Part shown: positions 1 through 64,000 of the stretch, one piece after another | How the letters are laid out: each line of letters starts with the position of its first letter | Numbering within the stretch: position 1 is the stretch's first letter | NCBI GenBank assembly: GCA_903912525.1 | Contig: CAIWHK010000007.1 | Coordinates: 22,563-86,562 of the forward strand | Length of the DNA stretch: 64,000 nucleotides | DNA from: an uncultured bacterium | Lineage (GTDB): Bacteria; Krumholzibacteriota; Krumholzibacteriia; LZORAL124-64-63 | Direction: 5' to 3' | Program-made: the position numbers and the translations under genes | The notes under the pieces: model-generated | Seen by the model: only the letters and a program-made list of their open reading frames with translations | What the model was told of the DNA's origin: nothing | The model's database searches: none

Positions 1-995
1 TGCATCAGCATGCCGCGCGGGCCGGCCTTGTCCTCCGCCACGTCGGCGATGGCCTCGTATGCCTTCAGGAGGCGCGGATCGTAGGCGCCGGTCTCGACGC
101 GCAGCGAATCAAGGACGCGCCTGACCGAATAGCCGCGCCCCTGCAACTCCTCGATACGGTTGGCCAGCTTCAGCACGCGAGAAGCGATCGGGATGTCGTC
201 GCCCGAGATCTTGCCGCGCGGCGATCCGGTGCCGTCGAAGTTCTTGTCCATGAACTGGATGGTCATCAGCACCTCGTCCAGGCGCGGGATGTGGCTGATG
301 ATGTTGTAGGTGACCTGCGGAACGCGCTCGACCATCCCCGATTCCTGCGCCGTGAGAGGCTCACCCGTCGCCAGCTTGGTGGCGATGGTATCGGGCAGCG
401 TGATGCGGCCGATCTGCGACAGCTGCGCCGCCACCTGCATCTGCCAGTCGATGTGAATCCCGGCCTCGGTGCACATGAGCTCCGCCAGGGTCTTCACGCG
501 CGTGCCGCGTCCGAAGAGCGTCGGGCTGGAGAGGGCGAGGATCTCGCTCATCGCATCGATGCTGCCCTTGAGGGTCTCCTCGAGCAGCACCCGTTCCGCC
601 GAGACCAGGCTGTGCTGACGGACACAGGCGCGAACCGCGTCGAGGATCTCCCCCATGGAACAGGGCTTGGCCAGGAAACGGAAGATGTTGCCCTCGTTGA
701 CGGCCCTGGCCACGATCTCGAGGTCCCCGTGACCGGTCAACAGCGCGCGGACAACGTCCGGGAATTCCCGGCGCACCTGCGTCAGCAGGTTGATGCCGTT
801 CATGTCCGGCATCCGCATGTCCGACACGATGACCTGGAACGGTTCGGGCGTCTCGCGAAGGGCTGTCAGGGCGTCCGCGGCGCTCGTCACCAGGGTCAGG
901 TCGAGCTTGTCCCGCAGGCTGCGCTCGATGGAATGAAGGACGCGCACTTCGTCGTCGACACACAGGACGCGCGGCAATTTGATGTTCTTTTTCAA
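1..995 (-). CDS. Response regulator with CheY-like receiver plus C-terminal HD-GYP-like domain, 3' partial (C-terminus runs off the window start). TTG start at 995 preceded by GGAGGG.
   Basis: Minus-strand translation begins LKKNIKLPRVLCVDDEVRVLHSIERSL...DMRMPDMNGINLL...K (receiver Asp and Lys signatures), followed by a region with an FDGTGSPRG motif resembling the DGSGYP of HD-GYP. Not in the ORF track because there is no in-frame ATG and no stop inside the window. Confidence 0.65.
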   Translation of the reverse strand, partial: MKKNIKLPRVLCVDDEVRVLHSIERSLRDKLDLTLVTSAADALTALRETPEPFQVIVSDMRMPDMNGINLLTQVRREFPDVVRALLTGHGDLEIVARAVNEGNIFRFLAKPCSMGEILDAVRACVRQHSLVSAERVLLEETLKGSIDAMSEILALSSPTLFGRGTRVKTLAELMCTEAGIHIDWQMQVAAQLSQIGRITLPDTIATKLATGEPLTAQESGMVERVPQVTYNIISHIPRLDEVLMTIQFMDKNFDGTGSPRGKISGDDIPIASRVLKLANRIEELQGRGYSVRRVLDSLRVETGAYDPRLLKAYEAIADVAEDKAGPRGMLM

Positions 996-1120
996 TTCCG
1001 CCCTCCCGGCGAGACGCACCCGTGTCGCCCGGCTAAGGGCTACACTTAATGTTCGGCCGCGAGTGCCGACACCTTGAGCAATCGCGGACACTTTCGTCGG
1101 CTTGAAGGGAGACGCGCTCG

Positions 1121-2464
1121 ATGGCCAGCACGACGACCACTGCAGACACCCTGGAGCCCAGGCAGGCGTCCGTGGAATCGCCTGCCGTCGAAATCGAGCG
1201 CGACCGCAGGCAGTCCGCACTGCGCGAACTCGCCGACAGCGAGAGCTATTCGCGCGTGCTGTTCCACGCCACCCAGACCGGCCTGGTCATCGCCGACCTG
1301 CGCACCGAGTGCATCATGGAGGCGAATCCGGCGGCGGCCGAGATCCTCGGGACGACAACAGATGACCTTTGTGGCCATTCCGCGGCGATCTGCGGCTTCG
1401 GCGATATCTTTGAACCCATGCGCGAGGGCAACCGTCTCCTGGAGCGCCACAAGGCGGAACTGAGACGCAGTGAAGGCACCGGCATCCCCGTGATCCTGTC
1501 GGCCGTCGCCCTGAAGCTGGGTGAGCGCGACGTGGTCGTCCTGAGTTTCGTCGACATCGGCGACATCAGCGCCGTCCAGGAGCAGCTCCGGCAGTCGCAC
1601 GTCCACCTGGAGGACGCGGCAAGGCGCCTGGAATCGCAACGCGACGCCATCATCCAGTCCGAGAAGATGGCGAGCATCGGCCAGCTTGCCGCCGGCGTGG
1701 CGCACGAGATCAACAACCCGATCGGCTACATCACGAGCAACCTGGCGACGATCTCGGAATACACCGACTTCCTGCGCACGCTCCTGTCGCTGTACCGCCA
1801 GTTGGCCGAAATGCCGATGGACGATCCGCGTCGGGACACCGTCATCGACGAATTGACGATCGCTTTGGACGAGGAGGACCTCGACTTCGTCCTCGGCGAC
1901 CTGGATGTCGTCCTGCGGGAATCGGTCGAAGGCACGACGCGGGTGGCGGACATCGTCCAGAACCTGAAGAGCTTCGCGCGGGAGGATTCGCTCCAGAAGA
2001 CGCCCCACGACCTCAACGAGGGCGTCGAGGCCATGATCCGCATGGTCTGGAACGAACTCAAGTACTCCTGCAAGATCGAGAAGGACCTGGGCGAGCTGCC
2101 GCTCATCCGGTGCCATGCCGGCCAGATCAACCAGGTGATCATGAACGTCCTGGTCAATGCGGCCCACGCCATGGCGCCGGCCGGGGGAACGATCACCATC
2201 TGCACGCGCGCCCACGAGGATGCGGTGGAAATCTCCATCTCCGACACGGGCTGCGGCATGACGCCCGAGGTCATGCAGCACATCTTCGACCCGTTCTTCA
2301 CGACCAAGGACGTCGGCAAGGGCACGGGGCTGGGCCTTTCCATCAGCCACGGCATCGTGTCGGACCACGGGGGACATTTTGACGTTTCCAGCGAACCGGG
2401 CAACGGTTCGAATTTCCGCATCTTCCTGCCGCTGGCTGAACTGGATGATGACATCGTGAGTTGA
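1121..2464 (+). CDS. PAS-domain sensor histidine kinase
   Basis: HisKA H-box AHEINNPIGYI; HATPase_c motifs DTGCGM and GKGTGLGLSIS; PAS-like N-terminus. Confidence 0.85.
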   Translation: MASTTTTADTLEPRQASVESPAVEIERDRRQSALRELADSESYSRVLFHATQTGLVIADLRTECIMEANPAAAEILGTTTDDLCGHSAAICGFGDIFEPMREGNRLLERHKAELRRSEGTGIPVILSAVALKLGERDVVVLSFVDIGDISAVQEQLRQSHVHLEDAARRLESQRDAIIQSEKMASIGQLAAGVAHEINNPIGYITSNLATISEYTDFLRTLLSLYRQLAEMPMDDPRRDTVIDELTIALDEEDLDFVLGDLDVVLRESVEGTTRVADIVQNLKSFAREDSLQKTPHDLNEGVEAMIRMVWNELKYSCKIEKDLGELPLIRCHAGQINQVIMNVLVNAAHAMAPAGGTITICTRAHEDAVEISISDTGCGMTPEVMQHIFDPFFTTKDVGKGTGLGLSISHGIVSDHGGHFDVSSEPGNGSNFRIFLPLAELDDDIVS

Positions 2465-2678
2465 GGCCCCGGAAGAATCTTCTCCCGGCGCGGCCGTGAC
2501 TCCCTCATTTTTTTCCGCGCCGCCGATCGGCCATGGTCGCGATTTTCGCAAGCTATTTGTTTTCAACACACTAACAACTACGGATTCCCCGCATGGGCGC
2601 GCACGAATCGTGCAATAGCTCCCCGGGGACCTGCGCCGACGAGCGGCGCCACGCCGCCCATGGCCGCATGAACCGGGA

Positions 2679-5366
2679 GTGCCCATGACCTGCGCGCGCC
2701 TCCACGACGACCACATGCGCGACCTTCTGGACGCCATGGGCGATGCCGTGGCGCTTCTTGGCGTCGACGGGACCATCCTGGCGATCAACGAAGCCGGAGC
2801 CGCCCAGCTCGGCCTTCCGCGCGACGAATTGATCGGGCGCTGCTGCTACCACCTGATGCCGCCCGAGATGGCCGCCTGCCGCCGTCAAATCGCCGAAGAA
2901 GTCACGCGCACGGGCCAGCCGAGGCACTTCGTCGACATGGCCGGCGGGCACTACCAGGAACACCATGTGCGCCCCCTGCGGGACGTTGACGGGCGTGTCA
3001 CGCGCCTGGCCGTCCACGTCGCGGACGTCACCGACCTGTGCCGGGCCGACCGGGAGCGGCAGGTCAAGTCCCTCGAACTGGAAACCATCCACGCGCACGT
3101 GCCGGTCGGCATCCTCCTGCTCGATTCCGAGCGGCGGGTGACCAAGGCCAACGAGGCCGTCGCCCGGATGGCCGGGGCCCCGCGCGAGGAGATCCTCAAC
3201 CGCATCGGCGGCGCTGCGCTCGGCTGCCTCAACCACCTGGACGACGAGCGCGGCTGCGGGCACGGGCCCAACTGCGCCCGGTGTGAGCTGCGACTGGCCC
3301 TAGTCCATGCGCTCGAAAACGGCATTGTCATCAACGCGCTGCCCGTGGCCCTGCCGGTGGAAGGTCCCGCCGGGCGCGAGATCAAGCATGTGCTCGTGTC
3401 GGCCGCGCCCATCACCATCGACGGACGCCCCCAGGTGCTGGTGTCCCTGCAGGACATCACGCCATTGCGCCAGGCCGAGGCCGACGTCGCCTTCAAGGCG
3501 ATGGTGCTGGACCAGATCCAGGACCGCGTCACCGTCACCGACATGCAGGGCACCGTGGTCTACGTCAACAATGCGGCCTGCCGGTCGCTGAAGAAGGCGC
3601 GCGAGGACCTGGTCGGCCGGAGCGTGTCCGGACTCGGCGAGGATGCGGCGCGCGGCGCCACCCAGCGTGAGATCATCGAGGGCACCATCGCCAACGGCGC
3701 CTGGCAGGGCGAAGTCGTCAACATCGCGGCGGACGGCGCCCCGGTGCTGCTGCACTGCCGCACCTCGCTGATCCGCGACGAACAGGGCGCGCCGATCGGC
3801 ATGTGCGGGATCGCCACGGACATCACCGAGACGAAGCGTCGCGAGGAACAGCTGCGCGAGAGCGAGCGGCGCTTCCGCCGCCTTCACGAACAGTTGCCGA
3901 TCGGCTACTTCGGCCTGGACCGCGAGGGCTGCTATGTCGACGCCAATCCCGCCTGGCTGAACCTGCTGGGGCTTCCCCGCGAGCAGGTCGAGGGTAGCCG
4001 GTTCACCGACCTGCTGGACGACAGCCACCTGGAGCGGTTCGCCGCCGCTCGGGCCCGCGTGCAGGAGGGCGGCGAGGAGCAGTTCGAGTGCGAGATCCGG
4101 GGCGGTGACGGCAGGGCCGTCACTTTCTTCTGCGTCGACCGGGGCGGACTGGACGACCAGGGCGGCGTCGACGTGACCCACTGGGTCGCGGCCGACGTCT
4201 CCGAGCGGCGACGGCTGGAGGCCCAGCTCCGCCAGGCCCAGAAGCTGGATGCGCTCGGGCGGCTGGCCGCAGGCGTCTCCCACGACTTCAACAACCAGCT
4301 GACGGTCATCTCCGGCTACTGCGACATCCTGCTGGGCCAGGTCCCCGCGGAGAGCCCCCTGCGCCCGGCGCTCGGCCAGATCCGGCGCGCCACCGAGCGG
4401 GCCTCGTCCACCACCGGCCACCTGCTGTCGTTCAGCCGCAAGCGCGACCTGGCGCCGCGCGATGTCGACCTCAACGACCTCCTGCGCGACCTGCTCCACC
4501 CGGTCAGCAAGCTGATCGGCGAGACGATCCGCGTGCGTCTGGAACTGTCGCCCCGCCTGCGCACCGTCTGCGTGGACCCGGGCGCGCTGCAGCAGGCCAT
4601 CTTCAACCTGATCATCAACGCCCGCGACTCGATGCCCGACGGGGGCACCCTCGTACTGCGCACGGCCAACCGGCCCGCCCCCGCGACGGCGCCGGGCGCC
4701 GGCCTGGTGACCCTGACGGTAGAGGACAGCGGCCACGGGATCAGCGACGGCGACCTGGAGCATGTGTTCGAGCCCTTCTTCACCACGAAGGGCGAGGGAC
4801 AGGGCACGGGACTCGGCCTGCCGATGGTCCGTGGCTTCGCCGAACAGAGCAGCGGCCAGGTCGAGATCCAGAGCCGCCCGGGCGTGGGCACGACAGCGAC
4901 GATCGCCTTGCCGGCCACGGCCGCCGCCGGTTCACCAAACGAGCAGGCAGAAGCCGCAAGTGAGCCGGAGCGACTGGCGGGACGCTTCCTGGTGGTCGAA
5001 GACTCCGAGTCGGTCCGCGACCTGGTGGGCGATGTCCTGCGCCGACAAGGAGCCGAGGTCGTGATGGCCTCCTCGCCGGAAGAAGCCCTGAGACTGGCCG
5101 CCAGCGGCGCCCGCTTCGACATGGTGGTCACGGACATCGTGATGCCGGGCATGCGCGGCGACGAGATGGTGTCGCGCCTGGTCGCCGCCGGCCGCGTCGA
5201 CCGGGTTGTCTACATGTCCGGCTACCATGACAAACGGACCGCGTCGATGTCGGGCCCCCTGCTGAGCAAGCCCTTCGCCGTGCAGGAACTCGTCGACATG
5301 GTCCAGAGCGTCATGCAGGAACCAGCCGCCGTCGCGGCGTCCGGCGCCCCCGGGAGGCCGCTGTGA
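2679..5366 (+). CDS. Multi-PAS hybrid sensor histidine kinase with C-terminal receiver domain
   Basis: H-box SHDFNNQLTVI; HATPase motifs DSGHGI and GQGTGLGL; C-terminal receiver LVVEDSESVRDLV...DIVMPGMRGDEM...K; several PAS repeats. Confidence 0.85.
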   Translation: MPMTCARLHDDHMRDLLDAMGDAVALLGVDGTILAINEAGAAQLGLPRDELIGRCCYHLMPPEMAACRRQIAEEVTRTGQPRHFVDMAGGHYQEHHVRPLRDVDGRVTRLAVHVADVTDLCRADRERQVKSLELETIHAHVPVGILLLDSERRVTKANEAVARMAGAPREEILNRIGGAALGCLNHLDDERGCGHGPNCARCELRLALVHALENGIVINALPVALPVEGPAGREIKHVLVSAAPITIDGRPQVLVSLQDITPLRQAEADVAFKAMVLDQIQDRVTVTDMQGTVVYVNNAACRSLKKAREDLVGRSVSGLGEDAARGATQREIIEGTIANGAWQGEVVNIAADGAPVLLHCRTSLIRDEQGAPIGMCGIATDITETKRREEQLRESERRFRRLHEQLPIGYFGLDREGCYVDANPAWLNLLGLPREQVEGSRFTDLLDDSHLERFAAARARVQEGGEEQFECEIRGGDGRAVTFFCVDRGGLDDQGGVDVTHWVAADVSERRRLEAQLRQAQKLDALGRLAAGVSHDFNNQLTVISGYCDILLGQVPAESPLRPALGQIRRATERASSTTGHLLSFSRKRDLAPRDVDLNDLLRDLLHPVSKLIGETIRVRLELSPRLRTVCVDPGALQQAIFNLIINARDSMPDGGTLVLRTANRPAPATAPGAGLVTLTVEDSGHGISDGDLEHVFEPFFTTKGEGQGTGLGLPMVRGFAEQSSGQVEIQSRPGVGTTATIALPATAAAGSPNEQAEAASEPERLAGRFLVVEDSESVRDLVGDVLRRQGAEVVMASSPEEALRLAASGARFDMVVTDIVMPGMRGDEMVSRLVAAGRVDRVVYMSGYHDKRTASMSGPLLSKPFAVQELVDMVQSVMQEPAAVAASGAPGRPL

Positions 5367-5935
5367 AAAGCCCCCTCTCCACAACCCAGGTCGCCATGAT
5401 GCTCGGCGTCACGTCCCAGACGATCGCGAACTGGATCGACCAGGGACAGCTGCGGGCCTCGCGCACGCCGGGCGGACATCGCCGCATCGACGCCGGTGAC
5501 TTCGAGGACTTCCTGACCAAACGCGGCATGCGCATGCCCGCGGAGCTGGTGGAGCACCCGCACACCATCCTGGTCGTCGAAGACGATCCCCAGGTGGGCC
5601 CCTGGCTGGTCCAGCAGTTGACCACGGCGCGCCCCGACCTGCACGTGATGCTGGCGCAGGACGGGTTCCGGGCCGGCGAACTGGTGGCCCTCACGCAGCC
5701 TGACACGGTGATCCTCGACATCTACCTGCCGGGCCTCGACGGGTTCGAGGTCTGCCGTCGCCTCAAGGGGCGCCCGGAGACCGCCGGCATCACCGTCATC
5801 GCAATGTCGGCCAACGACACGCCCGACGTTCGCGACACGATCCTCGAGGCCGGCGCCATCGCTTTCCTGCCCAAGCCCGTCAACCTGAGCCGCTTGCTCT
5901 GCGCGATCGCGGAACACCAACCGGTATCCGCATAG
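5363..5935 (+). CDS. MerR/excisionase-type HTH fused to receiver domain (response regulator)
   Basis: GTG start overlaps the upstream kinase stop (GTGA). N-terminal LSTTQVAMMLGVTSQTIANWIDQGQL HTH; ILVVEDD...LDIYLPGLDGFEV...K receiver motifs. Confidence 0.75.
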   Translation: MKSPLSTTQVAMMLGVTSQTIANWIDQGQLRASRTPGGHRRIDAGDFEDFLTKRGMRMPAELVEHPHTILVVEDDPQVGPWLVQQLTTARPDLHVMLAQDGFRAGELVALTQPDTVILDIYLPGLDGFEVCRRLKGRPETAGITVIAMSANDTPDVRDTILEAGAIAFLPKPVNLSRLLCAIAEHQPVSA

Positions 5936-6008
5936 GGGTCGGTCGGGGTCCCGGGCCGTGCGATCCTTAGCAAAGGAGTCCCATTTCCAAAAATTCCCAA
6001 AAATTCCC

Positions 6009-6035
6009 TAAATGTCCCTGTCGTCCGTCCGAAAA
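6009..6035 (+). promoter_or_regulatory. Possible sigma-28 (FliA)-like promoter TAAA-N15-TCCGAAAA upstream of cheW/MCP, preceded by three TTCCCAAAAAT-like direct repeats (5984-6008)
   Basis: Sequence ctTAAAtgtccctgtcgtccgTCCGAAAA compared with the TAAA-N15-GCCGATAA consensus (6 of 8 in the -10 element). About 140 bp upstream of the CheW start. Confidence 0.25.
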
Positions 6036-6173
6036 CGATCACGGTTGAAGTGACGTTCGGGGGCGGGCGCCCGAGTCCGGAACGGCAGCAACGTTGTTGC
6101 CGGGACGGAAGCGGGGTCCCTGGGCGCACGCATCGTGGCGATCATCAGGGTCGCCCTGCATGAGGAGGATCAT

Positions 6174-6662
6174 ATGACGGAGAATGAGGCTGTGCGGCCC
6201 GACTCGCAGGACAAGGCCGGCAAGTACCTCACCTTCAAGCTGGGTCCCGGGCACTACGGCCTGGAGATCCTCAAGGTACGCGAGATCATCGGGACCATCG
6301 GCGTCACCGCCATTCCCCTGGCTCCGCACCATGTGAAGGGTGTCATCAACCTGCGCGGCACGGTCATCCCGGTGGTTGACCTGCGGCTGAAGTTCGGCAT
6401 GGAGGAAGTCGAGGCCACCGCCGAGACGTGCATCATCGTGGCGCACGTCGGCGACCGCGAGATCGGGGTCCTCGTGGACCAGGTCTCCGAGGTCCAGTAC
6501 TTCAACGCTGCCGACATCCAGGATCCTCCCGCCTTTGGGCAGGGCGTCGACACGGAATTCATCCTTGGCATCGGCAAGGTCGGCGATCACGTCACTTTGC
6601 TTCTCGACATCAATCGTGTGCTCATTGCCAGCGAGATCGCGGATCTCTGTCTTACGGCGTGA
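6174..6662 (+). CDS. cheW: Chemotaxis coupling protein CheW
   Basis: Single CheW-like domain (KYLTFKLGPGHYGLEILKVREII...VINLRGTVIPVVDLR). Strong GAGGAGG RBS before the internal ATG at 6174 rather than the track start at 6135. Confidence 0.8.
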   Translation: MTENEAVRPDSQDKAGKYLTFKLGPGHYGLEILKVREIIGTIGVTAIPLAPHHVKGVINLRGTVIPVVDLRLKFGMEEVEATAETCIIVAHVGDREIGVLVDQVSEVQYFNAADIQDPPAFGQGVDTEFILGIGKVGDHVTLLLDINRVLIASEIADLCLTA

Positions 6663-6711
6663 TCACCATCTGCCGGCCGCCTGAGAACGGCCGTGTGAAG
6701 GGAGCGTACCA

Positions 6712-8721
6712 ATGCTGAAGAACATGAAACTCGGCGCTAAGATCAGCCTCGGCTTCGCGATGGTGATCTGTCTGGCGTCCGTCCTCGGCTCGCTGGGCGT
6801 CGTGAGCATGAACATGGTCCGGAAGAACTCCAACATCCTGGCCACCGAGTACATGCCGGAAGTCGAATACTGCAACCAGGTCGAGCGCAGCTCGCTGGCG
6901 ACGATGTACGCCGTTCGCGGCTACGCACTCAGCGAAGAGGCCAAGTACTTCGAGGAGGGGAACAAGGAACTGGTAGAGGTCAACAAGGCCCTCGACGACT
7001 GCGCCAAGCTGGCCACCGAGGCCAAGCACCTGACCAAGCTGGGGCCCGCCGTGCAGGCCGCCCAGGTCGCCGTCGACGATTACGAGGCCCTGCTGAAGCA
7101 GACCAACGAACTGATCACGAAGATGGACGGCAATCGCGCGACGCTGAACACGTCCGCGGCCCAGTTCATGGAGAACTGCAACACGTACCTGGCCAACCAG
7201 ACCGACAAGATGGACCAGGACATCGCCAAGGGCCTCAAGGGCGCCAAGCTGCGCGAGCGCATGAAGAAGATCACGCTGGTCAACGACATCATCGACCTCG
7301 GCAACGGCGCGCGCATCGCGAACTGGAAGGCCCAGGCCCTGCGCGAGCCGCAGTTCATCATCGATGCCGACAAGAACTTCGACCCGATGGCCGAGAAGTT
7401 CGCGGCAATGCGCGAGATCACCGCCGATCCCGCCAACCTCGAGCAGATCAACACGACCGAGAAGGCCGGCGCCGAGTACCGTGCGGCGATGAAGGACTTC
7501 CTGGCGAACTGGGAACAGCTGCAGGCCGTCGGCGTCAAGCGCGGCGAGGTCGGCAACAGCGTCCTGGCCCTGGCCAAGGAAACCTCCATGGCCGGCGTCG
7601 AGGGCGCGCGCAAGATCGCTGACGATGCGTCGGCGAGCCTGACCGCTTCTTCGCTGACCCTGCTCGTCGGCCTCGTGATCTGCATCGCGATCGGCACCTT
7701 TGCAGCGCTGATGATCACCCGTTCGATCGTCGGTCCGCTGCGTCGGATCATCGGCGGCCTGACCGCCGGCTCGCAGCAGACGTCCAGCGCCGCCGGCCAG
7801 GTGTCGTCGGCCAGCGTCTCGCTCGCGGACGGCGCCAGCCGCCAGGCGGCCGCCATCGAGGAAACCTCTTCCTCCATGGAAGAGATGGCCGCGATGACCC
7901 GCCAGAACGCAGCGAACGCCATCAAGGCCAATGCCCTGGCGTCGCAGACGAAGTCCAGCGCCGACCGCGGCGTGGACGCCATGCAGCGCATGAACACCGC
8001 CATCGACGACATCAAGAAGTCGAGCGACTCGACGGCCCGCATCATCAAGACGATCGACGAGATCGCCTTCCAGACCAACCTGCTGGCCCTCAACGCGGCT
8101 GTCGAAGCGGCGCGTGCCGGCGAGGCGGGCAAGGGCTTCGCGGTCGTGGCCGAGGAAGTGCGCAACCTGGCGCAGCGTTCGGCCGAGGCCGCCAAGAACA
8201 CGGCCCAGATGATCGAGGAGTCGGTCAAGAACGCCGACAACGGCGTGGCCATCACCCGCGAAGTGGGCGCGGCGCTGGCGGAGATCAGTTCGGCGGCCGC
8301 CGAGGTCAACGAACTGGTGGCCGGCATCGCCAAGGCCAGCAACGAGCAGGCCGAGGGCAACGCCCAGATCAACACGGCCGTGGGCCAGATGGACCACATC
8401 ACGCAGGCCAACGCTGCCAACGCGGAAGAGACCGCGTCGGCCAGCGAGGAGCTGTCGGGCCAGGCCGAGGAGCTGTCCTCGATGGTTCGCGAGCTCGAGT
8501 CGATGGTCGGTGGCGAGAACACCGGCTACGGCCCGCAGTTGAAGGTGCCGGCCAAGCCGATGCGCAAGTCCGCGCCGTCGCCGCAGCCCCCGCGGGCCCA
8601 GGCTAAGGCTCCCGCGCGCAATCAGGCTCCGGCCCGCTCGAAGAAGGTCGATCACGTGATCGCCTTCGACGAGGACGAGCTCGAGATGGTCGGCGCCGGC
8701 CGCGACATGATCGACATCTAG
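6712..8721 (+). CDS. Methyl-accepting chemotaxis protein (TM sensor, HAMP, MCP signalling domain)
   Basis: N-terminal TM helix, periplasmic helical sensor, second TM helix, then the conserved MCP hairpin [43 protein letters not shown]. Confidence 0.85.
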
Positions 8722-8739
8722 AAGTCCGGGTCCCCGCGA

Positions 8740-8790
8740 CGGGACGGGGTGCGGCGTCCGCTTCGGCGGGCGCCGCGCCTTTTTCTATGC
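8740..8790. terminator. Putative bidirectional rho-independent terminator between the convergent MCP and CYTH genes
   Basis: GC-rich imperfect hairpin gcggcgtccgcttcggcgggcgccgc followed by cctttttct. Confidence 0.3.
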
Positions 8791-9309
8791 CCGGCCCAGC
8801 AGGTCGACGTACGCGCCTTCCACCAGTTGCGCCGGCGCAACTCCCAGCTGTGCCATCAGTGCGTGGGCCTCGGCTTCGCCCACCGCGCTCGCCTCGTCAT
8901 CGCGCAGCACGACCTCGAGCTCGAGGAATTCTCCCAACCCCTCCACGCGGTCCAGGTGCACCCGCGTTCGCCCGACCATGACCAGCGTGCGCCGCTTGCG
9001 CACGCGCCCCGCCTCGCCGTAGGCCAGCGACAGCGCGAGCCGCAGGGAGTCACAGTCGTCGACGGGCGCCAGCACGTAGAACGACTCCTTCGGGCCGGCA
9101 TCGTCCGCGCGGCGATAGTAGATCAGTTCGCCGCCGCCGGTCGCGAACGCGCGCAGCTTCAGGCGCCCGGTGTCGCAGGGGAAGAACGTGTCGTCCTGGA
9201 TGATGTCGCACGCCGGCTCGGTGGCCAGCGCCGCGGCGCGGGCGGCGACGGCGTCCAGTGACGCTCCGTCGCCGCCCAGCCGGGCCTTGATCTCGATGTT
9301 GCGGGGCAT
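8785..9309 (-). CDS. CYTH-domain protein (CyaB/ThTPase class IV adenylyl cyclase-like)
   Basis: N-terminal MPRNIEIKARL, matching the ExExK signature of CYTH triphosphate tunnel enzymes. Confidence 0.65.
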   Translation of the reverse strand: MPRNIEIKARLGGDGASLDAVAARAAALATEPACDIIQDDTFFPCDTGRLKLRAFATGGGELIYYRRADDAGPKESFYVLAPVDDCDSLRLALSLAYGEAGRVRKRRTLVMVGRTRVHLDRVEGLGEFLELEVVLRDDEASAVGEAEAHALMAQLGVAPAQLVEGAYVDLLGRA

Positions 9310-9332
9310 GGTCCTCCGGGGGTCGGTGATCC

Positions 9333-11591
9333 CTACTTCTCGTCCATGATCTCAATGCGCCCGCGCCCCTCGGCCAGGTCGGCCGCCCGGCGGATCATCC
9401 GCGCCAGGTCCTGCACGGCCTGCTCGCGTGGCAGTTCGGCGGCCAGCCTGTCGGCCAGCGGCACCAGCGACGAGACGCGGCTTTCCTTCGCCCAGTAGCT
9501 GCCGCGCAGGATCTCGGCGAACTCGGCGGCCAGCACCTGCGCGCGGCGGTGGGCCGAGCCGCCGCCGTCCCGTGCCGCGAACATTGCGGCGTCGATCGGG
9601 CGCTCGATCTCGGTCACCTTGCCGGCGTGCGCCGTGTCGTGCTCGGGCGCCTCCCAGCGCAGGCGCACGACGCCGACGCGGCCCTCATTGGACTCGCTGT
9701 CGCGCCCGCCGTCCACCAGCTTCAACTCGTACAGCGCGGTGACCTGGTGCCCGGCGCCGACCTCGCCCGCGTCGACGGCGTCGTTGCGGAAGTCGCGGTC
9801 GGCCACGTCGCGGTTCTCGTAGCCCAACAGGCGCCAGCGGGACACACGCTTCGGGTCGAACTCGACCTGCACCTTGGCCTGGCGGGCGATGGTCTGCAGC
9901 ATCCCGGTCAGGTTCTCGCGGAACACGCGCTCGGCCTCGCGCGGGCCGTCCACGTAGAAGTAGTTGCCGTCGCCCTGGTCGGCCAGCTTTTCCATCAGCA
10001 CGTCGTTGTAGTTGCCCATGCCGAAGCCGACGGCCGACAGGGTGATCCCGTCGTCCGAGCCGCGGCGCGCCAGTTCGAGGATGCCCCCGGCGTCGGTGGC
10101 AGAACCGGTGTTGGCCACGCCGTCCGAGCACAGGACCAGCCGGTTGATGAGTCCGGCGTCGAAGCCGCGACGCGCCACCCCGTAGCCCAGGCGCAGGCCG
10201 TCGGCCACGTTGGTGCTGCCGTCGGTGTGCAGCCCCTGGATGATGCCGAGGATCTCGCCGCGCCGCGAGACGTCCGTCAGCGGCAGCCGCACCTCGGCCT
10301 GCGACCCGTAGGTGACGATGCCGACGCGGTCGCCCTCGCCCAGTTCGTCGACCATGGTGCGCAGCGCGCGCTTGACCGACTCCAGGCGGTTTTCGCGGCC
10401 CATCGAACCCGAGGTGTCGATCACGAAGACCAGGTTGGCGGCCTTGCGGCGCGCATTGTCCACGCTGCGCCCGACGACGCCCACTCGCAGCAGGTGGTAG
10501 CCCTCGCCGAAGCGCGACGGCCCGCCGTCCAGGCCGATGCGGAAGGTCTCCTTCTGCACGTTGTCCCAGCCGGCGTCGATCGCGTTGACGAACTCCTCGA
10601 CGCGGATGGCGGCCGCGGGCGGCAGTTCGCCGCGATCGAGGTAGCTGCGGGCCAGCGAGAACGACGCGTTGTCCACGTCCATCGCGAAGGTCGACAGCGC
10701 GTCATCCTCGGTCGCGATGAACGGGTTCACGCCGGCGTGCTCGAAGTACATCGACTCGTACTTCTCGCCGTTCGGGGGCGTGGTGCCGCCGGTGATCGAG
10801 CCGGGCGCCGACGGCGACGCCAGGCGTAGTCCGCCGAGAGTCACATCGCGGGCCGGCGTGCTGCTGCCGGGCGGCGCTTCCAGCGAGGCGGACGTCGCTG
10901 CCGCCAGCGCCGAATTGACTTCCTGCACCGTCATCGAGGCCTTGTCCGCCGCGCCCCGGGCCGATTGCTTCGCAATGGCGTCATTGACCGAATCGATGGC
11001 GTACTTGTCGAACGTCTGGGAGACCACTCCAGTGGACATGTCATCAGGCACAGGCTGCGGGACGCCCCCGCCGGTTACGGCGCTCTTGACATCGACCATG
11101 TACTCTTCGCTGGTGACCTCGACCGGCTCGAGGCTGGCCACGACCGACGATCCTGAGCCCAGATCGCGGGCCGACGCTGCGGCGCCTTCGGTCACGGCCT
11201 GGCGTTCATCCGCTTTCTTTTCGACACGGGGAGCCGCCGCGACCTTTGGGGCATCCTTCCCCGCCGGGGGCGCCGCGCGCCGACCGGCATCCGACGCGAT
11301 CGGAGGCGTCTGTTGGGTCGCCGTCGGCGGGACCCCCAACTCCGTGTACCGCACGGTGCCCTGCCGCTGCGTCCCGGGCGCCGGCGCCCGCCCGTCCTGC
11401 CACCAGACCACCGACACGACGGCCACGGCCAGGACGGCGACCGTCGCCAGCGCCGGCGGCCACACACGGAGGCCACGGCGACGCGACCCGCCGCCCTCGG
11501 TCCCGTTCAACTCGCGACGCACCGCGTACCACAGGTTGCCGGCCTCGTGTTCCGTCAGCCGGTAGCGATCGTTCTTCAGGTAGCGCTTCAT
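9333..11591 (-). CDS. Membrane anti-sigma-factor-like protein with extracytoplasmic von Willebrand factor A domain
   Basis: Start MKRYLKND overlaps the stop of the upstream ECF sigma gene (ATGA). One TM helix (LATVAVLAVAVVSVVWW), a Pro/Ala-rich linker, and a vWA MIDAS motif in LVFVIDTSGSMGRENRLESVK...IVTYGSQA. Confidence 0.7.
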   Translation of the reverse strand: MKRYLKNDRYRLTEHEAGNLWYAVRRELNGTEGGGSRRRGLRVWPPALATVAVLAVAVVSVVWWQDGRAPAPGTQRQGTVRYTELGVPPTATQQTPPIASDAGRRAAPPAGKDAPKVAAAPRVEKKADERQAVTEGAAASARDLGSGSSVVASLEPVEVTSEEYMVDVKSAVTGGGVPQPVPDDMSTGVVSQTFDKYAIDSVNDAIAKQSARGAADKASMTVQEVNSALAAATSASLEAPPGSSTPARDVTLGGLRLASPSAPGSITGGTTPPNGEKYESMYFEHAGVNPFIATEDDALSTFAMDVDNASFSLARSYLDRGELPPAAAIRVEEFVNAIDAGWDNVQKETFRIGLDGGPSRFGEGYHLLRVGVVGRSVDNARRKAANLVFVIDTSGSMGRENRLESVKRALRTMVDELGEGDRVGIVTYGSQAEVRLPLTDVSRRGEILGIIQGLHTDGSTNVADGLRLGYGVARRGFDAGLINRLVLCSDGVANTGSATDAGGILELARRGSDDGITLSAVGFGMGNYNDVLMEKLADQGDGNYFYVDGPREAERVFRENLTGMLQTIARQAKVQVEFDPKRVSRWRLLGYENRDVADRDFRNDAVDAGEVGAGHQVTALYELKLVDGGRDSESNEGRVGVVRLRWEAPEHDTAHAGKVTEIERPIDAAMFAARDGGGSAHRRAQVLAAEFAEILRGSYWAKESRVSSLVPLADRLAAELPREQAVQDLARMIRRAADLAEGRGRIEIMDEK

Positions 11592-12227
11592 GACTGTTCC
11601 CCTCCCGGCAGCTCGCTGAACACCAGGTCGTCGCCGTCGCGCAGCCAAAGGCGCAGCTTCCGGCAAGCCCGGTGATGATGGACCCTCGCGGTGGGCTCGC
11701 CGCAGTCCAGGACCGCGGCGATCTCGGCGAAGGAGGCGTCCTCCAGTTCACGCAGCAGCAGCGCGGCGCGCTGGTGCGGCGACAGGCGGTTCAGCGCCGC
11801 CTGGAAGCCGTCCCCCAGGGCGGGGAACACCGCTTCGGAACCGGAAGACGTGAGGGCGGTGCGCTCGAGGGCCAGCGCGGCGACCTTGCGGACGCCGAGC
11901 TTCACGCGCCGTCGCCAGTCCAGGCTCTTGCGCAGGCCCACCGACCGCAGCCAGCTGAGCAGCGTGCCCTGCCCGCGGTACGTGTCCAGGCGCCCGAGCG
12001 CCGTCACGTACGTCTCCTGCACGAGGTCGCGCGCGGCCTCGCGGTCGCCGGTCTGGTAGACCAGGAAGTTGAACAGCGGCTGGCAGGTGGCGTCGTACAG
12101 GCGGCGCCAGGCCTCCTCGTCGCCCAGGGCGGCGGCGCGGGCCAGGTCCAGGTCCTGTTGGGGGGCGCGCTCGGGTGGTGACGCGCCCGACGGGTCTTGC
12201 TGATCCAGTTTGCCCATGAGCATCCTC
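11588..12227 (-). CDS. ECF (sigma-70 family) RNA polymerase sigma factor
   Basis: Region 2 (LVQETYVTALGRLDTYRG) and region 4 (LSPHQRAALLLRELEDASFAEIAAVL). GAGGAGG RBS before the ATG at 12227; the track's 5' extension is implausible. Confidence 0.8.
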
Positions 12228-12510
12228 CTCGCTCTGGACCACAAGACGAACGCCGGGAGGGGTTCGTTTACCTGCGGTCGCCGAATGAGCAAGGCGCCGG
12301 GGTGGCGTGCATGAGTGTCGGGTCCCGGGCGTGGGTCGTCAAATGGGTTCGCGGGTCTGCCGGCCGAGCGCCGCAGGGCTGCGATGGCCCGGCACGCGGA
12401 CGGACTGGGCGCGGAAGCGGCTTGAATCAGCCGACGACGGGGTTTAAGCTGGGGAAACACCGCCCTGAGGGAAGCCGAACATCGCCCCACAACAGTCCGG
12501 GGAAGAGATC

Positions 12511-13410
12511 ATGCCGCGTCGCCGCCTGTCCGCCATCGCCCTGCTTGCCGCCACCGCCCTCGCGGCGCTGTTGCTGGCCGGGTGTGACGGCTCCACGAGC
12601 CCCTCCGACGAGACGCCGCGCCCCTCGCTGGCGAACATCTGGCCGCACCAGGACGGCACCGGCTGGCGATACACGATCACCTTCGAGCAGTACGCCGCGC
12701 TGCCCCTGGCAGCGACGCCACCTTCGCTGCCGTCATTCGAGGAACTGCACGCCGCCCTCGAGGCGGCCGTCCCCGCCGACATGCTCGAGACGGACACGGG
12801 CGCCTACAGCCTCACCTTTGTCGGTGACACCACGACCGATTCCGGCGTCACGGCGCAGAACCTGGTCGGCGTGATCACGCCCGGCAGCGGCAAGGCCAGG
12901 CGTGTGGCGACAGGTCGCGAACAGCTGCAGCGCGTACTGGCGGATAAATCCCTCGCCGATGCGACCGACCCCGCGTTCCTCGGCACCATGCCCTTCGCCT
13001 ACGAGGACAGCGGCTACTACGGCTATGGCGACCTCCATCGCGAGCACTCGTGGATCCTGCTCGAGGGCGACCTCAGCGTGGGCAGCGAGTTCTCGATGCT
13101 GCTGGTGCCGATGCTGGCGGAGGACATCTGGCTCTACGGGCGCATCTGGTCGGTCCGCGACCGCTTCATCAGCGGCCGGCGCTGGGAGAACGTCGTCGAG
13201 TGCATGTACGTCGTGGACCTGGGCACGCAATCGGTCACCGACGACAACGGCAACCTGCTGGGCTACTCGCGCGGCTACTGGTACGGCACCGTGCTGTACG
13301 TCCCGACCGTGGGACCGATCGCCTGCGACGAGCGCCATGTCTGGGGCCCGTCGAACTCGATCATGGGCGCCCAGCCCGGCGGCGTGAACGTGTACCGGAT
13401 CCGCCGGTAA
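12511..13410 (+). CDS. Lipoprotein (signal peptide with LLAGC lipobox), function unknown
   Basis: N-terminus MPRRRLSAIALLAATALAALLLAGCDG, a typical lipoprotein signal. Confidence 0.6.
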   Translation: MPRRRLSAIALLAATALAALLLAGCDGSTSPSDETPRPSLANIWPHQDGTGWRYTITFEQYAALPLAATPPSLPSFEELHAALEAAVPADMLETDTGAYSLTFVGDTTTDSGVTAQNLVGVITPGSGKARRVATGREQLQRVLADKSLADATDPAFLGTMPFAYEDSGYYGYGDLHREHSWILLEGDLSVGSEFSMLLVPMLAEDIWLYGRIWSVRDRFISGRRWENVVECMYVVDLGTQSVTDDNGNLLGYSRGYWYGTVLYVPTVGPIACDERHVWGPSNSIMGAQPGGVNVYRIRR

Positions 13411-13418
13411 CGGCGGGC

Positions 13419-14528
13419 TCAGGCGCCGGCATCCCACTGCGCGACGACGCGATCGAGCAGCGCGCCGGCATTCGTCTCCCCCATGCCGCCGTCGCCGAGC
13501 GGGTCGTCCTGCGCATCGCGCCCGGCCAGCGCCCGCGCCAGGTTGGCCACGCCCACGGCCAGCACCTCGGTGTCGTAGCCACCCTCGAGCATCACCGCGA
13601 TGCGGCCGCCGCAAAGCTCGTCGGCCGCCTGCACCAGCTGCCGACAAGCCCACGCATAGCCCGCCAGCGAGTACTGCAATTGCGCCAGCGGATCGCGCCA
13701 GTGCGCATCCCAACCCCCTGAAACCAGCAACAGGTCGGGCCTGAACCGGCGCAACTGCGGCAGCACGATGCGCGCGAAGGCCGCCTTGAGCGCCGCATCG
13801 CCGGCGCCGGGCGGCAGCGGGATGTTCACGTTCGCGCCGACGCCGGCGCCCTCGCCCGTCGCGTCGAACCAGCCGGTGCCCGGCCACAGCGGGTACTGGT
13901 GCAGCGAGATGAACAGCACCGACGGGTCGGCGATGAAGATGTCCTGCGTGCCGTTGCCGTGGTGCACGTCGAAGTCGACGATCGCGATGCGCGGAGTTGC
14001 GCCGGCGCAAGTGCCGGTGCCCACGCCCGCCGCCTGCGCCGCCCGCGCGGCGATGGCGATGTTGTTGAAGACGCAGAAGCCCATCGTGCGCGACGGCGTC
14101 GCGTGGTGCCCGGGCGGCCGCACCAGCGCCAGGCCGCGGTCGCACGTGCCGCGCATGATCGCGGTCGCGAGGTCCGCCGCGGCGCCGGCCGCGCACAACG
14201 ACGCCCGCCACGTGTGCTCGTTCGCATAGGTGTCCTCGTCGAGCATGACCGGCGTGTCGGCGACCAGCCGCGCGACCGTGTCGATGTGTGCGGCCTCGTG
14301 CGCGAGCAGCAGTTCGTCGCGCGTCGCCTCGCGCACGGACAGCGGCGTGAACTCGGCCAGCAGCGATGTGCGTTCGAGCTCGCGCCGGACCTCGACCAGG
14401 CGCTCGGGGCGCTCGGGGTGGCCGGGCTTGGCGTGGTCGAGGAACAGGGGGGAAGCCGCTAGGGCAAGGCGGGCGGTCACGGGAACCTCGCTTCCATGGT
14501 CGCTTCGGGTGAGGGTCCGAGCACGCAT
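13419..14528 (-). CDS. Histone deacetylase-family (HDAC/AcuC/AphA-like) deacetylase carrying an in-frame REP-derived insertion
   Basis: PPGHHA, DFDVHHGNGTQ and GGYD motifs. Start placed at the Met downstream of the REP copy at 14614-14633. An 8-residue insert VGTGTCAG is encoded by a REP copy at 13986-14005. Confidence 0.75.
   Translation of the reverse strand: MRARTLTRSDHGSEVPVTARLALAASPLFLDHAKPGHPERPERLVEVRRELERTSLLAEFTPLSVREATRDELLLAHEAAHIDTVARLVADTPVMLDEDTYANEHTWRASLCAAGAAADLATAIMRGTCDRGLALVRPPGHHATPSRTMGFCVFNNIAIAARAAQAAGVGTGTCAGATPRIAIVDFDVHHGNGTQDIFIADPSVLFISLHQYPLWPGTGWFDATGEGAGVGANVNIPLPPGAGDAALKAAFARIVLPQLRRFRPDLLLVSGGWDAHWRDPLAQLQYSLAGYAWACRQLVQAADELCGGRIAVMLEGGYDTEVLAVGVANLARALAGRDAQDDPLGDGGMGETNAGALLDRVVAQWDAGA
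13986..14005. repeat. REP-like palindrome copy (variant GAGTTGCGCCGGCGCAAGTG), in-frame inside the HDAC gene
   Basis: Matches the 20-bp family consensus GACTTGCGCCGGCGCAAGTC with 3 substitutions; encodes GTCAGA inside the ORF. Confidence 0.7.
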
Positions 14529-14613
14529 GGTTGCGAGGATCCAGGGCGGTGTCAATCCCCTGGGCAAAACGACAGGGACCCGAGCCACGGCCCGGGTCCC
14601 CATTTCCGATCCC

Positions 14614-14633
14614 GACTTGCGCCGGCGCAACTC
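14614..14633. repeat. REP-like palindrome GACTTGCGCCGGCGCAACTC
   Basis: Between the stop of the 14652 gene and the HDAC start. Confidence 0.8.
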
Positions 14634-14651
14634 CGCGAAGGGCCTGACCGC

Positions 14652-15545
14652 TTAGCCCTCCGCCTCCTGGGCCCCGGGCGCCGCCTCGGCAGCCGGGTTC
14701 AGGCGTGCGTGCACGGCCTGCACGGTGGCCCAGGCGCAGCGGGTCAGCGTCGGGCGGCCGATGAGTGCGCGGCGGATCTCGTCGAGGATGGCCGGGCCGA
14801 GGTCGGCCGCGGTGCGGAAGGCGCCACCGACAAAGAACGGGCGACGGCCGTTGCCGTCGGGCCAGTGCACGCCGATGGTGCCACCGTAGACGTTGTGCGA
14901 GCCGGACAGGTGCTTCAGCTGCATCGAGAACATGCGGTCGGGCTCGACCAGGACGTGCGCGATGCCGGTCAGGGCCAGCGCCAGTGCATCGACATGCAGG
15001 ACATGGCCGCCGGTCTGGTCGACACTGACGTAGACGACGGGCAGGCGACAGCCCGCCTCGCCGGTGACGCAGCGCACGGCGAGCTCCATGTCCAGGTCGG
15101 ACAGGCGCACGGGCGTCGAGCGCACGGCCAGGGCGCCGTCCATCGCGCCGCCAAGCTCTTCGATCAGGGTATGGACGATGACCGGCTTCTTGACGGCCGG
15201 CACCGGCACGCCGGGGCCGCGCGCGTCGGCCGAGACGCGCACCGAAATCCAGGCATCGTCAGCCTGCCGCGAGTAGACCAGCGTGGTGGCCCACTTGAGC
15301 AGGCCTTCCTGGCGCGCGAAGCCGACGGCGACCGATTCGTCCTCTGGCAGGTTGACGCGAAGCACGCGCACCAGTTCATCGCCTTCGCCGGCAGTGAACA
15401 TATTCGCGGTTTCGAAGTCGGCCAGCGACTCGGCGGTCAGCGCAGTCTCGGGCGTCGAGAGAATCCACTCCCGGACGACACGTAGGAATTCAGACGGATC
15501 GGCGCCATGGTCGATCGGGAATTCCGTAGCGAACAGCAGCATCAT
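14652..15545 (-). CDS. Hypothetical protein (298 aa), no recognisable domain
   Basis: Long ORF with genome-typical codon usage. ATGATG start with a GGAAG RBS; the track's AT-rich 5' extension is rejected. Confidence 0.5.
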   Translation of the reverse strand: MMLLFATEFPIDHGADPSEFLRVVREWILSTPETALTAESLADFETANMFTAGEGDELVRVLRVNLPEDESVAVGFARQEGLLKWATTLVYSRQADDAWISVRVSADARGPGVPVPAVKKPVIVHTLIEELGGAMDGALAVRSTPVRLSDLDMELAVRCVTGEAGCRLPVVYVSVDQTGGHVLHVDALALALTGIAHVLVEPDRMFSMQLKHLSGSHNVYGGTIGVHWPDGNGRRPFFVGGAFRTAADLGPAILDEIRRALIGRPTLTRCAWATVQAVHARLNPAAEAAPGAQEAEG

Positions 15546-16094
15546 TGTACTTCCTGCGTCATTTGGGCGATGACTACTGGAGCAATTATAATATAAACGT
15601 AAATGAAAAAGAAAGCACGCTGTTCCGTCTGGCGGAACCTGCAACGGTAAGTTGTTAAATTTGCGCAAGTTGTCGGGTCAAAAAATATGACACAGGGTCT
15701 GCTGGAGGCGGCAGGGCGAGCGGAGGAATCTCATTTTAAGTCAAATGCCGCAAATCCGCGAAAACGGGTGATTTAGTGACAATCGGGGGCTTGCCAGGAT
15801 CTTCGCCAGACAAAAGCTCTTTGCCCCCATGAACTTCACTCCAATGTACCGGCACGACCCCAAGGGCGGTCGGCCTCGTCGAGGTGTCGGCACCTGCCTG
15901 CAGGAGATGGAAATGGACTCGCTCCCCCTGTAGCGGGATAATGCCTGAAATGAATGCGGGGATGCCGGGGCGGGTGGCGCATGGGATGCCGCGCCCGGGG
16001 GCCGACCGTCGGAATCCGGTGCCGCCAGACCAACCCTCCCGCACGCCGCCGCCACCAACGGCGCCGGCAACCAGCTCGCCGATCAGGACAAGCC

Positions 16095-17585
16095 ATGACC
16101 CACCCCACCATCTCCAAGTCCAAGTTCCTCTCCGGCATCCAGTGCCCGCTCCTGCTCTGGACGCAGTACAACGACCGCGGCATCATCCCGCCCACCAACG
16201 CCGGCACGCAGTACATCTTCGACATGGGGCACAGCGTCGGCGACCTGGCCAAGCAGCTGTGGCCCAATGGCGTCGAGGTGCCGGCCGGCGGCGCCGACCG
16301 GCCCGATCTTGACGCGACCGTTGCGACGACGCGCGAGTACCTGAAGAAGCGCAAGCCGATCTTCGAGGCCAGCTTCGTGAGTGACGAGCCCGGTGGCCGC
16401 CGCTATGTGCGCGCCGACGTCATGCTGCCGGTGCTGGGCGAAGACCGCTGGGACCTGGTCGAGGTGAAGTCGTCGACGCGCACGAAAGATGTGAACATCT
16501 GGGACGTCGCGTTCCAGGCGGGGGCGATCGAGGGCGCGGGCGTGAAGCTGCGCCGATTGTCCCTGATGCACATCAACACGAGTTATGTGCGCCACGGGCC
16601 GATCGAGCCCGCGCGCCTGTTCGCGACCGACGACATCACCGATCTGGCGCGCAACCGCATGCGCGACGTGCCGCGCATGTTCGCGGAGTATGCGGCGACG
16701 ATCGACGGGCCGAAGCCCGTGGTGCCCATCGGCGCGCACTGCGTCAGCCCCTACACCTGCGCCATGAAGGACGTCTGCTGGAACCACCTGCCCGAGCACC
16801 ACGTCACGACGATGGTGCGCGCCGGCAAGAAGGCGTTCGACTGGGTCGAGCGCGGCATCCACGACGTGGCCGACATTCCCAACCGCGACCTGGCGGGCTC
16901 GCAACGCGTGCAGAAGGATGCCGTCAAGAGCGGTCGGGCGGTCATCGACCAGAAGGCCATCCACGCCCTGCTCGACAGCCTGGAGTACCCGCTCTGGCAC
17001 CTCGACTTCGAGTCGGTCAACCCGGCGGTGCCGCTGTTCAACGGCACGCGCCCGTTCCAGCAAGTGCCCTTCCAGTTCTCGCTGCACGTCGAGGAGGCGC
17101 CCGGCGCCGAACCGGAGCACATCGAGTTCCTGTCCGTCGACAGCAACGACCCGCGGCCCGCGCTGCTCGAGGCGCTGAGTCAGATCGGCCCCTACGGCAC
17201 CGTGCTGGCGTTCAACGCGACGTTCGAGTCGCAGGTGCTCGCCACGCTCGGCATGACGTTCCCCGAGTGGAAGCCGATGACCGACGACCTGGGCGCGCGC
17301 CTGCGCGACCTGGCCGACCCGTTCCGGACGTTCTCCGTCTACCACCCCGGGCAGAAGGGCAGCTACTCGTTGAAGTCGGTGTTGCCGGCGCTGACCGGGG
17401 CCGGGTACGAGGGGCTGGCGATCGCGGACGGGCAGGCGGCCGGGCGGCAGTGGCTGCAGGCAGTCTACAAACCGGGACTGCCGGAGAGCGATCGCGAGGG
17501 GATCTTCGAGGGATTGCGGGCGTACTGCGGCAAGGACACCGGGGCGATGGTCGAGATCCTCGAGGTGCTGCGCGGGATGATCTAG
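16095..17585 (+). CDS. DUF2779-like protein (predicted RecB/Cas4-like nuclease N-terminus with RNase H-like C-terminal region)
   Basis: N-terminus MTHPTISKSKFLSGIQCPLLLW resembles the conserved DUF2779 N-terminal signature. The track's 47-codon Arg-rich extension is rejected. Confidence 0.5.
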   Translation: MTHPTISKSKFLSGIQCPLLLWTQYNDRGIIPPTNAGTQYIFDMGHSVGDLAKQLWPNGVEVPAGGADRPDLDATVATTREYLKKRKPIFEASFVSDEPGGRRYVRADVMLPVLGEDRWDLVEVKSSTRTKDVNIWDVAFQAGAIEGAGVKLRRLSLMHINTSYVRHGPIEPARLFATDDITDLARNRMRDVPRMFAEYAATIDGPKPVVPIGAHCVSPYTCAMKDVCWNHLPEHHVTTMVRAGKKAFDWVERGIHDVADIPNRDLAGSQRVQKDAVKSGRAVIDQKAIHALLDSLEYPLWHLDFESVNPAVPLFNGTRPFQQVPFQFSLHVEEAPGAEPEHIEFLSVDSNDPRPALLEALSQIGPYGTVLAFNATFESQVLATLGMTFPEWKPMTDDLGARLRDLADPFRTFSVYHPGQKGSYSLKSVLPALTGAGYEGLAIADGQAAGRQWLQAVYKPGLPESDREGIFEGLRAYCGKDTGAMVEILEVLRGMI

Positions 17586-17596
17586 CGGGGCGCCGG

Positions 17597-17616
17597 CAGT
17601 TGCGCCGGCGCAAGTG
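17597..17616. repeat. REP-like palindrome CAGTTGCGCCGGCGCAAGTG
   Basis: 12 bp after the DUF2779 stop. Confidence 0.8.
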
Positions 17617-17714
17617 CAGCCTCATCAGTGGCAGGCCGGTTGACCGTCGATGCCGGTGCGTGCCAGAATGCCGTCGCCATTGCTTGCCACGTCTGCCTGC
17701 CGTGAGGGGCGCCC

Positions 17715-18815
17715 ATGATTCGCAATCGACTGTCCGCTTCAGCTGTCGCGACATTCGTCCCGGCGCTGCTCCTGGCGCTGACCTCGCTGTCCGCCAACGC
17801 CCAGGACCCGCCGGTCGATCCGGTGCAGGCGACGATCGACAAGCGCTTCGAGGCGCTGGACCACCGCCTCGACACGCTCGAGAAGGCTGTCGACGACGTC
17901 ATGTGGTACAACAAGGTCGGGGATGTCGCCGAGATCGACAAGGTCTTCATCACTGGCCCACCGCGCGCGCATGTCGACAATCCCACGGCAATGGGCGCCA
18001 ACAACCCGGTCAAGTTCTGGGCGTACACGTTTGTGCCGAGGAACCTCGACCGCTCGAAGAAGTACCCGCTGATCGTGCTGCCGCACGGCGGCGTCCACGC
18101 GAACTTCACGACGTACCATACGCACATCATCCGCGAGATGATGGCGCAGGGGTACATCGTCGTGGCTCCCGAATACCGGGGCAGCACCGGCTACGGCAAG
18201 GCCTTCTACGAAACCATCGACTACGGCGGGCTGGAGATCGACGACAACCACGCCGCCCGCGACTACATGGTCGCAAACCTCGATTACATCGACCCGGCGC
18301 GCGTCGGGGTCGTGGGCTGGAGCCACGGCGGCCTGATCGCGCTGATGGATATCTTCGCGCACCCGAACGACTATGCCGCCGCGTTCGCCGGCGTGCCGGT
18401 CAGCGACCTGGTGGCGCGCATGGGCTACTACGACGAGGAGTACCGCAAGGAATTCTCGGCGCCGTTCCACATCGGCAAGACGGCGAACGAGAATGTGGCC
18501 GAGTACCGCAAGCGGTCACCCGTGAACCACGTGAGGGAACTGGCCACGCCGCTGCTCATCCACACGAACACGAACGACGACGACGTCAATGTGCTGGAAG
18601 TGGAGCACCTCATCGAGGCGCTGAAGGCCGAAGGCAAGAAGTTCGAATATGAGATCTTCCAGGACATCCCGGGCGGCCACAGCTTCGACCGCATCGACAC
18701 CAGGCACGCGCGCGAGACGCGCGTGAAGATCTACAAATTCCTGGCTCGGTACCTGGACCCACCGAAGCCGGTCGACTCGGTGGCGGAGTTGGACCGGGCG
18801 GCGTATCGAAGGTAG
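17715..18815 (+). CDS. Secreted S9-family serine peptidase (alpha/beta hydrolase, prolyl oligopeptidase family)
   Basis: Signal peptide; GWSHGG nucleophile elbow; Asp and His of a catalytic triad downstream. Confidence 0.75.
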   Translation: MIRNRLSASAVATFVPALLLALTSLSANAQDPPVDPVQATIDKRFEALDHRLDTLEKAVDDVMWYNKVGDVAEIDKVFITGPPRAHVDNPTAMGANNPVKFWAYTFVPRNLDRSKKYPLIVLPHGGVHANFTTYHTHIIREMMAQGYIVVAPEYRGSTGYGKAFYETIDYGGLEIDDNHAARDYMVANLDYIDPARVGVVGWSHGGLIALMDIFAHPNDYAAAFAGVPVSDLVARMGYYDEEYRKEFSAPFHIGKTANENVAEYRKRSPVNHVRELATPLLIHTNTNDDDVNVLEVEHLIEALKAEGKKFEYEIFQDIPGGHSFDRIDTRHARETRVKIYKFLARYLDPPKPVDSVAELDRAAYRR

Positions 18816-18865
18816 GGCGCCGCCGGCCTGGTCATCTCACCAGGAGTCATTTCACCAGGACCCGG

Positions 18866-19645
18866 CTATTTCACCAGCACGCCCTTGGTCGAGACCTGCA
18901 GGCCCGGGGCCGTCACCGCGAAGATGTAGGTGCCCGCCGGCATCGCCCGGCCTTCCTCATCCCGCCCATCCCAGTCGACCGCCAGGGGACCTGCCGCAGC
19001 CGGGGCGTCGTACACGACCGCCACGCGGGCGCCGCGCGCGTCGTACACGGACACCGTGGCCCGCCCGGCTTCCGGCAGCACGCACTTGACCTCGGTGCGG
19101 GGGTTGAACGGATTCGGCCACACCGACAGCGAAGCGTCGCGCGTGGGCACGTCGCCCGTGCCGCTCGACAACGGCCCCACCTGCACCTTGCCGGGCGGCA
19201 GGGTGACGGTGCTGAACCAGCTGCCGTCGGTCGTCGCCAGGTAGACCTCGACGGCGGTGATCGCGCTCATGCCGTTGGCCAGCGCCTTGAAATTCCAGTA
19301 GAACAGTTCGCCGGGGCCGTGGACCGAGAGGCCCGCCCCCATCAGCACCGCGTACCCGTGCCACTGGCCGGCGACAGGCGCCTCAAAGCCCTGGAACGTG
19401 TAGACCCCGCTGCTTGTGTAGAGGGTGCCCGAACCGCCGCCCAGGGACTGGACGATGGTCGGGTCGTAGGTGACCGTCACGTCGATGGTGCGGATCTCCA
19501 CCGGCTGGTCGAGCCGGATCGACAGGCGGCAGTTCTCGCCGACGGAAAGCGTCGTATCGGCAGGATCGAACCGCAGGCTGACCTGGGCGAACGCCGTCGT
19601 CGCCAGGCACATGCCCACCAGCACAAGAAGGATCCGTCGCATCAT
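18866..19645 (-). CDS. Secreted protein with T9SS (Por) C-terminal sorting domain
   Basis: Signal peptide MMRRILLVLVGMCLATTAFAQ; C-terminus WPNPFNPRTEVKCVL...GTYIFAV is a T9SS CTD-like Ig fold. Confidence 0.65.
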   Translation of the reverse strand: MMRRILLVLVGMCLATTAFAQVSLRFDPADTTLSVGENCRLSIRLDQPVEIRTIDVTVTYDPTIVQSLGGGSGTLYTSSGVYTFQGFEAPVAGQWHGYAVLMGAGLSVHGPGELFYWNFKALANGMSAITAVEVYLATTDGSWFSTVTLPPGKVQVGPLSSGTGDVPTRDASLSVWPNPFNPRTEVKCVLPEAGRATVSVYDARGARVAVVYDAPAAAGPLAVDWDGRDEEGRAMPAGTYIFAVTAPGLQVSTKGVLVK

Positions 19646-19736
19646 TTCAGCCTCTTTCGCCAAATATCGGGGGCGTTTGGGGCGGGCCACCAAGGACGTC
19701 GTCCTCGGCCGACCCGCCCCACCGACTGCGAACAGT

Positions 19737-22700
19737 CTACTTCATCAACGTCATCTTCCGCACGTCGCTGTACGGACCAGCATCGACGCGGTAGAAGTAC
19801 GTGCCGGAAGCGACACTCTGGCCAGCATCGTCACGACCGGTCCACACGATCTCGTGCAGGCCAGCGCCACGCGTCTCGTCCAGCAGCGTCGCGACCTTGC
19901 GACCGTCCAGACCGTAGACCGTCAGCCGCACATGCTGCGTCTCGGGCAGCGAGAAGCTGATCTTGGTCATCGGGTTGAACGGGTTCGGGTAGTTGCCGTT
20001 CAGGGCGAACGCACGAGGCGTCGCCTGGCCGCCAGCCGCGCTGGTCAGCTTGACTTCCATCTTGCTGTTGTCGATGGCGCGAGCCGTGATCGTCAGGTCG
20101 CTGAGCTCGATGGCCTCACCAGCCGGGATCACGAACAGGTCGCCCGTACCGGTGAAGGTCGTGTTGACGCCCATCACCGCAACGTTGGCATCCAGCGTCT
20201 CGCCGATGTTCTGCACGAAGGTCAGCTCGGACTGCTCGTCGAGCAGGCCGCCGGCCACCAGCGCACCCACCGGCTTGTTCGCCGTCACGCGCACACCCTT
20301 GAGGCCCGCGCCGTCGACCAGACGCAGCGCCATGCTGCCGTCGTCGTAACGGACCCAGGCCAGGTCGACCGAGGTGCCCACGATCGCATCGGACTTCGCC
20401 GCCGTGACGACGCCGAAGTTCATGGCGAAGATCATCAGGTCCTCGAAGTTGATCTTGCTGTCGGTGTCCGGGATGCCGAGGCGGCTGAAGTTGTCAGTCG
20501 GACCGACGTCCACCGGGCTGGCCGCGGAATTCAGCGCCACCGAAGCGTTGCCGAAGTACGTGCCGAGCACGGTCATGTCATAGACGTTGACCAGGCCGTT
20601 GGGAACCAGGTTGCCCGCCGTGCCGTCCACATCGCCCAGCCAGTAGTTGGTCGCGCGCTTGATGGCCGCGGCCGGGCCGCTGGGGTTGTTGGCGGCGTCG
20701 ACGGCGAACACTTCGTAGTAGTACACGCCGCGGTTGGCGGCAGTGGCCCACGTGTCGGTGAAGGTCGTCGTGCCGGCAGGCACGGTACCGGCCAGCACCC
20801 ACGCCGGGCCGGCAGCGACCAGCGCACGGGTGGCCTGACGGGCCGGGATCACGTTGCCGACCAGGTCGTCGTACTCGGGGTAGGCCGAGACGCCGATCGT
20901 GCCGTTGGTCCACAGGCCGCGATAGACCTCGTAGTTAGCCACATCGACGCCGGTGTGGGTCCAGCCCACGGCGACCTTGTTGTGGCCCGGGGCCGCCGTA
21001 ATGGCGGTCACGGCCGCGGGAGCGGTGCAGTCGACCGCGATGGTCGCGCCCGACATCAGCGAGGGGATCGGGGCGTTGTTCGGGTCACGCAGCGAGAAGC
21101 TGTCGAACGAGATGTTCGCCGTGCCCGTGTTCGTCGCGACGTACTGGATCGTGAACAACGGGGTCGTGCCCACAGCAGTGATCGGCTGCGTCGGGCTGCC
21201 GACCGTCGTGCCCGAGATCATGTACGAGCCGTCGCCCTGGTTGAAGGTCAAGAACTGCGTGGTGCCGCCGAACGGCGCCAGGCTGCTGATCGTGCCCCAG
21301 TTGACCGGGCCGGTGGCCCGAACGACGGCGTTGAAGCCGAACACGTCCGGCATGCCGTCGGTCTTGGTCATGTTGACCGTCAGGGTCTGGGACTGGCTGC
21401 AGTTGATCGGGCCGCTGGTGGCCGGAGTCATGGCGACGACGGCGTTGCCGGACTCGAAGTTGACCTTCAGCGTCTGACCACTGTTGAGCTCGATGACCAG
21501 GCCGTCGAGCTGGCCGTTGAAGCCGGCTGCCCAGGCGGTGCCCACGGACAGGCCCATCATCAGGATGGTCTGGCTCGTGTAGGTCGGGTTGTTCGAAATG
21601 TCCGACAGGAAGCCGTCGGTGTAGCTACCGAAGTAGTTCGCCGGGGGCGACGAGTCGAAGAACCGCAGGCGGTTGTTGGCGCCGGCATCGGTCGTCCACT
21701 GGTTCCAGGCACCGGCGGTATCGACCAGGTTCTGCGAGAAGTAGGGCTCCGAGCCGATGCGGTTGCCGTACCAGCTGGAGTGGCCGCCCACGTACGGGTC
21801 GGTGTACATGTACAGGAACCAGTCCGACGCATCGGCCGTGTGCAGCGTACCCTTCTTGGTCAGGTAGCTGATGCGGTAGATCTCGCCGACGGTGACCGGG
21901 CGGCCGAAGACCACTTCCGGATCGAGCACGTAGCGCGTGTAGGCATTCGGGGCCTTGATCGAGCCGGTGCCGAAGCCGGCGGCGCCATCGCCGTCGACGC
22001 CGATGGCCGGGGTGCCTTCAAGGAAGAAGGGGCCGGTCGGCGTAGCGATCCGCGCCAAGACGCTGGTCGTGCGGCCGACCCAGGGCGTGAACAGGACGCC
22101 GTTCGACACCGGGGCGCCGGTGCCGGTCGGGTTCAGGACAGCGTTGGCCGGGCCACTGGCGTTGCCCCACGAGTTGTTGATGGCATTCAGCATCATACTG
22201 GTGGAGTTCAGCACGCCCTGGGCACTGCCGTTGAACGTGTTGCCGCTGAACGCAACATCGCTGAGGTCGAGCGCGCCGGGGCGCACCCGCACGCCGGCCG
22301 TGGCACAGCCGGTGAAGCTGTTGCCCGTACCGGTCAGCACGCCATCGAACCCGTCGTAGATGCTGATGCCGATTGATCCCAGATTGCTGAACGTGTTGCC
22401 CGAAACGACCAGATTGTTGTTCGCCGAGGCCACGATCATGCCCGACTGGTCATCGTACCAGTTCGGCCCGGTGATTGCGGTGTCAGTGAACAAGTTGTTG
22501 CTGATGGTCCCATGGACATTGTTCACATTCAGGGCCCAGCCCTGGTTGTCCCGGAAGACGTTATCGCGGATGTCCACGTGGTGCACGCCAGTGCCCCACA
22601 GTGCGATACCGTTCGAAACGATGCTGCCCGTGAACAGGTTGTCGAGCAGGTTGAAGTAGAGATCGCCCAACGTCCCGGTCAGGTACCAGTTGCCGTTGAC

Positions 22701-24113
22701 GCAATCCCTGGCGTTGGCGAACACGTTGTGCTCGAACGTCCAGGTGTTGCTGGCCTGGTTGATGAGTTCGACGAAGCGGTAGTTGTTATTGGTGCCCGTC
22801 AGGTCGAAATTCATGCCCTTGACGGCCACCGACATACCAGCCGCCGTACCCAGGATGGCATGGGTGTTGCCCAGGGGGGCCAGCACCGCGGGCGCCACCT
22901 GGCCGGCCGCGTTGGGGCTGAGAGCGGCGTTCGGACCCAGGATGGTCACGTTCTTGCCGATGGTCAGGCCCTCGTTGTAAGTACCGGCGGCCACCATGAC
23001 GATGTCGCCCGCCGCCGCGGTGCCGATTTCGGCCTGGATCGAAGTGCCGATCCGGCGGCAGTGGTTGAACACGTAGCTGCCCGAGGTGTAAGAGTACTCT
23101 CGCAGGTCCGCAGGCGGATTGGCGCCGGCAACCACCGCATGGTCGAACGTGTTGTTGGCGAAGTAGGAGCCCCAGTCGAACTGGCTGTTGTCATAGTCGC
23201 CGCGGGCGCGAATGTACTGCCCGTTGCCGCCGGAAAAGCTGTTACCGGTGATCACGGCACCGCCCACGCCGTAGACGAACCATTCCACACCGGTGCCGGA
23301 GCCATTGAAGCTGATGGCATTCCAAATTGCGCCGTCCATCTCGAAGCTGTTGTTCAGGACCTGACGCCCCGCGACCGGCCCGCTGAAGCCGCCGCCCGAG
23401 GCGATGTCGAGGCTGGTTCCGTAGGTGAACTGGTTGCCCAGCACGGTGTAGCTCTTCACCAACGAGGTGTCCGCAACAGCATCGTACCGGAAATCATTGA
23501 TGTAAAGACTGCCGCCATCGGTCAGGCGACAGTATTTGATGGTCGCCGCATCACCAATGACTTCGATCGTCTTGTTCACATTAATAGGATTCAGGAACAA
23601 GTTGAGACCGGAGACGGTCACATTCGATCCCTGGATGAACACGCCGCTGGCTCCGAAGCTGTTAGTGGCGTTGCACTGCACATTGGCAACGACGCCGGCG
23701 TAGCTCGTGATCGGCATCCCCGCCGCATCGACGCCCTGCACCGTCACGCCATCAGCGGCCAGGAACAGTCCGAAGGTGTACGGACCGACGCCATCGTACA
23801 GGTAGCTGTTGACAGCTGCCTCGATGTAGCTGCCCGGGAACACGTTGATGGTGCCGCCGGCGTTGATCGCCTGGACGGCGCCGTTGATGGTCGCGAAACG
23901 ATCCACGCCCCAACCGGTCGTGGCACTGGTGTAGCCGTCGTCCACCCAGGCGGTCGACACGCCCATGGGCGCTGCCTTGGCGGCCACCTGCGTGAATCCC
24001 TTGCCGTCGGGGATTCGCGAGAAGACGTTGCGATCGCCGGACTGATCCGCCGCCGCCCACGCGCTGCCGGCCAACAGGGCCAGCATCAGGAAGCTCAACA
24101 GGAATCTCTTCAT
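19737..24113 (-). CDS. Very large secreted right-handed beta-helix (pectate-lyase-like repeat) adhesin/enzyme-like protein with FN3-like domain and T9SS C-terminal domain
   Basis: Signal peptide MKRFLLSFLMLALLAGSAWA; many NxxF/NNxF parallel beta-helix repeats; FN3-like segment; C-terminus NGNYPNPFNPMTKISFSLP...GTYFYRV. Confidence 0.75.
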   Translation of the reverse strand: MKRFLLSFLMLALLAGSAWAAADQSGDRNVFSRIPDGKGFTQVAAKAAPMGVSTAWVDDGYTSATTGWGVDRFATINGAVQAINAGGTINVFPGSYIEAAVNSYLYDGVGPYTFGLFLAADGVTVQGVDAAGMPITSYAGVVANVQCNATNSFGASGVFIQGSNVTVSGLNLFLNPINVNKTIEVIGDAATIKYCRLTDGGSLYINDFRYDAVADTSLVKSYTVLGNQFTYGTSLDIASGGGFSGPVAGRQVLNNSFEMDGAIWNAISFNGSGTGVEWFVYGVGGAVITGNSFSGGNGQYIRARGDYDNSQFDWGSYFANNTFDHAVVAGANPPADLREYSYTSGSYVFNHCRRIGTSIQAEIGTAAAGDIVMVAAGTYNEGLTIGKNVTILGPNAALSPNAAGQVAPAVLAPLGNTHAILGTAAGMSVAVKGMNFDLTGTNNNYRFVELINQASNTWTFEHNVFANARDCVNGNWYLTGTLGDLYFNLLDNLFTGSIVSNGIALWGTGVHHVDIRDNVFRDNQGWALNVNNVHGTISNNLFTDTAITGPNWYDDQSGMIVASANNNLVVSGNTFSNLGSIGISIYDGFDGVLTGTGNSFTGCATAGVRVRPGALDLSDVAFSGNTFNGSAQGVLNSTSMMLNAINNSWGNASGPANAVLNPTGTGAPVSNGVLFTPWVGRTTSVLARIATPTGPFFLEGTPAIGVDGDGAAGFGTGSIKAPNAYTRYVLDPEVVFGRPVTVGEIYRISYLTKKGTLHTADASDWFLYMYTDPYVGGHSSWYGNRIGSEPYFSQNLVDTAGAWNQWTTDAGANNRLRFFDSSPPANYFGSYTDGFLSDISNNPTYTSQTILMMGLSVGTAWAAGFNGQLDGLVIELNSGQTLKVNFESGNAVVAMTPATSGPINCSQSQTLTVNMTKTDGMPDVFGFNAVVRATGPVNWGTISSLAPFGGTTQFLTFNQGDGSYMISGTTVGSPTQPITAVGTTPLFTIQYVATNTGTANISFDSFSLRDPNNAPIPSLMSGATIAVDCTAPAAVTAITAAPGHNKVAVGWTHTGVDVANYEVYRGLWTNGTIGVSAYPEYDDLVGNVIPARQATRALVAAGPAWVLAGTVPAGTTTFTDTWATAANRGVYYYEVFAVDAANNPSGPAAAIKRATNYWLGDVDGTAGNLVPNGLVNVYDMTVLGTYFGNASVALNSAASPVDVGPTDNFSRLGIPDTDSKINFEDLMIFAMNFGVVTAAKSDAIVGTSVDLAWVRYDDGSMALRLVDGAGLKGVRVTANKPVGALVAGGLLDEQSELTFVQNIGETLDANVAVMGVNTTFTGTGDLFVIPAGEAIELSDLTITARAIDNSKMEVKLTSAAGGQATPRAFALNGNYPNPFNPMTKISFSLPETQHVRLTVYGLDGRKVATLLDETRGAGLHEIVWTGRDDAGQSVASGTYFYRVDAGPYSDVRKMTLMK

Positions 24114-24257
24114 GGGTTCCCCCCCAATTGGGTAAAAAGGCACATCACGTTCTTCCCTGACCGATCGAGTCCGGCTGCGTCCATGCATGCCGGATCGCCG
24201 GCCAGGCGCCTGGGGGGTGAGTCCCGGGGCGCCCGACCGGCGCCGTGATCATCCGAA

Positions 24258-27176
24258 CTACTTCATCAACGTCATCTTCATGACCTGGCTGTACGGTCCC
24301 GCGTCGAGGCGGTACATGTACGAGCCCGATGCCACCGGCTGGCCGGCATCGTCGAGGCCCATCCAGGTCACTTCATGCGTGCCGGCGCTGCGGGGTTCGT
24401 CCAGCAGCGTCGCCACCTTGCGGCCGTCCAGGCTGAAGACCGCCAGCTTGACCTGCTGGTTGGCAGGCAGGCTGAAGCTGATCGTGGTCTTCGGGTTGAA
24501 CGGGTTGGGGTAATTGTTGTGCAGGCTGTAGACGCCCGGGATCTGCTCGCCGCCGGCGCGGTTCAGGCTGACCTCGAGGCGGCTGTTGTCGGTGCCGCGG
24601 GCGTCGATGACCACGCGGGTCGTCGACAGGTCGGCAGCGGAGGACACGATCAGCAGCGAGCCGGTGCCCGTGAACGAGCGGCCCGAGCCCAGCAGGGCCA
24701 GGTTCGCGTCGAGGCGGGTGCCGGGGTTGACCAGGAAGGCCTGGTTCTCGCCGGCGAGCAGGTCGCCCAACATGACGCCGCCGACCGCGAGGTCAGCCGA
24801 CACATGCAGGCCCTGCAGGCCGCTGCCGCCGGTCAGGTCGAGGGACCAGTTGCCGTCGCCCAGGTTGCGCCAGGCCAGGTAAACCGGGCCCGCCGCGCTG
24901 GACGTACTCTTCGCAGGAGAAACCTGGCCGAAGTTCAGCGCGAAGATCATGAGGTCTTCGAAGTCGATCACGCTGTCGGTGGTCGGGATGCCGAAGCCGC
25001 TCCAGTCGTCGGTCGGGCCCACGTCGACGACGTTGTCGTACGCCGGCATGCTCTCGTTGCGGCCGAAGGCGGCGCCCAGGCGGTTGACGTCGAACGACTC
25101 GACCAGGCCGTTGGGCACCGGGTGCAGGTTGTCCTCGCCCCAGACGTCGCCCAGCCAGTAGTTGGTCGCGCGGTCGTTGGCCGACGCGCGCGGGCTGGCG
25201 TTGGCGGCCGCGTCGATCGCGAACACCTCGTAGTAGTAGATGCCACGGCCGCCCATGAACGGGCCGTCATCGACGAAGCTCGTCGTGCCGACCGTCGTGG
25301 TGCCGGCCAGTTCCCACTCGCCGATGGTCGCCGCATCGGCGCGGTCGTCAGGACGCGTCGGGATGGTGCCCGGCAGGTCGTCGTACTCGGGGTACGCCGA
25401 CAGGCCCATCGCGCCGTACCACATCAGGCCGCGGTACACCTCGTAGGTGACGGTGTCGGCGCCGTTGTGGGTCCAGCTGACGTTGACCTTGTTGTGCGCC
25501 GGCGAGGCCGTGATGCCGGTGACCGCGGCGGGCGCGGTGCAGTCGACGGTGAAGCCGGTGCCGCTCAGGCCGGCGAAGATCGGCGCATTCGCCGGGTCGC
25601 GCAGCTTGTACGACACGAGGTCGAAGGCCACCGGGCCGTTGTCGACGGTCGCCAGCGAAACGGTGAACAGGTCGGCATCGGCCAGCAGGCCGGGCGTGGC
25701 GCCGAGGATGGCGTCGTTCACGGTCCAGGTGCCGTCCAGGTTCTGGATCGGATGGAAGTAGTGCAGGCCCAGGCCGCCCAGCGAGCCGGCGTCGGCGATG
25801 TTGCCGGCGCCGAAGCTGACCGCGCTGCCGGTCACGCGGAACGTGACCTCGTAGCCGCGCAGGCCCGGCGTCGCCGCACTGCGGTCGAAGCGGACGGTGA
25901 CGACCTTCGTGTTGCCGCAGGAGACGGGGTCCGGGCCGCTGACCGTCGCGCCGATCGCCACGTAGGACGTGGTCGCGGCCGCAGCCAGGGCGTCGGCGCA
26001 CTCGGCGCCGACTTCGGTCGTGTGCGAACCGTCGCTCCACAGCCAGCCGCCGCTGGCATCCTGCCAGTAGGACAGCCAGTAGGCGCCGTTGTGCACGGCA
26101 GCCTGCGTCGTCGCGCTGGCGGGCAGGTAGCGGGCGCAGGCGGTCACGGCATAGGCCGACGCCTGGAAGTCGCGGAAGTTGTAGGCGGGGTCGTTGCCGT
26201 ACTGGTCGCTGAAGGCGCCGTCGTCGTACTGGCAGTCCAGCAGCAGCGACTGCAGCAGCGGCATGTCGCTCGCGTGCACGTCGGCGGCGTCGAAGGCCTT
26301 GATCAGGCCGCTGACGCCCAGGCTGTACCAATAGTAACTCACGGTGTTCCAGTCCGGATCGAAGCCCTTGTTCACGCCGTTGGGCTGGAAGTAGCCGGGG
26401 CTGAGCGCGAAGCTGTCCTGCCAAAGCACCTCGGCCATGTCATCGGCCGCGACGTCGTAGCCCTGGCCGGGGAACGCCGCGTCCAGGCGCGCCGCCGCCT
26501 CGACGTAGTGCGAGATGTCCCAGGGGATGATGCCGTTGTCGTAGCCCTGGCCATGGCGCGCATCACGCAGGTACCGCGCGAAACCGGCAGCCGTATGGTC
26601 GCCGTAGTTGGCCAGGCGGTAATCCCAGATGGCCTTCGCCGCGGCGGTGTAGGTCGCGGGACCCACCACGCCCGGCAGCGCCGAGAAGTTGAGCAGGAAC
26701 GTGATGTCGCCCGCGTAGCGGATCGACGTCGGCCCGACGGCGACGATGTGGTCGGCCGTGTCCTTCATCAGCGTGAACAGCGCGGGGTCGTTGTTCAGGC
26801 GGTACACCTCGTACGCGCCGAGCACCGTCACGCCGTAGCAATTGAGGGCGCTGGCAGCGGCCGAGTGCGTGAACGACGACGTCGACCAGTCCCAGCCGGC
26901 ATCCTCGGGGTCGATGTCGGGACTGCCGTTGCCGGCATTGTCCTCGGTGACGTCGGCCTGCAGGTGGCGCAGGTAGTTGCCCGCAGACGCGGCCGCGACG
27001 GCGGGATCGAGCGGATCGCCCCACGCCTTGTCCAGCGACTTGATCGCGGAACCAGGCGCAGCTTCGCGCACGGTAGGCGCGACGCCTTCAGGGGACATGG
27101 CGGGGCCGGCAGCGTGTGCCGCGGCCGCGCATACGAGAAGCGAACAGAGCAGGAAGAATCTCATGCGAGAATTCAT
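24258..27176 (-). CDS. Secreted protein with T9SS C-terminal domain; C-terminal half is paralogous to the 19737-24113 protein
   Basis: Signal peptide MNSRMRFFLLCSLLVCAAAAHA; shares the CTAPAAVTGITA...YEVYRGL...YPEYDD and ATNYWLGDV segments with the neighbouring protein; C-terminus HNNYPNPFNPKTTISFSLP. Confidence 0.75.
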   Translation of the reverse strand: MNSRMRFFLLCSLLVCAAAAHAAGPAMSPEGVAPTVREAAPGSAIKSLDKAWGDPLDPAVAAASAGNYLRHLQADVTEDNAGNGSPDIDPEDAGWDWSTSSFTHSAAASALNCYGVTVLGAYEVYRLNNDPALFTLMKDTADHIVAVGPTSIRYAGDITFLLNFSALPGVVGPATYTAAAKAIWDYRLANYGDHTAAGFARYLRDARHGQGYDNGIIPWDISHYVEAAARLDAAFPGQGYDVAADDMAEVLWQDSFALSPGYFQPNGVNKGFDPDWNTVSYYWYSLGVSGLIKAFDAADVHASDMPLLQSLLLDCQYDDGAFSDQYGNDPAYNFRDFQASAYAVTACARYLPASATTQAAVHNGAYWLSYWQDASGGWLWSDGSHTTEVGAECADALAAAATTSYVAIGATVSGPDPVSCGNTKVVTVRFDRSAATPGLRGYEVTFRVTGSAVSFGAGNIADAGSLGGLGLHYFHPIQNLDGTWTVNDAILGATPGLLADADLFTVSLATVDNGPVAFDLVSYKLRDPANAPIFAGLSGTGFTVDCTAPAAVTGITASPAHNKVNVSWTHNGADTVTYEVYRGLMWYGAMGLSAYPEYDDLPGTIPTRPDDRADAATIGEWELAGTTTVGTTSFVDDGPFMGGRGIYYYEVFAIDAAANASPRASANDRATNYWLGDVWGEDNLHPVPNGLVESFDVNRLGAAFGRNESMPAYDNVVDVGPTDDWSGFGIPTTDSVIDFEDLMIFALNFGQVSPAKSTSSAAGPVYLAWRNLGDGNWSLDLTGGSGLQGLHVSADLAVGGVMLGDLLAGENQAFLVNPGTRLDANLALLGSGRSFTGTGSLLIVSSAADLSTTRVVIDARGTDNSRLEVSLNRAGGEQIPGVYSLHNNYPNPFNPKTTISFSLPANQQVKLAVFSLDGRKVATLLDEPRSAGTHEVTWMGLDDAGQPVASGSYMYRLDAGPYSQVMKMTLMK

Positions 27177-27654
27177 GGTGCTTTCCTCCGATGAACGTGA
27201 TTGCCGTCATCTGGAGTGCTGGGCGAAAGCACGCCGAGATCATAGCGAAACCGAATGAGTTGTTTTGCGTCTCCCCTGAGTTGATGCTAAGGGCATCATC
27301 ATCGATTGCTGGTCGCCCATGCGGTGCATTGGGCAGGCATCGAACGGGGTGCATGATGGCACGTTTGCAACATCCGAGTCAAGAGACTTGCAATATTCTC
27401 GCAGTTCTTTAGAGATACATGACTTTGAACGTCATTATTGTAAAGTACCATGGTGCAACGAACCGCATCGATTGTCTATTTTGTGCCTGTCGCGTGTGGG
27501 GGCTCCGGTGGAAAAGACGCGATACCTTGTGTCTTGATTGTATTTTGCACGTGTATGAAGCTTTTTTTTGCCGACGGGGGAGAATGTGTTAGGCTAGGGA
27601 ACGAGGCACGGCAGTGATGCACGTGCATGTGCTCCATCATGGGGGATATTCATC
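27177..27654. promoter_or_regulatory. AT-rich (about 45% GC) 480-bp divergent intergenic region, likely carrying promoters for both flanking secreted-protein genes
   Basis: Sharp GC drop relative to the 68% background; includes ttgcacgtgtatgaagcttttttttgcc; no convincing ORF. Confidence 0.4.
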
Positions 27655-28212
27655 ATGAATTCGACGACATCTCGATACAGGCGACGCGCATCGATTTTCG
27701 CCTGCCTGTGGGCCGCCTGTGTCCTGCTGGGCGCCGTGACGGCGCCGGCCGCAACCCTGACGCTGGTGCCACCCACCGGCGAATTCCACTGCGGCAACAC
27801 CTGGACCATCGACGTGGTGCTCGATGGCGCCACCGTCGACCTGCGGGGTTTCTCGCTTCTCATCGCCTACGACAACAGCATTATCTCACCATACAACGTC
27901 AGCGTCGGCAGCCTGGTCCTGGGCGCCACCTGCCCCAACTTCCTCAGCTGGGTCGTGCCGCCGTCGACGAGCACCCTCAAGGTCGATGTCGCCAACCTCG
28001 GCTGCTCGGTGAGCGGCCCCGGGACAATCCTCTCGATCGTCTTCGAGGGCGAATCCGCCGGCACCAGCAACATCAGCGTGCTCGAGGGCGAGATGCGCGA
28101 CGGCACGAACACCCCCATCGCGTTCACGAGCAACGTCGTGTCGGTGCACTACGACTGCGCCGTGCCGGTGGACGAGGCGAGCTGGGGCGCGTTGAAGGCG
28201 ATTTATCGTTGA
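27655..28212 (+). CDS. Secreted cohesin-domain-like protein
   Basis: Signal peptide; FSLLIAYDNSIISPYNVSVGSLV and TILSIVFEGESAGTSNISVL resemble conserved cohesin (PF00963) segments. Confidence 0.45.
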   Translation: MNSTTSRYRRRASIFACLWAACVLLGAVTAPAATLTLVPPTGEFHCGNTWTIDVVLDGATVDLRGFSLLIAYDNSIISPYNVSVGSLVLGATCPNFLSWVVPPSTSTLKVDVANLGCSVSGPGTILSIVFEGESAGTSNISVLEGEMRDGTNTPIAFTSNVVSVHYDCAVPVDEASWGALKAIYR

Positions 28213-28244
28213 GGCCGGACTGTCGTTGAGACCGGATTACGGGG

Positions 28245-28264
28245 GACTTGCGCCGGCGCAAGTC
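28245..28264. repeat. REP-like palindrome GACTTGCGCCGGCGCAAGTC (perfect; extended to 28 bp by GGGG/CCCC flanks)
   Basis: Between the cohesin-like and VOC genes. Confidence 0.85.
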
Positions 28265-28375
28265 CCCCTTGCCGTCCCCACCCGCCCATTCTTATCTAGT
28301 CCGCCTATAGGTCCCCCGCATGGACTTGCCCGGCCGCGTCGCCCCTCACCGCGATGCCGCGCCCAAGGAGACAGC

Positions 28376-29152
28376 ATGAGCAGCGCCCATCGCCCCGCGA
28401 CCCCGTTCATCTGGTACGAACTGATGACCAGCGACCACAAGGCCGCATTCCCGTTCTACAAGCAGGTCTTCGGATGGTCGATCTCGAAGTCGCCCCTGGC
28501 CAGCCATGAATACATGATCGCCAACGCGGGCCCGTACAACGCCGCCGGCATGATGACGATCCCTGCGGAAGCCCACGGCATGCCGCCGTGCTGGGCGATG
28601 TACCTGGGCGTGGCCGACGTCGAGGCCACGTGCACGCAGGTCGAAGCCGCGGGCGGCAGTGTGCTGCGCGCGCCGGACGACATCCCCGGCGTAGGACGGT
28701 TCGCGGTGCTGGCCGATCCCGACGGCGCGATGTTCATCGTGATGAAGCCGATCAGCAACGAACCGATGCCGGTGGTGCCCGAGAACACGCCGGGCGTCGT
28801 GGGCTGGCGCGAACTGCAGGCCGGCGACGGCGACCGCGCGCTGGCCTGGTACATCGAGCAATTTGGCTGGACGCAGGCCGGCGGCGTCGACATGGGCCCC
28901 AACGGCACCTACCACATGTTCGCCGCGGGCGGCACGCCCGTCGGCGGCATCATGACGAAGGTGCCCGAGGCGCCGATGGCGTTCTGGTCGTTCTACTTCA
29001 ACGTCGTCGGCCTCGACGCGGCGGTCGCGCGCGTGCGGGCGGGCGGTGGTGGCGTGATGATCGAAGCGCACGAGGTGCCGGGGCCGATGTGGATCGCGTA
29101 CGTTACGGATCCGCAGGGGGCGGTGTTTGGGATGGTGGCGCCGAAGCGGTAG
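28376..29152 (+). CDS. VOC-family (glyoxalase/bleomycin resistance, PhnB-like) two-domain protein
   Basis: AAGGAGA RBS before ATG; tandem VOC-like halves (IWYELMTSDHKAAFPFYKQVFGW and LAWYIEQFGW). Confidence 0.7.
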   Translation: MSSAHRPATPFIWYELMTSDHKAAFPFYKQVFGWSISKSPLASHEYMIANAGPYNAAGMMTIPAEAHGMPPCWAMYLGVADVEATCTQVEAAGGSVLRAPDDIPGVGRFAVLADPDGAMFIVMKPISNEPMPVVPENTPGVVGWRELQAGDGDRALAWYIEQFGWTQAGGVDMGPNGTYHMFAAGGTPVGGIMTKVPEAPMAFWSFYFNVVGLDAAVARVRAGGGGVMIEAHEVPGPMWIAYVTDPQGAVFGMVAPKR

Positions 29153-29181
29153 GGGGCGGCGGCACAGAGAGATCGAGAGGG

Positions 29182-29201
29182 GGACTTGCGCCGGCGCAAG
29201 T
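29182..29201. repeat. REP-like palindrome GACTTGCGCCGGCGCAAGTC (perfect)
   Basis: 30 bp after the VOC stop; first of a tandem pair. Confidence 0.85.
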
Positions 29202-29251
29202 CCCCTTTGCCGTTCTCAGGCGGAGAGAAGGATGCCTGGCCGCTACACCCC

Positions 29252-29271
29252 GGACTTGCACCGGCGCAAGT
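29252..29271. repeat. REP-like palindrome GACTTGCACCGGCGCAAGTC (1 mismatch)
   Basis: Second of the pair, 50 bp downstream. Confidence 0.8.
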
Positions 29272-29377
29272 CCGCCGCGCGGCGAATCGCAGTTTGCTCC
29301 CGGGGCACAAAATCGGTGTATTGTATTTTTCGTTTTTTATCTGTTACAATATATCAGCAAAGGAGCGTACACTGCAT

Positions 29378-30204
29378 TGAAGTCGGGCATCGGACGAATA
29401 GAAGCCCTATTGCTGGCCTACCTGCAGTTGCGGGGCATGAGGCTCGTCGAAGCCGGCGAGCTCGGGGAGCCCTTGCAACTGACGGCCGCCCAGGAGTGCG
29501 ACGCCCTGCGCCGGTTGGCGCGCGGCGGGCTGATCGCACGGGTGCGCCCTGGGCTGTACCTCGTTCCTGACCGGTTGCCGCTCGGCGGGGCCTGGACCCC
29601 GGACGAGGCGCTGGCGATCTCCTCGCTCATGGCCGATTGCGGCGGCACCTACCAGGTATGCGGCCCGAACGCCTTCCGTCGCCATGGCTTTTCTGACCAG
29701 GTGCCGATGCGGGTCTATGCCTACAACGACCGCATCTCCGGCGAGCGGACAATCGGCGCCGTCGCCTTGACGCTGATCAAGGTCAACGCGAAGCGTCTCG
29801 GCGATGTCGAAACGTTGCGCGGCGTTGACGGCGGCGAAATGGTCTATGCGTCGCGCGCGCGGACATTGGTCGACGCCGTATACGACTGGTCCCGCTTCAA
29901 CAGCCTGCCCCGCGCCTATGCGTGGATCCTCGACGATCTCGATGCCGGCCGCGTCGATCCGGCACGGCTGGTGCGTACAGCCCTCCGATTCGGGGACCTC
30001 GGCACACGCCGCCGCCTGGGCGTGCTGCTCGAGAGGGCCGGCGCACCGGAGAGCACGCTGGCGCGGCTCGAACGATCGCTGACGCCCTCATCGAGCCTGA
30101 TTCCGTGGATTCCCAGCCGCCCCAAGCGGGGCACAGTCAGCCGGCGCTGGGGGGTCCTGGTCAATGGACAGGTTGGCGAGTGGGGCGATACGGATCCTGG
30201 ATGA
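29378..30204 (+). CDS. AbiEi-family antitoxin / COG5340 transcriptional regulator (type IV TA)
   Basis: Probable TTG start after AAGGAG. N-terminal winged-helix-like region and C-terminal GAVALTLIKVNAKRLGDVETLRGVDGGEMVYASRARTLVDAVYDW typical of AbiEi. Its 3' end overlaps the AbiEii gene by 41 nt. Confidence 0.6.
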
Positions 30205-31081
30205 CCCGGCCCATTTCCGGAGCGCCGTTAACTATACGGCGGCAGTCACGGCGTTCCCTGTGGCACCCATCGAGAAGGACTTCTTCTGCACCCTTCTTCT
30301 GGAGCACCTGGCACGCAACGAACCTGACCTCGTCTTCAAGGGCGGAACCGCCCTGGCGAAAGTCCACGCTGGATTCTACCGATTGAGCGAGGACCTGGAC
30401 TTCACCCTTCCGATGCCGCTTGATTCCCCACGCTCGGCCCGCAGGCGGCGCATGGCCGGCATCCGTCGCGCGCTGGAAGGCATCGGCCGCGAATTGGCCG
30501 TCTTCCATTTGGCTGAGCCCCTGCGTGGCGCCAACAACTCGTCCCAATACTCGGCCACGGTCCGGTACCAGTCGCCATGCCTCGGATCGAGCGAAGACAT
30601 CAGACTCGACATATCCCTGAGGGAGCCACTGCTGACTCCCATCTATGCCGGGGCTGCGCAGACCATACTCCGCAACCCTGTCAATGGCAGCCGCATCATT
30701 CGCGATGTGCGCATCCCGTGCCTGTCGTGGCAGGAGTCGTGGGCCGAAAAGTTCCGCGCAGCGCTTTCGCGCCGGGATGTGGCCATTCGCGATTTCTACG
30801 ACATCGATGTTGCCGTCAGGCGGTGGAACCTGGACTCAGGCGCCGACGGGTTCGTCGCACTCGTACACCGGAAGCTATCGACTCCCGGATTCGAAAGACT
30901 GGAGCTTTCGTCGACGCGCCTGCGGTGCCTGAGAGCCCAGATCGACACGGAACTGCGACCCGTGCTCAGGCCCGTTGACTTCGAACCCTTCGACATGGAC
31001 AGGGCCGTCGACATCGTTGACGAGATGGCGAGGCGGATCCGCAAGATCGGACGCCAACGCCCAACCACCGGCACGGGATGA
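30164..31081 (+). CDS. AbiEii-family nucleotidyltransferase toxin (DUF1814), type IV TA
   Basis: EKDFFCTLLLEHLA...LVFKGGTALAKV...RLSEDLDF, the hallmark of AbiEii/DUF1814. The stop codon lies inside the REP copy at 31080-31099. Confidence 0.75.
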   Translation: MDRLASGAIRILDDPAHFRSAVNYTAAVTAFPVAPIEKDFFCTLLLEHLARNEPDLVFKGGTALAKVHAGFYRLSEDLDFTLPMPLDSPRSARRRRMAGIRRALEGIGRELAVFHLAEPLRGANNSSQYSATVRYQSPCLGSSEDIRLDISLREPLLTPIYAGAAQTILRNPVNGSRIIRDVRIPCLSWQESWAEKFRAALSRRDVAIRDFYDIDVAVRRWNLDSGADGFVALVHRKLSTPGFERLELSSTRLRCLRAQIDTELRPVLRPVDFEPFDMDRAVDIVDEMARRIRKIGRQRPTTGTG

Positions 31082-31099
31082 GTTGCGCCGGCGCAAGTC
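31080..31099. repeat. REP-like palindrome GAGTTGCGCCGGCGCAAGTC
   Basis: Overlaps the AbiEii stop codon; sits between convergent genes. Confidence 0.8.
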
Positions 31100-31113
31100 A
31101 GCCCAACGCCCCC

Positions 31114-31983
31114 CTACCCCACCGCCACCCCATACAGGCGCATCACCTCGTCAAAATCCGCCATCGACTTCGCCACATCCTCGAAGTCATCGACCATCCC
31201 CCAGTAGCAGGCGATCGACCCGCGGTCCTCGATCGCGATGCCGCCGTGGGCACGGATGTCGGCCAGGAGTTCGTCGCGCCCCTTGGCGAGGTAGCCGACG
31301 AGTTCCGAGTGGTCCAGCGCGGCCTCCTCCCTGACGAACCAGGCATCAACCGAGGATGGCGACAGAAGGTGGTTGATCCCGCCGGTGGCGTCGGGGCGCC
31401 TGAGGATCTCGTCCCCGATCAACTCTTCGAGGTCACCCTCGTCGATCGTGTCGTCGTCCTCGATCGGGCGATCGCCACGCCACGAGAGGCCGGCCCAGGC
31501 GGCGTCGAGGGCGGCGAGGAACTCGGGGTCCTCGCTGCGATCGTATTCCTCATCGGGATCCGGCTTGCCGGCCTGGCGGCGGTCGTACAGGTAGTCGTCC
31601 CAGAACGGTTCCTCGTACTCGTCCTTGTCCCTGTACTCGGCCCGGTCGTCCATGGCATCCGCCAGGCTGGCGGCGACGCCCGGCGCGATGGCGCGATATT
31701 CGGCGAGCGTGCCCGTGAAGCCGAACGAGGCCGCTTCCGCGGCGGTCTCGATGACATCGCCCAGCGTCGCGAACGCCAACCGGCCGGGGTTGCACGGATC
31801 GACGCTCCACAGCACGACGCTGCTGTCCTTCTCGACAGGGCCGGTCAGGCACTCCTGCTGCGCCTGGAGGTGCTCGAGCAGGGCGGCGGCCAGGTGCTTC
31901 ACCGGTTCGTGGATTTCGGTCCGGGTAGCGAAATCGGCGAGCGTCTGCCGGGCGGCGGCGCGGGACTCATCTCTTGACGGCAT
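31114..31983 (-). CDS. Acidic hypothetical protein, paralog 1 of a three-member family (DPCNxG N-motif, G-x-IxD...WG...EDV C-motif)
   Basis: GAGGAGG RBS; pI clearly acidic; motifs LWSVDPCNPGRLAFATLGD and GGIAIEDRGSIACYWGMVDDFEDV shared with 32026-32802 and 33625-34719. Confidence 0.5.
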   Translation of the reverse strand: MPSRDESRAAARQTLADFATRTEIHEPVKHLAAALLEHLQAQQECLTGPVEKDSSVVLWSVDPCNPGRLAFATLGDVIETAAEAASFGFTGTLAEYRAIAPGVAASLADAMDDRAEYRDKDEYEEPFWDDYLYDRRQAGKPDPDEEYDRSEDPEFLAALDAAWAGLSWRGDRPIEDDDTIDEGDLEELIGDEILRRPDATGGINHLLSPSSVDAWFVREEAALDHSELVGYLAKGRDELLADIRAHGGIAIEDRGSIACYWGMVDDFEDVAKSMADFDEVMRLYGVAVG

Positions 31984-32025
31984 CACGGCCTCCTCATGCG
32001 AGTGATCCGCGCGTGCGCGGCGAAC

Positions 32026-32802
32026 CTAGTCATCTTCTTCATCGCCGATCGAGGCCATGGCGGCTTCCTGCAGGGCGCGCTCGGCGTCCTCGTGCGCGGC
32101 CAGGCGCCGATGGACTTCATTCACGTCCACCGTGAACCCCCAGAAGCACTCGAGCAGGACATCGTCGCGGATCATGGTGCAGCCGAACCGCGTGAAGCAT
32201 GCAACGATGGCGTCGTGGTCCTTGGACCTGAATGCGAGATTAGGCTCCATGTCGCAAGAGGTGTCCTGCCATTCGCCATAGGCGTTGGCGACGATGGGCG
32301 GGACGCCCTCCTCCATCGCCCTCATGGGGCAGTAGAGGTGGAGGTATCCCTCTTCTTCGTATTCGTATAGGTCTCCCAGGCAGATCTCGTCCTCGTCCAG
32401 CGGGCCGCGGCCGAGCGGAAACGGGATATCGGCGTACTCGGCGCGCAACTCGGCCTCGGTCAGCGTCGCGCGCAGTTCGTCGACGTCGAGGTCGTCACAG
32501 TAGGCGGCATCGTGCGCAGCATCGTTCAGTTCGCCATTTGCGAACGCATCGAAATCCGGGTAGCACGCTATGAAGGACAGTTCCTCGCGCAGGTCGTCGG
32601 CCTCGCACCCGCCCAGTTCGGTGAAACGCCCCCAGGTCCCTGCGGATTCGGCCGCGGCGAAGAAAGGGGCCCACAACGACATCTCGTCGAACGGGACGAA
32701 CACCAGGCCGCCATTGCACGGGTCCGCGCCGTAGATGAAGACCTCGGCCATGGGATCCGGACGACGGGCGGGGCCGTTGCCCGAAAAGTGGCGCACGCTC
32801 AT
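32026..32802 (-). CDS. Acidic hypothetical protein, paralog 2
   Basis: Start MSVRHF overlaps the stop of the upstream gene (ATGA). IYGADPCNGGLVFVPFDE and GCTMIRDDVLLECFWGFTVDVNEV motifs. Confidence 0.5.
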   Translation of the reverse strand: MSVRHFSGNGPARRPDPMAEVFIYGADPCNGGLVFVPFDEMSLWAPFFAAAESAGTWGRFTELGGCEADDLREELSFIACYPDFDAFANGELNDAAHDAAYCDDLDVDELRATLTEAELRAEYADIPFPLGRGPLDEDEICLGDLYEYEEEGYLHLYCPMRAMEEGVPPIVANAYGEWQDTSCDMEPNLAFRSKDHDAIVACFTRFGCTMIRDDVLLECFWGFTVDVNEVHRRLAAHEDAERALQEAAMASIGDEEDD

Positions 32803-33623
32803 CGGCGACTCCCCTCGACAACGGCAGTCCGCACATCCTCGCACGCGAACCGCAGGAAGTCGTGCACATGGGCCAGCAGCGGATGATCCGGACCGCCCAC
32901 CGGCACCAGCGTCCGGTTGACCTCGACCATCAGCGAGCGCGTGTCGTTGACGTGCGGCGGCAGGTCGCCGGGCACGAAGGAACCCGCGAACGGCCGGTTG
33001 TGGTCGATGAGGCCCGGCGCGCCCGCGGCGCGACCCGTCCACCACGCCAGCCAGTTGCGCGGCGCGTGGACCTCGTCGTAGCCGAGGCAATACCATGGCC
33101 GCGAGCCGCCGTCCGTCTCGTAGGGCAGCGGCGCCTGGGGAAACGAGTGCAGGTCGATGATGTGGACCGGCGCGTCGAAGCGCTCGCGCAGTTCGACGAC
33201 CAGGTCGCGCATGGCGCGGTGGTACGGGTGGTAGAACTCGTCCATGCGCTCGGCGCGGTCGTCGGCGTCCCAGTTGCGCCGGCGCAAGCGGCGGCCGTCG
33301 TGCGCGTGCACATAGATGGCGCCCATGCCCCAGACGGCGGCGATCTCGTCGGCGTCGGCGGCGTATCGCTCGGGGTCCATCACGACACGGCAGACGTTGT
33401 TGACCACGACGTGGGCGCCGAGCGCCACCAGGGGCAGCGCCAGGCGGTCGGTGTCGTGGTCGACGAGGGCCTCGATCACTTCGCGGAGCTCTGCGTCGGT
33501 CAGCACGAAGTCGCCACGGCAGTGCAGGGGCACGAAGCGCGAGGCGTGGGGCACGTGGATGATGATCGGCAGCGCCACTGCCGGGTCGGGACGATGGATG
33601 GTAAGCCAGGCGTTGTCGCCCAT
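32799..33623 (-). CDS. N-formylglutamate amidohydrolase (FGase, PF05013-like) fold protein with in-frame REP-derived insertion
   Basis: IIIHVPHAS motif typical of the FGase family. A REP copy at 33271-33290 encodes the RRLRRRNW insert. Confidence 0.6.
   Translation of the reverse strand: MGDNAWLTIHRPDPAVALPIIIHVPHASRFVPLHCRGDFVLTDAELREVIEALVDHDTDRLALPLVALGAHVVVNNVCRVVMDPERYAADADEIAAVWGMGAIYVHAHDGRRLRRRNWDADDRAERMDEFYHPYHRAMRDLVVELRERFDAPVHIIDLHSFPQAPLPYETDGGSRPWYCLGYDEVHAPRNWLAWWTGRAAGAPGLIDHNRPFAGSFVPGDLPPHVNDTRSLMVEVNRTLVPVGGPDHPLLAHVHDFLRFACEDVRTAVVEGSRR
33271..33290. repeat. REP-like palindrome variant CAGTTGCGCCGGCGCAAGCG, in-frame inside the FGase-fold gene
   Basis: Encodes RRLRRRNW on the minus strand. 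Confidence 0.65.
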
Positions 33624-33624
33624 C

Positions 33625-34719
33625 TCAGAATCCCCCTTCGTCGTCATCGTCCTCTTCCTCTTCCCACTCCTCGTCTTCCTCGAGGTCAGGGTCCTTCAAG
33701 TCGTCGAGCACGCTGGCGCAGCCCGGTGACGGGTCGGCCGGGGTGATCAGTTCCAGCTCGGCCCTGAACTCGGCCTCGCGCGCCCGGTATGCCTTGCACT
33801 TGGCGATCACGTCCTCGTAGCTCTTGAAGGTGCCGAAGAACGCGCGGATCGCGTCGTCGTCACGGATGGTCAGGTAGCCCAGGCGACGGAACGCCGCCTG
33901 GAGCAGCGAGCTGCTGACTTCGTCGTACGAGGCGAACGGGCCGTTGCAGCTCATGTCATAGAACGAACCGGCGTACTTGTCCTCGATGAGCGAGGGCATC
34001 GACGAACTCATGGCCGTCTCGGGGCGGTACAGCCAAATCTTCCCGTCCCAGATGGCCTGCGACATGTCCAGCTCGTTGATCTCGTCGGTCGGCTGCGGCG
34101 GGCGGTCGCCGAAGCAGCTGAGCGCCTCCCACCGCGCGCGCAGGACCTCTTCCGTGGGCCGGACGGCCGGCGGCGTCCACTCGCACTTGTCATCGTCGTC
34201 CCACTCGTCATCGCACGGGCGCTCGGCCGGATCGCCCTTCTTCAGGAACTCGCTGCGGAACGAGCGAAAGGTCTTCCACCGCGCCGCCTCGCGAAGCGTG
34301 GCCTTGAGCGCCACCGCCCGCTTGCGGTCCAGCTTGGCGTAGCCCGCCCACGTCTTGCCCGCGGCGATGGCGGCCCACGCCGGCAGGTAGGCCAGCAGGT
34401 CGTCCAACGGGACGTAGAGCTGGGAGTCGCCGTGGTCGTAGCCCCAGACGTAGACCATCTCGAGCGGACTGACGACCGTCGGCACACCGCGCAGCGGCTG
34501 CTCCTGTCCGCTGGCCTTCTCGACGAGCTGCCGTACTTCGCGCCAGGGCTTGCAGCCGAGGTTCCCGAAGTAGGCGGCGCGCGCGTGGGCACGGCGTTCC
34601 TCGGGCGTGAGCTGCTCGAAATCGATTTCGGGCGCTACTGCCTTCTTGGCCGACGGGGTCGTCTTGCCAGTGGTCGTCTTGCCAGTGGCCTTCTTGCGAG
34701 CGGTCGTCTTGGTAGCCAT
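33625..34719 (-). CDS. Hypothetical protein with Lys/Thr/Ala-rich basic N-terminal tail and acidic C-terminus; paralog 3 of the acidic family
   Basis: AAGGGAGA RBS; N-terminus MATKTTARKKATGKTTTGKTT; C-terminus SCNGPFASYDE...GYLTIRDDDAIRAFFGTFKSYEDV...EEDEEWEEEEDDDDEGGF. Confidence 0.5.
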   Translation of the reverse strand: MATKTTARKKATGKTTTGKTTPSAKKAVAPEIDFEQLTPEERRAHARAAYFGNLGCKPWREVRQLVEKASGQEQPLRGVPTVVSPLEMVYVWGYDHGDSQLYVPLDDLLAYLPAWAAIAAGKTWAGYAKLDRKRAVALKATLREAARWKTFRSFRSEFLKKGDPAERPCDDEWDDDDKCEWTPPAVRPTEEVLRARWEALSCFGDRPPQPTDEINELDMSQAIWDGKIWLYRPETAMSSSMPSLIEDKYAGSFYDMSCNGPFASYDEVSSSLLQAAFRRLGYLTIRDDDAIRAFFGTFKSYEDVIAKCKAYRAREAEFRAELELITPADPSPGCASVLDDLKDPDLEEDEEWEEEEDDDDEGGF

Positions 34720-34834
34720 GATCTTGTCTCCCTTGCGTTTGCGGCCGGAGCCGATGGTTGATCCAACCCGGCGCCGTCACGGCGCTATTCATACCAGAGG
34801 GCCGTTCCGTCCCGCGGAACGGCTCCGCACTTCC

Positions 34835-36271
34835 CTACCCTCCCTCAGCGAGCCGCGGCAGCGGCACGACCTCCTTCCCGAGGACGCCGGCCAGGTCGCG
34901 GTCGTAGCTCCCCGCCAGCAGCACCACGCATTGCAGGCGCCGTTCGCGCAGTTCGCGCCGATGCTCTTCCGGCACGCTCCCGACGTACCCGTCGGTGATG
35001 ACCACGGCGCGCCGGACACCCTCGGCCAACATGTGCGCCGAGACGCAACGGATGTCCGTGCCCCCGTCGCCGACGACCTTGCGGGCGACCAGCTCGGCGG
35101 GTGAGATGTCGTGCAGCGTGGTGCTGAACAGGTGGATGCGCGGGTAAAGCAACGCGCGCAGCGGCGCCAGGGCGCCGTAGAGCAGGGCAATGACGCCCGC
35201 CATGCTGCCGCTGACGTCCAGGTACACGTGCACGAGGCTGCCGGGGTCGGGCTCGCGTTCGCGCCGCACGGCGCGGAACACGATCGGCGCCGCGCCGAAG
35301 GCCTCGCGCACGCCGGCGCGGCGGTCGGCCACGGTGCGGAACGGCAGCGCGGACTCGACGTCCACGTCACGCGCGCCCCGAGACGGCGCAGAACCCGGCT
35401 GGTCGCCCGCAACCCGCAGCAGTGCCCCGCGGATCACGCGGACGACGTCGCGCCGCGCCTCGCGCGCCTCGACGAACGCCGCGCCGGGATCACCGCCCTG
35501 GCCCCGGTCGACGCCGACGCCGCGCGCGGCCAACGTGACCTCGGCCGGCCAGTGGGCGACGACGCGGCGCAGGGTTTCGAGCAGGGCGGGATCGACCCCG
35601 CCGCCCTCATCGTCGCCCGGCGGACCGACGTCGTGGCTGCCCAGCAGCGGCGGCAATTCAAGCGACGCCTTCGCGCGACCCCGACGGCGGCGGCACCCGA
35701 GCGACTCCTCGAGCACCTCGACGAGGTCCGCATGCGTGACGGTGTCGCCCGCATACAGCGCGCGATGGGCGACGAGCGCCTTGCCCGTCATCCGCCACGA
35801 CTCGTTCGCGGTGCGCCAGCCGACGGGCGGGCGCAGCAGCGCCTCGGGGAAGCGGGCGTCCGCGTACAGTTCGCGAAACAGCGCCGTGTACGCCGGTCGG
35901 GGTAATGCGCGGCACAGCTGGGCGTTGACCAGGGCGTCGAAGATGAAGTTCCGCGCCGGCGTCGTGCGCGGGTACAGGCGCGTGTGGCCGAGCACGATGT
36001 GGTTGAGCTCGTGCAGCACGAGCATCACCAGGGCCGCGTCGGTGCGGCAATGCCGCGCCACGAAGTCCGGATTCAACAACAGGCGTGAGCGGGCGCCCGA
36101 GGTCACGGCCGCCGTCGCCACGTCGCGGTTGACCTCCACGTCCAGCAGGCCCAGCAGCTTCGCAAACTCGAGGTGCGAGGCAGGGACCGTTTCGGCGATG
36201 CGCTCGGCAAGGGTGGCCGAGAGGGCGCGATCGACGGCACGGTCGGCAGCATGGTCAATGGCGGTCGTCAT
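34835..36271 (-). CDS. Putative HExxH metallopeptidase plus vWA-like domain protein (DUF2201-type MoxR partner)
   Basis: Start MTTAIDHA overlaps the upstream stop (ATGA). LVLHELNHIVLGH zinc-peptidase motif; VHVYLDVSGSMAG vWA-like MIDAS. Confidence 0.6.
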   Translation of the reverse strand: MTTAIDHAADRAVDRALSATLAERIAETVPASHLEFAKLLGLLDVEVNRDVATAAVTSGARSRLLLNPDFVARHCRTDAALVMLVLHELNHIVLGHTRLYPRTTPARNFIFDALVNAQLCRALPRPAYTALFRELYADARFPEALLRPPVGWRTANESWRMTGKALVAHRALYAGDTVTHADLVEVLEESLGCRRRRGRAKASLELPPLLGSHDVGPPGDDEGGGVDPALLETLRRVVAHWPAEVTLAARGVGVDRGQGGDPGAAFVEAREARRDVVRVIRGALLRVAGDQPGSAPSRGARDVDVESALPFRTVADRRAGVREAFGAAPIVFRAVRREREPDPGSLVHVYLDVSGSMAGVIALLYGALAPLRALLYPRIHLFSTTLHDISPAELVARKVVGDGGTDIRCVSAHMLAEGVRRAVVITDGYVGSVPEEHRRELRERRLQCVVLLAGSYDRDLAGVLGKEVVPLPRLAEGG

Positions 36272-36813
36272 GCCGGCACCTCCCCCGCGCCGGGCGCCGC
36301 GTAGAACGCGAAGGCCATCCGGGGAGTCCGCATCACGGCCGTGCCCGGCGCGCGCCGCCGGATGAACACGGAGCCGGACACGCGCGACAGCAGGGCCAGC
36401 GCACGCGCCGGGTCCGCCTCGAAGCCCTGTTCGTGGACGCCGTCCACCGGGATGCGGCGCACGATGGCGAATGGCGGCAATCCCAGCGCCACGGGATCCA
36501 GGCGCCCGAGCATTTCCTCCAGCCGGTCGGACAACTCGTCGTCGGGGCACGGGTACAGCTCGATGTCGGCATCACGACGGCCGAGCACCGCGTCCTGGGC
36601 CAGCGCCACCAGCCGCACCAGGCGCAGGTGCGCATCGCGCTCCCACTCGCGTTCGAACGGGCGCCCGAGCAGGAGCGGGTACGGGTCGACAAACGAGAAC
36701 AGCCGCAGCGACGGAACGGGCGCCGCCACACCGCTCCGCAGCGCCACAGCGCCGACAGTGCGCGCCGGGTCGAACGGGCGGCACCTGACCTTGATGGAGC
36801 GCGAGGTGCTCAT
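36268..36813 (-). CDS. Hypothetical protein (181 aa) between the MoxR ATPase and the metallopeptidase-vWA gene
   Basis: ATGA overlaps on both sides indicate translational coupling; no recognisable domain. Confidence 0.45.
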   Translation of the reverse strand: MSTSRSIKVRCRPFDPARTVGAVALRSGVAAPVPSLRLFSFVDPYPLLLGRPFEREWERDAHLRLVRLVALAQDAVLGRRDADIELYPCPDDELSDRLEEMLGRLDPVALGLPPFAIVRRIPVDGVHEQGFEADPARALALLSRVSGSVFIRRRAPGTAVMRTPRMAFAFYAAPGAGEVPA

Positions 36814-38276
36814 GCCGCCTCCCCGTCCGCTGCCGGATGCAGCAACTCGTGCCACTCGCGGTAGCAGGCGACCACCCGTGCCGCGTCCAGGCCCGTCGCA
36901 TCGTCCAGGAACGCCGCGTAGAGCAGGTTGCCGATCTCGCCGAGTTGCGGCTCGCCCTCCTTCGACAGGCGGTCGATGGTGGCGCACACGTTATCCCATG
37001 CATTGGCGTGCGCGCGCGGCACTGTGCGGGTGACCTTGCCACCGCCCGCAAATGCGAGCACCGGCTCGACCAGCACCGCCAATTGCTCGCAGGCCTCGGC
37101 GGTCAGCAGATCCTCGCGCGTGAACCGCGAGGCCAGCACCAGCGCCAGCACACGGCGTCCGTTCGGCGTCTGCGAGGCCAGGGCATCGAGCACGAGCTGG
37201 CTGACCTGCGTGCGCGTCGACTCGCCGGGCTCCGCGCGCAACGCGATGGCGACGCGGCGCACCGGGTCGGCCTCGCCGCGGATGTCGCGCCAGGTGGCGC
37301 CGTCGATTGCGCGCGCCGCGTGGTCGGCCAGGCGGTGGGCCGCCTTCAACGCGGCGTCATCGATCACGCGGCCGAGCGCGCGCTGAGGCAGACCCCAGCG
37401 CAGCGCGGTGTACGCCGACTGCGGCAGCGAACTGCGCACCCCGAGCGCCAGGTGGGCCGCGTGCACGGCCAGCGCCGACGAGGCCAGCGCGACCGCGCGG
37501 CGCCCGCTGATGTCGAGCCCCATCTGGTGCAGCGGCACGATGAGCCCCTGCACCCAGGCCGCGGCCCAGGCGCGCTGGCCCTCGGTCAGCTCCGCCAGGC
37601 GCGCGCGGGCTGTGGCGACCAGCGCGGGCAGGCCGGCATCGCCGTCAGGCGCGGTGCCGCCCTGCGCGATGATCGCCGTGCGATCGGCCACCGACAGGTC
37701 CAGCAGGCGCGGGACGGTCACCACGTACGGGAACCGATCGGCGAGCGCCGGGTCGAGCGGCACCGAGCCGGAATAGGCATCGCCCTCGACCGTGCCGTCG
37801 TCGAGCGCCGGCGGGTTCATCGCGGCCCACCGATACCTCAGGTTTACCAGCGGCAACCCCTGCACGCGCCGCTCGTGAATCACCGCGAACAGCTTGTTCT
37901 GCGTCTCGGGGCGGCAGCGCGAGATCTCGTCGAGGAACACCGACTCGGCGCCCCACAGGTCGCCCGGCGTGCGCAGCCACGAGAGAGCGTCGCGCGCCTC
38001 ATTGGGCACGGGGTAGCCGAGCAGGTCGTCAAAGCTGATGAGGCTGGCGTTGAAGTGGCGGTGCTCGAGGCGCAGCGCCGCGGCAAGCCGGTTGAGCAGC
38101 TCGCTCTTGGCGGTGCCGTGCGCGCCGATCAGGAGCAGCGGGCGCTCGTCGGTGAGCGCCGCCAGGATGACGGCATCGAGGTGGTCGAGTCCGAAGATGT
38201 TCAGGCGTCGCAGCAGGTGGTTGTTGCCGGACGTATCGGATGGGGCTGCAATATCGGCGTGGCTTGCGTTGGGCAT
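36810..38276 (-). CDS. MoxR-like AAA+ ATPase
   Basis: Walker A LLLIGAHGTAKSEL; Walker B VFLDEISRC; sensor/arginine-finger region typical of the MoxR/RavA family; GGGAGGTG RBS. Confidence 0.7.
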   Translation of the reverse strand: MPNASHADIAAPSDTSGNNHLLRRLNIFGLDHLDAVILAALTDERPLLLIGAHGTAKSELLNRLAAALRLEHRHFNASLISFDDLLGYPVPNEARDALSWLRTPGDLWGAESVFLDEISRCRPETQNKLFAVIHERRVQGLPLVNLRYRWAAMNPPALDDGTVEGDAYSGSVPLDPALADRFPYVVTVPRLLDLSVADRTAIIAQGGTAPDGDAGLPALVATARARLAELTEGQRAWAAAWVQGLIVPLHQMGLDISGRRAVALASSALAVHAAHLALGVRSSLPQSAYTALRWGLPQRALGRVIDDAALKAAHRLADHAARAIDGATWRDIRGEADPVRRVAIALRAEPGESTRTQVSQLVLDALASQTPNGRRVLALVLASRFTREDLLTAEACEQLAVLVEPVLAFAGGGKVTRTVPRAHANAWDNVCATIDRLSKEGEPQLGEIGNLLYAAFLDDATGLDAARVVACYREWHELLHPAADGEAA

Positions 38277-38437
38277 GCCGCACCTCCCGTTTCCCCCAAT
38301 GGCCGCCCGTGCGGCCAGGCTCCGGGGGCAGGGAGCGCGGCCGACGCTTTAGCAGCATTTGTTTAGGCCGCCCTGCAAGCTGTCAGGGTCAAATCGGCGG
38401 CCCCCGGCAAATGCCGGGAAGAGAAAAGTGCCGGGCA

Positions 38438-38472
38438 AAGAAAAAGCCTGCTTCCAATGGCTGAAGCAGGCA
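38438..38472 (-). terminator. Rho-independent terminator (minus strand) upstream of the MoxR operon
   Basis: Perfect 9-bp stem GCCTGCTTC-N9-GAAGCAGGC followed on the minus strand by TTTTTCTT. Confidence 0.45.
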
Positions 38473-38614
38473 GCGCGCGATCATGTCGCGTTCGGCCTCG
38501 CTTTAGCCTGATTTGTATCGCGCCGGCAAGCTGAGGTCAAAGAGGCGCGTTTGAATATTATCGGCGCGATGGGGTGTTTGGTCAAGAGGTATTTCGCAAG
38601 TTTGTTGCGTGGGT

Positions 38615-38634
38615 GAGTTGCGCCGGCGCAAGTC
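38615..38634. repeat. REP-like palindrome GAGTTGCGCCGGCGCAAGTC
   Basis: Intergenic, next to the 38646 remnant ORF. Confidence 0.8.
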
Positions 38635-38645
38635 CGGCACGCAAT

Positions 38646-39017
38646 TCACGCGTTCATTCCTCGCCAAGGCCTGCCCGGCAATTTCGTCGCGATGCGTTGA
38701 TGTACTTCTCGCCAGGCGGCATTCCCGTCGTACGCGAGCCCGGGCCGCAGCAGCAGTTTCACGTCACCGACGAAAGCCGCGTCCCTCATCTTTGCGGCCA
38801 GGTTCGCCTCCATGCGGGCGCGGGTCACGGGCACGCCGAGCCAGGGCGCGAGATATCCCCAGGTCCTGTTCGACCAGCGCCGACTCGGGCCAGGGCGTAG
38901 CGGCACGATGGTGGTGCGGCGGGCGACCAGCCACGCGGCCAGCGAACCTGCCAGACGTTCCTCGCCCAGCTGTTCGAGCACGTAGCCGAGACGCTGGGCA
39001 TCGGGCCGGCGCACCAT
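38646..39017 (-). pseudogene. Probable remnant or short ORF of unknown function (C-terminal about 120 aa of a larger protein)
   Basis: Protein-like codon usage only in the segment 38646-39017; the long ORF in the track runs through REP 39303-39322 and an AT-rich intergenic stretch, so the 5' part is not credible. Confidence 0.3.
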
Positions 39018-39302
39018 TGGTTGCTGGTGGCCGGCGCCATGGAGCGCGGCGGCCGACACCAGGCGCCCCTTCTGCTTCTGGCGGCGCAATGCCGATTGCG
39101 TTGCGACGAACGACGACCGGAGGGCAGCCTCGGCCTCTTGGCGCCTACAACATGTAGCGGCCCTTGGCGGGAAGGGATTCGATCCAGTCTTCGAGGTGGT
39201 GAAGGGCGTCCATGTTCGGCAAGCCTCAGCATGTAAGTCAGCATCAAATGCTAATATATTGTCGTATATTTGATCGATTCTTGGGATTGGGGGTGTCGCG
39301 CG

Positions 39303-39322
39303 GACTTGCGCCGGCGCAAGTC
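39303..39322. repeat. REP-like palindrome GACTTGCGCCGGCGCAAGTC (perfect)
   Basis: Upstream of the SWIM-SNF2 helicase gene. Confidence 0.85.
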
Positions 39323-39462
39323 GCAGCCGATCCGGCCGGACCCGCAACGGCATTTGCGCCCGCCCCCGCAAGGGTATAGGCTTTGCTGCCGACCTGCCCA
39401 TGGCAGAGCCTCCCGGCTGCACCCATCGACCGCTGGCCCAGGACTCCGGAAAAGAGCCGCAG

Positions 39463-42400
39463 ATGACCGTGTTTTCGCTCCGCCATTTCGACGAGGACAC
39501 CGTCTTCGAGCGGGCCGCGCTCGAAACTGTCAGGCGCGGTCACACCTACCACAGAGCCGGACGGGTCGTTAATGTCTCCGTCAAACGGGACGACCTTGCG
39601 GTGCTCGGGGTGGACGGCAAGACCGGCCACTACGTGGTGACCATCTCCGTAAACCAGTCGACCGACACGCTCGACCACACCTGCACATGCCCGCACGCGG
39701 GCGGCGGCGCGTTCTGCAAGCACATGGTGGCCGCCACGCTCGAACTCGAGGAATACGTCCAGGCGATGGCCGATGAATTCGGCGAGGACGATTTGGATGA
39801 TGATGACGACGTCATTGCATTCAACGTCGAGACGTTCGATTCCGGCCGACCTGTCACTGGTACTCCGCCCCGAAAGGACGCCCGCCTGAAGCTGATCGAC
39901 GGCTCCGCGCGCACCGACCAACCGGCCCGCACCGCCCCGGACTGGCGGCAGAAACTGACCAGCGCCCTGACCGACATGTCGCACCTGGTGCCCGGCGCGA
40001 AACCGCGCCCCTACGTCGCCGCCATCGTCCTGGATCGTGGGCGTACCGACATCCACAGGTACGGCAGCTGGAACTACGGCTCCGAACCGTACGCGCTGGT
40101 GCCGTACGTCATCAGCGCCACCTCGTGGAAGCGAATCCCGGGCGACAAGCCGACTTCCCCCCGAGACATCAATGCGTATCTGGAAACCGAGCCGGGGTGG
40201 CTCCAATTCGCCGACCGCATGTACCAGCAAGGCAACCCGGCGGGATGCCTCAACCTTGACCCCCATACGGCCGGCGTCCTGAACCTGATCGTGAGTGCGT
40301 TGCCGTTGTATGTCAGCCGCACGGCCAATCTTTCCAGCCTACTGTCGCTGCTGGCGCGTTCGGACATTCCCGTGTTCCTGGGCGACATCCGTTCGCATCA
40401 GGTCGCGTGCCGCCTCCGGATCGAGAGCGATCCCGTGGTGTTGGCCGCCGACGTGCGAACCGCGGAGAGCGCGTTCACAGTACACCTGGGCACTACGCGG
40501 GATGGTGTCTTTCGCGAGCTTCCCGCGGCGATCGAGACGATCGCGGAAAATCCGACGTGGATCCTGGACGGCAAGGACATCCTGAGGGTCGAAAACGAGC
40601 GGGCCTTGTCGATCGCCCGCGCGTTTCCGCTCACCGTTCCGGCGGCGGAGATCGACGAGTTCCGCGGGAACCACTTTGGGGCCATCGCCCAGATGGTGCC
40701 GATCCACGGCGATGTCGTCCACTGGCGGGACTTGCAGGTGGCGCCGGTGCCGCGGCTGTATCTGCAGGACGACGGAGCCCGCTCGCTGCGCGCCGAGCTG
40801 CGCTTCGCCTATGGCGAGTTTTCGACGGCGGACATCAAGGCCACCTTCACCGTCGGCATTGCGAACATGCCCGACTCGTGGGACCTGGTGCGCGTCCACC
40901 GGCAGCCCGAATCCGAAGAGCGGATCCTGAAGCTGCTGGCCGAGCCCGCCCACGGCCTCAAGCGCGTGGACGCCGCCGCGCGGCCGGGCACGTACCAGCT
41001 GCGGGCCCGCACGCATCCGCTGGATTTCCTCCTGAACGCCGTGCCCCGGCTTGCGCAGGCCGGATTCGAGATCTACGGCGCCGAGGACCTGAAGGTCGGC
41101 CGCGTCAACCGCGCGACGGCGAACGTGCGCGTGAGCATCACCTCGGGCCTCGACTGGTTCGACCTCGAGACCGTCGTCGAGTTCGGCGACCAGCAGGTCT
41201 CGCTGCAGGACGTGCGCAAGGCCCTCAAGCGGGGCGAGCACTACGTGAAGCTGGCCGACGGCTCGGTAGGCCGGATCCCCGAGGAATGGCTGGCGAAATA
41301 CAGGCACCTGCTCGACCTGGCCGAGGAGTCCGGACCAGGTCTGCGGTTGCGCGACTTCCACCTGCCCCTGCTCGACCAGCTGCTGCAGGAGGACGCCGCG
41401 CTTCGCTTGCCTGCCGACCTGACCCGTCGGCGCGAACGGCTGCGCGATTTCGAGGGGATCAGGCCGCAGCCGCTGTCGGCCGCGTTCACCGGCGAGCTGC
41501 GCCCGTACCAGAAGCACGGCTACGACTGGCTGCATTTCCTGGGCGAGTGCGGCTTCGGCGGCATCCTGGCCGACGACATGGGCCTGGGCAAGACCGTCCA
41601 GGTCCTGGCCTACCTCCAGGCGCGCCACGAACAGCCCGTGGTCACGGCCGCGACGCTGCTGGTCGTCCCCCGCAGCCTGATCACGAACTGGCAGCTCGAA
41701 TCGCGGAAGTTCACGCCCGGCCTGCGCTTCCTGGACCATACCGGAAGCGCGCGCGCGAAGGATGTCGCCGCCTTCGACGGCTGCGACATCGTGCTGACGA
41801 CCTACGGCACGATGCTGCGCGACATCGAGGTGCTGCGCGGGTACACGTTCAGCCACATCGTGCTGGACGAATCGCAGGCCATCAAGAATCCCCTGGCCAA
41901 GGGCGCCAAGGCCACGCGGCTGCTTCACGGCGACCAGCGCCTGGTGATGACGGGCACGCCGGTCGAGAACAGCACGTTCGAACTGTGGTCCCAGTTCGCG
42001 TTCCTGAACCCCGGGATGCTCGGCGGCATGGAGTACTTCCGGCGCGAGTTCGCCAACCCCATCGAGGCCAACCGCGACGAGCAGGCTGCCGCCACGTTGC
42101 GCCGGCTGGTGCGCCCCTTCATCATGCGCCGCACCAAGGAACAGGTCGCGCCCGAATTGCCCCCGCGCACCGAGCGCATCGTCTATACGGAGATGGGTAC
42201 CGCGCAGAAGAAGCTCTACGCGCTGACGCGTGAACGCTACCGCGCCGAACTGATGGGATTGATCGACGGCGGCGCCATGAACGATGCCCGGTTCCGGATC
42301 CTCGAGGGCCTGCTGCGCCTGCGGCAGATCGCGATCCACCCGGCGCTGATGGACCGCACATACAAGGGCGAAGCGCCCAAGTTCGAAGCGCTGCTGGAGA

Positions 42401-42879
42401 TCCTCGAGACCCTGCACTCCGAGGGGCACAAGGCGCTCATTTTCTCACAGTTCGTCGAGACGCTCAAGCTGGTCCGGACCGAGCTGGACCGGCTTGGGAT
42501 GCGCTACACCTATCTCGACGGCAAGACGCGGGACCGGCAGGCCACGGTCGACGAGTTCCAGAACAACGATGCCATCCCGGTCTTCCTGATCAGCCTGAAG
42601 GCGGGCGGCGTCGGGCTGAACCTGACGGCCGCCGACTACGTCATCCACCTCGATCCCTGGTGGAACCCGGCCGTGGAGATGCAGGCCAGCGACCGCGCGC
42701 ACCGCATCGGGCAGGACAAACCCGTGTTCGTCTACAAGATCATCGCGCGCGGGACGGTCGAGGAGAAGATCCTGGAGTTGCAGGAACGGAAGCGGGCGCT
42801 GGTCCGCAGCGTGATCGCGACCGAGGAGGGATTCCTGAAGTCGCTTACGAAAGAGGATGTGAGCATGCTGTTCGAATAG
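39463..42879 (+). CDS. SNF2-family helicase with N-terminal SWIM zinc finger
   Basis: CTCPHAGGGAFCKHMVAATL SWIM CxC...CxH motif; SNF2_N motifs LADDMGLGKTVQ, DESQAIKN, MTGTPVEN; helicase C-terminal domain with QASDRAHRIGQ. Confidence 0.8.
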   Translation: MTVFSLRHFDEDTVFERAALETVRRGHTYHRAGRVVNVSVKRDDLAVLGVDGKTGHYVVTISVNQSTDTLDHTCTCPHAGGGAFCKHMVAATLELEEYVQAMADEFGEDDLDDDDDVIAFNVETFDSGRPVTGTPPRKDARLKLIDGSARTDQPARTAPDWRQKLTSALTDMSHLVPGAKPRPYVAAIVLDRGRTDIHRYGSWNYGSEPYALVPYVISATSWKRIPGDKPTSPRDINAYLETEPGWLQFADRMYQQGNPAGCLNLDPHTAGVLNLIVSALPLYVSRTANLSSLLSLLARSDIPVFLGDIRSHQVACRLRIESDPVVLAADVRTAESAFTVHLGTTRDGVFRELPAAIETIAENPTWILDGKDILRVENERALSIARAFPLTVPAAEIDEFRGNHFGAIAQMVPIHGDVVHWRDLQVAPVPRLYLQDDGARSLRAELRFAYGEFSTADIKATFTVGIANMPDSWDLVRVHRQPESEERILKLLAEPAHGLKRVDAAARPGTYQLRARTHPLDFLLNAVPRLAQAGFEIYGAEDLKVGRVNRATANVRVSITSGLDWFDLETVVEFGDQQVSLQDVRKALKRGEHYVKLADGSVGRIPEEWLAKYRHLLDLAEESGPGLRLRDFHLPLLDQLLQEDAALRLPADLTRRRERLRDFEGIRPQPLSAAFTGELRPYQKHGYDWLHFLGECGFGGILADDMGLGKTVQVLAYLQARHEQPVVTAATLLVVPRSLITNWQLESRKFTPGLRFLDHTGSARAKDVAAFDGCDIVLTTYGTMLRDIEVLRGYTFSHIVLDESQAIKNPLAKGAKATRLLHGDQRLVMTGTPVENSTFELWSQFAFLNPGMLGGMEYFRREFANPIEANRDEQAAATLRRLVRPFIMRRTKEQVAPELPPRTERIVYTEMGTAQKKLYALTRERYRAELMGLIDGGAMNDARFRILEGLLRLRQIAIHPALMDRTYKGEAPKFEALLEILETLHSEGHKALIFSQFVETLKLVRTELDRLGMRYTYLDGKTRDRQATVDEFQNNDAIPVFLISLKAGGVGLNLTAADYVIHLDPWWNPAVEMQASDRAHRIGQDKPVFVYKIIARGTVEEKILELQERKRALVRSVIATEEGFLKSLTKEDVSMLFE

Positions 42880-42909
42880 CGGGGCGCAGGTCACACCGGG
42901 CCGGCGGCG

Positions 42910-42929
42910 GACTTGCGCCGGCGCAAGTC
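42910..42929. repeat. REP-like palindrome GACTTGCGCCGGCGCAAGTC (perfect)
   Basis: Between the convergent helicase stop (42879) and MqsA-like stop (42942). Confidence 0.85.
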
Positions 42930-42941
42930 CCCGCTACTCCC

Positions 42942-43547
42942 CTACGCCGCCCGCCCGCGCACCGCCGCCCACTCGCCCGACGACTTGATGCGCTTGAGGC
43001 TGCGCGGGCCGTGTGGCTCGCGCGGGGTAAGCATCTGGTCGACGCGCGAGATGAAGTCGCGGCGCGCCGCGTGGAACTGGTCGAGGTGGCGCGGCGCCAG
43101 GCAGCACCACTTCGACTCGACGACCTTCTTCTGGAACAGCGACATCAGCACGACGCGCAGGTTCAGCTCGTCGAACGGGGCGCGGAAGACGGGCTGCGTG
43201 CCGCGCGCCTCCCAGTCGGCGATGGTCTCGCGGCGGCTGCGGCCGATGGCGGTGGCGAGGTCTTCCTGGGACATCCGGTAGAGGCTGCGCAGGTAGGCGA
43301 TTTCCTCGCCGGTCAGGCCGGGGCCGCTCAGGAGGATGACCAGGCCGAGGTAGTCCATGAGTTGCACTTCGTTGAGGATCATCGAGGTACCTTGGCCGCA
43401 CTTGTCACACTCGGTCAATTCGACCGCGTTTCCCTCGAGAAAGACGCCGGTCAGGCCGCAGTGGTCGTACTCGTATCGCGCGGGGTGTTCAAAGCGGGCT
43501 TCCGGGGAGCCGCAGAGGGGGCATGTTCGCGTTCCGGCCAACTTCAC
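42942..43547 (-). CDS. MqsA-like regulator (YgiT-type zinc finger plus Xre-type HTH), orphan antitoxin-like
   Basis: N-terminus CPLCG...CDKCG Zn-ribbon followed by an HTH (MSQEDLATAIGRSRRETIADWEARG). The stop lies next to REP 42910-42929. Confidence 0.6.
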   Translation of the reverse strand: MKLAGTRTCPLCGSPEARFEHPARYEYDHCGLTGVFLEGNAVELTECDKCGQGTSMILNEVQLMDYLGLVILLSGPGLTGEEIAYLRSLYRMSQEDLATAIGRSRRETIADWEARGTQPVFRAPFDELNLRVVLMSLFQKKVVESKWCCLAPRHLDQFHAARRDFISRVDQMLTPREPHGPRSLKRIKSSGEWAAVRGRAA

Positions 43548-43603
43548 TTCCCCGTTCTCAGTCGAACCTGTTCCTTCGTCATTCTGTCGCTAATCCTCAC
43601 CTA

Positions 43604-43620
43604 TGTACGTTAAACGTACA
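43604..43620. promoter_or_regulatory. Perfect 17-bp palindrome TGTACGTTAAACGTACA about 57 bp upstream of the MqsA-like gene; candidate autoregulatory operator
   Basis: Exact inverted repeat in the predicted promoter region of an HTH regulator. Confidence 0.4.
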
Positions 43621-43892
43621 CCATCGAATTGGCAAGCCCGCTGGGGACGCGTGGGCTGTCAGCCAAACCGGCGATGGCCACATGGCGCCCTACAAAGCCC
43701 AGAATGTGACAGGTGCGTCATCAACCGCCACTTGCCGGTGACATCGGCGACGGCACAGCCCACGCGACGGCCCATCATAACCACGGCCAGTGACGGCACT
43801 AGGCCTCGAATGGCGTCCAGCCCTCGCTTGGTCACTGGAGTTGCTCGCCATTGGCTGGCATCGAGAACTGACCAACGGCAAAGGCGGCGCCA

Positions 43893-44909
43893 TTGCTCCC
43901 CGAGATTCCCGACGGTTATCCACAACTGCTCGACGCGCTAAAGGCCCGCATCAGGGAAGCTCGGGTCCGAGCGGCTTCAAGCGTCAACAGCGAGTTGATC
44001 GCGCTCTACTGGCAGATCGGTCAGGAGATCCTTCTGCGCCAGAGGGAGGCCGGCTGGGGATCAAAGGTGGCTGACAGACTGTCAGGAGACCTTCGGAGTG
44101 CATTCCCCAACATGAGAGGCTTCTCGAAATCCAACCTCATGTATATGCGCAAGTTAGCGGCTGCGTGGCCGGCCGGGACAATTTTCCCACAGCTTGTGGG
44201 AAAATTGGCATGGGGCCACAACCGCCTCCTCCTGGACAAGGTGGGGGATCCGGCCGAACGGTGCTGGTACCTGCAGGCCGCCATCGAACACGGCTGGAGT
44301 CGCGATGTCCTCCTGCACCAGATCGAGAGCGGGCTTTGCAACCGACAAGGCAAGGCGATCACGAACTCTGAGCGGGCATTGCCACCGCTGCAATCGGAAC
44401 TCGCGCTGGGCTTGTTGAAGGACCCGTACAACCTCGAATTCCTCGACATGGGAAACGACTTCCGCGAACGCGAACTCCACCGCGGCCTGGTGCGGCACAT
44501 GCGGGACTTCCTGCTCGAATTGGGCTCCGGATTCGCGTTCGTGGGCGACGAGTACCATCTGGAGGTCGGCGGCGCTGACTTCTTCATCGACCTGCTGTTC
44601 TATCACGTCCGTTTGCATTGCTATGTCATCATTGAACTCAAGCCCGGCGAATTCCGTCCGGAACATGCCGGCAAGCTCGGCTTCTATCTTTCAGCGGTCG
44701 ATGACCTGCTGCGCCTGCCGCCGGATGGGCCCAGCATCGGGCTTGTGCTCTGCCGCGAGAAGAACCGCGTTGTGGCGGAATACGCCCTGCGCGAGATCAG
44801 CGCCCCGATGAGCGTGTCGGGCATCACACTGAAGAAGAGCCTGCCGGATGGCCTGCGTGCCAGCCTGCCGACCGTGGAGGAAATCGAATCCAGGCTGCGC
44901 GAATCGTAG
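43893..44909 (+). CDS. YhcG-family (DUF1016) PD-(D/E)XK nuclease, paralog 3
   Basis: IIELKPGEF PD-(D/E)XK motif, LAWGHNRLL, HGWSRDVLLHQI. TTG start. Contains the internal AT-rich palindrome 44181-44205. Confidence 0.75.
   Translation: MLPEIPDGYPQLLDALKARIREARVRAASSVNSELIALYWQIGQEILLRQREAGWGSKVADRLSGDLRSAFPNMRGFSKSNLMYMRKLAAAWPAGTIFPQLVGKLAWGHNRLLLDKVGDPAERCWYLQAAIEHGWSRDVLLHQIESGLCNRQGKAITNSERALPPLQSELALGLLKDPYNLEFLDMGNDFRERELHRGLVRHMRDFLLELGSGFAFVGDEYHLEVGGADFFIDLLFYHVRLHCYVIIELKPGEFRPEHAGKLGFYLSAVDDLLRLPPDGPSIGLVLCREKNRVVAEYALREISAPMSVSGITLKKSLPDGLRASLPTVEEIESRLRES
44181..44205. repeat. AT-rich palindrome ATTTTCCCACA-GCT-TGTGGGAAAAT inside the YhcG paralog 3 CDS (encodes TIFPQLVGKL)
   Basis: 11-bp arms that are exact reverse complements, in a GC-rich gene, at the codon position homologous to the palindromes in paralogs 1 and 2. 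Confidence 0.75.
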
Positions 44910-44911
44910 GC

Positions 44912-44931
44912 GACTTGCGCCGGCGCAAGTC
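44912..44931. repeat. REP-like palindrome GACTTGCGCCGGCGCAAGTC (perfect)
   Basis: 3 bp after the YhcG paralog 3 stop. Confidence 0.85.
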
Positions 44932-44943
44932 CCGCCCATCACC

Positions 44944-44975
44944 AAAGAAAACCCCGGCCGTCACCAGCCGGGGCT
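44944..44975 (-). terminator. Rho-independent terminator for the M6 protease gene (minus strand)
   Basis: Stem CCCCGGC-N8-GCCGGGG followed on the minus strand by TTTTCTTT. Confidence 0.5.
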
Positions 44976-45012
44976 CCCCCAAGACACTTCTTGACCGGCC
45001 GACCGCTCCGGC

Positions 45013-48000
45013 TCACTTCACCAAAGCCAGCCTCCGCACCCACTCGCCGCCACCGGTCACCAACCGGCACATATAACTGCCCGACGCCACAGGCCGGCCG
45101 CGATCGTCGCGTCCGTCCCACACCGTCGTGTGCCGGCCCGCGACCTGTTCGCCCGTGATCAACGTCGTGACGCGGCGGCCGTCCAGGGAGTACACGGCCA
45201 GTTCCACCGTGCCGGCCGTAGCCAGGTCGAAGGCGATCGTCGTCGTGGGATTGAACGGGTTGGGATACGGCGCGCCCAATGCCGTCACCGACGGCACGAC
45301 CGACGGTTGTGCGACATCGCTGGCCACGTTCTGGTCGATGGTGAGCACGCGATCGCCCGCCACGTTCAGGCGCACGGTGGTCGTGCCGTCGGGCCAGCGC
45401 ACGACGACGCTGTCGGCCGTCGTCGCGGCGCCCAGACCGAAAGCAACGCGCAACGCGTTCTGCGCCAGGCTCTCGCCGCCGGCCGAAACGTGGCGCAGCT
45501 GGGAAACTCCACCGACGACGCACCAGACGCGCGCGCCGATGGCCGCGATGTTCGTGCCCTTGCCCTTCAGGTCCAGCTGCAGCCAGTGGCCACGACCGCT
45601 GATGGTATTGCGCAGCAGGACATTCGGCTGGCCGTCGCGCGACAGGTACAAGTCCTGGCCGCCGTCGCCGTCGAGGTCGCCGCAGGCGACGGCCGTGGTC
45701 GCCCCCTGCGCCGCGGGCAGCAGCTGCGACACGCCGAACTGGCCGGCGTCGGCGCCGAACAGCAGCAGGTCGGGCTCGCTGAAGCGGCAGACGTAGATGT
45801 CCAGGCGGCCGTCGTTGTCGAAGTCGGCCATGGCGAGGCCGCGGCCCGATCCGGTGTCGCCCAGGCCGGGGCCGGTGAGCGTGGTCCAGTACGTCCCGTC
45901 ATTGCGATAGAGGACGTCGGCCGAGCCGTCGTTGACCAGGTAGAGGTCCAGGTCGCCGTCGTTGTCGACGTCGCCCCAGGCCGCGGCCTGGCCCGAGCTG
46001 CCGTTGGCCGCCTGGCCCGTTACGAGGAACGTGCCGCCGCCCCCGTTCTGCACCAGCTGGTTCGCCTGCCAGGACATGACGCGGTAGACGTCCAGGTCGC
46101 CGTCGCCGTCGTAGTCGGCCCACGGCGCGGCGGTGCCGGTGCCGGCTGTCTGCAGCGCGGCGATGGCCTGCGGCATGAAGAAGAACTGCCCCGTCCCGAT
46201 GTTGCCGTACGAGCGGGCGAGCATGCTCGCCGTGCCGGTGTTGACCAGCGAGAGGTCGAGCAGGCCGTCGCGGTCGTAGTCGCACCACGCCGCGGCGCGG
46301 CCGGCGCCGGCGTCGTCGACGCCGTACTGCGCGATGTTGGTGAACGTGCCGTTGCCGTTGTTGGCCAGCAGCTGGTTGGCCTGGCCGTCGCGCGACAGGT
46401 AGACGTCCTGGTCGCCGTCGCCGTCGAAGTCGCACCACGCGGCGGCCATCGTCAGGCCGGTGTCGGTCAGCAGGCCGGTGGCGATGTCGGTGAACGACAG
46501 GTTGCCGTCGTTGCGCAGCAGGCGGTTGGCCGAGCCGCGGTTGCAGATGTAGAGATCGAGGTCGCCGTCGGCATCGTAATCGAGCAGGCTGACGCCGCGG
46601 CCCGCGCCCGCATCGCCGAGCGCGCCGGCCGACGTCGCGGTGAACGGCGCGTTCGTGTGGACGCCCGTGAACGCGAGCGCCGCGCCGCTGGTGGCCACGG
46701 TGCCGGTCACGACGGCCGGTGACGGCGAGGTCCAGCCGGGCACGCCCAGCCAGGTCAGCGTGAACAGCCCCGGGGCCCAGACCACCACCGAGGCGTCGCC
46801 GACGCCCGTCTCCTGGTAGCCGTCGGGGCCGTCCAGCCGCCACGGCGCCTGCAGGCCCGCGGGCTGAACTGCGATGTTGACGGCCAGCGAGCCGACCGCC
46901 GGACGGTAACTGAACGTCATGGTCGATGCGCTCGCACTGATCTGGTCGATGTACACGGGCGCGACGGAACCATTCCACCACCTGGCGGCCGGGCTGGTGG
47001 CAGGCGTCAGCAGCGTGGAGCCGGGCGCGGACCACAGGTCGGTATAGTCGCCGTAGTTGAGGTAGTACTCGAGATCCCAGCGGCCGTCGGCCTGGACCAG
47101 CGTGCAGTAGTAGTGCCGCGCCGCGGTCATGTCCTGGTAGCTGTTGTTGCCGGACGTGTCGACATGCCAGATGGCCAGGCCCGCATCGGGAAGCGCGGCA
47201 TCGCGGCCGGCCTGCTGCCGGTTCTCGATCATGTAGTACTCGCCCGAGCGCGCCGGGTTGGAGACGCGATAGAAATGGTTGCTGCCGGCGGTGACGGGCA
47301 GGTTGGTGGCCACGCTGGTCAACGCGGTCACCGAGGCCGACCAGCCGGCCGTGTCCTTCAGCGGCGCGCAGGGCTGGACGGGATTGTTGGCCGGCCCCGA
47401 ATTGCACATCAGGCAGAACTGCCCCACGCCGGACGAATCGGAATCGTAGTCGTACAGGTCGGGCCAACCGCAGAGCATGTGACCGTTCTCGTGGCAGAAC
47501 GTGGCCAGCGAGGGCCCCGAGCCGATGTTCGTGATCTGGTAGCGGTAGGTCGAGACGCCGTCCGCGGAATACGAAATGCTGCTGCTGTGCGGCCACAGGC
47601 CCACCGACCAGCCCATGGACGGCTCACCGGCATAGAAGGCGTTGAGGGCGTCGATGACGCCGTCGTGATTGCTGTCGTACTGGCTGTAGTCGAAGCCGCT
47701 GTTGTTCAGCGCGATGAGCGCCTCGCGGATCAGCGCGCGGGCACTGGTTCCATAGGTCTGGGATGCGCTGTCGTAGTACGACTTCGGCTGGGCGGCCCGG
47801 TAGTAGACCGTCGGCGAGAAGTTCGTGTACGTGAGCAGGCCGCCCGACACGTCGTAGAAGTAGTCGCGCACCGAGCCGTGGCTGCTGTAGCCCGTGTAGC
47901 CCGGCAGGTTGAGGTAGGCGTCGAAGTCGGCGGCGGCAATCGTGGCCGGCTGGTCGCTGAAGTCGATGAGCAGGGTGATGCCGCGCACATTGCCGACGGT

Positions 48001-48429
48001 CGTGGCCTGCGTGGCCTTGTTCGCCGCGGGGATCAGTGCCCGCTCGGCGTCGAGCAGCTGCCGCGCCGCCTGGGCTTGCTTCTGCCGCGCCAGCGTCGAC
48101 TGCTTCAGGTGGGGCGTGAGCCCGAGGCCCGCCATCGCGGCGGCATCGCCGGCGCGGACACCGGTGCTCTGGAGATCGTCGCTGCCATTCACGAGCCGCG
48201 CGTAGCAGATCACGCCGGTGCCCGCATCGCGGACCAGAGTGAAGCCGTCGAGCGATTCGATGTGCTGCGAATACTCGTCGCCCCAGACCAGCACGGGCAC
48301 GGCGGCGCCGTCGGGCTGCCGCAGGTCGAAACGGGCGCCGTGGTAGGGGGCGGCGGTGGCGGCGGAGGCCAGGAGGAGCGACAGCGCCAGGGTGACGGGG
48401 GCGGTGAGCCGGGCGAAGTGGCGGAGCAT
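45013..48429 (-). CDS. Secreted M6-family (immune inhibitor A-like) metalloprotease with FG-GAP/VCBS repeats and T9SS C-terminal domain
   Basis: Signal peptide MLRHFARLTAPVTLALSLLLASA; HExxH in FCHENGHMLCGWPDLYD; repeated DxDxDGxxD FG-GAP-like motifs; C-terminus YPNPFNPTTTIAFDL. Confidence 0.75.
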   Translation of the reverse strand: MLRHFARLTAPVTLALSLLLASAATAAPYHGARFDLRQPDGAAVPVLVWGDEYSQHIESLDGFTLVRDAGTGVICYARLVNGSDDLQSTGVRAGDAAAMAGLGLTPHLKQSTLARQKQAQAARQLLDAERALIPAANKATQATTVGNVRGITLLIDFSDQPATIAAADFDAYLNLPGYTGYSSHGSVRDYFYDVSGGLLTYTNFSPTVYYRAAQPKSYYDSASQTYGTSARALIREALIALNNSGFDYSQYDSNHDGVIDALNAFYAGEPSMGWSVGLWPHSSSISYSADGVSTYRYQITNIGSGPSLATFCHENGHMLCGWPDLYDYDSDSSGVGQFCLMCNSGPANNPVQPCAPLKDTAGWSASVTALTSVATNLPVTAGSNHFYRVSNPARSGEYYMIENRQQAGRDAALPDAGLAIWHVDTSGNNSYQDMTAARHYYCTLVQADGRWDLEYYLNYGDYTDLWSAPGSTLLTPATSPAARWWNGSVAPVYIDQISASASTMTFSYRPAVGSLAVNIAVQPAGLQAPWRLDGPDGYQETGVGDASVVVWAPGLFTLTWLGVPGWTSPSPAVVTGTVATSGAALAFTGVHTNAPFTATSAGALGDAGAGRGVSLLDYDADGDLDLYICNRGSANRLLRNDGNLSFTDIATGLLTDTGLTMAAAWCDFDGDGDQDVYLSRDGQANQLLANNGNGTFTNIAQYGVDDAGAGRAAAWCDYDRDGLLDLSLVNTGTASMLARSYGNIGTGQFFFMPQAIAALQTAGTGTAAPWADYDGDGDLDVYRVMSWQANQLVQNGGGGTFLVTGQAANGSSGQAAAWGDVDNDGDLDLYLVNDGSADVLYRNDGTYWTTLTGPGLGDTGSGRGLAMADFDNDGRLDIYVCRFSEPDLLLFGADAGQFGVSQLLPAAQGATTAVACGDLDGDGGQDLYLSRDGQPNVLLRNTISGRGHWLQLDLKGKGTNIAAIGARVWCVVGGVSQLRHVSAGGESLAQNALRVAFGLGAATTADSVVVRWPDGTTTVRLNVAGDRVLTIDQNVASDVAQPSVVPSVTALGAPYPNPFNPTTTIAFDLATAGTVELAVYSLDGRRVTTLITGEQVAGRHTTVWDGRDDRGRPVASGSYMCRLVTGGGEWVRRLALVK

Positions 48430-48545
48430 GGGTACGTCCCGTGGTCGATGGTGGCGGTGCCGGGTGTGTGAGGGCCGGTGGGGATGACAATAGTGCATTA
48501 TAACGCGTTTGGGGGTGATGGATCTACAGAAATGAGGGGGTGCGC

Positions 48546-48565
48546 CAGTTGCGCCGGCGCAAGTC
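48546..48565. repeat. REP-like palindrome CAGTTGCGCCGGCGCAAGTC
   Basis: Between the M6 protease start region and the YhcG1 stop. Confidence 0.8.
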
Positions 48566-48591
48566 CCCCGCACCGTAGTCGCAATTTATAA

Positions 48592-49690
48592 CTACCTCAG
48601 CCGCCCCCGAAACGCCCGCTGTGACTTGAGGATTTCCTGCCGCAACGCTTCCGTGTCCGGCAGCATGGTCAGGTAGCGCGAGGCAAAGACGTTGGCGGCG
48701 ATGCCGCCCATCGCGTAGTGGACGACGGCGTCGTTCTTGGCACTGCAGAGGATCAAGCCCACCGGTTCGTGTTCGTCGGGGCCCATGAGGTGTTCGCGGG
48801 CGTAGTTGAGGTAGAGGTTCATCTGGCCGGCGTCGGCGTGGCTGAACTTACCAAGCTTGAGGTCGACCACGACCAGGCAACGCAGGGCGCGGTGGTAGAG
48901 CAAGAGGTCGATGCGATACCACTCGTCGCCGATGCGGATGCGCTTCTGGCGGGCCACGAAGGTGAAGCCGGCTCCCAGTTCGAGCAGGAACGATTCAAGG
49001 TGGCGCACGATGGCGTCCTCGAGGTCGGACTCGCTGTACTCGTCCTTCAGGTCGAGGAACTCGAGGAGGTAGGGGTCGCGGATGTGGTCGCGCAGGGCGA
49101 CGGCATCCGGCGGGGATGGCTTCCTGGCGGACGTGAGCATGCGTTCGGGGTTGGACGAGGCCGAAACGCGCTCGAAGAACTGGGTGCTGATCTGCCTTTC
49201 CAGCTGCCGGACAGTCCAACCGCCGCGAATGGCTTCAGCTTCGTAGAGCGCGCGGGCCTGGGGGTCGCTGACAGACATCAGGCGGATGTAATGGGTCCAC
49301 GACAGGGGGAAGGAATGATGCATAACTGACGCATTTGCAGGCAGTTGTAATTTTACCATCACTGATGGTAAAATCTGATGACTGAGATAAAAAGATCTCA
49401 TTTTGTAAAGACTGGTCGGCGAGAACCCGCGCCCATGCTGGCGGGCCAAGTCGCGCCCCAGCCGCTGCAGCAACTCTTCCCCGTAGATGGCCCGCGGGTT
49501 TCCGTCCTGCTCGAATTCGACGATTCGCCGGCCAATCTCCCAATAGGTCGACACGATGACGCTGCTGGTCGTGCGCACCACGACGCGCCTGGCCTCGTCG
49601 ACCAGGCCGGAGATGCCGACATCAACTCACTGTAGGGCTCCGCACCAGCGGGGCCGGACATCGGCGCGGGGATCCCCGCGTCTTCAGACT
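48592..49690 (-). pseudogene. YhcG-family (DUF1016) nuclease paralog 1 with a -1 frameshift near the N-terminus
   Basis: The body 48592-49581 is intact (VVDLKLGKF PD-(D/E)XK motif). The N-terminal segment MVRKRKSEDAGIPAPMSGPAGAEPYSEL is in another frame; alignment with paralog 2 DNA shows a single-base deletion in copy 1. Contains the internal palindrome 49350-49374. Confidence 0.65.
49350..49374. repeat. AT-rich palindrome ATTTTACCATCA-C-TGATGGTAAAAT inside the YhcG paralog 1 CDS (minus-strand sense encodes QILPSVMVKLQ)
   Basis: Perfect 12+1+12 palindrome embedded in coding sequence. Confidence 0.8.
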
Positions 49691-49969
49691 TTCGTTTCCT
49701 GACCATGATTCCCGTCCCAATCTGCCGGATGTGCCGACGCGGTCCTGATGCCAACGTGGGTTCACGGATGCGGCGCGACGTGTCGCGGACGATATGCGCC
49801 TGCGGGACAACGTCGTGGCGAAGGTGCTGTCTGCGACGAACCGCACGCAGGGCACCAAACGGGCCGTTCCTGTGGAGTTGCACGGGTTGCGCGATGACGC
49901 CAATGGGGCAGCCACGCACGCATTCGCGGTGGCTATAGGGCAGGCGGCGGGCCAGATGGTGAATGAGGC

Positions 49970-49989
49970 AACTTGCGCCGGCGCAAGTC
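49970..49989. repeat. REP-like palindrome AACTTGCGCCGGCGCAAGTC
   Basis: Cassette array; followed 45 bp later by the AT-palindrome 50027-50060. Confidence 0.8.
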
Positions 49990-50026
49990 GGGCCCGTTAC
50001 CGGGCAACTGATTGCTGTTTTGCGAC

Positions 50027-50060
50027 TTGGAATTCTGCCAACAGTGTTGGCAGAATTGGG
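50027..50060. repeat. AT-palindrome family copy TTGGAATTCTGCCAACAGTGTTGGCAGAATTGGG (intergenic remnant, 45 bp downstream of REP 49970)
   Basis: Perfect 11+1+11 core with family-conserved flanks TTGGAATT...AATTGGGCAA. Minus-strand translation RFFAVLPNSANTVGRIPS resembles a YhcG N-domain segment. Confidence 0.75.
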
Positions 50061-50200
50061 CAATACAGCAAAAAATCGCTCATTGGGTGGGTCGCGCAAA
50101 GCTGGTGTCCCCACCGATCTCTCCTTCCCCCAGGGAGAATTCAGCCTGGTATTAGCCGTATCGCAGTATGAATGTCCTCCGCGCTTGTCCGCCGAGGCTC

Positions 50201-50220
50201 GAGTTGCGCCGGCGCAAGTC
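50201..50220. repeat. REP-like palindrome GAGTTGCGCCGGCGCAAGTC
   Basis: Cassette array; upstream of the HTH-ImmA gene. Confidence 0.8.
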
Positions 50221-50256
50221 CTGACGCTACGACCGCCCCGCATGGGCGTGTATTCT

Positions 50257-50277
50257 GATAAACCTTTTAGGTTAATC
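50257..50277. promoter_or_regulatory. 21-bp near-perfect palindrome GATAAACCTTTTAGGTTAATC about 75 bp upstream of the HTH-ImmA gene; candidate operator
   Basis: Inverted repeat AACCT-TTT-AGGTT with symmetric flanks, in an AT-rich promoter-like stretch. Confidence 0.35.
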
Positions 50278-50351
50278 TTTCTTGGCGGCGATATCCGATC
50301 TGCATATACTCATTGAAGGCCGTACCTGCCTGGACTTCATCGGGGACTACC

Positions 50352-51434
50352 ATGACTGACACCCACGCATTCACGCCAAACTGGGCCTCTCCCCCCGGCA
50401 GTACGATTGCCGACCTGCTGGCCGAGCGCAGCCTGACCCAGGCGGACCTTGCCGACCGCACCGGCTACACGCGCAAGCACATCAACGAACTGGTGCGCGG
50501 CCGCGCGGCGATTTCGTTCGAAGCGGCCCTGAAGCTGGAGACCGTGCTGGGCTCGACGGCCGACTTCTGGATGCGCCGCGAAGTGCAGTACCGCGAGGCG
50601 CTGGCACGGCAGGAGCTCAACCGGCAGTTCAAGGCCTCGGCGCCCTGGCTCAGGCGGATTCCACTGGCAAGCATGGTGCGGCTCGGGTGGGTGGAGCGGT
50701 TCCCTGATTCCGGGCAGCAGGTGGCCGCCTGCCTGCGGTATTTCGGCGTGGCCACGGTCGAGGCCTGGGAAGCGACGTACGCGGAACCCCTGGCGGCCTT
50801 CCGCAGGTCACCCAACGCCGAGACGGCCGGCGCGGCGGCCGCAGCCTGGCTGCGACAGGGCGAACTGCAGGCGGCCGCCATCCGGACCGGGGACTACAGC
50901 GCGTCCGGGTTGCGCGCGTGCCTGCCCCGACTGCGGCAGCTCACGCTGCTCACCGACCCCGACGCATTCGTACCCGCACTGACCGGCATGTGCGCGGAAG
51001 TGGGCATCGCCGTCGTGTTCGTGCCCACGCCGCAGGGATGTCCCGCCTACGGCGCCACGCGGTGGCTCTCTCCCACCAAGGCGCTGCTGATGCTCAGCAA
51101 CCGCACCAAGACCCACGATGTGCTGTGGTTCACCTTCTTCCATGAGATCTGCCACCTGCTGCACCACAGCAAGAAGATGACCGTCATCGAGGGCGGCCGG
51201 AGCCTGGACGCCGGCCTCGAGGAAGAGGCCGACACGTTTGCCGCCCACATCCTGATTCCGCCGGCGGACGCGCGCCGCATCGAGGAATTGCCCCGCAACG
51301 CGGATGCCATTGCTTCGTTCGCCCGTGAGATCGGGGTTGCGCCGGGGATCGTGCTGGGGCGGATGCAGAAGATGGGGCTGATCGGCTGGTCCAGGTGTGG
51401 GGAGTTGAAGGTCAGGTATGAGATCGGCGGGTGA
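50352..51434 (+). CDS. Xre-type HTH fused to ImmA/IrrE-family (COG2856) metallopeptidase domain (HigA2/ImmA-like)
   Basis: N-terminal HTH (LTQADLADRTGYTRKHINELVRG); C-terminal FFHEICHLLHH HExxH motif typical of ImmA/IrrE. Confidence 0.75.
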   Translation: MTDTHAFTPNWASPPGSTIADLLAERSLTQADLADRTGYTRKHINELVRGRAAISFEAALKLETVLGSTADFWMRREVQYREALARQELNRQFKASAPWLRRIPLASMVRLGWVERFPDSGQQVAACLRYFGVATVEAWEATYAEPLAAFRRSPNAETAGAAAAAWLRQGELQAAAIRTGDYSASGLRACLPRLRQLTLLTDPDAFVPALTGMCAEVGIAVVFVPTPQGCPAYGATRWLSPTKALLMLSNRTKTHDVLWFTFFHEICHLLHHSKKMTVIEGGRSLDAGLEEEADTFAAHILIPPADARRIEELPRNADAIASFAREIGVAPGIVLGRMQKMGLIGWSRCGELKVRYEIGG

Positions 51435-51440
51435 CCTGGC

Positions 51441-51460
51441 CACTTGCGCCGGCGCAAGTC
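51441..51460. repeat. REP-like palindrome CACTTGCGCCGGCGCAAGTC
   Basis: 7 bp after the ImmA stop; followed by the AT-palindrome 51497-51530. Confidence 0.8.
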
Positions 51461-51496
51461 CGGCCGGATCGCGCCTAAGCGATTGATTTCCCGCTC

Positions 51497-51530
51497 TTTG
51501 GAATTTTATCATCACTGATGAGAATATTGG
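51497..51530. repeat. AT-palindrome family copy TTGGAATTTTATCATCACTGATGAGAATATTGGG
   Basis: Imperfect arms (2 mismatches); 37 bp downstream of REP 51441. Confidence 0.7.
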
Positions 51531-51546
51531 GCAACGCCGGCAGGCC

Positions 51547-52182
51547 CTACCGATAGCAGTCATGGAACCACTCGGGTCCAAGCCGGATGAACGTGTTCAC
51601 GGCAGCCGCGAGTCTCGCACCGGGCGCCGCACTGGCCGCCAGGACCCTCTTGCCATGCGCCCGCACAGCATCGACGGCTGGCGTGAAGTCGCCATCGGCC
51701 GACAGCAGGTACGCGGTATCGAATTCGTCGCGCTCGGCCATCACGACCATGTCGACGGCCAGAAAGACATCAACGGCTTTTTCGACATAGGCCGTGGCAC
51801 GCATGTTCCGCCGCGCGATGTCATACAGGTCCCGGTAAACCTGCTGGTCGATGCGCGTGGACAATGTCGTGAGATAGTCCTTGAGTTCCCTGGCCGCGTT
51901 GTCAGTCACCGGGCGTGACTCGAGGCGCCCGAAGTGCACGCTGATCTTCGGCGACGATGCCCTGAGAGCGGCAATGAACCTGCGCTGGGCCGCATAGAGT
52001 GCCAGACTGCTTCGTTGCTCGACCTGGCCTACGTAGTACCTGGTGGCGCACCACTGCCGCGGCCCGACGAGCTTGCGCGAAATCACCCCATAGTCGAGCC
52101 GACCCAAGTCGGCGATGCCATGCTGCTTGGCGCCGTGATACCAGTTGTTGCCATCGATGAAGAGCACTGCGCGTTCAGCCAC
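51547..52182 (-). CDS. NYN-domain (LabA-like) predicted RNase
   Basis: VLFIDGNNWYH and VDVFLAVDMVVMAERDEFDTAYLLSADGDF motifs. Probable GTG start. A deleted version of this cassette is present at 55110-55320. Confidence 0.6.
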   Translation of the reverse strand: MAERAVLFIDGNNWYHGAKQHGIADLGRLDYGVISRKLVGPRQWCATRYYVGQVEQRSSLALYAAQRRFIAALRASSPKISVHFGRLESRPVTDNAARELKDYLTTLSTRIDQQVYRDLYDIARRNMRATAYVEKAVDVFLAVDMVVMAERDEFDTAYLLSADGDFTPAVDAVRAHGKRVLAASAAPGARLAAAVNTFIRLGPEWFHDCYR

Positions 52183-52194
52183 GGCGCCGACCCA

Positions 52195-52236
52195 AAAGAA
52201 AAACCCCGGCGTGTGGCTGAGCCAGACCCCGGGGGG
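52195..52236 (-). terminator. Terminator-like hairpin plus T-run (minus strand) immediately upstream of the NYN gene; same element as 55215-55260
   Basis: CCCCGG-cgtgtggctgagccagac-CCGGGG stem followed on the minus strand by TTTTTCTTTT. Confidence 0.35.
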
Positions 52237-52675
52237 ATAAAACACCCGGTCCCGTGGGATCCGAGCGACCCGCAGTATACACAGGGCTGGGCTGCCGTGT
52301 CAACTGCAGTGGCGAAGCGCTAAAGAAGAGCCCTCCGGGGCGCCACCAGAAGGGGGTCAACCGGCTCAGCAAGCCGGGCTGGGGTTGATACGCATTCAGT
52401 TGCGATCTGATCGCGGGGCGGGTCAAGGGCGATTCCCTCTTTGGCGCTGGAGTGGGCCGGCGCGGTCGAGAATGCAAGGACCCCGCCCGGCGGCGTCCTT
52501 GTCGCTGCGCCAGTGCACAAGTAGTCGCGCAACTGCCGCGTCGTTTGCGCGTCATGACGGCCAAGTTCCGAAAGCCCCCGGGCGAGGTGCCATGCACCTT
52601 GCGAGCCCACCGCAAATACATGTCATGCTCCGTTGACAGCTTCATGGGAGATGGCGCCCGCCGTCTTCACTTGCC

Positions 52676-52695
52676 GACTTGCGCCGGCGCAAGTT
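52676..52695. repeat. REP-like palindrome GACTTGCGCCGGCGCAAGTT
   Basis: 14 bp downstream of the YhcG2 stop. Confidence 0.8.
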
Positions 52696-52708
52696 CCCTA
52701 CCCCCACG

Positions 52709-53824
52709 TCAGCGCAACCGCCCCAGAAACGCCCTCTGCGTCCGAATGATCTCCTGCCGCAGCGACTCCGTGTCCGGCAGCACCGTCAGGTAGCGCGAGG
52801 CGAAGACGTTCGCGGCGATGCCGCCCATCGCGTAGTGGACGACGGCGTCGTTCTTCGCGCTGCAGAGAATCAAGCCCACCGGCTCGTGCTCGTCGGGGCC
52901 CATGAGGTGCTCGCGCGCGTAGTTGAGGTAGAGGTTCATCTGGCCGGCGTCGGCGTGCGTGAACTTGCCGAGCTTGAGGTCGACCACGACCAGGCAGCGC
53001 AGCGCGCGGTGGTAGAGCAAGAGGTCGATGCGGTACCACTCGTCGCCGATGCGGATGCGCTTCTGCCTCGCCACGAACGTGAAGCCGGCGCCCAGTTCGA
53101 GCAGGAACGATTCGAGGTGGCGGACGATGGCGTCCTCGAGATCGGACTCGCTGTACTCATCCTTCAGGTCGAGGAACTCGAGGAGGTACGGGTCGCGGAT
53201 GTGGTGCTGCAGTTCGGCGGGGTCGACAGGCGCGGGCTTGCGCGCGGCGGCGAGCATGCGGTCGGGGTTGGCGGACGCGGTGACGCGCTCGAAGAACTGC
53301 GTGCTGATCTGGCGGTCGAGCTGGCGGACGGACCAGCCGGAGCGGATAGCTTCGGATTCGTAGAGGGTGCGGGCGGCGTGGTTTTCGACGGACATCAGAC
53401 GGACGTAATGTGACCACGAAAGGGGGAAGGAAATGGGCGTAACTGACGACTCATCAAGTGTTTGTAATTTTCTCGACACTGTCGAGAATATCTGCAATTC
53501 CAGATAAAAACATCTCATTTTGTAAAGTCCCGGCCTGGAGAATCCCCTGCCGTATCGGCTGGACAGATCGCGCCCCAGACGCGTGAGCAACTCTTCGCCA
53601 TACTCGGCGCGGACACGCCCACCCTGTTCATATTCGACGATTCGGCGTCCGATTTCCCAGTACGCCGACACGACGACGCTTTGCGTCGATCGCACGACAG
53701 AGCGCCGGGCCTCTTCCAGTAGGCCGGAGATTCCCGTCACCAGTTCTCCGTAGGGCTCCGCGCCGGATGCACCGGACGTCGGTGCGGGGACCCTCGCGTC
53801 CCGAGGCTTTCGATTCCTGGCCAT
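52709..53824 (-). CDS. YhcG-family (DUF1016) nuclease, paralog 2 (intact)
   Basis: About 88% protein identity to paralog 1 across the body; contains the internal palindrome 53467-53492. Confidence 0.7.
   Translation of the reverse strand: MARNRKPRDARVPAPTSGASGAEPYGELVTGISGLLEEARRSVVRSTQSVVVSAYWEIGRRIVEYEQGGRVRAEYGEELLTRLGRDLSSRYGRGFSRPGLYKMRCFYLELQIFSTVSRKLQTLDESSVTPISFPLSWSHYVRLMSVENHAARTLYESEAIRSGWSVRQLDRQISTQFFERVTASANPDRMLAAARKPAPVDPAELQHHIRDPYLLEFLDLKDEYSESDLEDAIVRHLESFLLELGAGFTFVARQKRIRIGDEWYRIDLLLYHRALRCLVVVDLKLGKFTHADAGQMNLYLNYAREHLMGPDEHEPVGLILCSAKNDAVVHYAMGGIAANVFASRYLTVLPDTESLRQEIIRTQRAFLGRLR
53467..53492. repeat. AT-rich palindrome AATTTTCTCGACA-C-TGTCGAGAATAT inside the YhcG paralog 2 CDS (sense encodes QIFSTVSRKLQ)
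   Basis: 1 arm mismatch; same codon position as in paralogs 1 and 3 but a different half-site sequence. Confidence 0.8.
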
Positions 53825-54087
53825 GCTTCCCATTCCCATCTGCCGGATGTACCGACGCGGTCCAGATGCCAACGAGAGTTCACGGAAGAGGCGCGATGTG
53901 TCGCGGGTGATGGGCGCCTGCGGTGCGACGTCGGGGATGAATCATTGCCGACGACAAACCACATTCGCGGCGCCAATCGAGCCTTTCCTAGGGAGATGCC
54001 GGCGCTGGGCGGCGGCGCCGATTAGGCGGCCACGCACACACAGCGATGGCCATTGAGGCAGGCGGCAGGCCAGATGGTGAACGTGGC

Positions 54088-54107
54088 GACGTGCGCCGGC
54101 GCAAGTC
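54088..54107. repeat. REP-like palindrome GACGTGCGCCGGCGCAAGTC
   Basis: Cassette array; followed by the AT-palindrome 54145-54177. Confidence 0.8.
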
Positions 54108-54144
54108 AGCCCGATTTCGGCGCAAACAGTTGTCGCGGCGTGAC

Positions 54145-54177
54145 TTGGAATTTTACCATCACTGATGGTAAAATTGG
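54145..54177. repeat. AT-palindrome family copy TTGGAATTTTACCATCACTGATGGTAAAATTGG (intergenic remnant)
   Basis: Core identical to the YhcG1 internal palindrome. Flanking 30 bp on both sides align to the YhcG1 3' end and to the YhcG1 sequence next to its palindrome, so this looks like an internally deleted yhcG copy. Confidence 0.75.
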
Positions 54178-54400
54178 CCAAAACAGAAAACAATCTCACA
54201 TCAAGCAACATCGGCACGCACTGCTGCGCGCTACCGCGAGGCCGTGAACACACATCCAATCGGTGCCGCCCTGGCGAAGAACGCGCCCCTGTGCCCACTC
54301 CTGGCGGCGCTCCCAGCCGCCCACCTCAGAACGCCGGACCAAGCAGACCGGCCGATCCGGGCACAACTGCTGCCTACAAATGGTCGCGAACCGCCGCACC

Positions 54401-54420
54401 GACTTGCGCCGGCGCAAGTC
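54401..54420. repeat. REP-like palindrome GACTTGCGCCGGCGCAAGTC (perfect)
   Basis: Cassette array; followed by the AT-palindrome 54457-54490. Confidence 0.85.
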
Positions 54421-54456
54421 GACGGCCTTCGACATAACTGGTTCCAAAACAATCAA

Positions 54457-54490
54457 TTGGAATTTTCCCGACAGTGTCGGGAAAATCTGA
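54457..54490. repeat. AT-palindrome family copy TTGGAATTTTCCCGACAGTGTCGGGAAAATCTGA, about 45 bp upstream of the AbiEi-like gene 54534
   Basis: Perfect 11+1+11 core. Confidence 0.75.
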
Positions 54491-54533
54491 CGGCAGGCAC
54501 AGCCCTGCACATAACTAAATCTTGGGTTAAGTT

Positions 54534-55127
54534 TTGTGCATGGACACCAAGACACAAAGCCACCGCGCCGGCCCCAGCTGGGACCAGCTCTACGAAACCG
54601 CTGCCGCCCAGGCCGGCCACTTCACGACGGCCCAGGCCGAGGCCGCGGGGTACTCGCCCCAGCTGCTGGCCAAGTACCTGGCCAACGGGCGTGTGGTCAG
54701 GGTGCGTCGCGGCGTGTACCGCCTCACCCATTTTCCGGCGGGCGAACTCGAGGAGTTCGCCGTCGTGTGGCTGTGGAGCGAGCGGGCCGGGGTCTTTTCG
54801 CATGAGACGGCGCTGTTTCTGCATGGGCTGTCCGATGCGCTGCCGTCACGAGTCCACCTGACGCTGCCCGCGGATTGGCGTCGGCGAAGGCTGCGCGTAC
54901 CGGATGGCGTCGCGACGCACTTCGGCGAGGTGGCCGGTGCGGATCGCGGCTGGGTGGGCCCGGTGCCTGTGACCGCTGTTGCGCGGACGCTCGTCGATTG
55001 TGCGGAGGCCGGGGTTGCGCCGGAGATGGTGCGCGATGCCATGGAGCAGGCGATCGAGCGTGGGATGATTCGCAAGGGATCAGTGCCGCGACTTGCGCCG
55101 GCGCAAGTCCGGCCGGATCGCGCCTAA
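54534..55127 (+). CDS. AbiEi-like (COG5340) antitoxin/regulator, orphan; C-terminus encoded by a REP copy
   Basis: WDQLYETAAAQAGHFTTAQAEAAGYSPQLLAKYLANGRVVRVRRGVYRL winged-helix N-domain typical of AbiEi. The last residues LAPAQVRPDRA are translated from REP 55090-55109. Confidence 0.5.
   Translation: MCMDTKTQSHRAGPSWDQLYETAAAQAGHFTTAQAEAAGYSPQLLAKYLANGRVVRVRRGVYRLTHFPAGELEEFAVVWLWSERAGVFSHETALFLHGLSDALPSRVHLTLPADWRRRRLRVPDGVATHFGEVAGADRGWVGPVPVTAVARTLVDCAEAGVAPEMVRDAMEQAIERGMIRKGSVPRLAPAQVRPDRA
55090..55109. repeat. REP-like palindrome GACTTGCGCCGGCGCAAGTC (perfect)
   Basis: Forms the 3' end of the AbiEi-like ORF 54534-55127; followed by the AT-palindrome 55147-55180. Confidence 0.85.
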
Positions 55128-55145
55128 GCGATTGATTTTCCGCGC

Positions 55146-55320
55146 CTTGGAATTTTATCATCACTGATGAGAATATTGGGCAAAGCCGATCAGGTCCTGG
55201 CGATATCAGCAATGGAACCACTCGAGGCCAAAAGAAAAACCCCGGCGTGTGGCCAAGCCAGACCCCGGGGGGATTAAGGTGCCCGGTCCCGTGGAATCCG
55301 AGCGGCTGTAAGTATAGCCG
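55146..55320. other. Deletion derivative of the 51441-52300 cassette: REP, AT-palindrome, about 25 bp of NYN 3' end, then the terminator hairpin; the NYN ORF is precisely missing
   Basis: 55090-55205 aligns to 51441-51565 and 55206-55320 aligns to 52190-52300, with about 640 bp absent in between. Confidence 0.6.
55147..55180. repeat. AT-palindrome family copy TTGGAATTTTATCATCACTGATGAGAATATTGGG (duplicate of 51497-51530)
   Basis: Part of the duplicated cassette 55090-55320. Confidence 0.7.
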
Positions 55321-55357
55321 ATGCCCAAATGCCGCAGCAACTCCCACCGCCGACTGA

Positions 55358-56152
55358 TCACACATCGCCTTCCTCCACGCCCCCCACCAGTCCCACCGGC
55401 ACGATCAACCGCCACCTGCGGACGAGTCGGCCTCCGCGCGCGCGGTCGAGGTGCACCGGCTGGGCCGGCAGCAGCGACTGCAGGCTGGCCAGGGTCGCGT
55501 CGGGCACGGCCAGTTCGCGCTGGCGGGTGTCGAGCAAGAAGCCGACCCTCGACGCGAGCGTGCGGTTGGCGAGGACGCGGACGTACGCGAGCAGCGCGTC
55601 CGGGTCGATGGCCGGGATCGCCATCAGCGAGCGCCACACCTCGTCGAGGCCGCCGGCAATCGATGGCCGGTCGAGAACGTCGGCCACCGTGCGCTCGAGG
55701 CTGGTCACGCGCACTTCGAGTCCATTGCGGTCCAGGACGTCGATCCACGCCTGCTGCGGGTGGCGCGCGCGCAACTCGCACCGCGGCTGCACCGGCGACA
55801 GGCGGCGGCCCCGGAACGTGGCGGCACGGGCTCGCGTCCAGGTGATGAACGTGAAATTGTCGGACAGGCTCTGCGCACAACCGTGCGCCTCGAGCGCCGT
55901 GTGGTAGGCGGCGGCCGCGTCCGGCGCCATGCGGGCGGCCAGCGCGATGTAATCGGGGGTTGGCTCCCAGGGCTCCGTTGACCCCGGCGGACGACCGACA
56001 TACAGGCCGCTCTTCACGCGCAGCAACCGGCCCTGGCGTACCCAGCGGGCGAGGTGGGCATCGACGGTGGCAGGAGCGCGACCGGGGAGCGCGGCGATCA
56101 GCTCGTCGCGGGTGAAGAGCGGGGTCGTGGCCAGGAAGTGGTCCGGCTTCAT
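55358..56152 (-). CDS. AbiEi-like (COG5340) antitoxin/regulator, orphan
   Basis: MKPDHFLATTPLFTRDELIAALPGRAPATVDAHLARWVRQGRLLRVKSGLYV N-domain typical of the family; GGGAGG RBS. Confidence 0.5.
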   Translation of the reverse strand: MKPDHFLATTPLFTRDELIAALPGRAPATVDAHLARWVRQGRLLRVKSGLYVGRPPGSTEPWEPTPDYIALAARMAPDAAAAYHTALEAHGCAQSLSDNFTFITWTRARAATFRGRRLSPVQPRCELRARHPQQAWIDVLDRNGLEVRVTSLERTVADVLDRPSIAGGLDEVWRSLMAIPAIDPDALLAYVRVLANRTLASRVGFLLDTRQRELAVPDATLASLQSLLPAQPVHLDRARGGRLVRRWRLIVPVGLVGGVEEGDV

Positions 56153-56162
56153 GTTAGTGCCT

Positions 56163-56194
56163 CCCAATATTTGCAATTTATTACAAATTATGGG
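56163..56194. promoter_or_regulatory. Imperfect 32-bp palindrome CCCAATATTTGCAATTTATTACAAATTATGGG overlapping RBS/5' UTR of the AbiEi-like gene 55358-56152; candidate autoregulatory operator
   Basis: Inverted repeat immediately upstream of the start codon. AbiEi proteins are known to autoregulate through inverted repeats. Confidence 0.35.
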
Positions 56195-56294
56195 CGTCTA
56201 CAACAACGGTGTCGCATGGCCGACCAGCCGCCGGTCCCGGTTGCAGGGCGCCGCCACGAAACACAACGGGCCCCAGTAGGAGCCCAGGGCCTGC

Positions 56295-56314
56295 GACTTG
56301 CGCCGGCGCAAGTC
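56295..56314. repeat. REP-like palindrome GACTTGCGCCGGCGCAAGTC (perfect); last copy in the window
   Basis: Followed by the AT-palindrome 56351-56384. No copies are found in the lower-GC island beyond 56.7 kb. Confidence 0.85.
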
Positions 56315-56350
56315 CCCCCAAACGCAGCATAAACGACGACTCTTCAGCCG

Positions 56351-56384
56351 TTTGTAATTCTCCCGACAGTGTCGAGAGAATTGG
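56351..56384. repeat. AT-palindrome family copy TTTGTAATTCTCCCGACAGTGTCGAGAGAATTGG
   Basis: 1 arm mismatch; 36 bp downstream of REP 56295. Confidence 0.7.
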
Positions 56385-56499
56385 ACCATACCGAAAGAAA
56401 TCCCACCCAGCCCACCTCGGCCGCGCCAGCTCGCTCCGCCGGCCACCACCACCCGGCCCGGCGAGCCCAGCGCACCCTGGCCGCACCCCCACCCACCAC

Positions 56500-56700
56500 A
56501 ACCGCAGCACCTGACGAGGCCCCCCCGACCCGGACGCGTTCGGGCCCGCCCTGGCCGGCAGGTGCGCGGAGGTGGGCGTCGCCGTCGTGATCGTGCCCGC
56601 GCCGCAGGGGTGTCCGGCGGGCGGGGCCTCGCGGTGGCTGGCACGCGCCAGGGCGCTGGTGATGGCTGGTGGCCGGACCAGGAGCGGCGTCATGTCGTAA
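56500..56700 (+). pseudogene. Fragment of a second ImmA/IrrE-family gene
   Basis: Translation DPDAFGPALAGRCAEVGVAVVIVPAPQGCPAGGASRWL aligns to DPDAFVPALTGMCAEVGIAVVFVPTPQGCPAYGATRWL of the intact gene 50352-51434; the peptidase HExxH region is missing. Confidence 0.45.
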
Positions 56701-56896
56701 CACGTTCTGCCATGATTGGTTAGCTTCGCATGGTCGTCGGCCTGCTCGATCGAGAAGACCGAAATCGCTCAACTTCCCGCCCTATTGTGCCGAAGACAGA
56801 ATGCCTCTTTCGGCATCGATGGGAAGTATCGCGATTGACCGATATTCGCAGTGCGCTTGGCACCATGACCGGCCACTGCAATGAGGAGGGATGACA

Positions 56897-57235
56897 ATGC
56901 CGGCGCGTAACGCCCAACAGCGCAGCCACAGTATCTACGTCATCGAGCTCGACAAAGCAGTTCTGCAGATCAAGCGCTTTCGCGAAGCGAATCCGGGCTA
57001 CAGGGAAGGGATGCCGTGCGTCTACGTCGGGATGACTTGCCGCACGCCGGAAGAGCGCTTCAGGCAGCACATTTCCGGCTACAAGGCCGCGAGGCTCGCG
57101 CATCGATTCGGGATACGATTGAAACCACGACAATACCGAGCGTTCAATCCCATGACCAGAGCCGAGGCAAAGTACATGGAAGTCGAAAAGGCGCGACGGC
57201 TGCGCAATCGGGGATATGGAGTCTGGCAGAACTAG
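56897..57235 (+). CDS. GIY-YIG nuclease-family small protein
   Basis: SIYVIEL and VYVGMTCRTPEERFRQH resemble GIY...YIG/R/H signatures. GAGGAGGG RBS. Local GC about 58%. Confidence 0.5.
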   Translation: MPARNAQQRSHSIYVIELDKAVLQIKRFREANPGYREGMPCVYVGMTCRTPEERFRQHISGYKAARLAHRFGIRLKPRQYRAFNPMTRAEAKYMEVEKARRLRNRGYGVWQN

Positions 57236-57284
57236 GCGACAGACGCTCCGGATCCCCTGGGTCGAACCCCCATAGCCGGAACCC

Positions 57285-58850
57285 CTACTCCCGATACTTC
57301 GCCACCAAATCACACTGCACCGTCTTGTGCGTCATCCACGAGAACTTGTTGTCGAACATGAGGTAGTACTTCCCATCCGCGCGAATGGGGACCTCCATCT
57401 CCGCCGCCGTGACGACTCCCGAATCGTAGATCGCCTTTGCGGCATGCCCGTTGGACCAATTGAGATAGTTGAGTTCGTCCAGCAGCAGAATGCGAACATC
57501 GTTGCCAGTGCCGCCCTGCGCCAACATGCGCCCACAAAGCGAGTATTCGCCATACACGCTGGGGGTCAGGTTTAGCACCAAGCCTTCCGCCTCGCCGGCA
57601 GGAATGAAAACGGCCTGTGAGGTCAACGCCTCCTGCCTCAGCGGATACGGCAGGCCAGCCAACCGCGCCTGAACCTCATGAAACGCCTGCGTGTCGCTCC
57701 GCAGGTCATTCAGGTTCAGCTTCGGCAATTCTGCCTCGGTGTTGGCGATGCGTTCTTCCGCGGCCGGATGAGTCTGAAAGAAGACCTCAAATGCCGACGG
57801 ATCCCCGCCCGCGTTCTTGCGAAGGGTCTCGAACATGCTCGTCATCGCCCGCGGGTCATAGCCCATCCGGTAGAGCGTATAGATGGCCAGGAAATCGGAC
57901 TCGCGCTCGTCGTCGCGCGAATAGTCCATCTGCTGGAAGAAAGCCACCGCACCGCCAGCCTCAGTGATCATCTGGCGCCGCTTCTCGTCCCCGCCGCTCA
58001 GCAACTCGCCGCCGGCGGCGACAATGCCCGCCATGATCAGCTGATTTGTCAGGGATCGGGCGGTGTGCTTGCCAACGATGTGGCCGACTTCGTGAGCAAT
58101 GACGCCCGCCAGTTCGGCTTCGCTCGACATCTGATCAATCAGGCCGCGATAGATGAAGACCTGGCCGCCGCCCACGGTAAAGGCGTTGACAGTGCGGGAA
58201 TCGATCACCTGGAACGAATAGGCGATGTCGCGCCGGCGAGAGGCTCCGGCGATGCGCTGGCCGAGGTCATTCACGTAGGCTGTCACCAATGAGTCGGCGA
58301 GCATTGGCTCGGATTCGGTGATCATCGCTCCGTTTTGGAGTCCCATCGCAACTTCGAGATCGTCGCCAAGGATATTGAACGATGTGCCGTAGTCGTGCCG
58401 GTCGTCGTCCAGCACCTTGTCGCCGAATACGATTGCCCGCAGATCAGCCGTCTTGAATTCGGACAGCTTCCAGCCGTCCGAGGCGACGCGACACTTGAGT
58501 CGATCCTTATCGAACTTCCTGAGCATGACCGGCACGATAGTGCCATCCCGCAGATAGAGGACATCGCAGGAATCAGCAGCCGTCGTGGTGACCGAGTCGC
58601 CCACCGTGAAAGTGATCCCGAAGAGGTCCCGAAGTGCGATCTCTTTCTTGGCTTTGTCCTGCTTGGCCTTGAAGAGTAGTCGGTCCTCTTTGTAGCCGTC
58701 GAAGACCAGGCTCTCAGCATGGCCGTCCGCGAAGATGAACTGCATAGGAACTGGCGGCTCACCTGCGCAAACAGGCGCAGCTACAATGCAAGCTAGCGTC
58801 ATCGCGCCAAGAACCGCGAGAACAAAGCCAACACGAATGTGATGCATCAT
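57285..58850 (-). CDS. Secreted/membrane-anchored M48-family Zn metallopeptidase
   Basis: N-terminal hydrophobic segment MMHHIRVGFVLAVLGAMTLACIVAAPVCA; HExxH in VIAHEVGHIVGKH with a downstream E; M48-like architecture. Confidence 0.65.
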   Translation of the reverse strand: MMHHIRVGFVLAVLGAMTLACIVAAPVCAGEPPVPMQFIFADGHAESLVFDGYKEDRLLFKAKQDKAKKEIALRDLFGITFTVGDSVTTTAADSCDVLYLRDGTIVPVMLRKFDKDRLKCRVASDGWKLSEFKTADLRAIVFGDKVLDDDRHDYGTSFNILGDDLEVAMGLQNGAMITESEPMLADSLVTAYVNDLGQRIAGASRRRDIAYSFQVIDSRTVNAFTVGGGQVFIYRGLIDQMSSEAELAGVIAHEVGHIVGKHTARSLTNQLIMAGIVAAGGELLSGGDEKRRQMITEAGGAVAFFQQMDYSRDDERESDFLAIYTLYRMGYDPRAMTSMFETLRKNAGGDPSAFEVFFQTHPAAEERIANTEAELPKLNLNDLRSDTQAFHEVQARLAGLPYPLRQEALTSQAVFIPAGEAEGLVLNLTPSVYGEYSLCGRMLAQGGTGNDVRILLLDELNYLNWSNGHAAKAIYDSGVVTAAEMEVPIRADGKYYLMFDNKFSWMTHKTVQCDLVAKYRE

Positions 58851-58899
58851 ACAATTCCTTCCGTTCGTCCCGATAGGCGAACTGCTGCACTCCCAAAGA

Positions 58900-60570
58900 T
58901 TATCGCCGAAAAATCCGCATTCCAGCCTGTTCCTCAAAAGCCGCGCAAATGAGCTGCAACCGCTCCGACCTGAACTTCTCAAATGCTGCCGCAGTCCCCT
59001 TCTGCCAGACACCGCCACTGGGTCCCGCGGGGATCAGGTGACTTCGTACAACCCGCGCAAAGCGCTGCCGATTTTCGTCGCGACACGCACTCAGGTACAC
59101 GCGCGGCAACTTCATCCCGATGGCCAAATTGTCTTGCGACACCAGAAAACAGATGTTACACAAGCCGTTATATACACTGGCCGGGAAGTGAGCATGCAGT
59201 TGCCCCTTCGGGAAGATGTGGTGCCGATGCGCCACGTTTGCGTAACTCGCAATGTCTGTTGAGAGATTGATCGGCTCTCCGTTTTCCAAGTACCGCGGAC
59301 GAGATGCCGCGAGTAGGCAGAAGTAGACTCGGGTTCGGGCTGCTTTCGATGAATACTCGGCGTTTTGGATCGTCGCGATCGGATCTAGCTGGCTCTCCAG
59401 GACAAACGTCCGGGACTTGCCGCGCGCGAGATCGGCGAACAACTGGGCATCGGCGACAAGATTCTGATGATATCCGCGGCCACTGTATCGCTGCGCCACG
59501 CCAGTGGCCCAGAACCACTTCCGAATCTCCTTCCGCGCCTTTGTGTGCGGTTGACCGGGGTGGTGATAGAAGTAGGACGCCAGCGTCGCCGGCATATTGG
59601 CCGACGGCAAGTACGATTCATCGTAGACCCAGAAATGGGACCGCAGGTAGTCGACAGCGGAAAGGAATGACCGTTGATAGCGATCCCAGGTCTTTTCAAA
59701 CTGTTTGACATTGGCCTTTCCGCTATTCAATTCACGTGACCAACGCGCAGCCATTGTCTCAAGTTTCGGGGGCACACCTCTCCCGTTGGGCTTTTCGTGG
59801 ATTAGATTGAAGCCCATCAGAATCGGATCGACACCTTCGAGGCGGAACGACTTGGCGGCCAATCGCTGACGGACGTCCTCCGCCATAGCGCGAATGTCCA
59901 TTTCACCCATGATGGCGATTGCACGATCAGCGGAGGTGATGCGCATTCCTTGCGAATTGACCCTGATGAAGACCTCTCCGATTTCCTCGAGCGAGGCCTG
60001 CGCAACAGTCACGATGGGCACCGGGTAGTTCAGGATGCGGTGCCTGCAATCTGCAATTTGCTTCATCATCCAGGCCGGCTTGCCCTTCAGTCGAACTCGC
60101 CAATCAAGAGCCAGAATGTCTACAAGCGGCACTAGGTGCTTGCCAATCGGTCGACGATAGACGATCCGCTGAGAGTCTCGTTGCTCAGCCGTGGCTGCGG
60201 CGACAAAACACAGGCGCGAAAAATGAATCTCGCGGCCACGGTCATTGATTTTTGTCTCGCCAGCAAATGCCTGGTGGATGACGGACAGCCGCTGCTGACC
60301 ATCAATCACGAACCAAATCTGCTTATGGTCGGGGTCGTAGTGTGGCAGCACCGCTGACGACTGGCGGATGAGATTGGCGGCCTTACGCTCCATCTCCCAG
60401 AGGAAGATGGAACCGATCGGGATGTTCCGATAAATGGAGTCTAGCAGCTTCGCGGCCCTCCCCGCGTCCCACACGAAGTTGCGCTGGAGCTTTGGGATCG
60501 CATATCGCCTGGCGACCAACTCACGGCGCAAGGCGCCGATCCGTTTCTTCTTGATTGCCGGAGGCCTCAT
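58900..60570 (-). CDS. GmrSD-family type IV (modification-dependent) restriction endonuclease-like protein (DUF262 plus DUF1524)
   Basis: N-terminal QRNFVWDAGRAAKLLDSIYRNIPIGSIFLW and DGQQRL (ParB-like DUF262); C-terminal HRHHIFPK (His-Me finger DUF1524 motif). Confidence 0.7.
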   Translation of the reverse strand: MRPPAIKKKRIGALRRELVARRYAIPKLQRNFVWDAGRAAKLLDSIYRNIPIGSIFLWEMERKAANLIRQSSAVLPHYDPDHKQIWFVIDGQQRLSVIHQAFAGETKINDRGREIHFSRLCFVAAATAEQRDSQRIVYRRPIGKHLVPLVDILALDWRVRLKGKPAWMMKQIADCRHRILNYPVPIVTVAQASLEEIGEVFIRVNSQGMRITSADRAIAIMGEMDIRAMAEDVRQRLAAKSFRLEGVDPILMGFNLIHEKPNGRGVPPKLETMAARWSRELNSGKANVKQFEKTWDRYQRSFLSAVDYLRSHFWVYDESYLPSANMPATLASYFYHHPGQPHTKARKEIRKWFWATGVAQRYSGRGYHQNLVADAQLFADLARGKSRTFVLESQLDPIATIQNAEYSSKAARTRVYFCLLAASRPRYLENGEPINLSTDIASYANVAHRHHIFPKGQLHAHFPASVYNGLCNICFLVSQDNLAIGMKLPRVYLSACRDENRQRFARVVRSHLIPAGPSGGVWQKGTAAAFEKFRSERLQLICAAFEEQAGMRIFRR

Positions 60571-60849
60571 GACACAAGCACCTTCCAGAATTCTTGCTCA
60601 ACGCACCGTGGCATTCGACCCGATATCGCCTGAGTGGCGGCACGTCATTTGAGAAATACGCTCAAACTGGCTTACACCTAAGCCGCTTAGTTACTCATCT
60701 TACCGCGCCAACCCCACCGGCTTCAAGTCTAGCAATTCCAATGGACATCCAGATGGGGTATCCTGGCGTCCTCCTGGAACCGAACTCAATCCGATTTTGG
60801 CCTCAATCGTTGTCGGTGATGCAGACATGCGGCCCGACTGGAGAATTGG

Positions 60850-61236
60850 ATGAACAACTGTCCGTTCTGCCCACCATACGGGTTTCGAGCTATCCAAGAA
60901 TCCGAGTCCAGCCTGGCCCTGTATGACAGCTACCCCGTCTCGCCCGGCCACGCCCTCATCGTGCCCCGTCGCCACGTCCCCTCGTGGTTTGACCTCCTAG
61001 AACCGGAGCAAATCGACCTTCTAAAGTTGGCCAACCTCGTCAAAGGCCATTTAGACCTGGAACGGCACCCCATCGCCTACAACCTGGGCATAAACGACGG
61101 CCCCCAAGCCGGCCAGTCCATCCCCCACGTCCACCTGCACCTTATCCCACGCTACGCCGGCGATCAGGTTGATCCGCGGGGTGGAATTCGGCTAATCTTC
61201 CCCGAGAAGGCCAGATACTGGGAAGATGGCAAATAG
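60850..61236 (+). CDS. HIT-family (histidine triad) protein
   Basis: HVHLHLIP histidine-triad motif; CPFC zinc-binding N-terminus. Confidence 0.75.
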   Translation: MNNCPFCPPYGFRAIQESESSLALYDSYPVSPGHALIVPRRHVPSWFDLLEPEQIDLLKLANLVKGHLDLERHPIAYNLGINDGPQAGQSIPHVHLHLIPRYAGDQVDPRGGIRLIFPEKARYWEDGK

Positions 61237-61272
61237 CTGAATTCAAGCCCGATACCGATAAGGACTAGTCTA

Positions 61273-64000
61273 TGGCGAAGCACCTGGTCACCGGCGGCGC
61301 AAATGACCCCCTCCTGCCGCTCATCCGCGATGCCATCAACAGCGCCGATGAAATCGAATTGGCGGTGGCCTTCATCAAGAGCAGCGGCCTTGAGCTCCTC
61401 TATCCCGCGCTCCAGGAGGCGGTAGTCGAACGCGGAGCGAAGCTCGCACTGCTGACCAGCGACTACCTCGACGTCACCGATCCTCAAGCGCTCCGGGACC
61501 TGATGCTGCTCGCAGACCGCGGCGCCGACGTGCGCGTATTCCAGACGTCCGGAAGCGATAGCTTCCACCTCAAGGCGTATATTTTCGTTCGACGGCATTC
61601 CGAAACTGGATTCGACGGCATTGCATTCGTCGGTTCGAGCAATATCAGCCGTCCCGCCCTTACTGACGGAATCGAATGGAACTATCGCATTGAATCCGAA
61701 ACCAATTCGGGAGATGTTGAAGGTTTTCGCGAAATTAGAGCCGCATTTTGCAAACTGATCGCGAATCCAGCCGTCATTGCGCTCGACTACGAGTGGATTG
61801 CCGATTACGAAGCCCGGCGCGCGCCCATCGCACAACTGGTGGCACCCGGCGCCCTGGATCCCGAATTGCCCACCCCAGTTCCTAACGCCATTCAAGCCGA
61901 GGCCCTGGAGGCCCTGGCCGCGTCTCGGCTCGCGGGCTACAAGCGCGGTCTGGTGGTTCTGGCGACGGGTCTTGGTAAGACGTTCCTTGCCGCTTTTGAC
62001 ACCCACGCCACGGACGCTCGACGGGTCCTGTTCGTTGCCCACCGCGAGGAGATCCTTCTCCAGGCCGAAAAGACCTTTCTGCGGATACATCCGCAGGCTA
62101 AAGTGGGTAGCTTTGGCAATGGTGCCCGCGATGTGGCCGCCGACATGCTCTTTGCGTCAGTGCAAACGCTTGGACGCGCGGCGCACCTGGACACATTTGC
62201 ACCGGATCACTTCGACTACGTCGTGATCGACGAATTTCACCACGCGCACGCGCCGACCTATCGCCGACTCCTTCAGCACTTCACACCGAAGTTTTTACTA
62301 GGCATGACCGCCACGCCCAAACGTACAGACCAGTCGGACATCCTGAGTCTTTGCGACAACAATCTCGTCTACGAGCGGAATCTGATCGCCGGCGTCACCG
62401 AAGGCTATTTGTGCCCATTTACCTACTTCGGCATATACGACGACACGGTCGACTACGACGACATCAAATGGCGCAATGGAAAATTCGACCCTGAGGCTCT
62501 TACCAGCAAACTCGCGACAATGGCACGGTTTCGGCACGTCCTCAACGAGTGGCAAGCGAAAGGCACAAAGAAGACCCTCGCCTTTTGCTCCGCGAAGAAG
62601 CACGCCCAATTCATGGCCGATCAATTCAATGCTGCGGGCGTTCCCGCAGCCGCCGTCTACGATGGCTCAAGTATGGCTAGGGATACTTCACTTGCTCATC
62701 TCAAGACCGGCACCCTTCAGGTCATCTTCTCCGTAGACATCTTCAGCGAAGGCGTGGACATTCCTGAGGTCGACACGGTACTCATGCTGCGCCCAACCGA
62801 ATCACAAGTGCTCTTTCTTCAACAACTTGGTCGAGGCTTGCGCAGATGTGAGGGCAAAGAGCGGCTCACCATTCTTGACTTCGTCGGCAACCACCGGGCG
62901 TTCCTAAACAAGCCCCAGGCCCTGTTCAACGTGGAGGGCAACTACCGCGCGCTCGCAGAATTTGCCAATCAGGTCAAAGATGGAACACTCAGCCTGCCTG
63001 CCGGGTGCTTTGTTAATTATGACCTTGAGATCATTGAATTCCTGCAAGCCCTCGCCGGCAATGGACCTGCAGTAGACTATGACAATCTGAAGGCAGCGCT
63101 TAATCGGAGACCGTCATTGACCGAATACTTCTACTCGGGGGCCAGCCTACCTCAAATGCGCAACGCTTCCGGTAGCTGGTGGGGACTCGTGCGAGATGCC
63201 AATGACCTTAGTGACCAAGAAGCGAATTGCTATTTGCAGTACAAAGACTTCCTCCGGGATGTTGAGACAACGCGCTTTGAAAAATGCTACAAAGCCGTCC
63301 TCCTCGAGTCCTTCTTAGACCTTGACGGATTCGCCAATCCGCCCACCCTGGACGCTCTCGCGTCCCAGGCCCTCGCTGTGTTTCGACGCAGAAGAACATT
63401 CATCGAAGACCTTCCTTCCGAGTTTGCGGACATCGACAAAGTCGACCCCGCTGCCTGGCGTCGCTATTGGGATCGCAACCCCGTAAATGCATGGCGGGGC
63501 GGCAACCTTCAGGACCCGGCTGCAGCGTGGTTTGAAGTAGTCGACGACAGGTTCCGCGGCAGGTTTATAGTGCCGACTGACGAACTTGAGACCTTTTCAA
63601 GCATGCTCCAGCAGGTCGTGGAGTACCGGCTAGCCAACTATGCGCGGCGGTTCAACCGCAGCGCGAGTCCGCAGAACCCAGCCACCACGGGAATTCCTGT
63701 CTTTGCAAATCTTGAGATCGCTTGCGGTCATTTCCGGCCAGGCGACACGAAGGTTAACCGCTACAAGCGCCTCCCGGCCCAATTCGGATCGCTCGATGAA
63801 ACTCGGCATTTCATTGCTCGCGCTTCTGGAGAATCTATGAATGGCGGAAAACGGCCAATCCGCGATGGCGACTACATGCTACTAGAACGCAACTTACAAC
63901 CGCAACTTCCGCCACCCCACCAGGAAACTGTTGTTGTTTCGCGGCCGAATGCGACTGGAACTCGCGAGTACATTCTTCGCATTGCAAATGCGCAACTCGA
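61273..64000 (+). CDS. PLD-family nuclease domain fused to SF2 (ResIII/DEAD-like) helicase with C-terminal DUF3427-like region; 3' partial
   Basis: HxK(x4)D(x6)GSxN motif in FHLKAYIFVRRHSETGFDGIAFVGSSNIS; Walker A LATGLGKTF; Walker B VVIDEFHH; helicase C motifs LQQLGRGLRR. The ORF continues beyond the window end. Confidence 0.7.

Follow-up and report, generated by a model that had tools for sequence, protein, structure and literature searches.

What kind of element is a 20-bp palindrome that recurs at the gene ends of an uncultured bacterium, and what keeps its copies alike, is the question raised by this locus, a stretch of 64,000 nucleotides (the window) from a genome placed in the Krumholzibacteriia. 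Within the window, 21 matches to GACTTGCGCCGGCGCAAGTC at ≤3 mismatches are found, the number given by the first-pass annotation, against an expectation of 0.00 in 100 dinucleotide-preserving shuffles. The recount gives 8 exact copies, 9 with one mismatch, 2 with two and 2 with three in place of the earlier split of 9, 7 and 5, and the core TTGCGCCGGCGCAA is intact in 19 of the 21 (exceptions at 29253 and 54088), where 18 had been reported. The span of 13986-56314 previously assigned to all copies leaves out the one at 8824-8843, and a 22nd copy, with exact core only and four outer mismatches, lies within a gene at 33271-33290. The close pair described earlier exists and is located at 29183 and 29253, not at 29182 and 29252. 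As had been noted, no copy occurs in the window past 56.7 kb, where G+C drops from about 0.66 to about 0.57, and copies are translated as LAPAQV or TCAGAS; DLRRRK also occurs. All copies are listed in Table 1.

Table 1. Palindrome copies and second inverted repeats (IR2) in the window; L numbers denote related loci
Feature	Coordinates	Strand	Mismatches	Context
Palindrome	8824..8843	.	3	CAGTTGCGCCGGCGCAACTC; position 3/18 swap compensatory; last 20 codons of CYTH-domain gene, read VAPAQL
Palindrome	13994..14013	.	2	mid-gene in histone-deacetylase-family gene, read TCAGAT
Palindrome	14614..14633	.	1	between tandem genes, 18 bp past stop of minus-strand gene 14652-15677
Palindrome	17597..17616	.	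3	position 1/20 swap compensatory; 11 bp past DUF2779 gene stop
Palindrome	28245..28264	.	exact	32 bp past a stop; stem lengthened by flanking GGGG/CCCC
Palindrome	29183..29202	.	exact	30 bp past glyoxalase-family gene stop; first of pair 70 bp apart
Palindrome	29253..29272	.	1 (core, TTGCACC)	second of 70-bp pair
Palindrome	31080..31099	.	1	first two bases finish AbiEii TGA stop; convergent gene's stop 14 bp away
Palindrome, 22nd	33271..33290	.	4 (outer; core exact)	CAGTTGCGCCGGCGCAAGCG; in N-formylglutamate-amidohydrolase-family gene
Palindrome	38615..38634	.	1 (GAG)	identical variant at homologous place in L082
Palindrome	39303..39322	.	exact	upstream of SNF2/SWIM helicase gene; conserved in L082
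Palindrome	42910..42929	.	exact	convergent genes either side, stops 30 bp and 12 bp away
Palindrome	44912..44931	.	exact	convergent gap, 2 bp past stop of YhcG/DUF1016 gene 1
Palindrome	48546..48565	.	2	26 bp past YhcG gene 2 stop; edge of L066 homology block
Palindrome	49970..49989	.	1	first part of composite unit
IR2	50027..50057	+		TTGGAATTCTGCCAACAGTGTTGGCAGAATT; also promoter/operator-like; 37 nt past palindrome 49970
Palindrome	50201..50220	.	1	upstream of HTH-IrrE gene
Palindrome	51441..51460	.	1	convergent gap, 6 bp past HTH-IrrE stop; composite unit
IR2	51498..51527	+		37 nt past palindrome 51441
Palindrome	52676..52695	.	1	13 bp past YhcG gene 3 stop
Palindrome	54088..54107	.	1 (core, GTGCGCC)	composite unit
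IR2	54145..54175	+		37 nt past palindrome 54088
Palindrome	54401..54420	.	exact	upstream of AbiEi_4 gene; composite unit
IR2	54457..54487	+		36 nt past palindrome 54401
Palindrome	55090..55109	.	exact	last 13 codons of AbiEi_4-like ORF, read LAPAQV; composite unit
IR2	55147..55176	+		37 nt past palindrome 55090
Palindrome	56295..56314	.	exact	composite unit; L066 conserves it, flanks 97% identical
IR2	56352..56382	+		37 nt past palindrome 56295

A discrete, nearly invariant unit

Across 199 copies, positions 4-17 are 99-100% conserved, the sole variation of the unit consists of G/C swaps at positions 1, 3, 18 and 20, and this variation is two-fold symmetric. The palindrome is thus a discrete 20-bp unit with an invariant core of 14-16 bp. 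The copies share no flank consensus, and their stems extend into the flanks no more often than in the shuffled control (0.74 vs 0.76). Lone half-sites are absent (0 observed against 0.4 expected for the 10-bp half), no copy with four mismatches exists besides 33271, and copies with five to seven mismatches stay at the null level. Conservation therefore appears to act on the sequence itself, beyond mere pairing, and the lack of both half-sites and decayed copies argues that a sequence-specific protein of two-fold symmetry must recognise the element. Being perfect, the palindrome has no polarity and, as first annotated, no GTAG-type tag. REPIN-like doublets form seven pairs with an exact 34-bp period. 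In the island, the palindrome and IR2 also combine into composite units of about 110 bp, all in one orientation, with the palindrome at one end.

The predicted hairpin has an 8-bp stem and a CCGG loop (-11 kcal/mol, z = -3.4). A classical terminator role, suggested earlier, is not supported: the defining T-tract is missing, the frequency of T downstream of oriented copies being only 0.06-0.19, and a terminator scan calls none of the copies. Separate T-tailed hairpins occur in the same region, which makes the palindrome dispensable for termination. The proposed restriction-modification link through GCCGGC likewise fails, as this hexamer occurs 138 times outside the copies against about 163 expected (copies included), which is no marked avoidance.

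Placement at gene ends

By self-trained, home-made codon-model gene calls, 18 of the 21 window copies (not 19, as annotated before) and 142 of 179 copies in related loci are intergenic. Coding sequence takes up 84% of random positions but only about 20% of copies, a four-fold depletion. Of the classified copies, 29% are in convergent gaps, which make up 10.7% of the intergenic length, and 8% are in divergent (promoter) gaps, which make up 30%. The palindrome favours the gaps at convergent and tandem gene ends and is under-represented in divergent ones. The REP-like, mainly extragenic spread with a bias to gene 3′ ends that the first-pass annotation described is borne out, as are copies between convergent genes or on a stop (31080 overlaps a TGA). 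The statement that almost all copies have a stop within 40 bp was too strong, since only 11 of the 18 intergenic copies are found ≤40 bp downstream of one, and five are flanked by divergently oriented genes (39303, 49970, 50201, 54088 and 54401). Distances from stop to copy are scattered over 0-50 bp and show no asymmetry. Native high-GC DNA has roughly 1-6 copies per 10 kb, and nearly each gene or operon in 27.5-56.7 kb has bounding copies.

Occurrence across the clade

The palindrome had been considered genome-specific, which is incorrect, as the exact 20-mer is multicopy in other species-representative genomes, among them at least six species-level MAGs (CAIOLW, CAINDZ, JAIFKS, JADJQR, JAYRFB and CAYNPY). 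It is a feature of an entire clade of uncultured FCB-group bacteria, labelled Eisenbacteria or Krumholzibacteriia. Copies recur at homologous positions with flanks 65-90% identical, as for the variant shared by 38615 and L082, in a set of related loci picked by exact 20-mer match, which inflates the apparent conservation of orthologous copies and over-represents HNH genes. Homology blocks shared with L066 and L054 switch neighbours with palindromes at the junctions: the copy at 51441 is the edge of a block 94% identical to L066, and one 96%-identical block stops inside an L066 palindrome, the window sequence there being unrelated. No clean pair of filled and empty sites was found among the compared loci. 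Taken together, the first-pass observation is partly confirmed and its interpretation partly supported.

An HNH nuclease family with built-in copies

The fetched loci contain eight HNH nuclease genes, each of which carries the palindrome within its coding sequence at the same codons, GE(K/R)RLAPAQVEALACD, and a second copy at the C-terminus. The peptide LAPAQ[VA] is present in 77 of 120 homologues, and the symmetric variants VAPAQL and FAPAQI show compensatory changes at positions 3/18. The internal site of 13 genes is written with the rare codons CTT and CAA without exception, while adjacent codons vary synonymously. The C-terminal copy is read as LAPAQV or TCAGAS in frames that differ between members, and therefore DNA is what is conserved there. 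HNH genes frequently have a further copy just upstream. Six loci (103 kb) were anchored on the HNH gene and not on the repeat; of their 15 core copies, 11 are within HNH genes and 2 immediately upstream.

The AlphaFold model of the HNH protein (pLDDT 83.8) has a helical N-terminal domain that is weakly ParB/Noc-like (Foldseek E 0.3-1). ParB/Noc DNA-binding domains bind palindromes of 14-16 bp; to our knowledge, ParB/Noc proteins are without a nuclease of this type. The family presumably resembles the DUF222-HNH ('13E12 repeat') proteins of Actinobacteria, which are multi-copy with a helical N-terminal domain; Pfam DUF222 gives no match in the family at E <= 0.1, and we know of no dispersed 20-bp repeat for 13E12. 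In the model, the internal LAPAQV belongs to the protein fold as the N-terminus of a helix, and a generic L-[STA]-P-x-x-L motif occupies this place in the wider superfamily, for which reasons the in-gene site could be an old peptide motif that was later homogenised to the palindrome. HNH genes are syntenic in different assemblies and appear to be resident paralogues, not hopping elements. The window holds no HNH gene despite its 21 copies, and some HNH-bearing genomes (L096, L099, L101 and L106) have no dispersed copies within 12-21 kb. The family is the best candidate partner of the palindrome, a plausible but tentative assignment.

Known systems and alternative explanations

REPs follow ORFs in the gaps between unidirectional or convergent genes, with some in genes, and form dimers (Di Nocera et al. 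2013, PMC3733652). The palindrome resembles the REP/BIME elements of Enterobacteria and Pseudomonas in being short (20-40 bp), high-copy, extragenic, mostly 3′ of ORFs and sometimes dimeric, with presumed RNA hairpins at 3′ ends. Unlike GTAG-tagged REPs it is perfect, without unpaired tag or bulge and hence without polarity; unlike RAYT-linked REPs it is accompanied by no RAYT in the sampled DNA; and it differs from REP/BIME in being identical across several species with a nearly invariant core. Untagged REP-like stem-loop families are known from M. tuberculosis, Deinococcus radiodurans (SRE), Bordetella, Brucella and cyanobacteria (Di Nocera et al. 2013, PMC3733652). With these the palindrome shares small dispersed units that lack a conserved terminal tag and a known transposase, and it differs in sequence, in its uncultured FCB lineage and in having a visible candidate partner family, the HNH nucleases.

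It is unlikely that the palindrome is a classical REP moved by a RAYT (Y1/HUH transposase) encoded elsewhere in the genome and that it merely colonised the HNH genes, although its gene-end distribution, in-gene copies and dimers fit the surveyed REPs (PMC3733652), the doublets keep a fixed 34-bp period and the sample comprises about 64 kb of genome plus fragments of relatives. An unpaired tag, GTAG or CGTC, is missing, and the perfect palindrome bears no strand mark; E. coli RayT as phmmer query reached no E better than 0.79 when every six-frame ORF of the window and of about 0.8 Mb of related loci was searched, and Pfam searches returned no Y1_Tnp match among about 45 window proteins, in keeping with the earlier remark that the window has no RAYT or other transposase. 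Moreover, the HNH in-gene copies sit at fixed, rare codons in all lineages, including genomes poor in dispersed copies, contrary to what random colonisation predicts. Conservation of sequence rather than structure, two-fold symmetric variation, the lack of half-sites, several copies 50-140 bp upstream of start codons and the weak ParB/Noc likeness of the HNH N-terminal domain would also suit a static array bound by a dimer with a chromosome-organising or regulatory function, with no mobility or RNA role; this dimer could resemble ParB/Noc, or CRP/FNR in view of the core TTGCG-N4-CGCAA. Such an array is nevertheless improbable, as about one copy per 2-7 kb is well beyond any regulon known to us, promoter gaps are depleted while convergent gaps with nothing to regulate are enriched, and many copies overlap stops or sit 0-30 bp past them.

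A recombination site bounding exchangeable defence-island cassettes, integron-like or dif-module-like and spread by cassette traffic, would explain why copies bound the genes and operons of 27.5-56.7 kb, where candidate defence and toxin-antitoxin cassettes are found, and why L066/L054 blocks change neighbours or end at palindromes. The likeness to integron attC sites and Acinetobacter pdif modules lies in repeated sites between single-gene cassettes, often of toxin-antitoxin or defence genes, and in the co-oriented composite units of the island. The palindrome, however, is 20 bp long against 57-141 bp, lacks the R''/L''/L'/R' arrangement of attC and any integrase or Xer context (Pfam searches found no integrase, recombinase or transposase in the window, and about 0.8 Mb of related DNA likewise has no transposase or integrase), and is also common after ordinary core genes and present within coding sequence; synteny breaks are expected at operon boundaries, where copies sit regardless, and the composite unit is limited to one island type, with 3 short matches in a metagenome scan. 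This reading is very improbable, and still less credible is a DNA uptake signal enriched by biased uptake in natural transformation. Neisseria DUS and Haemophilus USS are identical clade-wide, form inverted pairs at gene ends and are missing from foreign islands, and the palindrome is likewise conserved across the species of its clade with sharp bounds and no decay tail, common at gene ends and missing from the recently acquired low-GC island. Known signals are 9-12 bp, non-palindromic and mostly single, whereas here the unit is the full 20 bp, the 10-bp half is never alone and the coding-sequence share is far smaller; competence genes were not seen in the window. Ordinary intrinsic terminators or an assembly artefact can be practically dismissed: G+C-rich hairpins do lie past stop codons, but the T-tract is missing, one and the same sequence at about 200 sites across several genomes cannot stem from convergence, and the copies have individual substitutions, unique flanks and homologous places in independent assemblies made by different sequencing and assembly methods.

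A probable untagged REP-like element and its candidate partner

The palindrome is probably a REP-like element without a tag, which folds into hairpins at the 3′ ends of transcripts and owes its constancy to a sequence-specific protein. Transcription from either side would produce the same G+C-rich 8-bp stem with CCGG loop, and this bidirectional hairpin most likely blocks 3′ exonucleases and attenuates read-through, like the REPs of E. coli, whose hairpins stabilise mRNA; a putative role as 3′-end stabiliser is a reasonable reading of the predicted fold and its energy. A sequence-specific protein of two-fold symmetry would keep the palindrome uniform or spread it, and the HNH endonuclease is a candidate for this protein through its conserved in-frame sites at rare codons, its terminal copy and its frequent upstream copy. 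The new lead is this HNH family with a built-in palindrome, a candidate partnership that would be analogous to that of RAYT genes with their flanking REPs.

Copy number and anatomy of the palindrome

The repeat is real, with small corrections to its first description. At up to three mismatches, the 20-bp palindrome GACTTGCGCCGGCGCAAGTC has 21 matches in the window against 0 expected from 100 dinucleotide-preserving shuffles. Eight copies are exact, nine carry one mismatch, two carry two and two carry three, a recount that replaces the 9/7/5 split (exact, one, two to three) of the first-pass annotation, and the conserved 14-nt core TTGCGCCGGCGCAA is intact in 19 of the 21 rather than in 18. A 22nd copy at 33271-33290 retains the exact core with four outer mismatches. 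The range first given for the repeat, 13986-56314, holds for every copy except the one at 8824, and the reported absence of copies beyond 56.7 kb is borne out; G+C content there is about 0.57, compared with about 0.66 before it. Copy density is 1.45 per 10 kb over 1-27.5 kb and 5.8 per 10 kb over 27.5-56.7 kb, and two copies form a close pair (29183 and 29253). An assembly artefact produced by mis-joins, a possibility raised with the first description, is ruled out by the differences among copies, their unique flanks and their recurrence in independent assemblies.

Alignment of 199 copies from the window and related loci shows 99-100% conservation at positions 4-17, with variation at positions 1, 3, 18 and 20 that consists almost only of G/C swaps. 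These copies have no flank consensus, and extension of the stem into the flanks shows no excess (0.74 pairs versus 0.76 with the right flanks shuffled), so that a longer element is ruled out in general by flank profiles and stem-extension statistics alike, with nothing beyond 20 bp. The sole exception is the island at 48.5-56.7 kb, where the palindrome lies within a composite unit of about 110 bp. Solitary 10-bp half-sites number 0 against 0.4 expected, no four-mismatch copy exists besides that at 33271, and copies with five to seven mismatches are as numerous as under the Markov null. The 20-mer is therefore a discrete unit that shows no tail of decayed copies. A comparison with Rfam returned nothing at the gathering threshold and nothing of meaning up to E <= 1, tRNA genes are absent, and a literature search for the core sequence returned no paper.

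Most copies are singlets, and 18 of 109 neighbouring pairs lie less than 100 bp apart. Seven doublets share an exact period of 34 bp, made up of the 20-bp unit and a 14-bp spacer that usually ends in GTGA or GCGA, and one related locus (L024) has four copies in a row at this period. Because the unit is self-complementary, two adjacent copies could pair together as a 20-bp stem, and because the palindrome is perfect, the orientation of a doublet is undefined. By analogy, these doublets resemble REPIN-type dimers. A REPIN is an inverted doublet of REPs that forms the replicative unit.

Coordinates and matches of features in the window and in related loci (L-numbers) taken from other assemblies
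Feature	Location	Position	Remarks
Palindrome in CDS	window	8824	within last 20 codons of CYTH gene
Palindrome in CDS	window	13994	middle of deacetylase gene
Palindrome in CDS	window	55090	within last 13 codons of AbiEi-like ORF
T-tailed hairpins, canonical terminator pattern	window	38446-38471, 44954-44967, 55241-55257	near palindromes; minus strand (55241-55257)
Palindrome doublets or array, 34-bp period	L024	5395-5516
Palindrome doublets or array, 34-bp period	L003	697-750
Palindrome doublets or array, 34-bp period	L042	1125-1178
Palindrome doublets or array, 34-bp period	L045	155-208, 1258-1311
Three YhcG/DUF1016 nucleases	island		match PDC-S02
NYN protein	island		matches HEC-09
HTH-IrrE protein	island		PD-Lambda-2_B / RmrA-like
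AbiEi and AbiEii	island
SNF2-SWIM helicase	island		DpdE/ZorD-like
Defence-type island	window	39400-56700
Lower-GC segment	window	57285-60570	M48 peptidase and GmrSD_N protein (PDC-M55C / HEC-05); no palindromes
Paralogous modules	window	48546-51460, 52676-55109
Remnant of NYN gene region	window	55110-55306	internally deleted; matches L066 4293-4153 and 3542-3465
IR2 copies	window	49345-49375, 50027-50057, 51498-51527, 53462-53491, 54145-54175, 54457-54487, 55147-55176, 56352-56382
IR2 copies (six)	L066		minus strand
Three large secreted-type proteins	window	18866-27176	C-terminal FlgD_ig / Por_Secre_tail domains
Exact 20-mer in HD-domain gene	L047	4460-4479	Flavobacteriaceae UBA7446, G+C 0.365; read GLAPAQV
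Exact copy in ClpB-like AAA+ gene with PCRF domain	L038; L069; L083	2763; 2773; 609	read DLRRRKS
Tandem duplication	L106 (JADJQR010000001.1)	10001-20385	block of HNH, two FGE-sulfatase and FlgD_ig protein genes

Placement relative to genes

Genes were called greedily with a codon log-odds model trained on long high-GC3 ORFs, which gives reliable stop and approximate start positions. On these calls the copies are mostly intergenic, as first stated, at 18 of 21 rather than 19. The gene-end bias also stands, to a lesser extent than the "almost all" originally claimed, with 11 of the 18 intergenic copies no more than 40 bp after a stop; the copy at 31080 provides the GA of a TGA stop, and five copies lie between divergently oriented genes. 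Among 179 copies from related loci, 79% are intergenic compared with 16% of random positions (21% versus 84% in CDS), convergent gaps hold 29% of classified copies in 10.7% of intergenic length, and divergent gaps hold 8% in 30%. Enrichment at gene 3′ ends, which the first-pass annotation had singled out for checking, is thus found in the window and in the related loci, and the bias is real.

Folded as RNA, the 20-mer forms an 8-bp stem with a CCGG loop (-11 kcal/mol, z = -3.4). Intrinsic terminators combine such a G+C-rich hairpin with a U-tract, whereas no T-tract follows the palindrome: in 70 copies oriented by their upstream gene the downstream T fraction is 0.06-0.19, and no copy was called in a terminator scan. 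The palindrome is thus no canonical intrinsic terminator, and the plain terminator role first proposed is not supported. In the same 70 copies the variable positions have no asymmetry, and stop-to-copy distances are evenly distributed between 0 and 50 bp, irrespective of codon phase. Hairpins with T-tails occur near some palindromes (Table), one of them on the 3′ side of the stop of an FG-GAP gene (45013), 23 bp from the palindrome at 44912-44931.

Distribution across genomes

When species-representative genomes were scanned, the exact 20-mer matched at least 94 stretches. Multi-copy genomes among the matches listed include LJ_bin-5039 (CAIOLW), LaPlata-b_bin-2430 (CAINDZ), bin_118 (JAIFKS), the closed 4.7-Mb MAG JADJQR, a Krumholzibacteriia MAG (JAYRFB) and MAGs labelled Eisenbacteria, Fibrobacteraceae and Omnitrophota (G+C 0.68-0.73), and the palindrome is accordingly not genome-specific, contrary to what had been supposed. 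The phylum labels are unreliable, since two of these MAGs, DASSLZ and DATJEJ, carry different ones and have in common a 6.5-kb stretch that is 93% identical. Pieces of three related loci (L066, L054, L082) are 80-96% identical to the window, whose source is therefore related to these MAGs. At homologous positions the 20-mer is unchanged, with flanks that are 65-90% identical; fetching the loci by exact match biases most of these pairs, and an unbiased case is a GAG variant at 38615 that recurs in L082. No clean pair of filled and empty orthologous sites was found among the window and the fetched loci.

Single matches in Paraburkholderia, Adlercreutzia, Blastocatellia and a Flavobacteriaceae MAG (36% GC) were considered as members of the family and treated as chance matches; the Flavobacteriaceae match lies inside a listed ORF and that in Paraburkholderia reads GLAPAQV in a frame translated by eye, while the other two were judged from the nucleotides. 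By base composition, so G+C-rich a 20-mer is very unlikely in the AT-rich Flavobacteriaceae genome, and it could derive from a chimeric contig or a converted patch. The ClpB-like genes that contain an exact copy come from three different MAGs and are 76-83% identical. The FlgD_ig / Por_Secre_tail proteins form the largest paralogue family in all fetched loci (28 members) and are a useful lineage marker; the type IX secretion tails of the window proteins fit an organism of the FCB group.

Defence-type island and a second inverted repeat

The accessory island at 27.5-57 kb is made up of short units, with matches to candidate families of defence and toxin-antitoxin genes (Table). Nearly every unit has a bounding copy of the palindrome, and much of the higher copy density follows from there being more gene ends per kb. 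Blocks homologous to L066 and L054 have different neighbours, with palindromes at the junctions, and one 96%-identical block stops inside the last 4 nt of an L066 palindrome, where the window sequence is unrelated. Recombination at the repeats would fit this pattern, but operon ends are where breaks in synteny are to be expected in any case. Among the roughly 45 window proteins, Pfam detected no integrase, recombinase or transposase domain, and the fetched loci likewise yielded no RAYT, transposase or integrase. YhcG/DUF1016 was rejected as a partner of the repeat: a palindrome follows each of the three window genes, but most loci, and the single matches in other phyla, are without YhcG.

Two modules of the island are paralogous, each consisting of a palindrome, a YhcG gene, a conserved non-coding stretch of about 345 bp, a second palindrome and the inverted repeat IR2. 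IR2 (consensus TTG[GTA]AATTYY...CA[GC]TG...RDAWWH, e.g. TTGGAATTCTGCCAACAGTGTTGGCAGAATT) is a 27-bp inverted repeat whose arms show compensatory variation, with both sides changed in 5 of 12 pairs and a covariation score of 0.251 compared with 0.097 in shuffles. It starts exactly 36-37 nt after the palindrome in 11 of 14 copies, the remaining three lying antisense within YhcG genes, and all copies are co-oriented irrespective of gene orientation. Its outer parts resemble -35 and -10 boxes spaced 18 nt apart, and it is confined to this island type and three short metagenome contigs. IR2 could be either a promoter/operator or a structured cassette junction.

Relation to known classes of repeat

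In the broad sense the palindrome has the properties of a REP, which are short (20-40 bp), mostly extragenic and high in copy number (here 21-22 copies in 64 kb) and lie preferentially downstream of ORFs, between unidirectional or convergent genes. The REP-like reading of the first-pass annotation is broadly upheld by this placement, and so are its remarks that the usual 5′ tetranucleotide is absent and that no RAYT lies in the window, where Pfam and phmmer with E. coli RayT gave no match. REPs tagged with GTAG/CGTC have an unpaired tag at one end of the stem-loop, whereas this unit is a perfect GAC...GTC palindrome between flanks without consensus. RAYT-associated REPs flank their cognate RAYT (Y1 transposase) gene; the best RayT hit over six-frame ORFs of the window and about 0.8 Mb of related loci had an E-value of 0.79, in a single-sequence search that is weakly sensitive.

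The palindrome does not fit the other classes compared. DNA uptake sequences (DUS/USS) are asymmetric, 9-12 bp long, single, found on both strands and often within CDS, whereas the palindrome half-site never stands alone. Integron attC sites are imperfect inverted repeats of 57-141 bp with R''/L''...L'/R' cores and with IntI and attI nearby, in contrast to a perfect 20-bp unit with no GTTRRRY / RYYYAAC arrangement and no integrase in the window. MITEs span 50-500 bp with terminal inverted repeats and target-site duplications, while the present 20 bp have neither conserved flanks nor direct repeats. The core fits the dyad form of CRP/FNR operators (TTG-N8-CAA), but these lie upstream of promoters, and the palindrome is rare in divergent and enriched in convergent gaps, with one copy per 2-7 kb. 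A restriction-modification link through under-representation of GCCGGC, also suggested at first, finds no support, as 138 sites outside the copies compare with about 163 expected (maximal-order Markov model, copies included), which is no notable depletion, and other G/C hexamer palindromes behave alike. The palindrome fits the loosely defined, untagged REP-like stem-loop families (Di Nocera et al., 2013; PMC3733652).

An HNH nuclease family as candidate partner

All-against-all comparison of the fetched loci revealed a recurrent family of proteins of 330-430 aa with a C-terminal HNH domain (PF01844) and no Pfam match in the first 250 or so residues. All members contain the palindrome in frame at the same place, as GE(K/R)RLAPAQVEALACD some 50 residues ahead of the HNH motif, and a second in-gene copy at the extreme C-terminus; some have a third, and extra copies often lie directly upstream of the gene, just past the stop of the preceding one (L068, L087, L100, L102, L107). 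The C-terminal copy is read in the LAPAQV frame in some members and in the TCAGAS frame in others and is therefore conserved as DNA. At the internal site the codons CTT and CAA are invariant across 13 genes, which come from more than 10 assemblies, with neighbouring codons varying synonymously, and these A/T-ending codons are rare in genomes with a GC3 of about 0.9. LAPAQ[VA] is present in 77 of 120 homologues (57-99% identity), and the symmetric DNA variants VAPAQL (G/C at positions 3/18) and FAPAQI (T/A) are much commoner than asymmetric mixes. In six loci fetched by protein (103 kb, unbiased for the repeat), HNH genes contain 11 of the 15 core copies and have two more directly upstream. In an AlphaFold model (pLDDT 83.8), a zinc-ribbon-like hairpin is followed by a helix whose N-terminus holds the internal LAPAQV, and the predicted helical domain at the start of the protein is weakly similar to Noc and ParB DNA-binding domains (TM 0.6-0.7 on target, E 0.3-1). 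Those domains bind palindromes of 14-16 bp.

Several observations count against the link. The window has no HNH gene, and no dispersed copies occur over 12-21 kb in four loci that carry the gene (L096, L099, L101, L106), while in L095 and L096 the in-gene sites are imperfect palindromes. HNH genes occupy syntenic places in different assemblies, adjoining FGE-sulfatase genes or a GH31 gene, and from this context look like resident paralogues. The wider superfamily, with 564 clusters at E < 1e-30, is huge, and at the internal site it shares no more than a generic L-[STA]-P-x-x-L motif; (L/V)APAQ(V/L) occurs in the close subfamily alone and distant ones show no repeated peptide of another kind, which leaves a co-variation test across subfamilies without leverage. 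The palindrome thus belongs intrinsically to this HNH subfamily, where it is under constraint as a nucleotide sequence, and its genome-wide proliferation is limited to some lineages.

In the tandem duplication of L106, the second block has an HNH pseudogene that is truncated at its N-terminus and follows a YhcG/DUF1016 gene; insertion of the latter at the internal palindrome is ruled out, as the junction lies elsewhere.

Biological meaning

The palindrome works like a REP, as an extragenic hairpin repeat at gene ends, and its most plausible role, judged from sequence and placement, is that of a bidirectional 3′-end structure in RNA. Its strict conservation, two-fold symmetry and lack of half-sites and decay argue for recognition by a dimeric sequence-specific protein, for which the HNH family is the only concrete candidate partner in these data. 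That the palindrome and the LAPAQV-type HNH nucleases form a new kind of nuclease-repeat partnership, analogous to that of RAYT and REP but with a ParB/Noc-like domain fused to HNH, is a tentative reading that we consider rather unlikely. Under such a partnership, the HNH protein would recognise the two-fold-symmetric 20-mer, present also inside and around its own gene, and nicking, repair or gene conversion by it would seed and homogenise copies at gene ends and, in defence islands, give junctions for cassette exchange.

REP-type repeats rank with the most abundant non-coding features that bacterial genomes have. To our knowledge, how they arise and are maintained is understood for the GTAG class alone, where RAYT transposases are responsible, and we know of no enzyme for the untagged REP-like classes. 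Here, an untagged, perfectly symmetric repeat, conserved base for base in several uncultured species, points to a testable candidate partner in the HNH nuclease. If the link fails, the palindrome is still a clean new family of 3′-end hairpin repeats, useful for annotating the ends of transcription units in these MAGs. If it is true, there would be a second route to REP-like repeats, by a different mechanism, as well as a sequence marker for an uncultured clade and a hint at how single-gene defence cassettes are shuffled.

What the first reader, a model, noticed from the sequence alone, without database searches (positions are those of the whole stretch)
13986..14005. REP-like palindrome inserted in-frame inside two enzyme genes (HDAC at 13986 and FGase-fold gene at 33271)
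In the HDAC-family gene the palindrome encodes an 8-residue insert (VGTGTCAG). The insert lies between the conserved PPGHHA and DFDVHHGNGTQ motifs, where canonical HDACs have a short loop. In the FGase-fold gene (32799-33623) a second copy encodes RRLRRRNW. Both copies preserve reading frame. This indicates that these mobile palindromes can colonise coding sequence and be tolerated as loop insertions.
Basis: partly seen in the sequence, partly recalled or inferred. Interest (0 to 1): 0.55.

Follow-up and report, generated by a model that had tools for sequence, protein, structure and literature searches.

The report
Iterated palindrome recoded into genes
A 14-base palindrome that litters this uncultured bacterium's genome does sit in frame inside enzyme genes, but in two of the three genes it was written over existing codons rather than inserted (the deacetylase gene is undecided), so it is a new example of a known kind of repeat.

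Summary
The palindrome is real. TTGCGCCGGCGCAA occurs 20 times exactly, plus 2 one-mismatch copies, in 64 kb; about 1 match at up to 2 mismatches is expected by chance. The true positions are 13997-14010 (HDAC gene) and 33274-33287 (FGase gene), with a third in-gene copy at 8827-8840 (CYTH/CyaB gene). Eighteen of 22 copies are intergenic. Ten lie 1-35 nt after a stop codon, and many of the intergenic copies are extended by GAC/GTC and further pairing into strong hairpins, so the family is REP-like.

The insertion reading fails where it can be tested. The FGase copy (LRRRN) and the CYTH copy (VAPAQ) lie in ungapped, conserved protein segments. An ortholog has the same length there without the palindrome. 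The palindrome is spelled with rare A/T-ending codons. In CYTH it is kept exactly across orthologs of 68-75% identity while most neighbouring synonymous sites differ.

The HDAC copy (TCAGA) lies in a surface loop that is 7-8 residues longer than in solved HDAC6 domains. That longer loop also exists in relatives without the palindrome, and the closest of them has the same length at the site. Insertion there is neither shown nor excluded.

Independent assemblies rule out misassembly. Intragenic REPs are already known, so novelty is modest.

The parts
13997..14010 (.). 14-bp palindrome inside the HDAC-family gene. In the gene frame it reads ACT TGC GCC GGC GCA ACT, i.e. T-C-A-G-A-T. With its flanks it matches 20 of 22 bases of the extended family consensus.
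13419..14480 (-). HDAC-family (Hist_deacetyl, PF00850) gene. The likely start is GTG near 14480, by alignment to P0001. The palindrome lies in the loop formed by residues 178-189 of the 378-residue translation that was modelled.
33274..33287 (.). 14-bp palindrome inside the FGase-family gene. In the gene frame it reads TTG CGC CGG CGC AAC, i.e. L-R-R-R-N. It is not an insertion.
32799..33623 (-). FGase-family (PF05013) gene.
8827..8840 (.). 14-bp palindrome inside the CYTH / class IV adenylate cyclase-like gene. In the gene frame it reads G|TT GCG CCG GCG CAA, i.e. V-A-P-A-Q, ending 14 codons before the stop. It is conserved exactly in orthologs of 68-75% identity.
8785..9309 (-). CYTH (PF01928) gene.
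55093..55106 (.). Palindrome in the last 12 codons of an AbiEi_4-like ORF (54531-55127, +). It reads L-A-P-A-Q.
14617..14630 (.). Intergenic copy, 21 nt after the stop of the gene at 14652-15668 (-) and upstream of the HDAC start.
17600..17613 (.). Intergenic copy, 14 nt after the stop of the DUF2779 gene.
28241..28268 (.). Intergenic copy extended to a 28-bp perfect palindrome, GGGGGAC-core-GTCCCCC. As RNA the hairpin folds at -25.6 kcal/mol (z = -5.5).
29180..29205 (.). Intergenic copy forming a 26-bp perfect palindrome, 33 nt after a stop codon.
29256..29269 (.). One-mismatch copy (TTGCACCGGCGCAA), 70 nt from the copy at 29186.
31083..31096 (.). Intergenic copy between convergent genes, 1 nt and 17 nt from the two stop codons.
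38618..38631 (.). Intergenic copy in a divergent promoter region.
39303..39322 (.). Intergenic 20-bp copy just upstream of the SNF2 helicase gene.
42909..42930 (.). Intergenic 22-bp copy between convergent genes.
44912..44931 (.). Intergenic 20-bp copy whose 14-bp core starts 5 nt after the stop of the YhcG gene.
48549..48562 (.). Intergenic copy, 29 nt after the stop of the YhcG gene at 48592-49626 (-).
49971..49988 (.). Intergenic copy that begins a 101-nt composite repeat.
50204..50217 (.). Intergenic copy upstream of the HTH-M78 gene.
51442..51459 (.). Intergenic copy between convergent genes. Homology between the window and L089 ends exactly at this palindrome.
52677..52694 (.). Intergenic copy whose 14-bp core ends 16 nt after the YhcG stop.
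54091..54104 (.). One-mismatch copy (GTGCGCCGGCGCAA) inside a composite repeat.
54400..54421 (.). Intergenic 22-bp copy.
56295..56314 (.). Intergenic 20-bp copy.

Best explanation
TTGCGCCGGCGCAA is the core of a very abundant REP-like repeat family. Its 20-bp consensus is (G/C)AC-core-GT(C/G). The host is an uncultured high-GC bacterium of the FCB group, and its nearest named relatives are Krumholzibacteriia-like MAGs.

Most copies are intergenic, often just 3' of genes. There, variable complementary flanks extend many of them into strong hairpins. I infer that these act as terminator or mRNA-end hairpins, and perhaps as recombination junctions.

The few copies inside genes are not added codons, at least in two of three cases. 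In FGase and CYTH (shown) the 14-mer was written over pre-existing codons by nucleotide substitution. It uses rare A/T-ending codons and, in FGase, amino-acid changes at a variable position and the adjacent D/N position. In HDAC (likely, not shown) it occupies codons of a Gly/Ala-rich surface loop that was already long and varies by slippage.

The three frames translate to harmless peptides: LRRRN, VAPAQ and TCAGA. What is maintained in genes is the exact double-stranded sequence, not a hairpin. This points to a sequence-specific pressure: either selection for a protein recognition site, or a biased conversion or uptake-like drive. Such a pressure would perfect near-matches wherever coding constraints allow, as is documented for DNA uptake sequences. 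The agent of that pressure is inferred and was not identified.
For: 1. No indel.
- FGase shows no gap against 23 homologs, and L121 and R122 are invariant.
- Ortholog DNA in L088 and L089 has the same length and matches the palindrome at only 7 of 14 bases.
- The AF2 model has pLDDT 98 across this segment.
- In CYTH, LG[VI]APAQL is common in the family and never gapped.

2. Rare codons.
- TTG is 7.3% of Leu codons, GTT 4.4% of Val, CAA 8.5% of Gln, ACT 4.3% of Thr and GCA 4.5% of Ala.
- Given each peptide, the probability of it being spelled as the palindrome is 5.6e-3, 3.3e-4 and 6.2e-4. Yet each such peptide in the window is spelled that way.

3. Conservation at the DNA level. In CYTH the window, L005, L210/L213 and L214 all keep (G/A)TT GCG CCG GCG CAA, while 9 of the 12 surrounding conserved-residue codons differ in at least one of the four.

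4. Exactness. Related contigs hold 140 exact 14-mers against 9 one-mismatch copies in 437 kb, although 89 of the 140 were exact by selection as search anchors. The window holds 20 exact against 2.

5. Coding copies fold no better than shuffled sequence (z = -1.1, +0.8, 0.0). Extended intergenic copies give z = -4.5 to -5.5.

6. Eighteen of 22 copies are intergenic although only 17% of the window is intergenic (P = 4e-11). Ten lie 1-35 nt after a stop codon.

7. HDAC.
- L002, L004 and L006 already have the long loop without the palindrome.
- L002 shares the GCGCCGGCGC core in the same frame and at the same spacing from the conserved CCG-CGY-ATC.

8. Precedent. Findlay and Redfield (PMC2817400) describe uptake sequences in coding regions, placed preferentially at poorly conserved residues.
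Against: - The family is overwhelmingly intergenic. Only 14-18% of window copies lie in ORFs, and only about 4 of the 140 exact copies in related contigs look coding by a strict test. By contrast, 34.5-65% of uptake sequences lie in ORFs. This fits a mobile extragenic element better than a genome-wide drive, although a 14-20 bp motif is much harder to fit into coding sequence.
- The HDAC copies in the window and in L001 match the 20-22 bp consensus beyond the core. L001 has the standard CAC-core-GTC form. This is what insertion of a whole family member would give.
- Several HDAC loops keep GCGCCGGCG in different reading frames (L006 and L210 against L002 and the window). That could be the decayed trace of an old DNA insertion.
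- The direction of change between L002 and the window cannot be polarised with the sequences available.
- No protein that reads the motif was found in the window.
Confidence: 0.68

Rival explanations
1. First reader's model, restricted to HDAC. A whole 20-24 bp family member was inserted in frame into the helix-strand loop of the HDAC gene, as with RPEs or intragenic REPs, and is tolerated as a surface-loop extension.
For: - The loop is 7-8 residues longer than in solved HDAC6 domains and than in homologs below 60% identity.
- The copy matches 20 of 22 consensus bases in the window, and L001 has the standard CAC-core-GTC form.
- The loop has low confidence and lies far from the active site.
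- GCGCCGGCG recurs in the loop DNA of L002, L006 and L210 in two different frames.
- Intragenic REPs and RPEs are documented (PMC3733652).
Against: - The extended loop is present in the whole 68-85% identity clade, most of which lacks the palindrome.
- The nearest palindrome-free ortholog, L002, has the same codon count at the site. It differs by 7 substitutions, all of them A/T in the window against G/C in L002, and not by an indel.
- The length differences that do exist are 2 codons upstream (a GGCACC/GGCACT duplication) and 10 codons downstream in L001. They lie outside the palindrome.
- The other two in-gene copies are demonstrably not insertions.
Confidence: 0.27
2. The in-gene copies are chance products of GC-rich codon usage and common Ala/Gly/Arg/Pro peptides.
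For: The core GCGCCGGCGC is built from favoured codons (GCC, GGC, CGC, GCG, CCG), and the host regions are rich in Ala, Gly and Arg.
Against: - From base composition I expect about 1e-3 exact copies per 64 kb, and shuffles give about 1 match even at up to 2 mismatches.
- All three copies need rare A/T-ending codons, with a joint probability near 1e-9 given the peptides.
- Twenty of 22 core 10-mers carry TT..AA flanks.
- The same 14-mer is kept in four diverged CYTH orthologs.
Confidence: 0.01
3. Assembly artefact: repeat-induced chimeric joins placed palindromes inside genes.
For: Short exact repeats can confuse assemblers.
Against: - The same in-gene palindromes occur in independent assemblies of other samples. 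L003 (JGI 3300036977) and L001 (JGI 3300044984) cover HDAC, L086 and L087 (two SRA runs) cover FGase, and L005, L210-L213 and L214 cover CYTH.
- Protein alignments run through the site without a break.
Confidence: 0.01
4. The 14-mer is primarily a gene-specific regulatory site, for example an operator for a dimeric DNA-binding protein at the CYTH gene. The genome-wide family is a later expansion of that site in the window's lineage.
For: - In relatives with few copies, the only copies seen are at CYTH: one in the gene and, in L005 and L210, one just upstream. The loci are L214 (20.5 kb), L210 (20.5 kb) and L005 (12.6 kb).
- L210 has half-sites and a variant 22-bp palindrome next to the upstream copy.
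- A 14-bp perfect palindrome is a typical operator shape (general knowledge).
Against: - One copy per 3 kb, mostly just after stop codons and between convergent genes, is not how operators are distributed.
- No regulator was identified.
- Only about 53 kb of the low-density relatives was sampled, all of it centred on CYTH or HDAC.
Confidence: 0.1

Closest known systems
REP / BIME elements (GTAG- and CGTC-tagged REPs; RAYT/TnpA_REP-associated), including intragenic REPs
   Same: - It is a short GC-rich palindrome at high copy number, mainly extragenic.
- Copies lie preferentially downstream of ORFs and between unidirectional or convergent genes.
- They form hairpins, and a few units lie inside ORFs. 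All of this matches the description in PMC3733652.
   Different: - The palindrome is perfect and untagged. GTAG occurs near only 4 of 218 copies, and there is no asymmetric tail.
- Copies are almost invariant over 14 bp.
- Most are single units rather than head-to-head dimers.
- No RAYT gene lies in the window.
- Two of the three internal in-gene copies replace codons rather than adding them.
Rickettsia palindromic elements (RPE) inserted in frame in protein genes
   Same: A palindromic repeat family is found in frame inside functional genes. One copy (HDAC) lies in a surface loop.
   Different: From general knowledge, RPEs and intragenic REP dimers add about 20-50 residues and are present or absent between orthologs. 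Here only 5-6 residues are encoded, and there is no presence/absence indel in FGase or CYTH.
DNA uptake sequences (Haemophilus USS, Neisseria DUS)
   Same: - It is a short exact motif at hundreds-fold excess with few near-misses.
- Copies in genes arise in place and sit in tolerant positions and frames.
- It occurs in terminator-like inverted arrangements (PMC2817400; DUS pairing in terminators is general knowledge).
   Different: - USS and DUS are not themselves palindromes.
- 34.5-65% of them lie in ORFs, against about 14-18% here.
- Competence and biased uptake are unknown for this lineage and cannot be tested here.
HIP1 (GCGATCGC) of cyanobacteria
   Same: It is a highly iterated exact palindrome maintained by selection or drive, it is found in coding sequence, and its function is unresolved (abstracts of PMC5861425 and PMC4390886).
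   Different: HIP1 is 8 bp and, from general knowledge, common within genes. The present motif is 14-20 bp and mostly intergenic. The methyltransferase link is untested here.
Integron attC sites and gene cassettes
   Same: - In the region 48.5-56.4 kb, single defence or toxin-antitoxin genes are separated by a repeated module of about 100 nt, and the 35-nt part of it always has the same orientation.
- The same genes occur in a different order in another genome (L089).
- Homology ends at the palindrome.
   Different: - No integrase lies in the window.
- The R''/R' core sites (RYYYAAC / GTTRRRY) are absent.
- Only one end of each shared block coincides with a palindrome.

Membership tests
REP (repetitive extragenic palindrome) | A 20-40 bp palindromic unit at high copy number, predominantly extragenic and downstream of ORFs. 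| tested here: met
   There are 22 copies in 64 kb and 18 are intergenic (P = 4e-11). Ten lie 1-35 nt after a stop codon. The consensus is a 20-bp palindrome.
REP (GTAG / CGTC super-families) | An unpaired GTAG or CGTC tag at one end of the hairpin. | tested here: not met
   Over 218 copies the flanks are symmetric (GAC / GTC). GTAG or CTAC lies within 12 nt in 4 copies each, and CGTC in 21, in a genome of about 68% GC.
REP (RAYT-mobilised) | A RAYT / TnpA_REP gene flanked by REPs in the genome. | not testable with these tools
   Thirty-three of the window's roughly 38 ORFs were scanned against Pfam, and none is a Y1 transposase or an integrase. Only 64 kb of the genome is available.
In-frame palindromic insertion (RPE / intragenic REP) | Orthologs lacking the element show a gap of element size at the site. 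| tested here: not met
   - FGase shows no gap in 23 homologs, and ortholog DNA has the same length.
- CYTH shows no gap.
- HDAC is inconclusive. The loop is longer than in distant homologs, but the nearest palindrome-free orthologs have equal length at the site.
In-frame palindromic insertion (RPE / intragenic REP) | The element maps to a surface loop or linker that tolerates extra residues. | tested here: inconclusive
   - Met for HDAC: loop residues 178-189 lie between helix 165-177 and strand 190-194, with pLDDT about 75.
- Not met for FGase: the segment is ordered and conserved, with pLDDT 98.
DNA uptake sequence (USS/DUS) | A short motif at massive excess, with exact copies far outnumbering near-misses. 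| tested here: met
   The window holds 20 exact copies against 2 one-mismatch copies. Related contigs hold 140 against 9, of which 89 exact copies are search anchors.
DNA uptake sequence (USS/DUS) | Coding copies arise by substitution, without indels. | tested here: met
DNA uptake sequence (USS/DUS) | Preferential uptake of motif-bearing DNA by a competence machinery. | not testable with these tools
   The organism is uncultured, and no competence genes were seen in the 64 kb.
Intrinsic (Rho-independent) terminator | A GC-rich hairpin followed by a U tract. | tested here: not met
   The hairpin is strong, at -24 to -26 kcal/mol. The 3' flanks are G/C-rich with no T run. None of the terminator-like sites reported in 48000-57500 coincides with a palindrome copy. 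Copies also occur in divergent promoter regions.
Integron cassette array | An IntI integrase with attI, and attC sites with R''/R' cores. | tested here: not met
   No integrase was found. The module has no RYYYAAC / GTTRRRY cores.
Known RNA families (Rfam) | A match at or above the gathering score. | tested here: not met
   There are 0 matches in the window.

The most novel reading that the evidence does not exclude
The 14/20-bp palindrome may be a sequence-specific recognition site rather than just a hairpin. It could be read by a recombination or DNA-uptake system. Such a system would be driven to perfection in place, even at synonymous sites inside genes, and would also serve as the junction at which single-gene defence and toxin-antitoxin cassettes (NYN, YhcG, AbiEi, HTH-M78) are exchanged between genomes. 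That would amount to an integrase-less cassette system, or an uptake-signal system, in an uncultured FCB-group lineage.
Probability: 0.12. Interest if true: 0.75.

Novelty: new member of a known kind. Interest (0 to 1): 0.4.

Why it matters
It corrects a tempting inference. A repeat-family palindrome inside a gene does not have to be an insertion. Here the motif was written into conserved codons and is held there at synonymous positions across orthologs of 68-75% identity. This shows that DNA-level pressure from a genome-wide repeat can shape codon choice, and even residues (D to N and A to R in FGase), in ordinary enzymes.

It also gives a compact, exactly conserved marker for a poorly known uncultured lineage. 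If the cassette-junction or uptake-signal reading holds, it offers a handle on how these bacteria exchange defence genes. For annotation there are two practical points: C-terminal tails and N-terminal extensions reading LAPAQV, LRRRK or TCAGA in these genomes are often palindromes that have been read through.

Tried and rejected
- Integron hypothesis for 48.5-56.4 kb: no integrase and no R''/R' cores, so rejected as membership and kept only as a resemblance.
- Rfam scan of the window: no hit.
- Literature search for the 14-mer: no paper.
- Selection for a hairpin in coding copies: they fold no better than shuffles, so rejected.
- GTAG/CGTC tags: absent.
- Palindrome as the recombination breakpoint inside HDAC: window and L003 switch from about 11% divergence to 0% at 14103, which is 93 nt from the palindrome and not at it. 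Suggestive only.
- Other palindromes in the HDAC loop as a sign of structural selection: L002 has a 16-bp and L008 a 14-bp perfect palindrome at or near the site. Only 13 non-family palindromes of 14 bp or more occur in 64 kb, but Ala/Gly codons are self-complementary, so I could not make this rigorous.
- DNA for P0122 (75% FGase ortholog, RRLRRRDW) and P0013 could not be fetched, so the intermediate steps toward the FGase palindrome are not seen.
- My strict GC3-based coding test on metagenome loci probably undercounts coding copies.
Full report
**Observation**

The - strand ORF 13419-14630 is a Hist_deacetyl protein (PF00850, E = 5e-90). The - strand ORF 32799-33647 is an FGase-family protein (PF05013, E = 2e-37). 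Both contain the perfect 14-bp palindrome TTGCGCCGGCGCAA, at 13997-14010 and 33274-33287.

In the HDAC frame the palindrome reads ACT TGC GCC GGC GCA ACT (T-C-A-G-A-T). In the FGase frame it reads TTG CGC CGG CGC AAC (L-R-R-R-N).

The motif is not a chance event:
- The window holds 20 exact and 2 one-mismatch copies, against 1.0 +/- 0.9 matches at up to 2 mismatches in shuffles.
- Twenty of the 22 GCGCCGGCGC 10-mers carry TT..AA flanks.

**The family**

- Eighteen of the 22 copies are intergenic although only 17% of the window is intergenic (P = 4e-11).
- Ten copies lie 1-35 nt after a stop codon, four of them between convergent genes. Seven lie upstream of gene starts, six of them in three divergent intergenic regions.
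- Over 218 copies from the window and related contigs the flanks are G(.77) A(.94) C(.89) | core | G(.91) T(.93) C(.78). More than half of these copies were selected by those flanks. There is no further sequence conservation and no GTAG/CGTC tag.
- Complementarity often continues beyond the flanks, up to 28-bp perfect palindromes.
- Extended copies fold as RNA at -24 to -26 kcal/mol, z = -4.5 to -5.5.
- Nothing matches Rfam, and the sequence appears in no searched paper.
In 437 kb of those contigs there are 140 exact 14-mers but only 9 one-mismatch copies.
- The nearest genomes by HDAC similarity are unnamed MAGs, a 'Candidatus Krumholzibacteriia' MAG, and a MAG labelled Fibrobacteraceae.
- Several large proteins in the window carry T9SS-type C-terminal domains, which fits the FCB group.

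**Is the FGase copy an insertion? No.**

- In an alignment with 23 homologs down to 33% identity the segment DGRRLRRRNW has no gap, and L121 and R122 are invariant.
- The AF2 model is highly confident there, with pLDDT 98.
- The 63%-identical ortholog in L088/L089 reads CGC CGC CTG CGG CGC GCG GAC TGG (RRLRRADW). It has the same length and matches the palindrome at 7 of 14 bases.
- The 94%-identical ortholog from two independent SRA assemblies has the palindrome.
- The palindrome was therefore made by substitutions: a rare TTG Leu codon (7.3% of Leu), synonymous Arg changes, and A-to-R and D-to-N replacements at a variable position and the adjacent D/N position.

**A third in-gene copy shows the same pattern more clearly**

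At 8827-8840 the palindrome lies in a CYTH / class IV adenylate cyclase-like gene and reads G|TT GCG CCG GCG CAA (V-A-P-A-Q).
- LG[VI]APAQL[VI]EGAY is a common, never-gapped motif of this family, and L002 has LGVGEGSLV at the same length.
- It uses GTT (4.4% of Val) and CAA (8.5% of Gln) in a genome where 88% of third positions are G or C.
- Orthologs of 68-75% identity from four independent sources (window, L005, L210/L213, L214) keep the 14-mer exactly. Nine of the 12 surrounding conserved-residue codons differ in at least one of the four; across the gene, 45% of such codons are identical in all four.
- In L214, L210 and L005 the only copies in 12-20 kb are those at CYTH. These copies therefore look older than the family's expansion.

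**The HDAC copy**

- The AF2 model (pLDDT 88) places GVGTGTCAGATP (residues 178-189) between helix 165-177 and strand 190-194. That strand carries D194, D196, H198 and H199 at its far end, and the loop block has pLDDT about 75.
- Solved HDAC6 domains have a 7-8 residue gap at this point.
- The long loop is shared by the whole 68-85% identity clade, most of which has no palindrome.
- At the DNA level:
  - L003 (95% identity) is identical to the window.
  - L001 (90%) has the palindrome in the standard CAC-core-GTC form, plus 10 extra codons after it.
  - L002 (84%) has GGC CGC GCC GGC GCG GCG where the window has ACT TGC GCC GGC GCA ACT. The codon count, the GCGCCGGCGC core and the spacing to CCG-CGY-ATC are all the same. 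There are 7 differences, each A/T in the window against G/C in L002.
  - L004 and L006 have unrelated Gly/Ala codons at the same length.
- The only length differences lie outside the palindrome: a GGCACC/GGCACT duplication in the window, and a slippage-like expansion in L001.
- No palindrome-sized indel exists in the data, so recoding in place of an already long loop is the more parsimonious reading.
- Insertion is still not excluded, for two reasons. The copy matches 20 of 22 bases of the extended consensus, and GCGCCGGCG recurs in two different frames in several loops. An old insertion followed by decay would explain both. I give insertion about 0.27 for this gene.

**What is being maintained**

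- Coding copies fold no better than shuffled sequence (z = -1.1, +0.8, 0.0).
- All three reading frames are used: LRRRN, VAPAQ and TCAGA.
- Given each peptide, the chance of the palindromic spelling is 6e-3 to 3e-4.
- The conserved object is therefore the exact duplex sequence. I infer a sequence-specific pressure, either selection for a protein recognition site or a biased conversion or uptake-like drive. This is the behaviour documented for uptake sequences, which accumulate in genes in place and sit preferentially at poorly conserved residues (PMC2817400).
- Against a pure drive model, the family is far more intergenic than USS or DUS (14-18% in ORFs against 34.5-65%).

**Relation to known elements**

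- This family differs from tagged REPs. It is a perfect, untagged and nearly invariant palindrome, no RAYT gene is in view, and two of its three internal in-gene copies replace codons rather than adding them.
- I file it as a new member of the REP-like / highly iterated palindrome kind.

**Side observations**

Region 48.5-56.4 kb is cassette-like:
- It holds single defence or toxin-antitoxin genes: YhcG twice, HTH-M78, NYN and AbiEi twice.
- Five of the palindromes there head a roughly 100-nt module: the palindrome, then about 45 nt, then a 35-nt promoter-like element, TTGGAATTTT-[covarying stem]-AAAAT. A sixth has the same layout with an unrelated spacer. That 35-nt element has 8 copies, all in one orientation and found nowhere else in the window.
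- These genes are 81-97% identical to genes in L089, against 63-82% for housekeeping genes, and they occur there in a different order.
- In two of three junctions the homology stops exactly at the palindrome. In one of these the C-terminus of an AbiEi-like protein in L089 is replaced by LAPAQVDEFTD*.
- No integrase or attC cores are present.

The palindrome may therefore also be a recombination junction. This is the basis of the novel reading, to which I give a probability of about 0.12.

**Misassembly**

Misassembly is excluded by the independent assemblies listed above.

Noticed in passing
window 49345-56386 (copies start at 49345, 50027, 51498, 53462, 54145, 54457, 55147, 56352): There are eight copies of a 35-nt element, TTGGAATTTT-[7-bp stem, CAnTG, 7-bp stem that covaries]-AAAATTGG. 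All have the same orientation and occur only in this 7-kb region (0 expected by chance). Three of them match the sigma-70-like pattern (TTGGAA or TTGTAA, 17-18 nt spacer, TAAAAT). Six lie about 45 nt after a 14-mer palindrome, five of them within a 101-nt composite repeat. Two lie inside the DUF1016_N coding part of the two YhcG paralogs.
   Followed up: partly
window 48549-56314, compared with L089 1-3400: This is a cassette-like island of single defence or toxin-antitoxin genes (YhcG x2, HTH-Peptidase_M78, NYN, AbiEi x2) bounded by palindromes. The genes are 81-97% identical to L089 whereas housekeeping genes are 63-82% identical, and their order differs. Homology blocks end exactly at the palindrome in 2 of 3 junctions. 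No integrase is present.
   Followed up: partly
window 14103 (HDAC gene), compared with L003: There is a sharp recombination breakpoint. Window and L003 differ at 44 of about 380 positions from 14480 to 14103. They then show no difference for 982 nt, and about 1% divergence after that. The breakpoint is 93 nt from the palindrome.
   Followed up: partly
L002 818-833; L008 2028-2041 (HDAC loop): Palindrome-free HDAC orthologs carry other perfect palindromes in the same loop: GCCGCGCCGGCGCGGC (16 bp) and GCGCCCGCGGGCGC (14 bp). Only 13 non-family palindromes of 14 bp or more occur in the whole 64-kb window.
   Followed up: partly
L210 9879-9970 (upstream of the CYTH gene): A cluster made of one full palindrome, two half-sites (GGCGCAAGT) and a variant 22-bp palindrome, CCGCGTGCGCCGGCGCACGCGG. 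In L210, L005 and L214 the only family copies seen in 12-20 kb are at the CYTH gene.
   Followed up: partly
L088 2999-3020 and L089 5412-5433 (3' end of the FGase ortholog): A full 22-bp palindrome lies inside the C-terminal tail of the FGase ortholog (..RDLRRRKSAVAS..). Several other orthologs end in LRRRN/KS, while the window's protein does not. C-terminal tails in this clade are often palindromes that have been read through.
   Followed up: partly
window 56400-64000: GC content drops from about 67% to 57-60%. The region encodes a GmrSD-like restriction endonuclease (58900-60570) and an M48 peptidase, and it holds no palindrome copy. It is probably recently acquired DNA.
   Followed up: no
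window 14013-14024; L001 4312-4341: The HDAC loop shows slippage-type length changes next to the palindrome: a GGCACC/GGCACT tandem duplication in the window, and a 10-codon Ser/Pro/Ala expansion in L001.
   Followed up: partly
window 18866-27206 and 45013-48540: Four large secreted proteins carry FlgD_ig C-terminal domains, and three of them also show weak Por_Secre_tail or CHU_C hits (T9SS-type sorting signals). This fits an organism of the FCB group.
   Followed up: no
window 30101-31081, 54531-55127, 55358-56176: An AbiEii toxin gene and two AbiEi antitoxin-like genes are dispersed rather than paired. A third YhcG paralog lies at 43872-44909.
   Followed up: no

What the first reader, a model, noticed from the sequence alone, without database searches (positions are those of the whole stretch)
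31114..38276. Seven-gene translationally coupled operon: MoxR AAA+ ATPase, small protein, HExxH-peptidase/vWA, three paralogous acidic proteins, FGase-fold enzyme; candidate undescribed MoxR-vWA-based system
All seven genes are on the minus strand. Four junctions overlap ATGA-style (36810/36813, 36268/36271, 32799/32802) or leave 1 bp (33623/33625); the other two gaps are 40 and 115 bp. MoxR ATPases normally act with a vWA partner. Here the partner also carries a zinc-peptidase HExxH motif (VLHELNHIVLGH), and the module is extended by a repeated family of strongly acidic proteins (shared DPCN(G/P)G N-motif and G-x-IxDD...(F/Y)(W/F)G...EDV C-motif; one with a histone-H1-like K/T/A-rich tail). 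An FGase-fold amidohydrolase is wedged between them. The operon is flanked by an AbiE TA pair and REP copies, the kind of neighbourhood where conflict or defence systems accumulate. The acidic paralogs could be substrates, cofactors or DNA-mimic-like effectors of the ATPase-peptidase machine. I do not recognise this exact seven-gene arrangement as a described system, although MoxR-vWA ternary conflict systems with peptidase effectors have been predicted by comparative genomics.
Basis: partly seen in the sequence, partly recalled or inferred. Interest (0 to 1): 0.72.

Follow-up and report, generated by a model that had tools for sequence, protein, structure and literature searches.

The report
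SAM-riboswitch-controlled MoxR/vWA and acidic-protein operon
The seven genes are real and sit behind two tandem SAM-sensing riboswitches, but they are a lineage-specific join of two separate cassettes: a widespread MoxR ATPase/zinc-peptidase-vWA module that normally comes with its own SAM synthetase copy, and a very rare amidohydrolase-plus-acidic-protein module of unknown function.

Summary
Observation confirmed: there are seven intact minus-strand genes with the stated overlaps, domains and three acidic paralogues.

Two tandem SAM-II-type riboswitch aptamers lie upstream of the MoxR gene (38469-38560 and 38314-38412). The first is followed by a terminator-like hairpin and the second by a hairpin that sequesters the Shine-Dalgarno sequence.

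Comparative genomics splits the cluster into two modules.

1. MoxR, a small protein and a zincin(HExxHx4H)+vWA protein form the core of a four-gene operon. A relative of this MoxR was found in 483 stretches of the GTDB species-representative genomes. Its usual fourth gene, a divergent MetK-like SAM synthetase, is missing here. In other lineages the same operon carries SAM-I, SAM-I/IV or SAM-II riboswitches above Rfam thresholds.

2. The acidic protein-FGase-acidic protein ("A-F-A") cassette has no Pfam family and no fold match. In related genomes it stands alone, directly behind the same riboswitch leader (85-94% identical).

In this window A-F-A-A occupies the MetK-like slot and has no riboswitch of its own.

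Best reading: a SAM-shortage-induced operon built by cassette exchange in a variable island. A defence role, for example sensing SAM depletion caused by phage, is possible but unproven. None of the seven proteins matches a PADLOC defence-protein model with significance. I found no paper linking SAM riboswitches to MoxR.

The parts
38557..38585 (-). sigma-70-like promoter (TTGACC-17-GATAAT)
   Evidence: It is the only promoter-like site in 30900-38700 and lies just upstream of aptamer 1.
38469..38560 (-). SAM-II-type riboswitch aptamer 1
   Evidence: Rfam RF00521: 26.4 bits, E 6e-4, below the gathering score of 36. Own covariance model R1: 53.5 bits. Its pseudoknot CCUC(A)GCUU:AAGC-GAGG is compensatory relative to aptamer 2.
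38446..38471 (-). intrinsic-terminator-like hairpin with a U-run, following aptamer 1
   Evidence: 9-bp stem, TTTTTCTTTG tail. Conserved in L093.
38314..38412 (-). SAM-II-type riboswitch aptamer 2
   Evidence: Rfam RF00521: 26.9 bits, E 4.5e-4 at 38329-38410. R1: 87.8 bits. Covariation of P1 and the pseudoknot is shown.
38279..38341 (-). predicted hairpin pairing CUCCC with the GGGAG Shine-Dalgarno of g1; its 5' arm abuts the 3' tail of aptamer 2
   Evidence: -47.2 kcal/mol, z -2.3. The role as expression platform is inferred.
36810..38276 (-). g1: MoxR-type AAA+ ATPase, 488 aa. Walker A is GAHGTAKS, Walker B is VFLDEIS, and a family-specific C-terminal ~300 aa follows.
   Evidence: Internal Met is 0.4%.
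36268..36813 (-). g2: small basic protein, 181 aa, no known domain. It is the middle gene in all 73 related loci examined.
   Evidence: The single-sequence AF2 model is unusable (pLDDT 34).
34835..36271 (-). g3: N-terminal zincin-like domain (HExxHx4H) plus a C-terminal vWA domain with an intact MIDAS motif, 478 aa
   Evidence: phrog_1314
34720..34834 (-). 115-bp spacer between the two modules, with two short hairpins. It has no aptamer and no terminator-like site, and is conserved in L097.
33625..34719 (-). g4: acidic protein of the 'pre-FGase' subfamily (A1), 364 aa. It has a K/T/A-rich N-terminal tail and an acidic C-terminal tail ending in GGF.
32799..33623 (-). g5: FGase-fold amidohydrolase, 274 aa. 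It is not a HutG equivalog.
32026..32802 (-). g6: acidic protein of the 'post-FGase' subfamily (A2), 258 aa, pI 4.06
31114..31986 (-). g7: third, lineage-specific acidic paralogue (A3), 289-290 aa
31081..31098 (.). REP-type palindrome between the g7 stop and the AbiEii stop
29437..31081 (+). AbiE-like toxin-antitoxin pair, convergent with g7 (AbiEii 30164-31081; putative antitoxin 29437-30204)
38667..39213 (-). degraded remnants of an AbiEi/AbiEii pair that is intact at this position in the syntenic relative L093

Best explanation
The cluster is a seven-gene operon kept off by S-adenosylmethionine (SAM). It was assembled from two cassettes in a chromosomal variable island.

Regulation. Two tandem SAM-II-type aptamers precede g1. 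The first is followed by an intrinsic-terminator-like hairpin. The second is followed by a hairpin that sequesters the ribosome-binding site. When SAM is plentiful, transcription and translation are blocked. When SAM falls, all seven genes are made. g4-g7 have no aptamer of their own, so they can be SAM-regulated only by read-through from g3.

Module 1 (g1-g3). A MoxR AAA+ ring works with a partner protein. That partner's vWA/MIDAS domain captures a client, and its N-terminal zincin domain can cleave it. The small g2 protein is an obligatory third subunit or adaptor. In most relatives the operon ends with a divergent MetK-like SAM synthetase. The module is therefore most likely a chaperone/activase or quality-control device for SAM synthetase, by analogy with CbbQ/CbbO and Rubisco. 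In this window it would have to act on a MetK encoded elsewhere.

Module 2 (g4-g7). This is a conserved Zn amidohydrolase of the FGase fold, translationally coupled to fast-evolving, non-enzymatic acidic partner proteins (A1 upstream, A2 downstream, plus an extra A3 here). I expect these to form a complex with the enzyme or to be its protein substrates. In related genomes this cassette stands alone directly behind the same riboswitch leader. In this lineage it has replaced the MetK-like gene.

Shown versus inferred. Shown: gene structure, motif integrity, the riboswitch architecture with covariation, the distribution, and the cassette exchange. Inferred: SAM as the ligand, co-transcription, and every biochemical role.
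For: Riboswitch:
- Rfam RF00521 gives two hits on the operon strand.
- My own model found 62 aptamers in 1.3 Mb of related loci. All are on the operon strand, and in the loci I checked by position they lie upstream of MoxR, metK, HD_4 or A/FGase genes. Only two are in the window.
- 91% of P1 and pseudoknot cells pair, against 32-44% when partners are slid. The covariation score is 0.305 against 0.104 in shuffles (0 of 500 reach it). Compensatory AU/GC/CG and AU/UA pairs are present.
- Homologous MoxR operons carry other SAM riboswitch classes above Rfam gathering scores, upstream of MoxR (directly in most): RF00162 in L063 and L051; RF01725 in L014, L019, L024, L026, L038, L048, L061 and L076; RF00521 in L045.
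- A terminator-like site and an SD hairpin are predicted.

Module 1:
- The triad is conserved in 75 loci across phyla.
- A MetK-like gene lies immediately downstream in about 42 loci and keeps the MetK motifs.
- HExxHx4H and MIDAS are invariant. The Walker motifs are invariant.
- dN/dS is 0.02-0.18.
- MoxR and g3 are Met-poor: 0.4% and 0.8% against a window median of 2.0%.

Module 2:
- A-F-A cassettes without MoxR occur in L090-92, L085 and L004, and A copies occur in L001.
- Tandem aptamers abut their first gene.
- The FGases are 61-67% identical, while the A partners give only weak BLAST scores to their positional counterparts (about 27-43% identity where measured).
- Positional A1 and A2 subfamilies exist.

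Exchange:
- L093 flanking genes are 88-97% identical to the window's, and the leader is 96% identical. MoxR, small protein and vWA protein are only 68%, 40% and 50% identical, and MetK-like sits where A-F-A-A does here.
- The g3-g4 junction and spacer are conserved in L097.
Against: - The window aptamers score below the Rfam gathering threshold (26-27 bits against 36). Ligand binding is untested.
- Co-transcription of g4-g7 with g1-g3 is not shown. The 115-bp spacer is well conserved and could hold a promoter that my sigma-70 scan misses.
- The triad plus A-F-A combination is seen only in this lineage.
- The 'MetK activase' role rests on analogy alone, and this window lacks the MetK-like gene.
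- Nothing links the FGase or the acidic proteins biochemically to SAM or methionine.
- The A proteins are not Met-poor.
- The Chloroflexi-type triads checked have neither a SAM riboswitch at Rfam gathering score nor a MetK-like gene.
Confidence: 0.6

Rival explanations
1. SAM-depletion-triggered immunity. The tandem riboswitch acts as a sensor for phage attack on the SAM pool, for example by SAM lyases or MetK inhibitors. It releases swappable cassettes. One type is a MoxR/zincin-vWA machine plus a backup SAM synthetase. The other, as here, is the FGase/acidic-protein module acting as effector or decoy.
For: - The locus lies in a variable island rich in defence and TA genes: AbiE x3 plus remnants, YhcG x3, NYN, HTH-M78 and SNF2/SWIM.
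- Cassettes are exchanged behind a conserved leader while their proteins diverge far faster than the flanks.
- The A proteins evolve fast (dN/dS 0.44 for g4).
- Phage families exist for the MoxR, vWA and MetK-like proteins.
- The P-loop variant GXXXTAKS is shared with MoxR conflict systems (PMC7159879).
Against: - No protein gives a significant match to a PADLOC model.
- There is no hit in phage or plasmid records or in IMG/VR.
- No recognised toxic effector domain is present.
- SAM riboswitch control is equally expected for plain SAM homeostasis.
- Island context is circumstantial.
Confidence: 0.2
2. Two unrelated neighbours. g1-g3 is a truncated remnant of the MoxR-MetK-like operon. g4-g7 is an independent cassette with its own promoter in the 115-bp spacer, inserted together with an AbiE pair. 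There is no shared regulation or function.
For: - Each module occurs without the other in every other lineage examined.
- Coupling is tight within the modules, but a 115-bp gap separates them.
- The spacer is more conserved than the g4 coding sequence.
- The island accumulates cassettes.
Against: - Elsewhere A-F-A cassettes carry the riboswitch leader immediately upstream. Here that leader is missing before g4 and present only before g1.
- A-F-A-A sits exactly in the MetK-like slot on the same strand.
- No terminator-like site follows g3.
- g1-g3 are under purifying selection, so they are not decaying.
Confidence: 0.25
3. One reading: a MoxR-vWA-peptidase ternary conflict system in which the acidic paralogues are substrates, cofactors or DNA-mimic effectors of the ATPase-peptidase machine.
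For: - MIDAS sites bind acidic side chains, and A proteins often end in D/E tails (16 of 40 family members).
- The genes share strand and order.
- The MoxR matches the bpMoxR Pfam family.
Against: - The acidic family exists without MoxR/vWA in at least four contexts, and the triad exists without it in more than 70.
- The third component g2 resembles none of VMAP, iSTAND, FtsH or beta-propeller (no Pfam hit).
- The zincin is invariant, not a variable effector.
Confidence: 0.1

Closest known systems
SAM-II riboswitch (Rfam RF00521, SAM_alpha)
   Same: - H-type pseudoknot with a 6-bp P1 and P2a/P2b helices formed between the loop and the 3' tail.
- The conserved GAUUUGA, GCUUGC, CAAAU and GCUAAAG blocks are kept.
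- It lies in the 5' leader of SAM-related genes (here metK paralogues in relatives).
- One relative (L045) passes the Rfam threshold.
   Different: - The window copies score 26-27 bits, below the gathering score of 36.
- They are arranged in tandem, one with a terminator and one with a distal SD-sequestering hairpin. In the classic case the SD lies inside the pseudoknot.
- They control a MoxR/vWA operon and an FGase/acidic-protein cassette, neither of which is a known SAM-regulon member.
- They are found well outside the Alphaproteobacteria.
MoxR-vWA ternary conflict systems (Kaur, Burroughs, Iyer and Aravind 2020, PMC7159879), especially the beta-propeller and FtsH classes
   Same: - A MoxR AAA+ protein is coupled to a vWA protein and a third gene.
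- The bpMoxR Pfam model matches.
- The GXXXTAKS P-loop variant is shared.
- A peptidase domain sits on the vWA protein.
- The genomic setting is often defence-like.
   Different: - The third component is a ~200-aa protein unrelated to VMAP, iSTAND, FtsH or beta-propeller.
- The zincin is N-terminal and invariant, not a variable C-terminal effector.
- The usual fourth gene is a MetK paralogue.
- The operon is controlled by a SAM riboswitch.
- It is not in PADLOC.
MoxR/vWA enzyme activases (CbbQ/CbbO for Rubisco, NorQ/NorD, CoxD/CoxE) (from my own knowledge)
   Same: A dedicated AAA+ and vWA(MIDAS) pair is encoded beside the enzyme it is thought to serve. VWA_CoxE is the best Pfam match for the vWA domain of g3.
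   Different: The partner enzyme would be a SAM synthetase, which is unprecedented. A zincin domain and an obligatory small protein are added. No biochemical evidence exists.
DUF2201 (metallopeptidase + VWA-like) proteins paired with MoxR-like ATPases, including phage versions (phrog_1314 and phrog_1297)
   Same: Same two-domain order, with an HExxH domain followed by vWA, next to an AAA_5 ATPase.
   Different: DUF2201_N matches only below threshold (20.5 against 23.2). The family here has its own HExxHx4H-T signature and SAM-linked context.
N-formylglutamate amidohydrolase HutG (PF05013 / TIGR02017; PDB 2Q7S)
   Same: g5 has the FGase fold and the PH(A/S), DPxR and LHS(F/M)P motifs.
   Different: It scores 37 bits against the 279-bit cut-off for the HutG equivalog. 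No hut genes are nearby. It is always flanked by acidic A proteins and preceded by a SAM riboswitch.

Membership tests
MoxR-type AAA+ ATPase (Pfam AAA_5 / bpMoxR) | Pfam models above the curated cut-off; Walker A and Walker B present | tested here: met
   AAA_5 scores 40.1 against 22 and bpMoxR 29.9 against 27. G54, T55, K57, S58 and D116, E117 are invariant in 23 homologues.
MoxR-vWA ternary conflict systems (Kaur et al. 2020) | The third conserved component is VMAP, iSTAND, an FtsH-type AAA+ or a beta-propeller protein | tested here: not met
   g2 has no Pfam, NCBIfam, PHROG or PADLOC match. It is a ~150-300-aa protein in all 73 loci.
MoxR-vWA ternary conflict systems (Kaur et al. 2020) | Variable effector domains fused to the vWA protein | tested here: not met
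   All 63 homologues share the same architecture, with an N-terminal zincin followed by vWA, and an invariant HExxHx4H.
MoxR-vWA ternary conflict systems (Kaur et al. 2020) | GXXXTAKS P-loop variant (FtsH and beta-propeller classes) | tested here: met
   GAHGTAKS in g1; described in PMC7159879.
Known anti-phage defence systems (PADLOC-DB 2.0) | Any component matches a defence-system HMM | tested here: not met
   g2, g3, g4, g5 and g7 have no hit. g1 and g6 have only weak partial hits (best E 9e-4).
vWA domain with MIDAS | DxSxS...T...D metal site | tested here: met
   D352, S354 and S356 are invariant. T384/T405 and D427 are conserved in at least 90% of the 63 sequences. VWA_CoxE scores 27.6 against 26.4.
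DUF2201_N putative metallopeptidase | Pfam model above cut-off; HExxH | tested here: inconclusive
   20.5 bits against a cut-off of 23.2. HExxH is present and invariant.
SAM-II riboswitch (RF00521) | Score at or above the Rfam gathering threshold (36 bits) | tested here: not met
   The window aptamers score 26.9 and 26.4 bits. The homologous aptamer in L045 scores 37.9.
SAM-II riboswitch (RF00521) | P1 helix plus H-type pseudoknot, supported by covariation | tested here: met
   91% of cells paired against 32-44% when slid; 7 pairs with changes on both sides; covariation 0.305 against 0.104 (0 of 500 shuffles).
SAM-II riboswitch (RF00521) | Binds SAM and represses downstream genes | not testable with these tools
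   Indirect support only. Orthologous operons carry SAM-I or SAM-I/IV riboswitches at the same place. metK paralogues lie downstream.
FGase family (PF05013) | Pfam model above cut-off | tested here: met
   129.8 bits against 28.9.
HutG N-formylglutamate deformylase (TIGR02017 equivalog) | Equivalog cut-off of 278.75 bits | tested here: not met
   37.3 bits.
AbiE type IV toxin-antitoxin | AbiEii toxin plus an adjacent AbiEi antitoxin | tested here: inconclusive
   AbiEii scores 93.2 bits (met). The upstream partner matches only DUF6088, at 21.4 bits against a cut-off of 25.
DNA-mimic anti-restriction proteins (ArdA/Ocr-like) for g4, g6 and g7 | Sequence or fold similarity to known mimics | tested here: not met

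The most novel reading that the evidence does not exclude
The tandem SAM riboswitch is an infection sensor. Phage SAM lyases or MetK inhibitors drop the SAM pool, which unlocks a family of exchangeable cassettes parked behind a conserved leader in defence islands. One cassette type rebuilds SAM supply, using a MoxR/zincin-vWA machine plus a resistant MetK paralogue. The other (A-FGase-A, as in this window) is a new effector or decoy module with a previously unseen protein fold. That would be riboswitch-gated immunity with integron-like cassette swapping.
Probability: 0.15. Interest if true: 0.9.

Novelty: new variant of a known kind. Interest (0 to 1): 0.68.

Why it matters
SAM riboswitches are among the best-studied riboswitches, and their regulons are thought to be methionine/SAM biosynthesis and transport. 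This work points to three things.

- Three different SAM riboswitch classes have converged on one operon of unknown function. It encodes a MoxR AAA+ ATPase, a small protein, a zincin-vWA protein and a MetK paralogue. A relative of its MoxR was found in 483 stretches of the species-representative genomes, across several phyla. This suggests that SAM synthetase may have a dedicated AAA+ remodelling or proteolytic partner, as Rubisco and NO reductase do.

- The same leader controls a very rare cassette made of an FGase-fold amidohydrolase and acidic proteins. The acidic proteins have no detectable sequence or fold relatives. The riboswitch gives a concrete condition, SAM shortage, under which to study them.

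- Cassettes are exchanged behind a nearly identical riboswitch leader in a defence-rich island. This raises the testable idea that SAM depletion serves as a danger signal.

Tried and rejected
- Structure of g2. The single-sequence model has pLDDT 34 and is unusable.
- Profile of the acidic family against the g2 family: unrelated.
- Second word-indexed search with the family profile: only 8 proteins returned.
- Family scans of metagenome and viral contigs: 2 and 0 loci. The broader alignment was too divergent to scan with.
- tblastn of g3, g4 and g6 against plasmids and phages: nothing.
- MetK-like remnants in the window: none.
- Acidic C-terminal tails on the MetK-like proteins, as a possible shared MIDAS ligand: absent.
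- The REP-like palindrome inside g5 (33272-33289) encodes the conserved GRRLRR motif of this FGase clade, so I take it to be coincidental.
- Rfam at gathering thresholds on the whole window found nothing. The riboswitches appeared only in E-value mode after a conserved leader was noticed.
- RNA fold of the g3-g4 spacer is no better than shuffled sequence (z -0.06).
- Literature searches for MoxR with MetK, SAM synthetase or SAM riboswitch, and for FGase in conflict contexts, returned nothing relevant.

Full report
**1. The observation**

Seven ORFs lie on the minus strand:
- g1: 36810-38276
- g2: 36268-36813
- g3: 34835-36271
- g4: 33625-34719
- g5: 32799-33623
- g6: 32026-32802
- g7: 31114-31986

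g1/g2, g2/g3 and g5/g6 overlap as ATGA. g4/g5 leave 1 bp. The g3/g4 gap is 115 bp and the g6/g7 gap about 40 bp.

Pfam gives the following:
- g1: AAA_5 and bpMoxR.
- g3: VWA_CoxE, plus a sub-threshold DUF2201_N.
- g5: FGase at 2e-37.
- g2, g4, g6, g7: nothing.

The three acidic proteins are paralogues with pI 4.1-4.7. The basic K/T/A-rich tail of g4 is N-terminal. AbiEii is confirmed next door. A REP-type palindrome occurs at 22 sites in the window, against 0.1 expected. All seven genes are under purifying selection when compared with near relatives. dN/dS ranges from 0.02 to 0.44, with g4 and g7 the fastest.

**2. Two modules, not one system**

A profile of the MoxR family found 483 stretches encoding a relative in one-genome-per-species GTDB contigs. 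I examined the best 80 loci.

- MoxR is followed by a small ORF and then a g3 homologue in essentially every locus that has room. None of these loci contains g4, g5, g6 or g7.
- In about 42 loci, including all close relatives with enough sequence, the gene immediately after the g3 homologue on the same strand is a divergent S-adenosylmethionine synthetase. It keeps the GHPDK, GGPxGDxGLxGxKxxVDxYG and GGGAxSGKD motifs. It scores only 148 bits against the metK equivalog cut-off of 309.
- The window has no MetK-like gene or remnant.
- In 63 g3 homologues the motif HExxHx4H-T and the MIDAS DxSGS are invariant. The MoxR Walker motifs are invariant. The P-loop is the GXXXTAKS variant that Kaur et al. 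noted for some MoxR conflict systems (PMC7159879).

The acidic family is very rare.
- It forms four 90%-identity clusters among 5.8 billion proteins.
- In a profile search of 1.84 billion representatives, 35 score at E of 1e-10 or better and 124 at 1e-3 or better.
- It has no Pfam family.
- A confident AF2 model (pLDDT 81) has no significant fold match.

Its members occur as free-standing cassettes:
- A-FGase-A in L090-92.
- A-FGase-(A) next to HigBA in L085.
- FGase-A next to AbiE in L004.

None of these has a MoxR nearby. The copies upstream and downstream of the FGase form distinct subfamilies, A1 and A2. The FGases are 61-67% identical, while the A partners give only weak BLAST scores to their counterparts (about 27-43% identity where measured).

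**3. The riboswitch**

I aligned the region upstream of g1 with relatives. It is about 96% identical to L093, although the MoxR proteins are only 68% identical. A 122-nt seed from this leader also matched, ending directly at the start codon, upstream of several other genes:
- the free-standing A/FGase cassettes in L090, L004 and L001;
- a canonical-type metK in L096.

Rfam in E-value mode identifies two SAM-II (RF00521) aptamers on the operon strand, at 38480-38558 and 38329-38410. They score 26.4 and 26.9 bits (E about 5e-4), below the gathering score of 36.

I built a covariance model from 28 leaders. It finds 62 aptamers in 1.3 Mb of related loci. All are on the strand of the operon, and many are in tandem. 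In the loci I checked by position they lie upstream of MoxR, metK, HD_4 or A/FGase genes. Only the two upstream of g1 are found in the window. A filter-free search finds none in the g3-g4 spacer.

The SAM-II architecture is supported by covariation:
- 91% of P1 and pseudoknot cells pair, against 32-44% when partners are slid.
- P1 positions alternate AU/GC/CG.
- Pseudoknot helix P2a alternates GC/CG/AU and AU/UA.
- The covariation score is 0.305 against 0.104 in shuffles (0 of 500 reach it).

The two window aptamers are compensatory with respect to each other: GAC:GUC in one and CCUC:GAGG in the other.

The most decisive result concerns homologous MoxR operons that lack the SAM-II type. They carry other SAM riboswitch classes above Rfam thresholds, directly upstream of MoxR in most:
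- SAM-I (RF00162) in L063 and L051.
- SAM-I/IV (RF01725) in L014, L019, L024, L026, L038, L048, L061 and L076. L049 has one about 1.8 kb upstream.
- RF00521 itself at 37.9 bits in L045.

The Chloroflexi-type loci that I checked lack MetK-like and show none.

In the window the elements run in this order:
- A promoter-like site at 38557-38585 precedes aptamer 1.
- A terminator-like hairpin at 38446-38471 follows aptamer 1.
- After aptamer 2 comes a stable hairpin that pairs CUCCC with the g1 Shine-Dalgarno.

MoxR and g3 are unusually poor in methionine, at 0.4% and 0.8% against a window median of 2.0%. This fits expression during methionine or SAM shortage, but it is weak evidence.

**4. How the seven genes came together**

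L093 is from a close relative. Its flanking genes (NYN, FG-GAP protein, glyoxalase, DUF2779) are 88-97% identical to the window's. Its order is AbiEi-AbiEii, leader, MoxR, 202-aa protein, 457-aa protein, MetK-like, glyoxalase.

The window differs as follows:
- It keeps the leader.
- It keeps remnants of that AbiE pair at 38667-39213.
- Its triad is only 68%, 40% and 50% identical to that of L093.
- A-F-A-A plus a second AbiE pair sit between g3 and the glyoxalase gene.

L090 and L004 also come from relatives (DLH 82% and AbiEi 90% identical to window genes). They carry A-F-A or F-A directly behind leaders that are 94% and 85% identical to the window's.

So cassettes are exchanged behind a conserved riboswitch leader in a variable island. 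That island also holds three YhcG nucleases, NYN, an HTH-M78 protein, an SNF2/SWIM helicase and several AbiE genes.

The g3-g4 junction is conserved within the lineage. L097 has g3 at 90% identity, an 88%-like spacer and g4 at 74%. It also has an extra ankyrin-like gene before the FGase.

**5. Interpretation**

The best-supported reading is a SAM-repressed operon made of two cassettes.
- The control by SAM riboswitches, the integrity of all catalytic motifs and the modular history are shown.
- Co-transcription of g4-g7 is inferred. The inference rests on the missing leader before g4, the shared strand, the absence of a terminator-like site and the conserved junction.
- The biochemical roles are also inferred. 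The MoxR/vWA-zincin module may act as a remodelling or cleavage device for SAM synthetase. The FGase may work in complex with, or on, the acidic partners.

Rivals:
- A defence system that senses SAM depletion caused by phage. This is attractive given the neighbourhoods, but no effector or defence-system homology supports it.
- Two unrelated neighbours.
Their independent distributions contradict this.

**6. Novelty**

MoxR-vWA pairs, SAM riboswitches and FGase enzymes are all known kinds. I did not find the following described anywhere in the held literature:
- the SAM-riboswitch-controlled MoxR, small protein, zincin-vWA, MetK-like operon;
- the A-FGase-A cassette;
- the shared leader.

None is in Pfam, NCBIfam or PADLOC as a named system. 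The particular seven-gene arrangement is a lineage-specific mosaic.

Noticed in passing
window, 22 sites (e.g. 28246-28263, 29184-29201, 31081-31098, 38616-38633, 39304-39321, 42911-42928): An 18-bp REP-type palindrome, ACTTGCGCCGGCGCAAGT, occurs at 22 sites against 0.1 expected. Most of those I located fall between genes. One match inside g5 (33272-33289) encodes the conserved GRRLRR motif and is probably coincidental.
   Followed up: partly
window 38667-39213 (-): Frame-broken remnants of an AbiEi/AbiEii pair. The pair is intact at the same position, upstream of the riboswitch leader, in the syntenic relative L093.
   Followed up: yes
window ~29400-56200: A large variable island. It holds three YhcG/DUF1016 nucleases (43893-44909, 48592-49581, 52709-53872) and an NYN gene (51547-52245). 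It also has an HTH-Peptidase_M78 gene (50313-51434) and an SNF2/SWIM helicase (39400-42879). Further AbiEi genes lie at 54534-55127 and 55358-56176.
   Followed up: partly
L016:261-463, L018:2962-3164, L067:7499-7709: Tandem SAM-II-type aptamers also precede HD_4-domain (ppGpp-hydrolase-like) genes that lie just upstream of the MoxR operon in several Burkholderiales-type MAGs. This would be another unexpected member of the regulon.
   Followed up: partly
L096:6436-6645 and 7872-7965; L100:3425-4570: A canonical-type metK gene often sits a few kb upstream of the MoxR operon. In L096 it has its own tandem aptamers, so two MetK-type genes are under SAM riboswitches at one locus. L019 and L022 have two MetK-like genes in tandem after the vWA gene.
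   Followed up: partly
L008:1347-1613 and L005 (same MAG, LJ_bin-5039): The MAG closest to the window carries a second MoxR paralogue (76% identical) behind a leader 98% identical to the window's. One genome can therefore hold several cassettes behind copies of the same leader.
   Followed up: no
L100:13812-19491: One MoxR-MetK-like operon lies next to a ~4-kb gene-free stretch followed by Cas2/Cas1 (probably a CRISPR array), and near a WYL regulator.
   Followed up: no
window 38441-38567 (+): A sub-threshold Rfam hit to Burkholderia sRNA Bp2_287 (28.9 bits against a gathering score of 70) on the strand opposite aptamer 1. It is probably a mirror of the riboswitch and terminator.
   Followed up: no
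window 19737-27176 and 45013-48573: Very large secreted or surface proteins (1483, 972 and 1186 aa) end in FlgD_ig / Por_Secre_tail-like domains. The same kind of protein is seen in L090 and L093. This suggests a T9SS-type sorting signal and points to an uncultured non-proteobacterial host. The closest named MoxR relative is from Krumholzibacteriia, at 62%.
   Followed up: no
window 58001-64000: GC drops from about 0.66 to 0.56-0.58, which may mark foreign DNA.
   Followed up: no
L097:1684-2334: In a relative, an extra 216-aa gene with weak ankyrin-repeat similarity is inserted between the A1 gene and the FGase. The cassette content therefore varies even within the lineage.
   Followed up: partly
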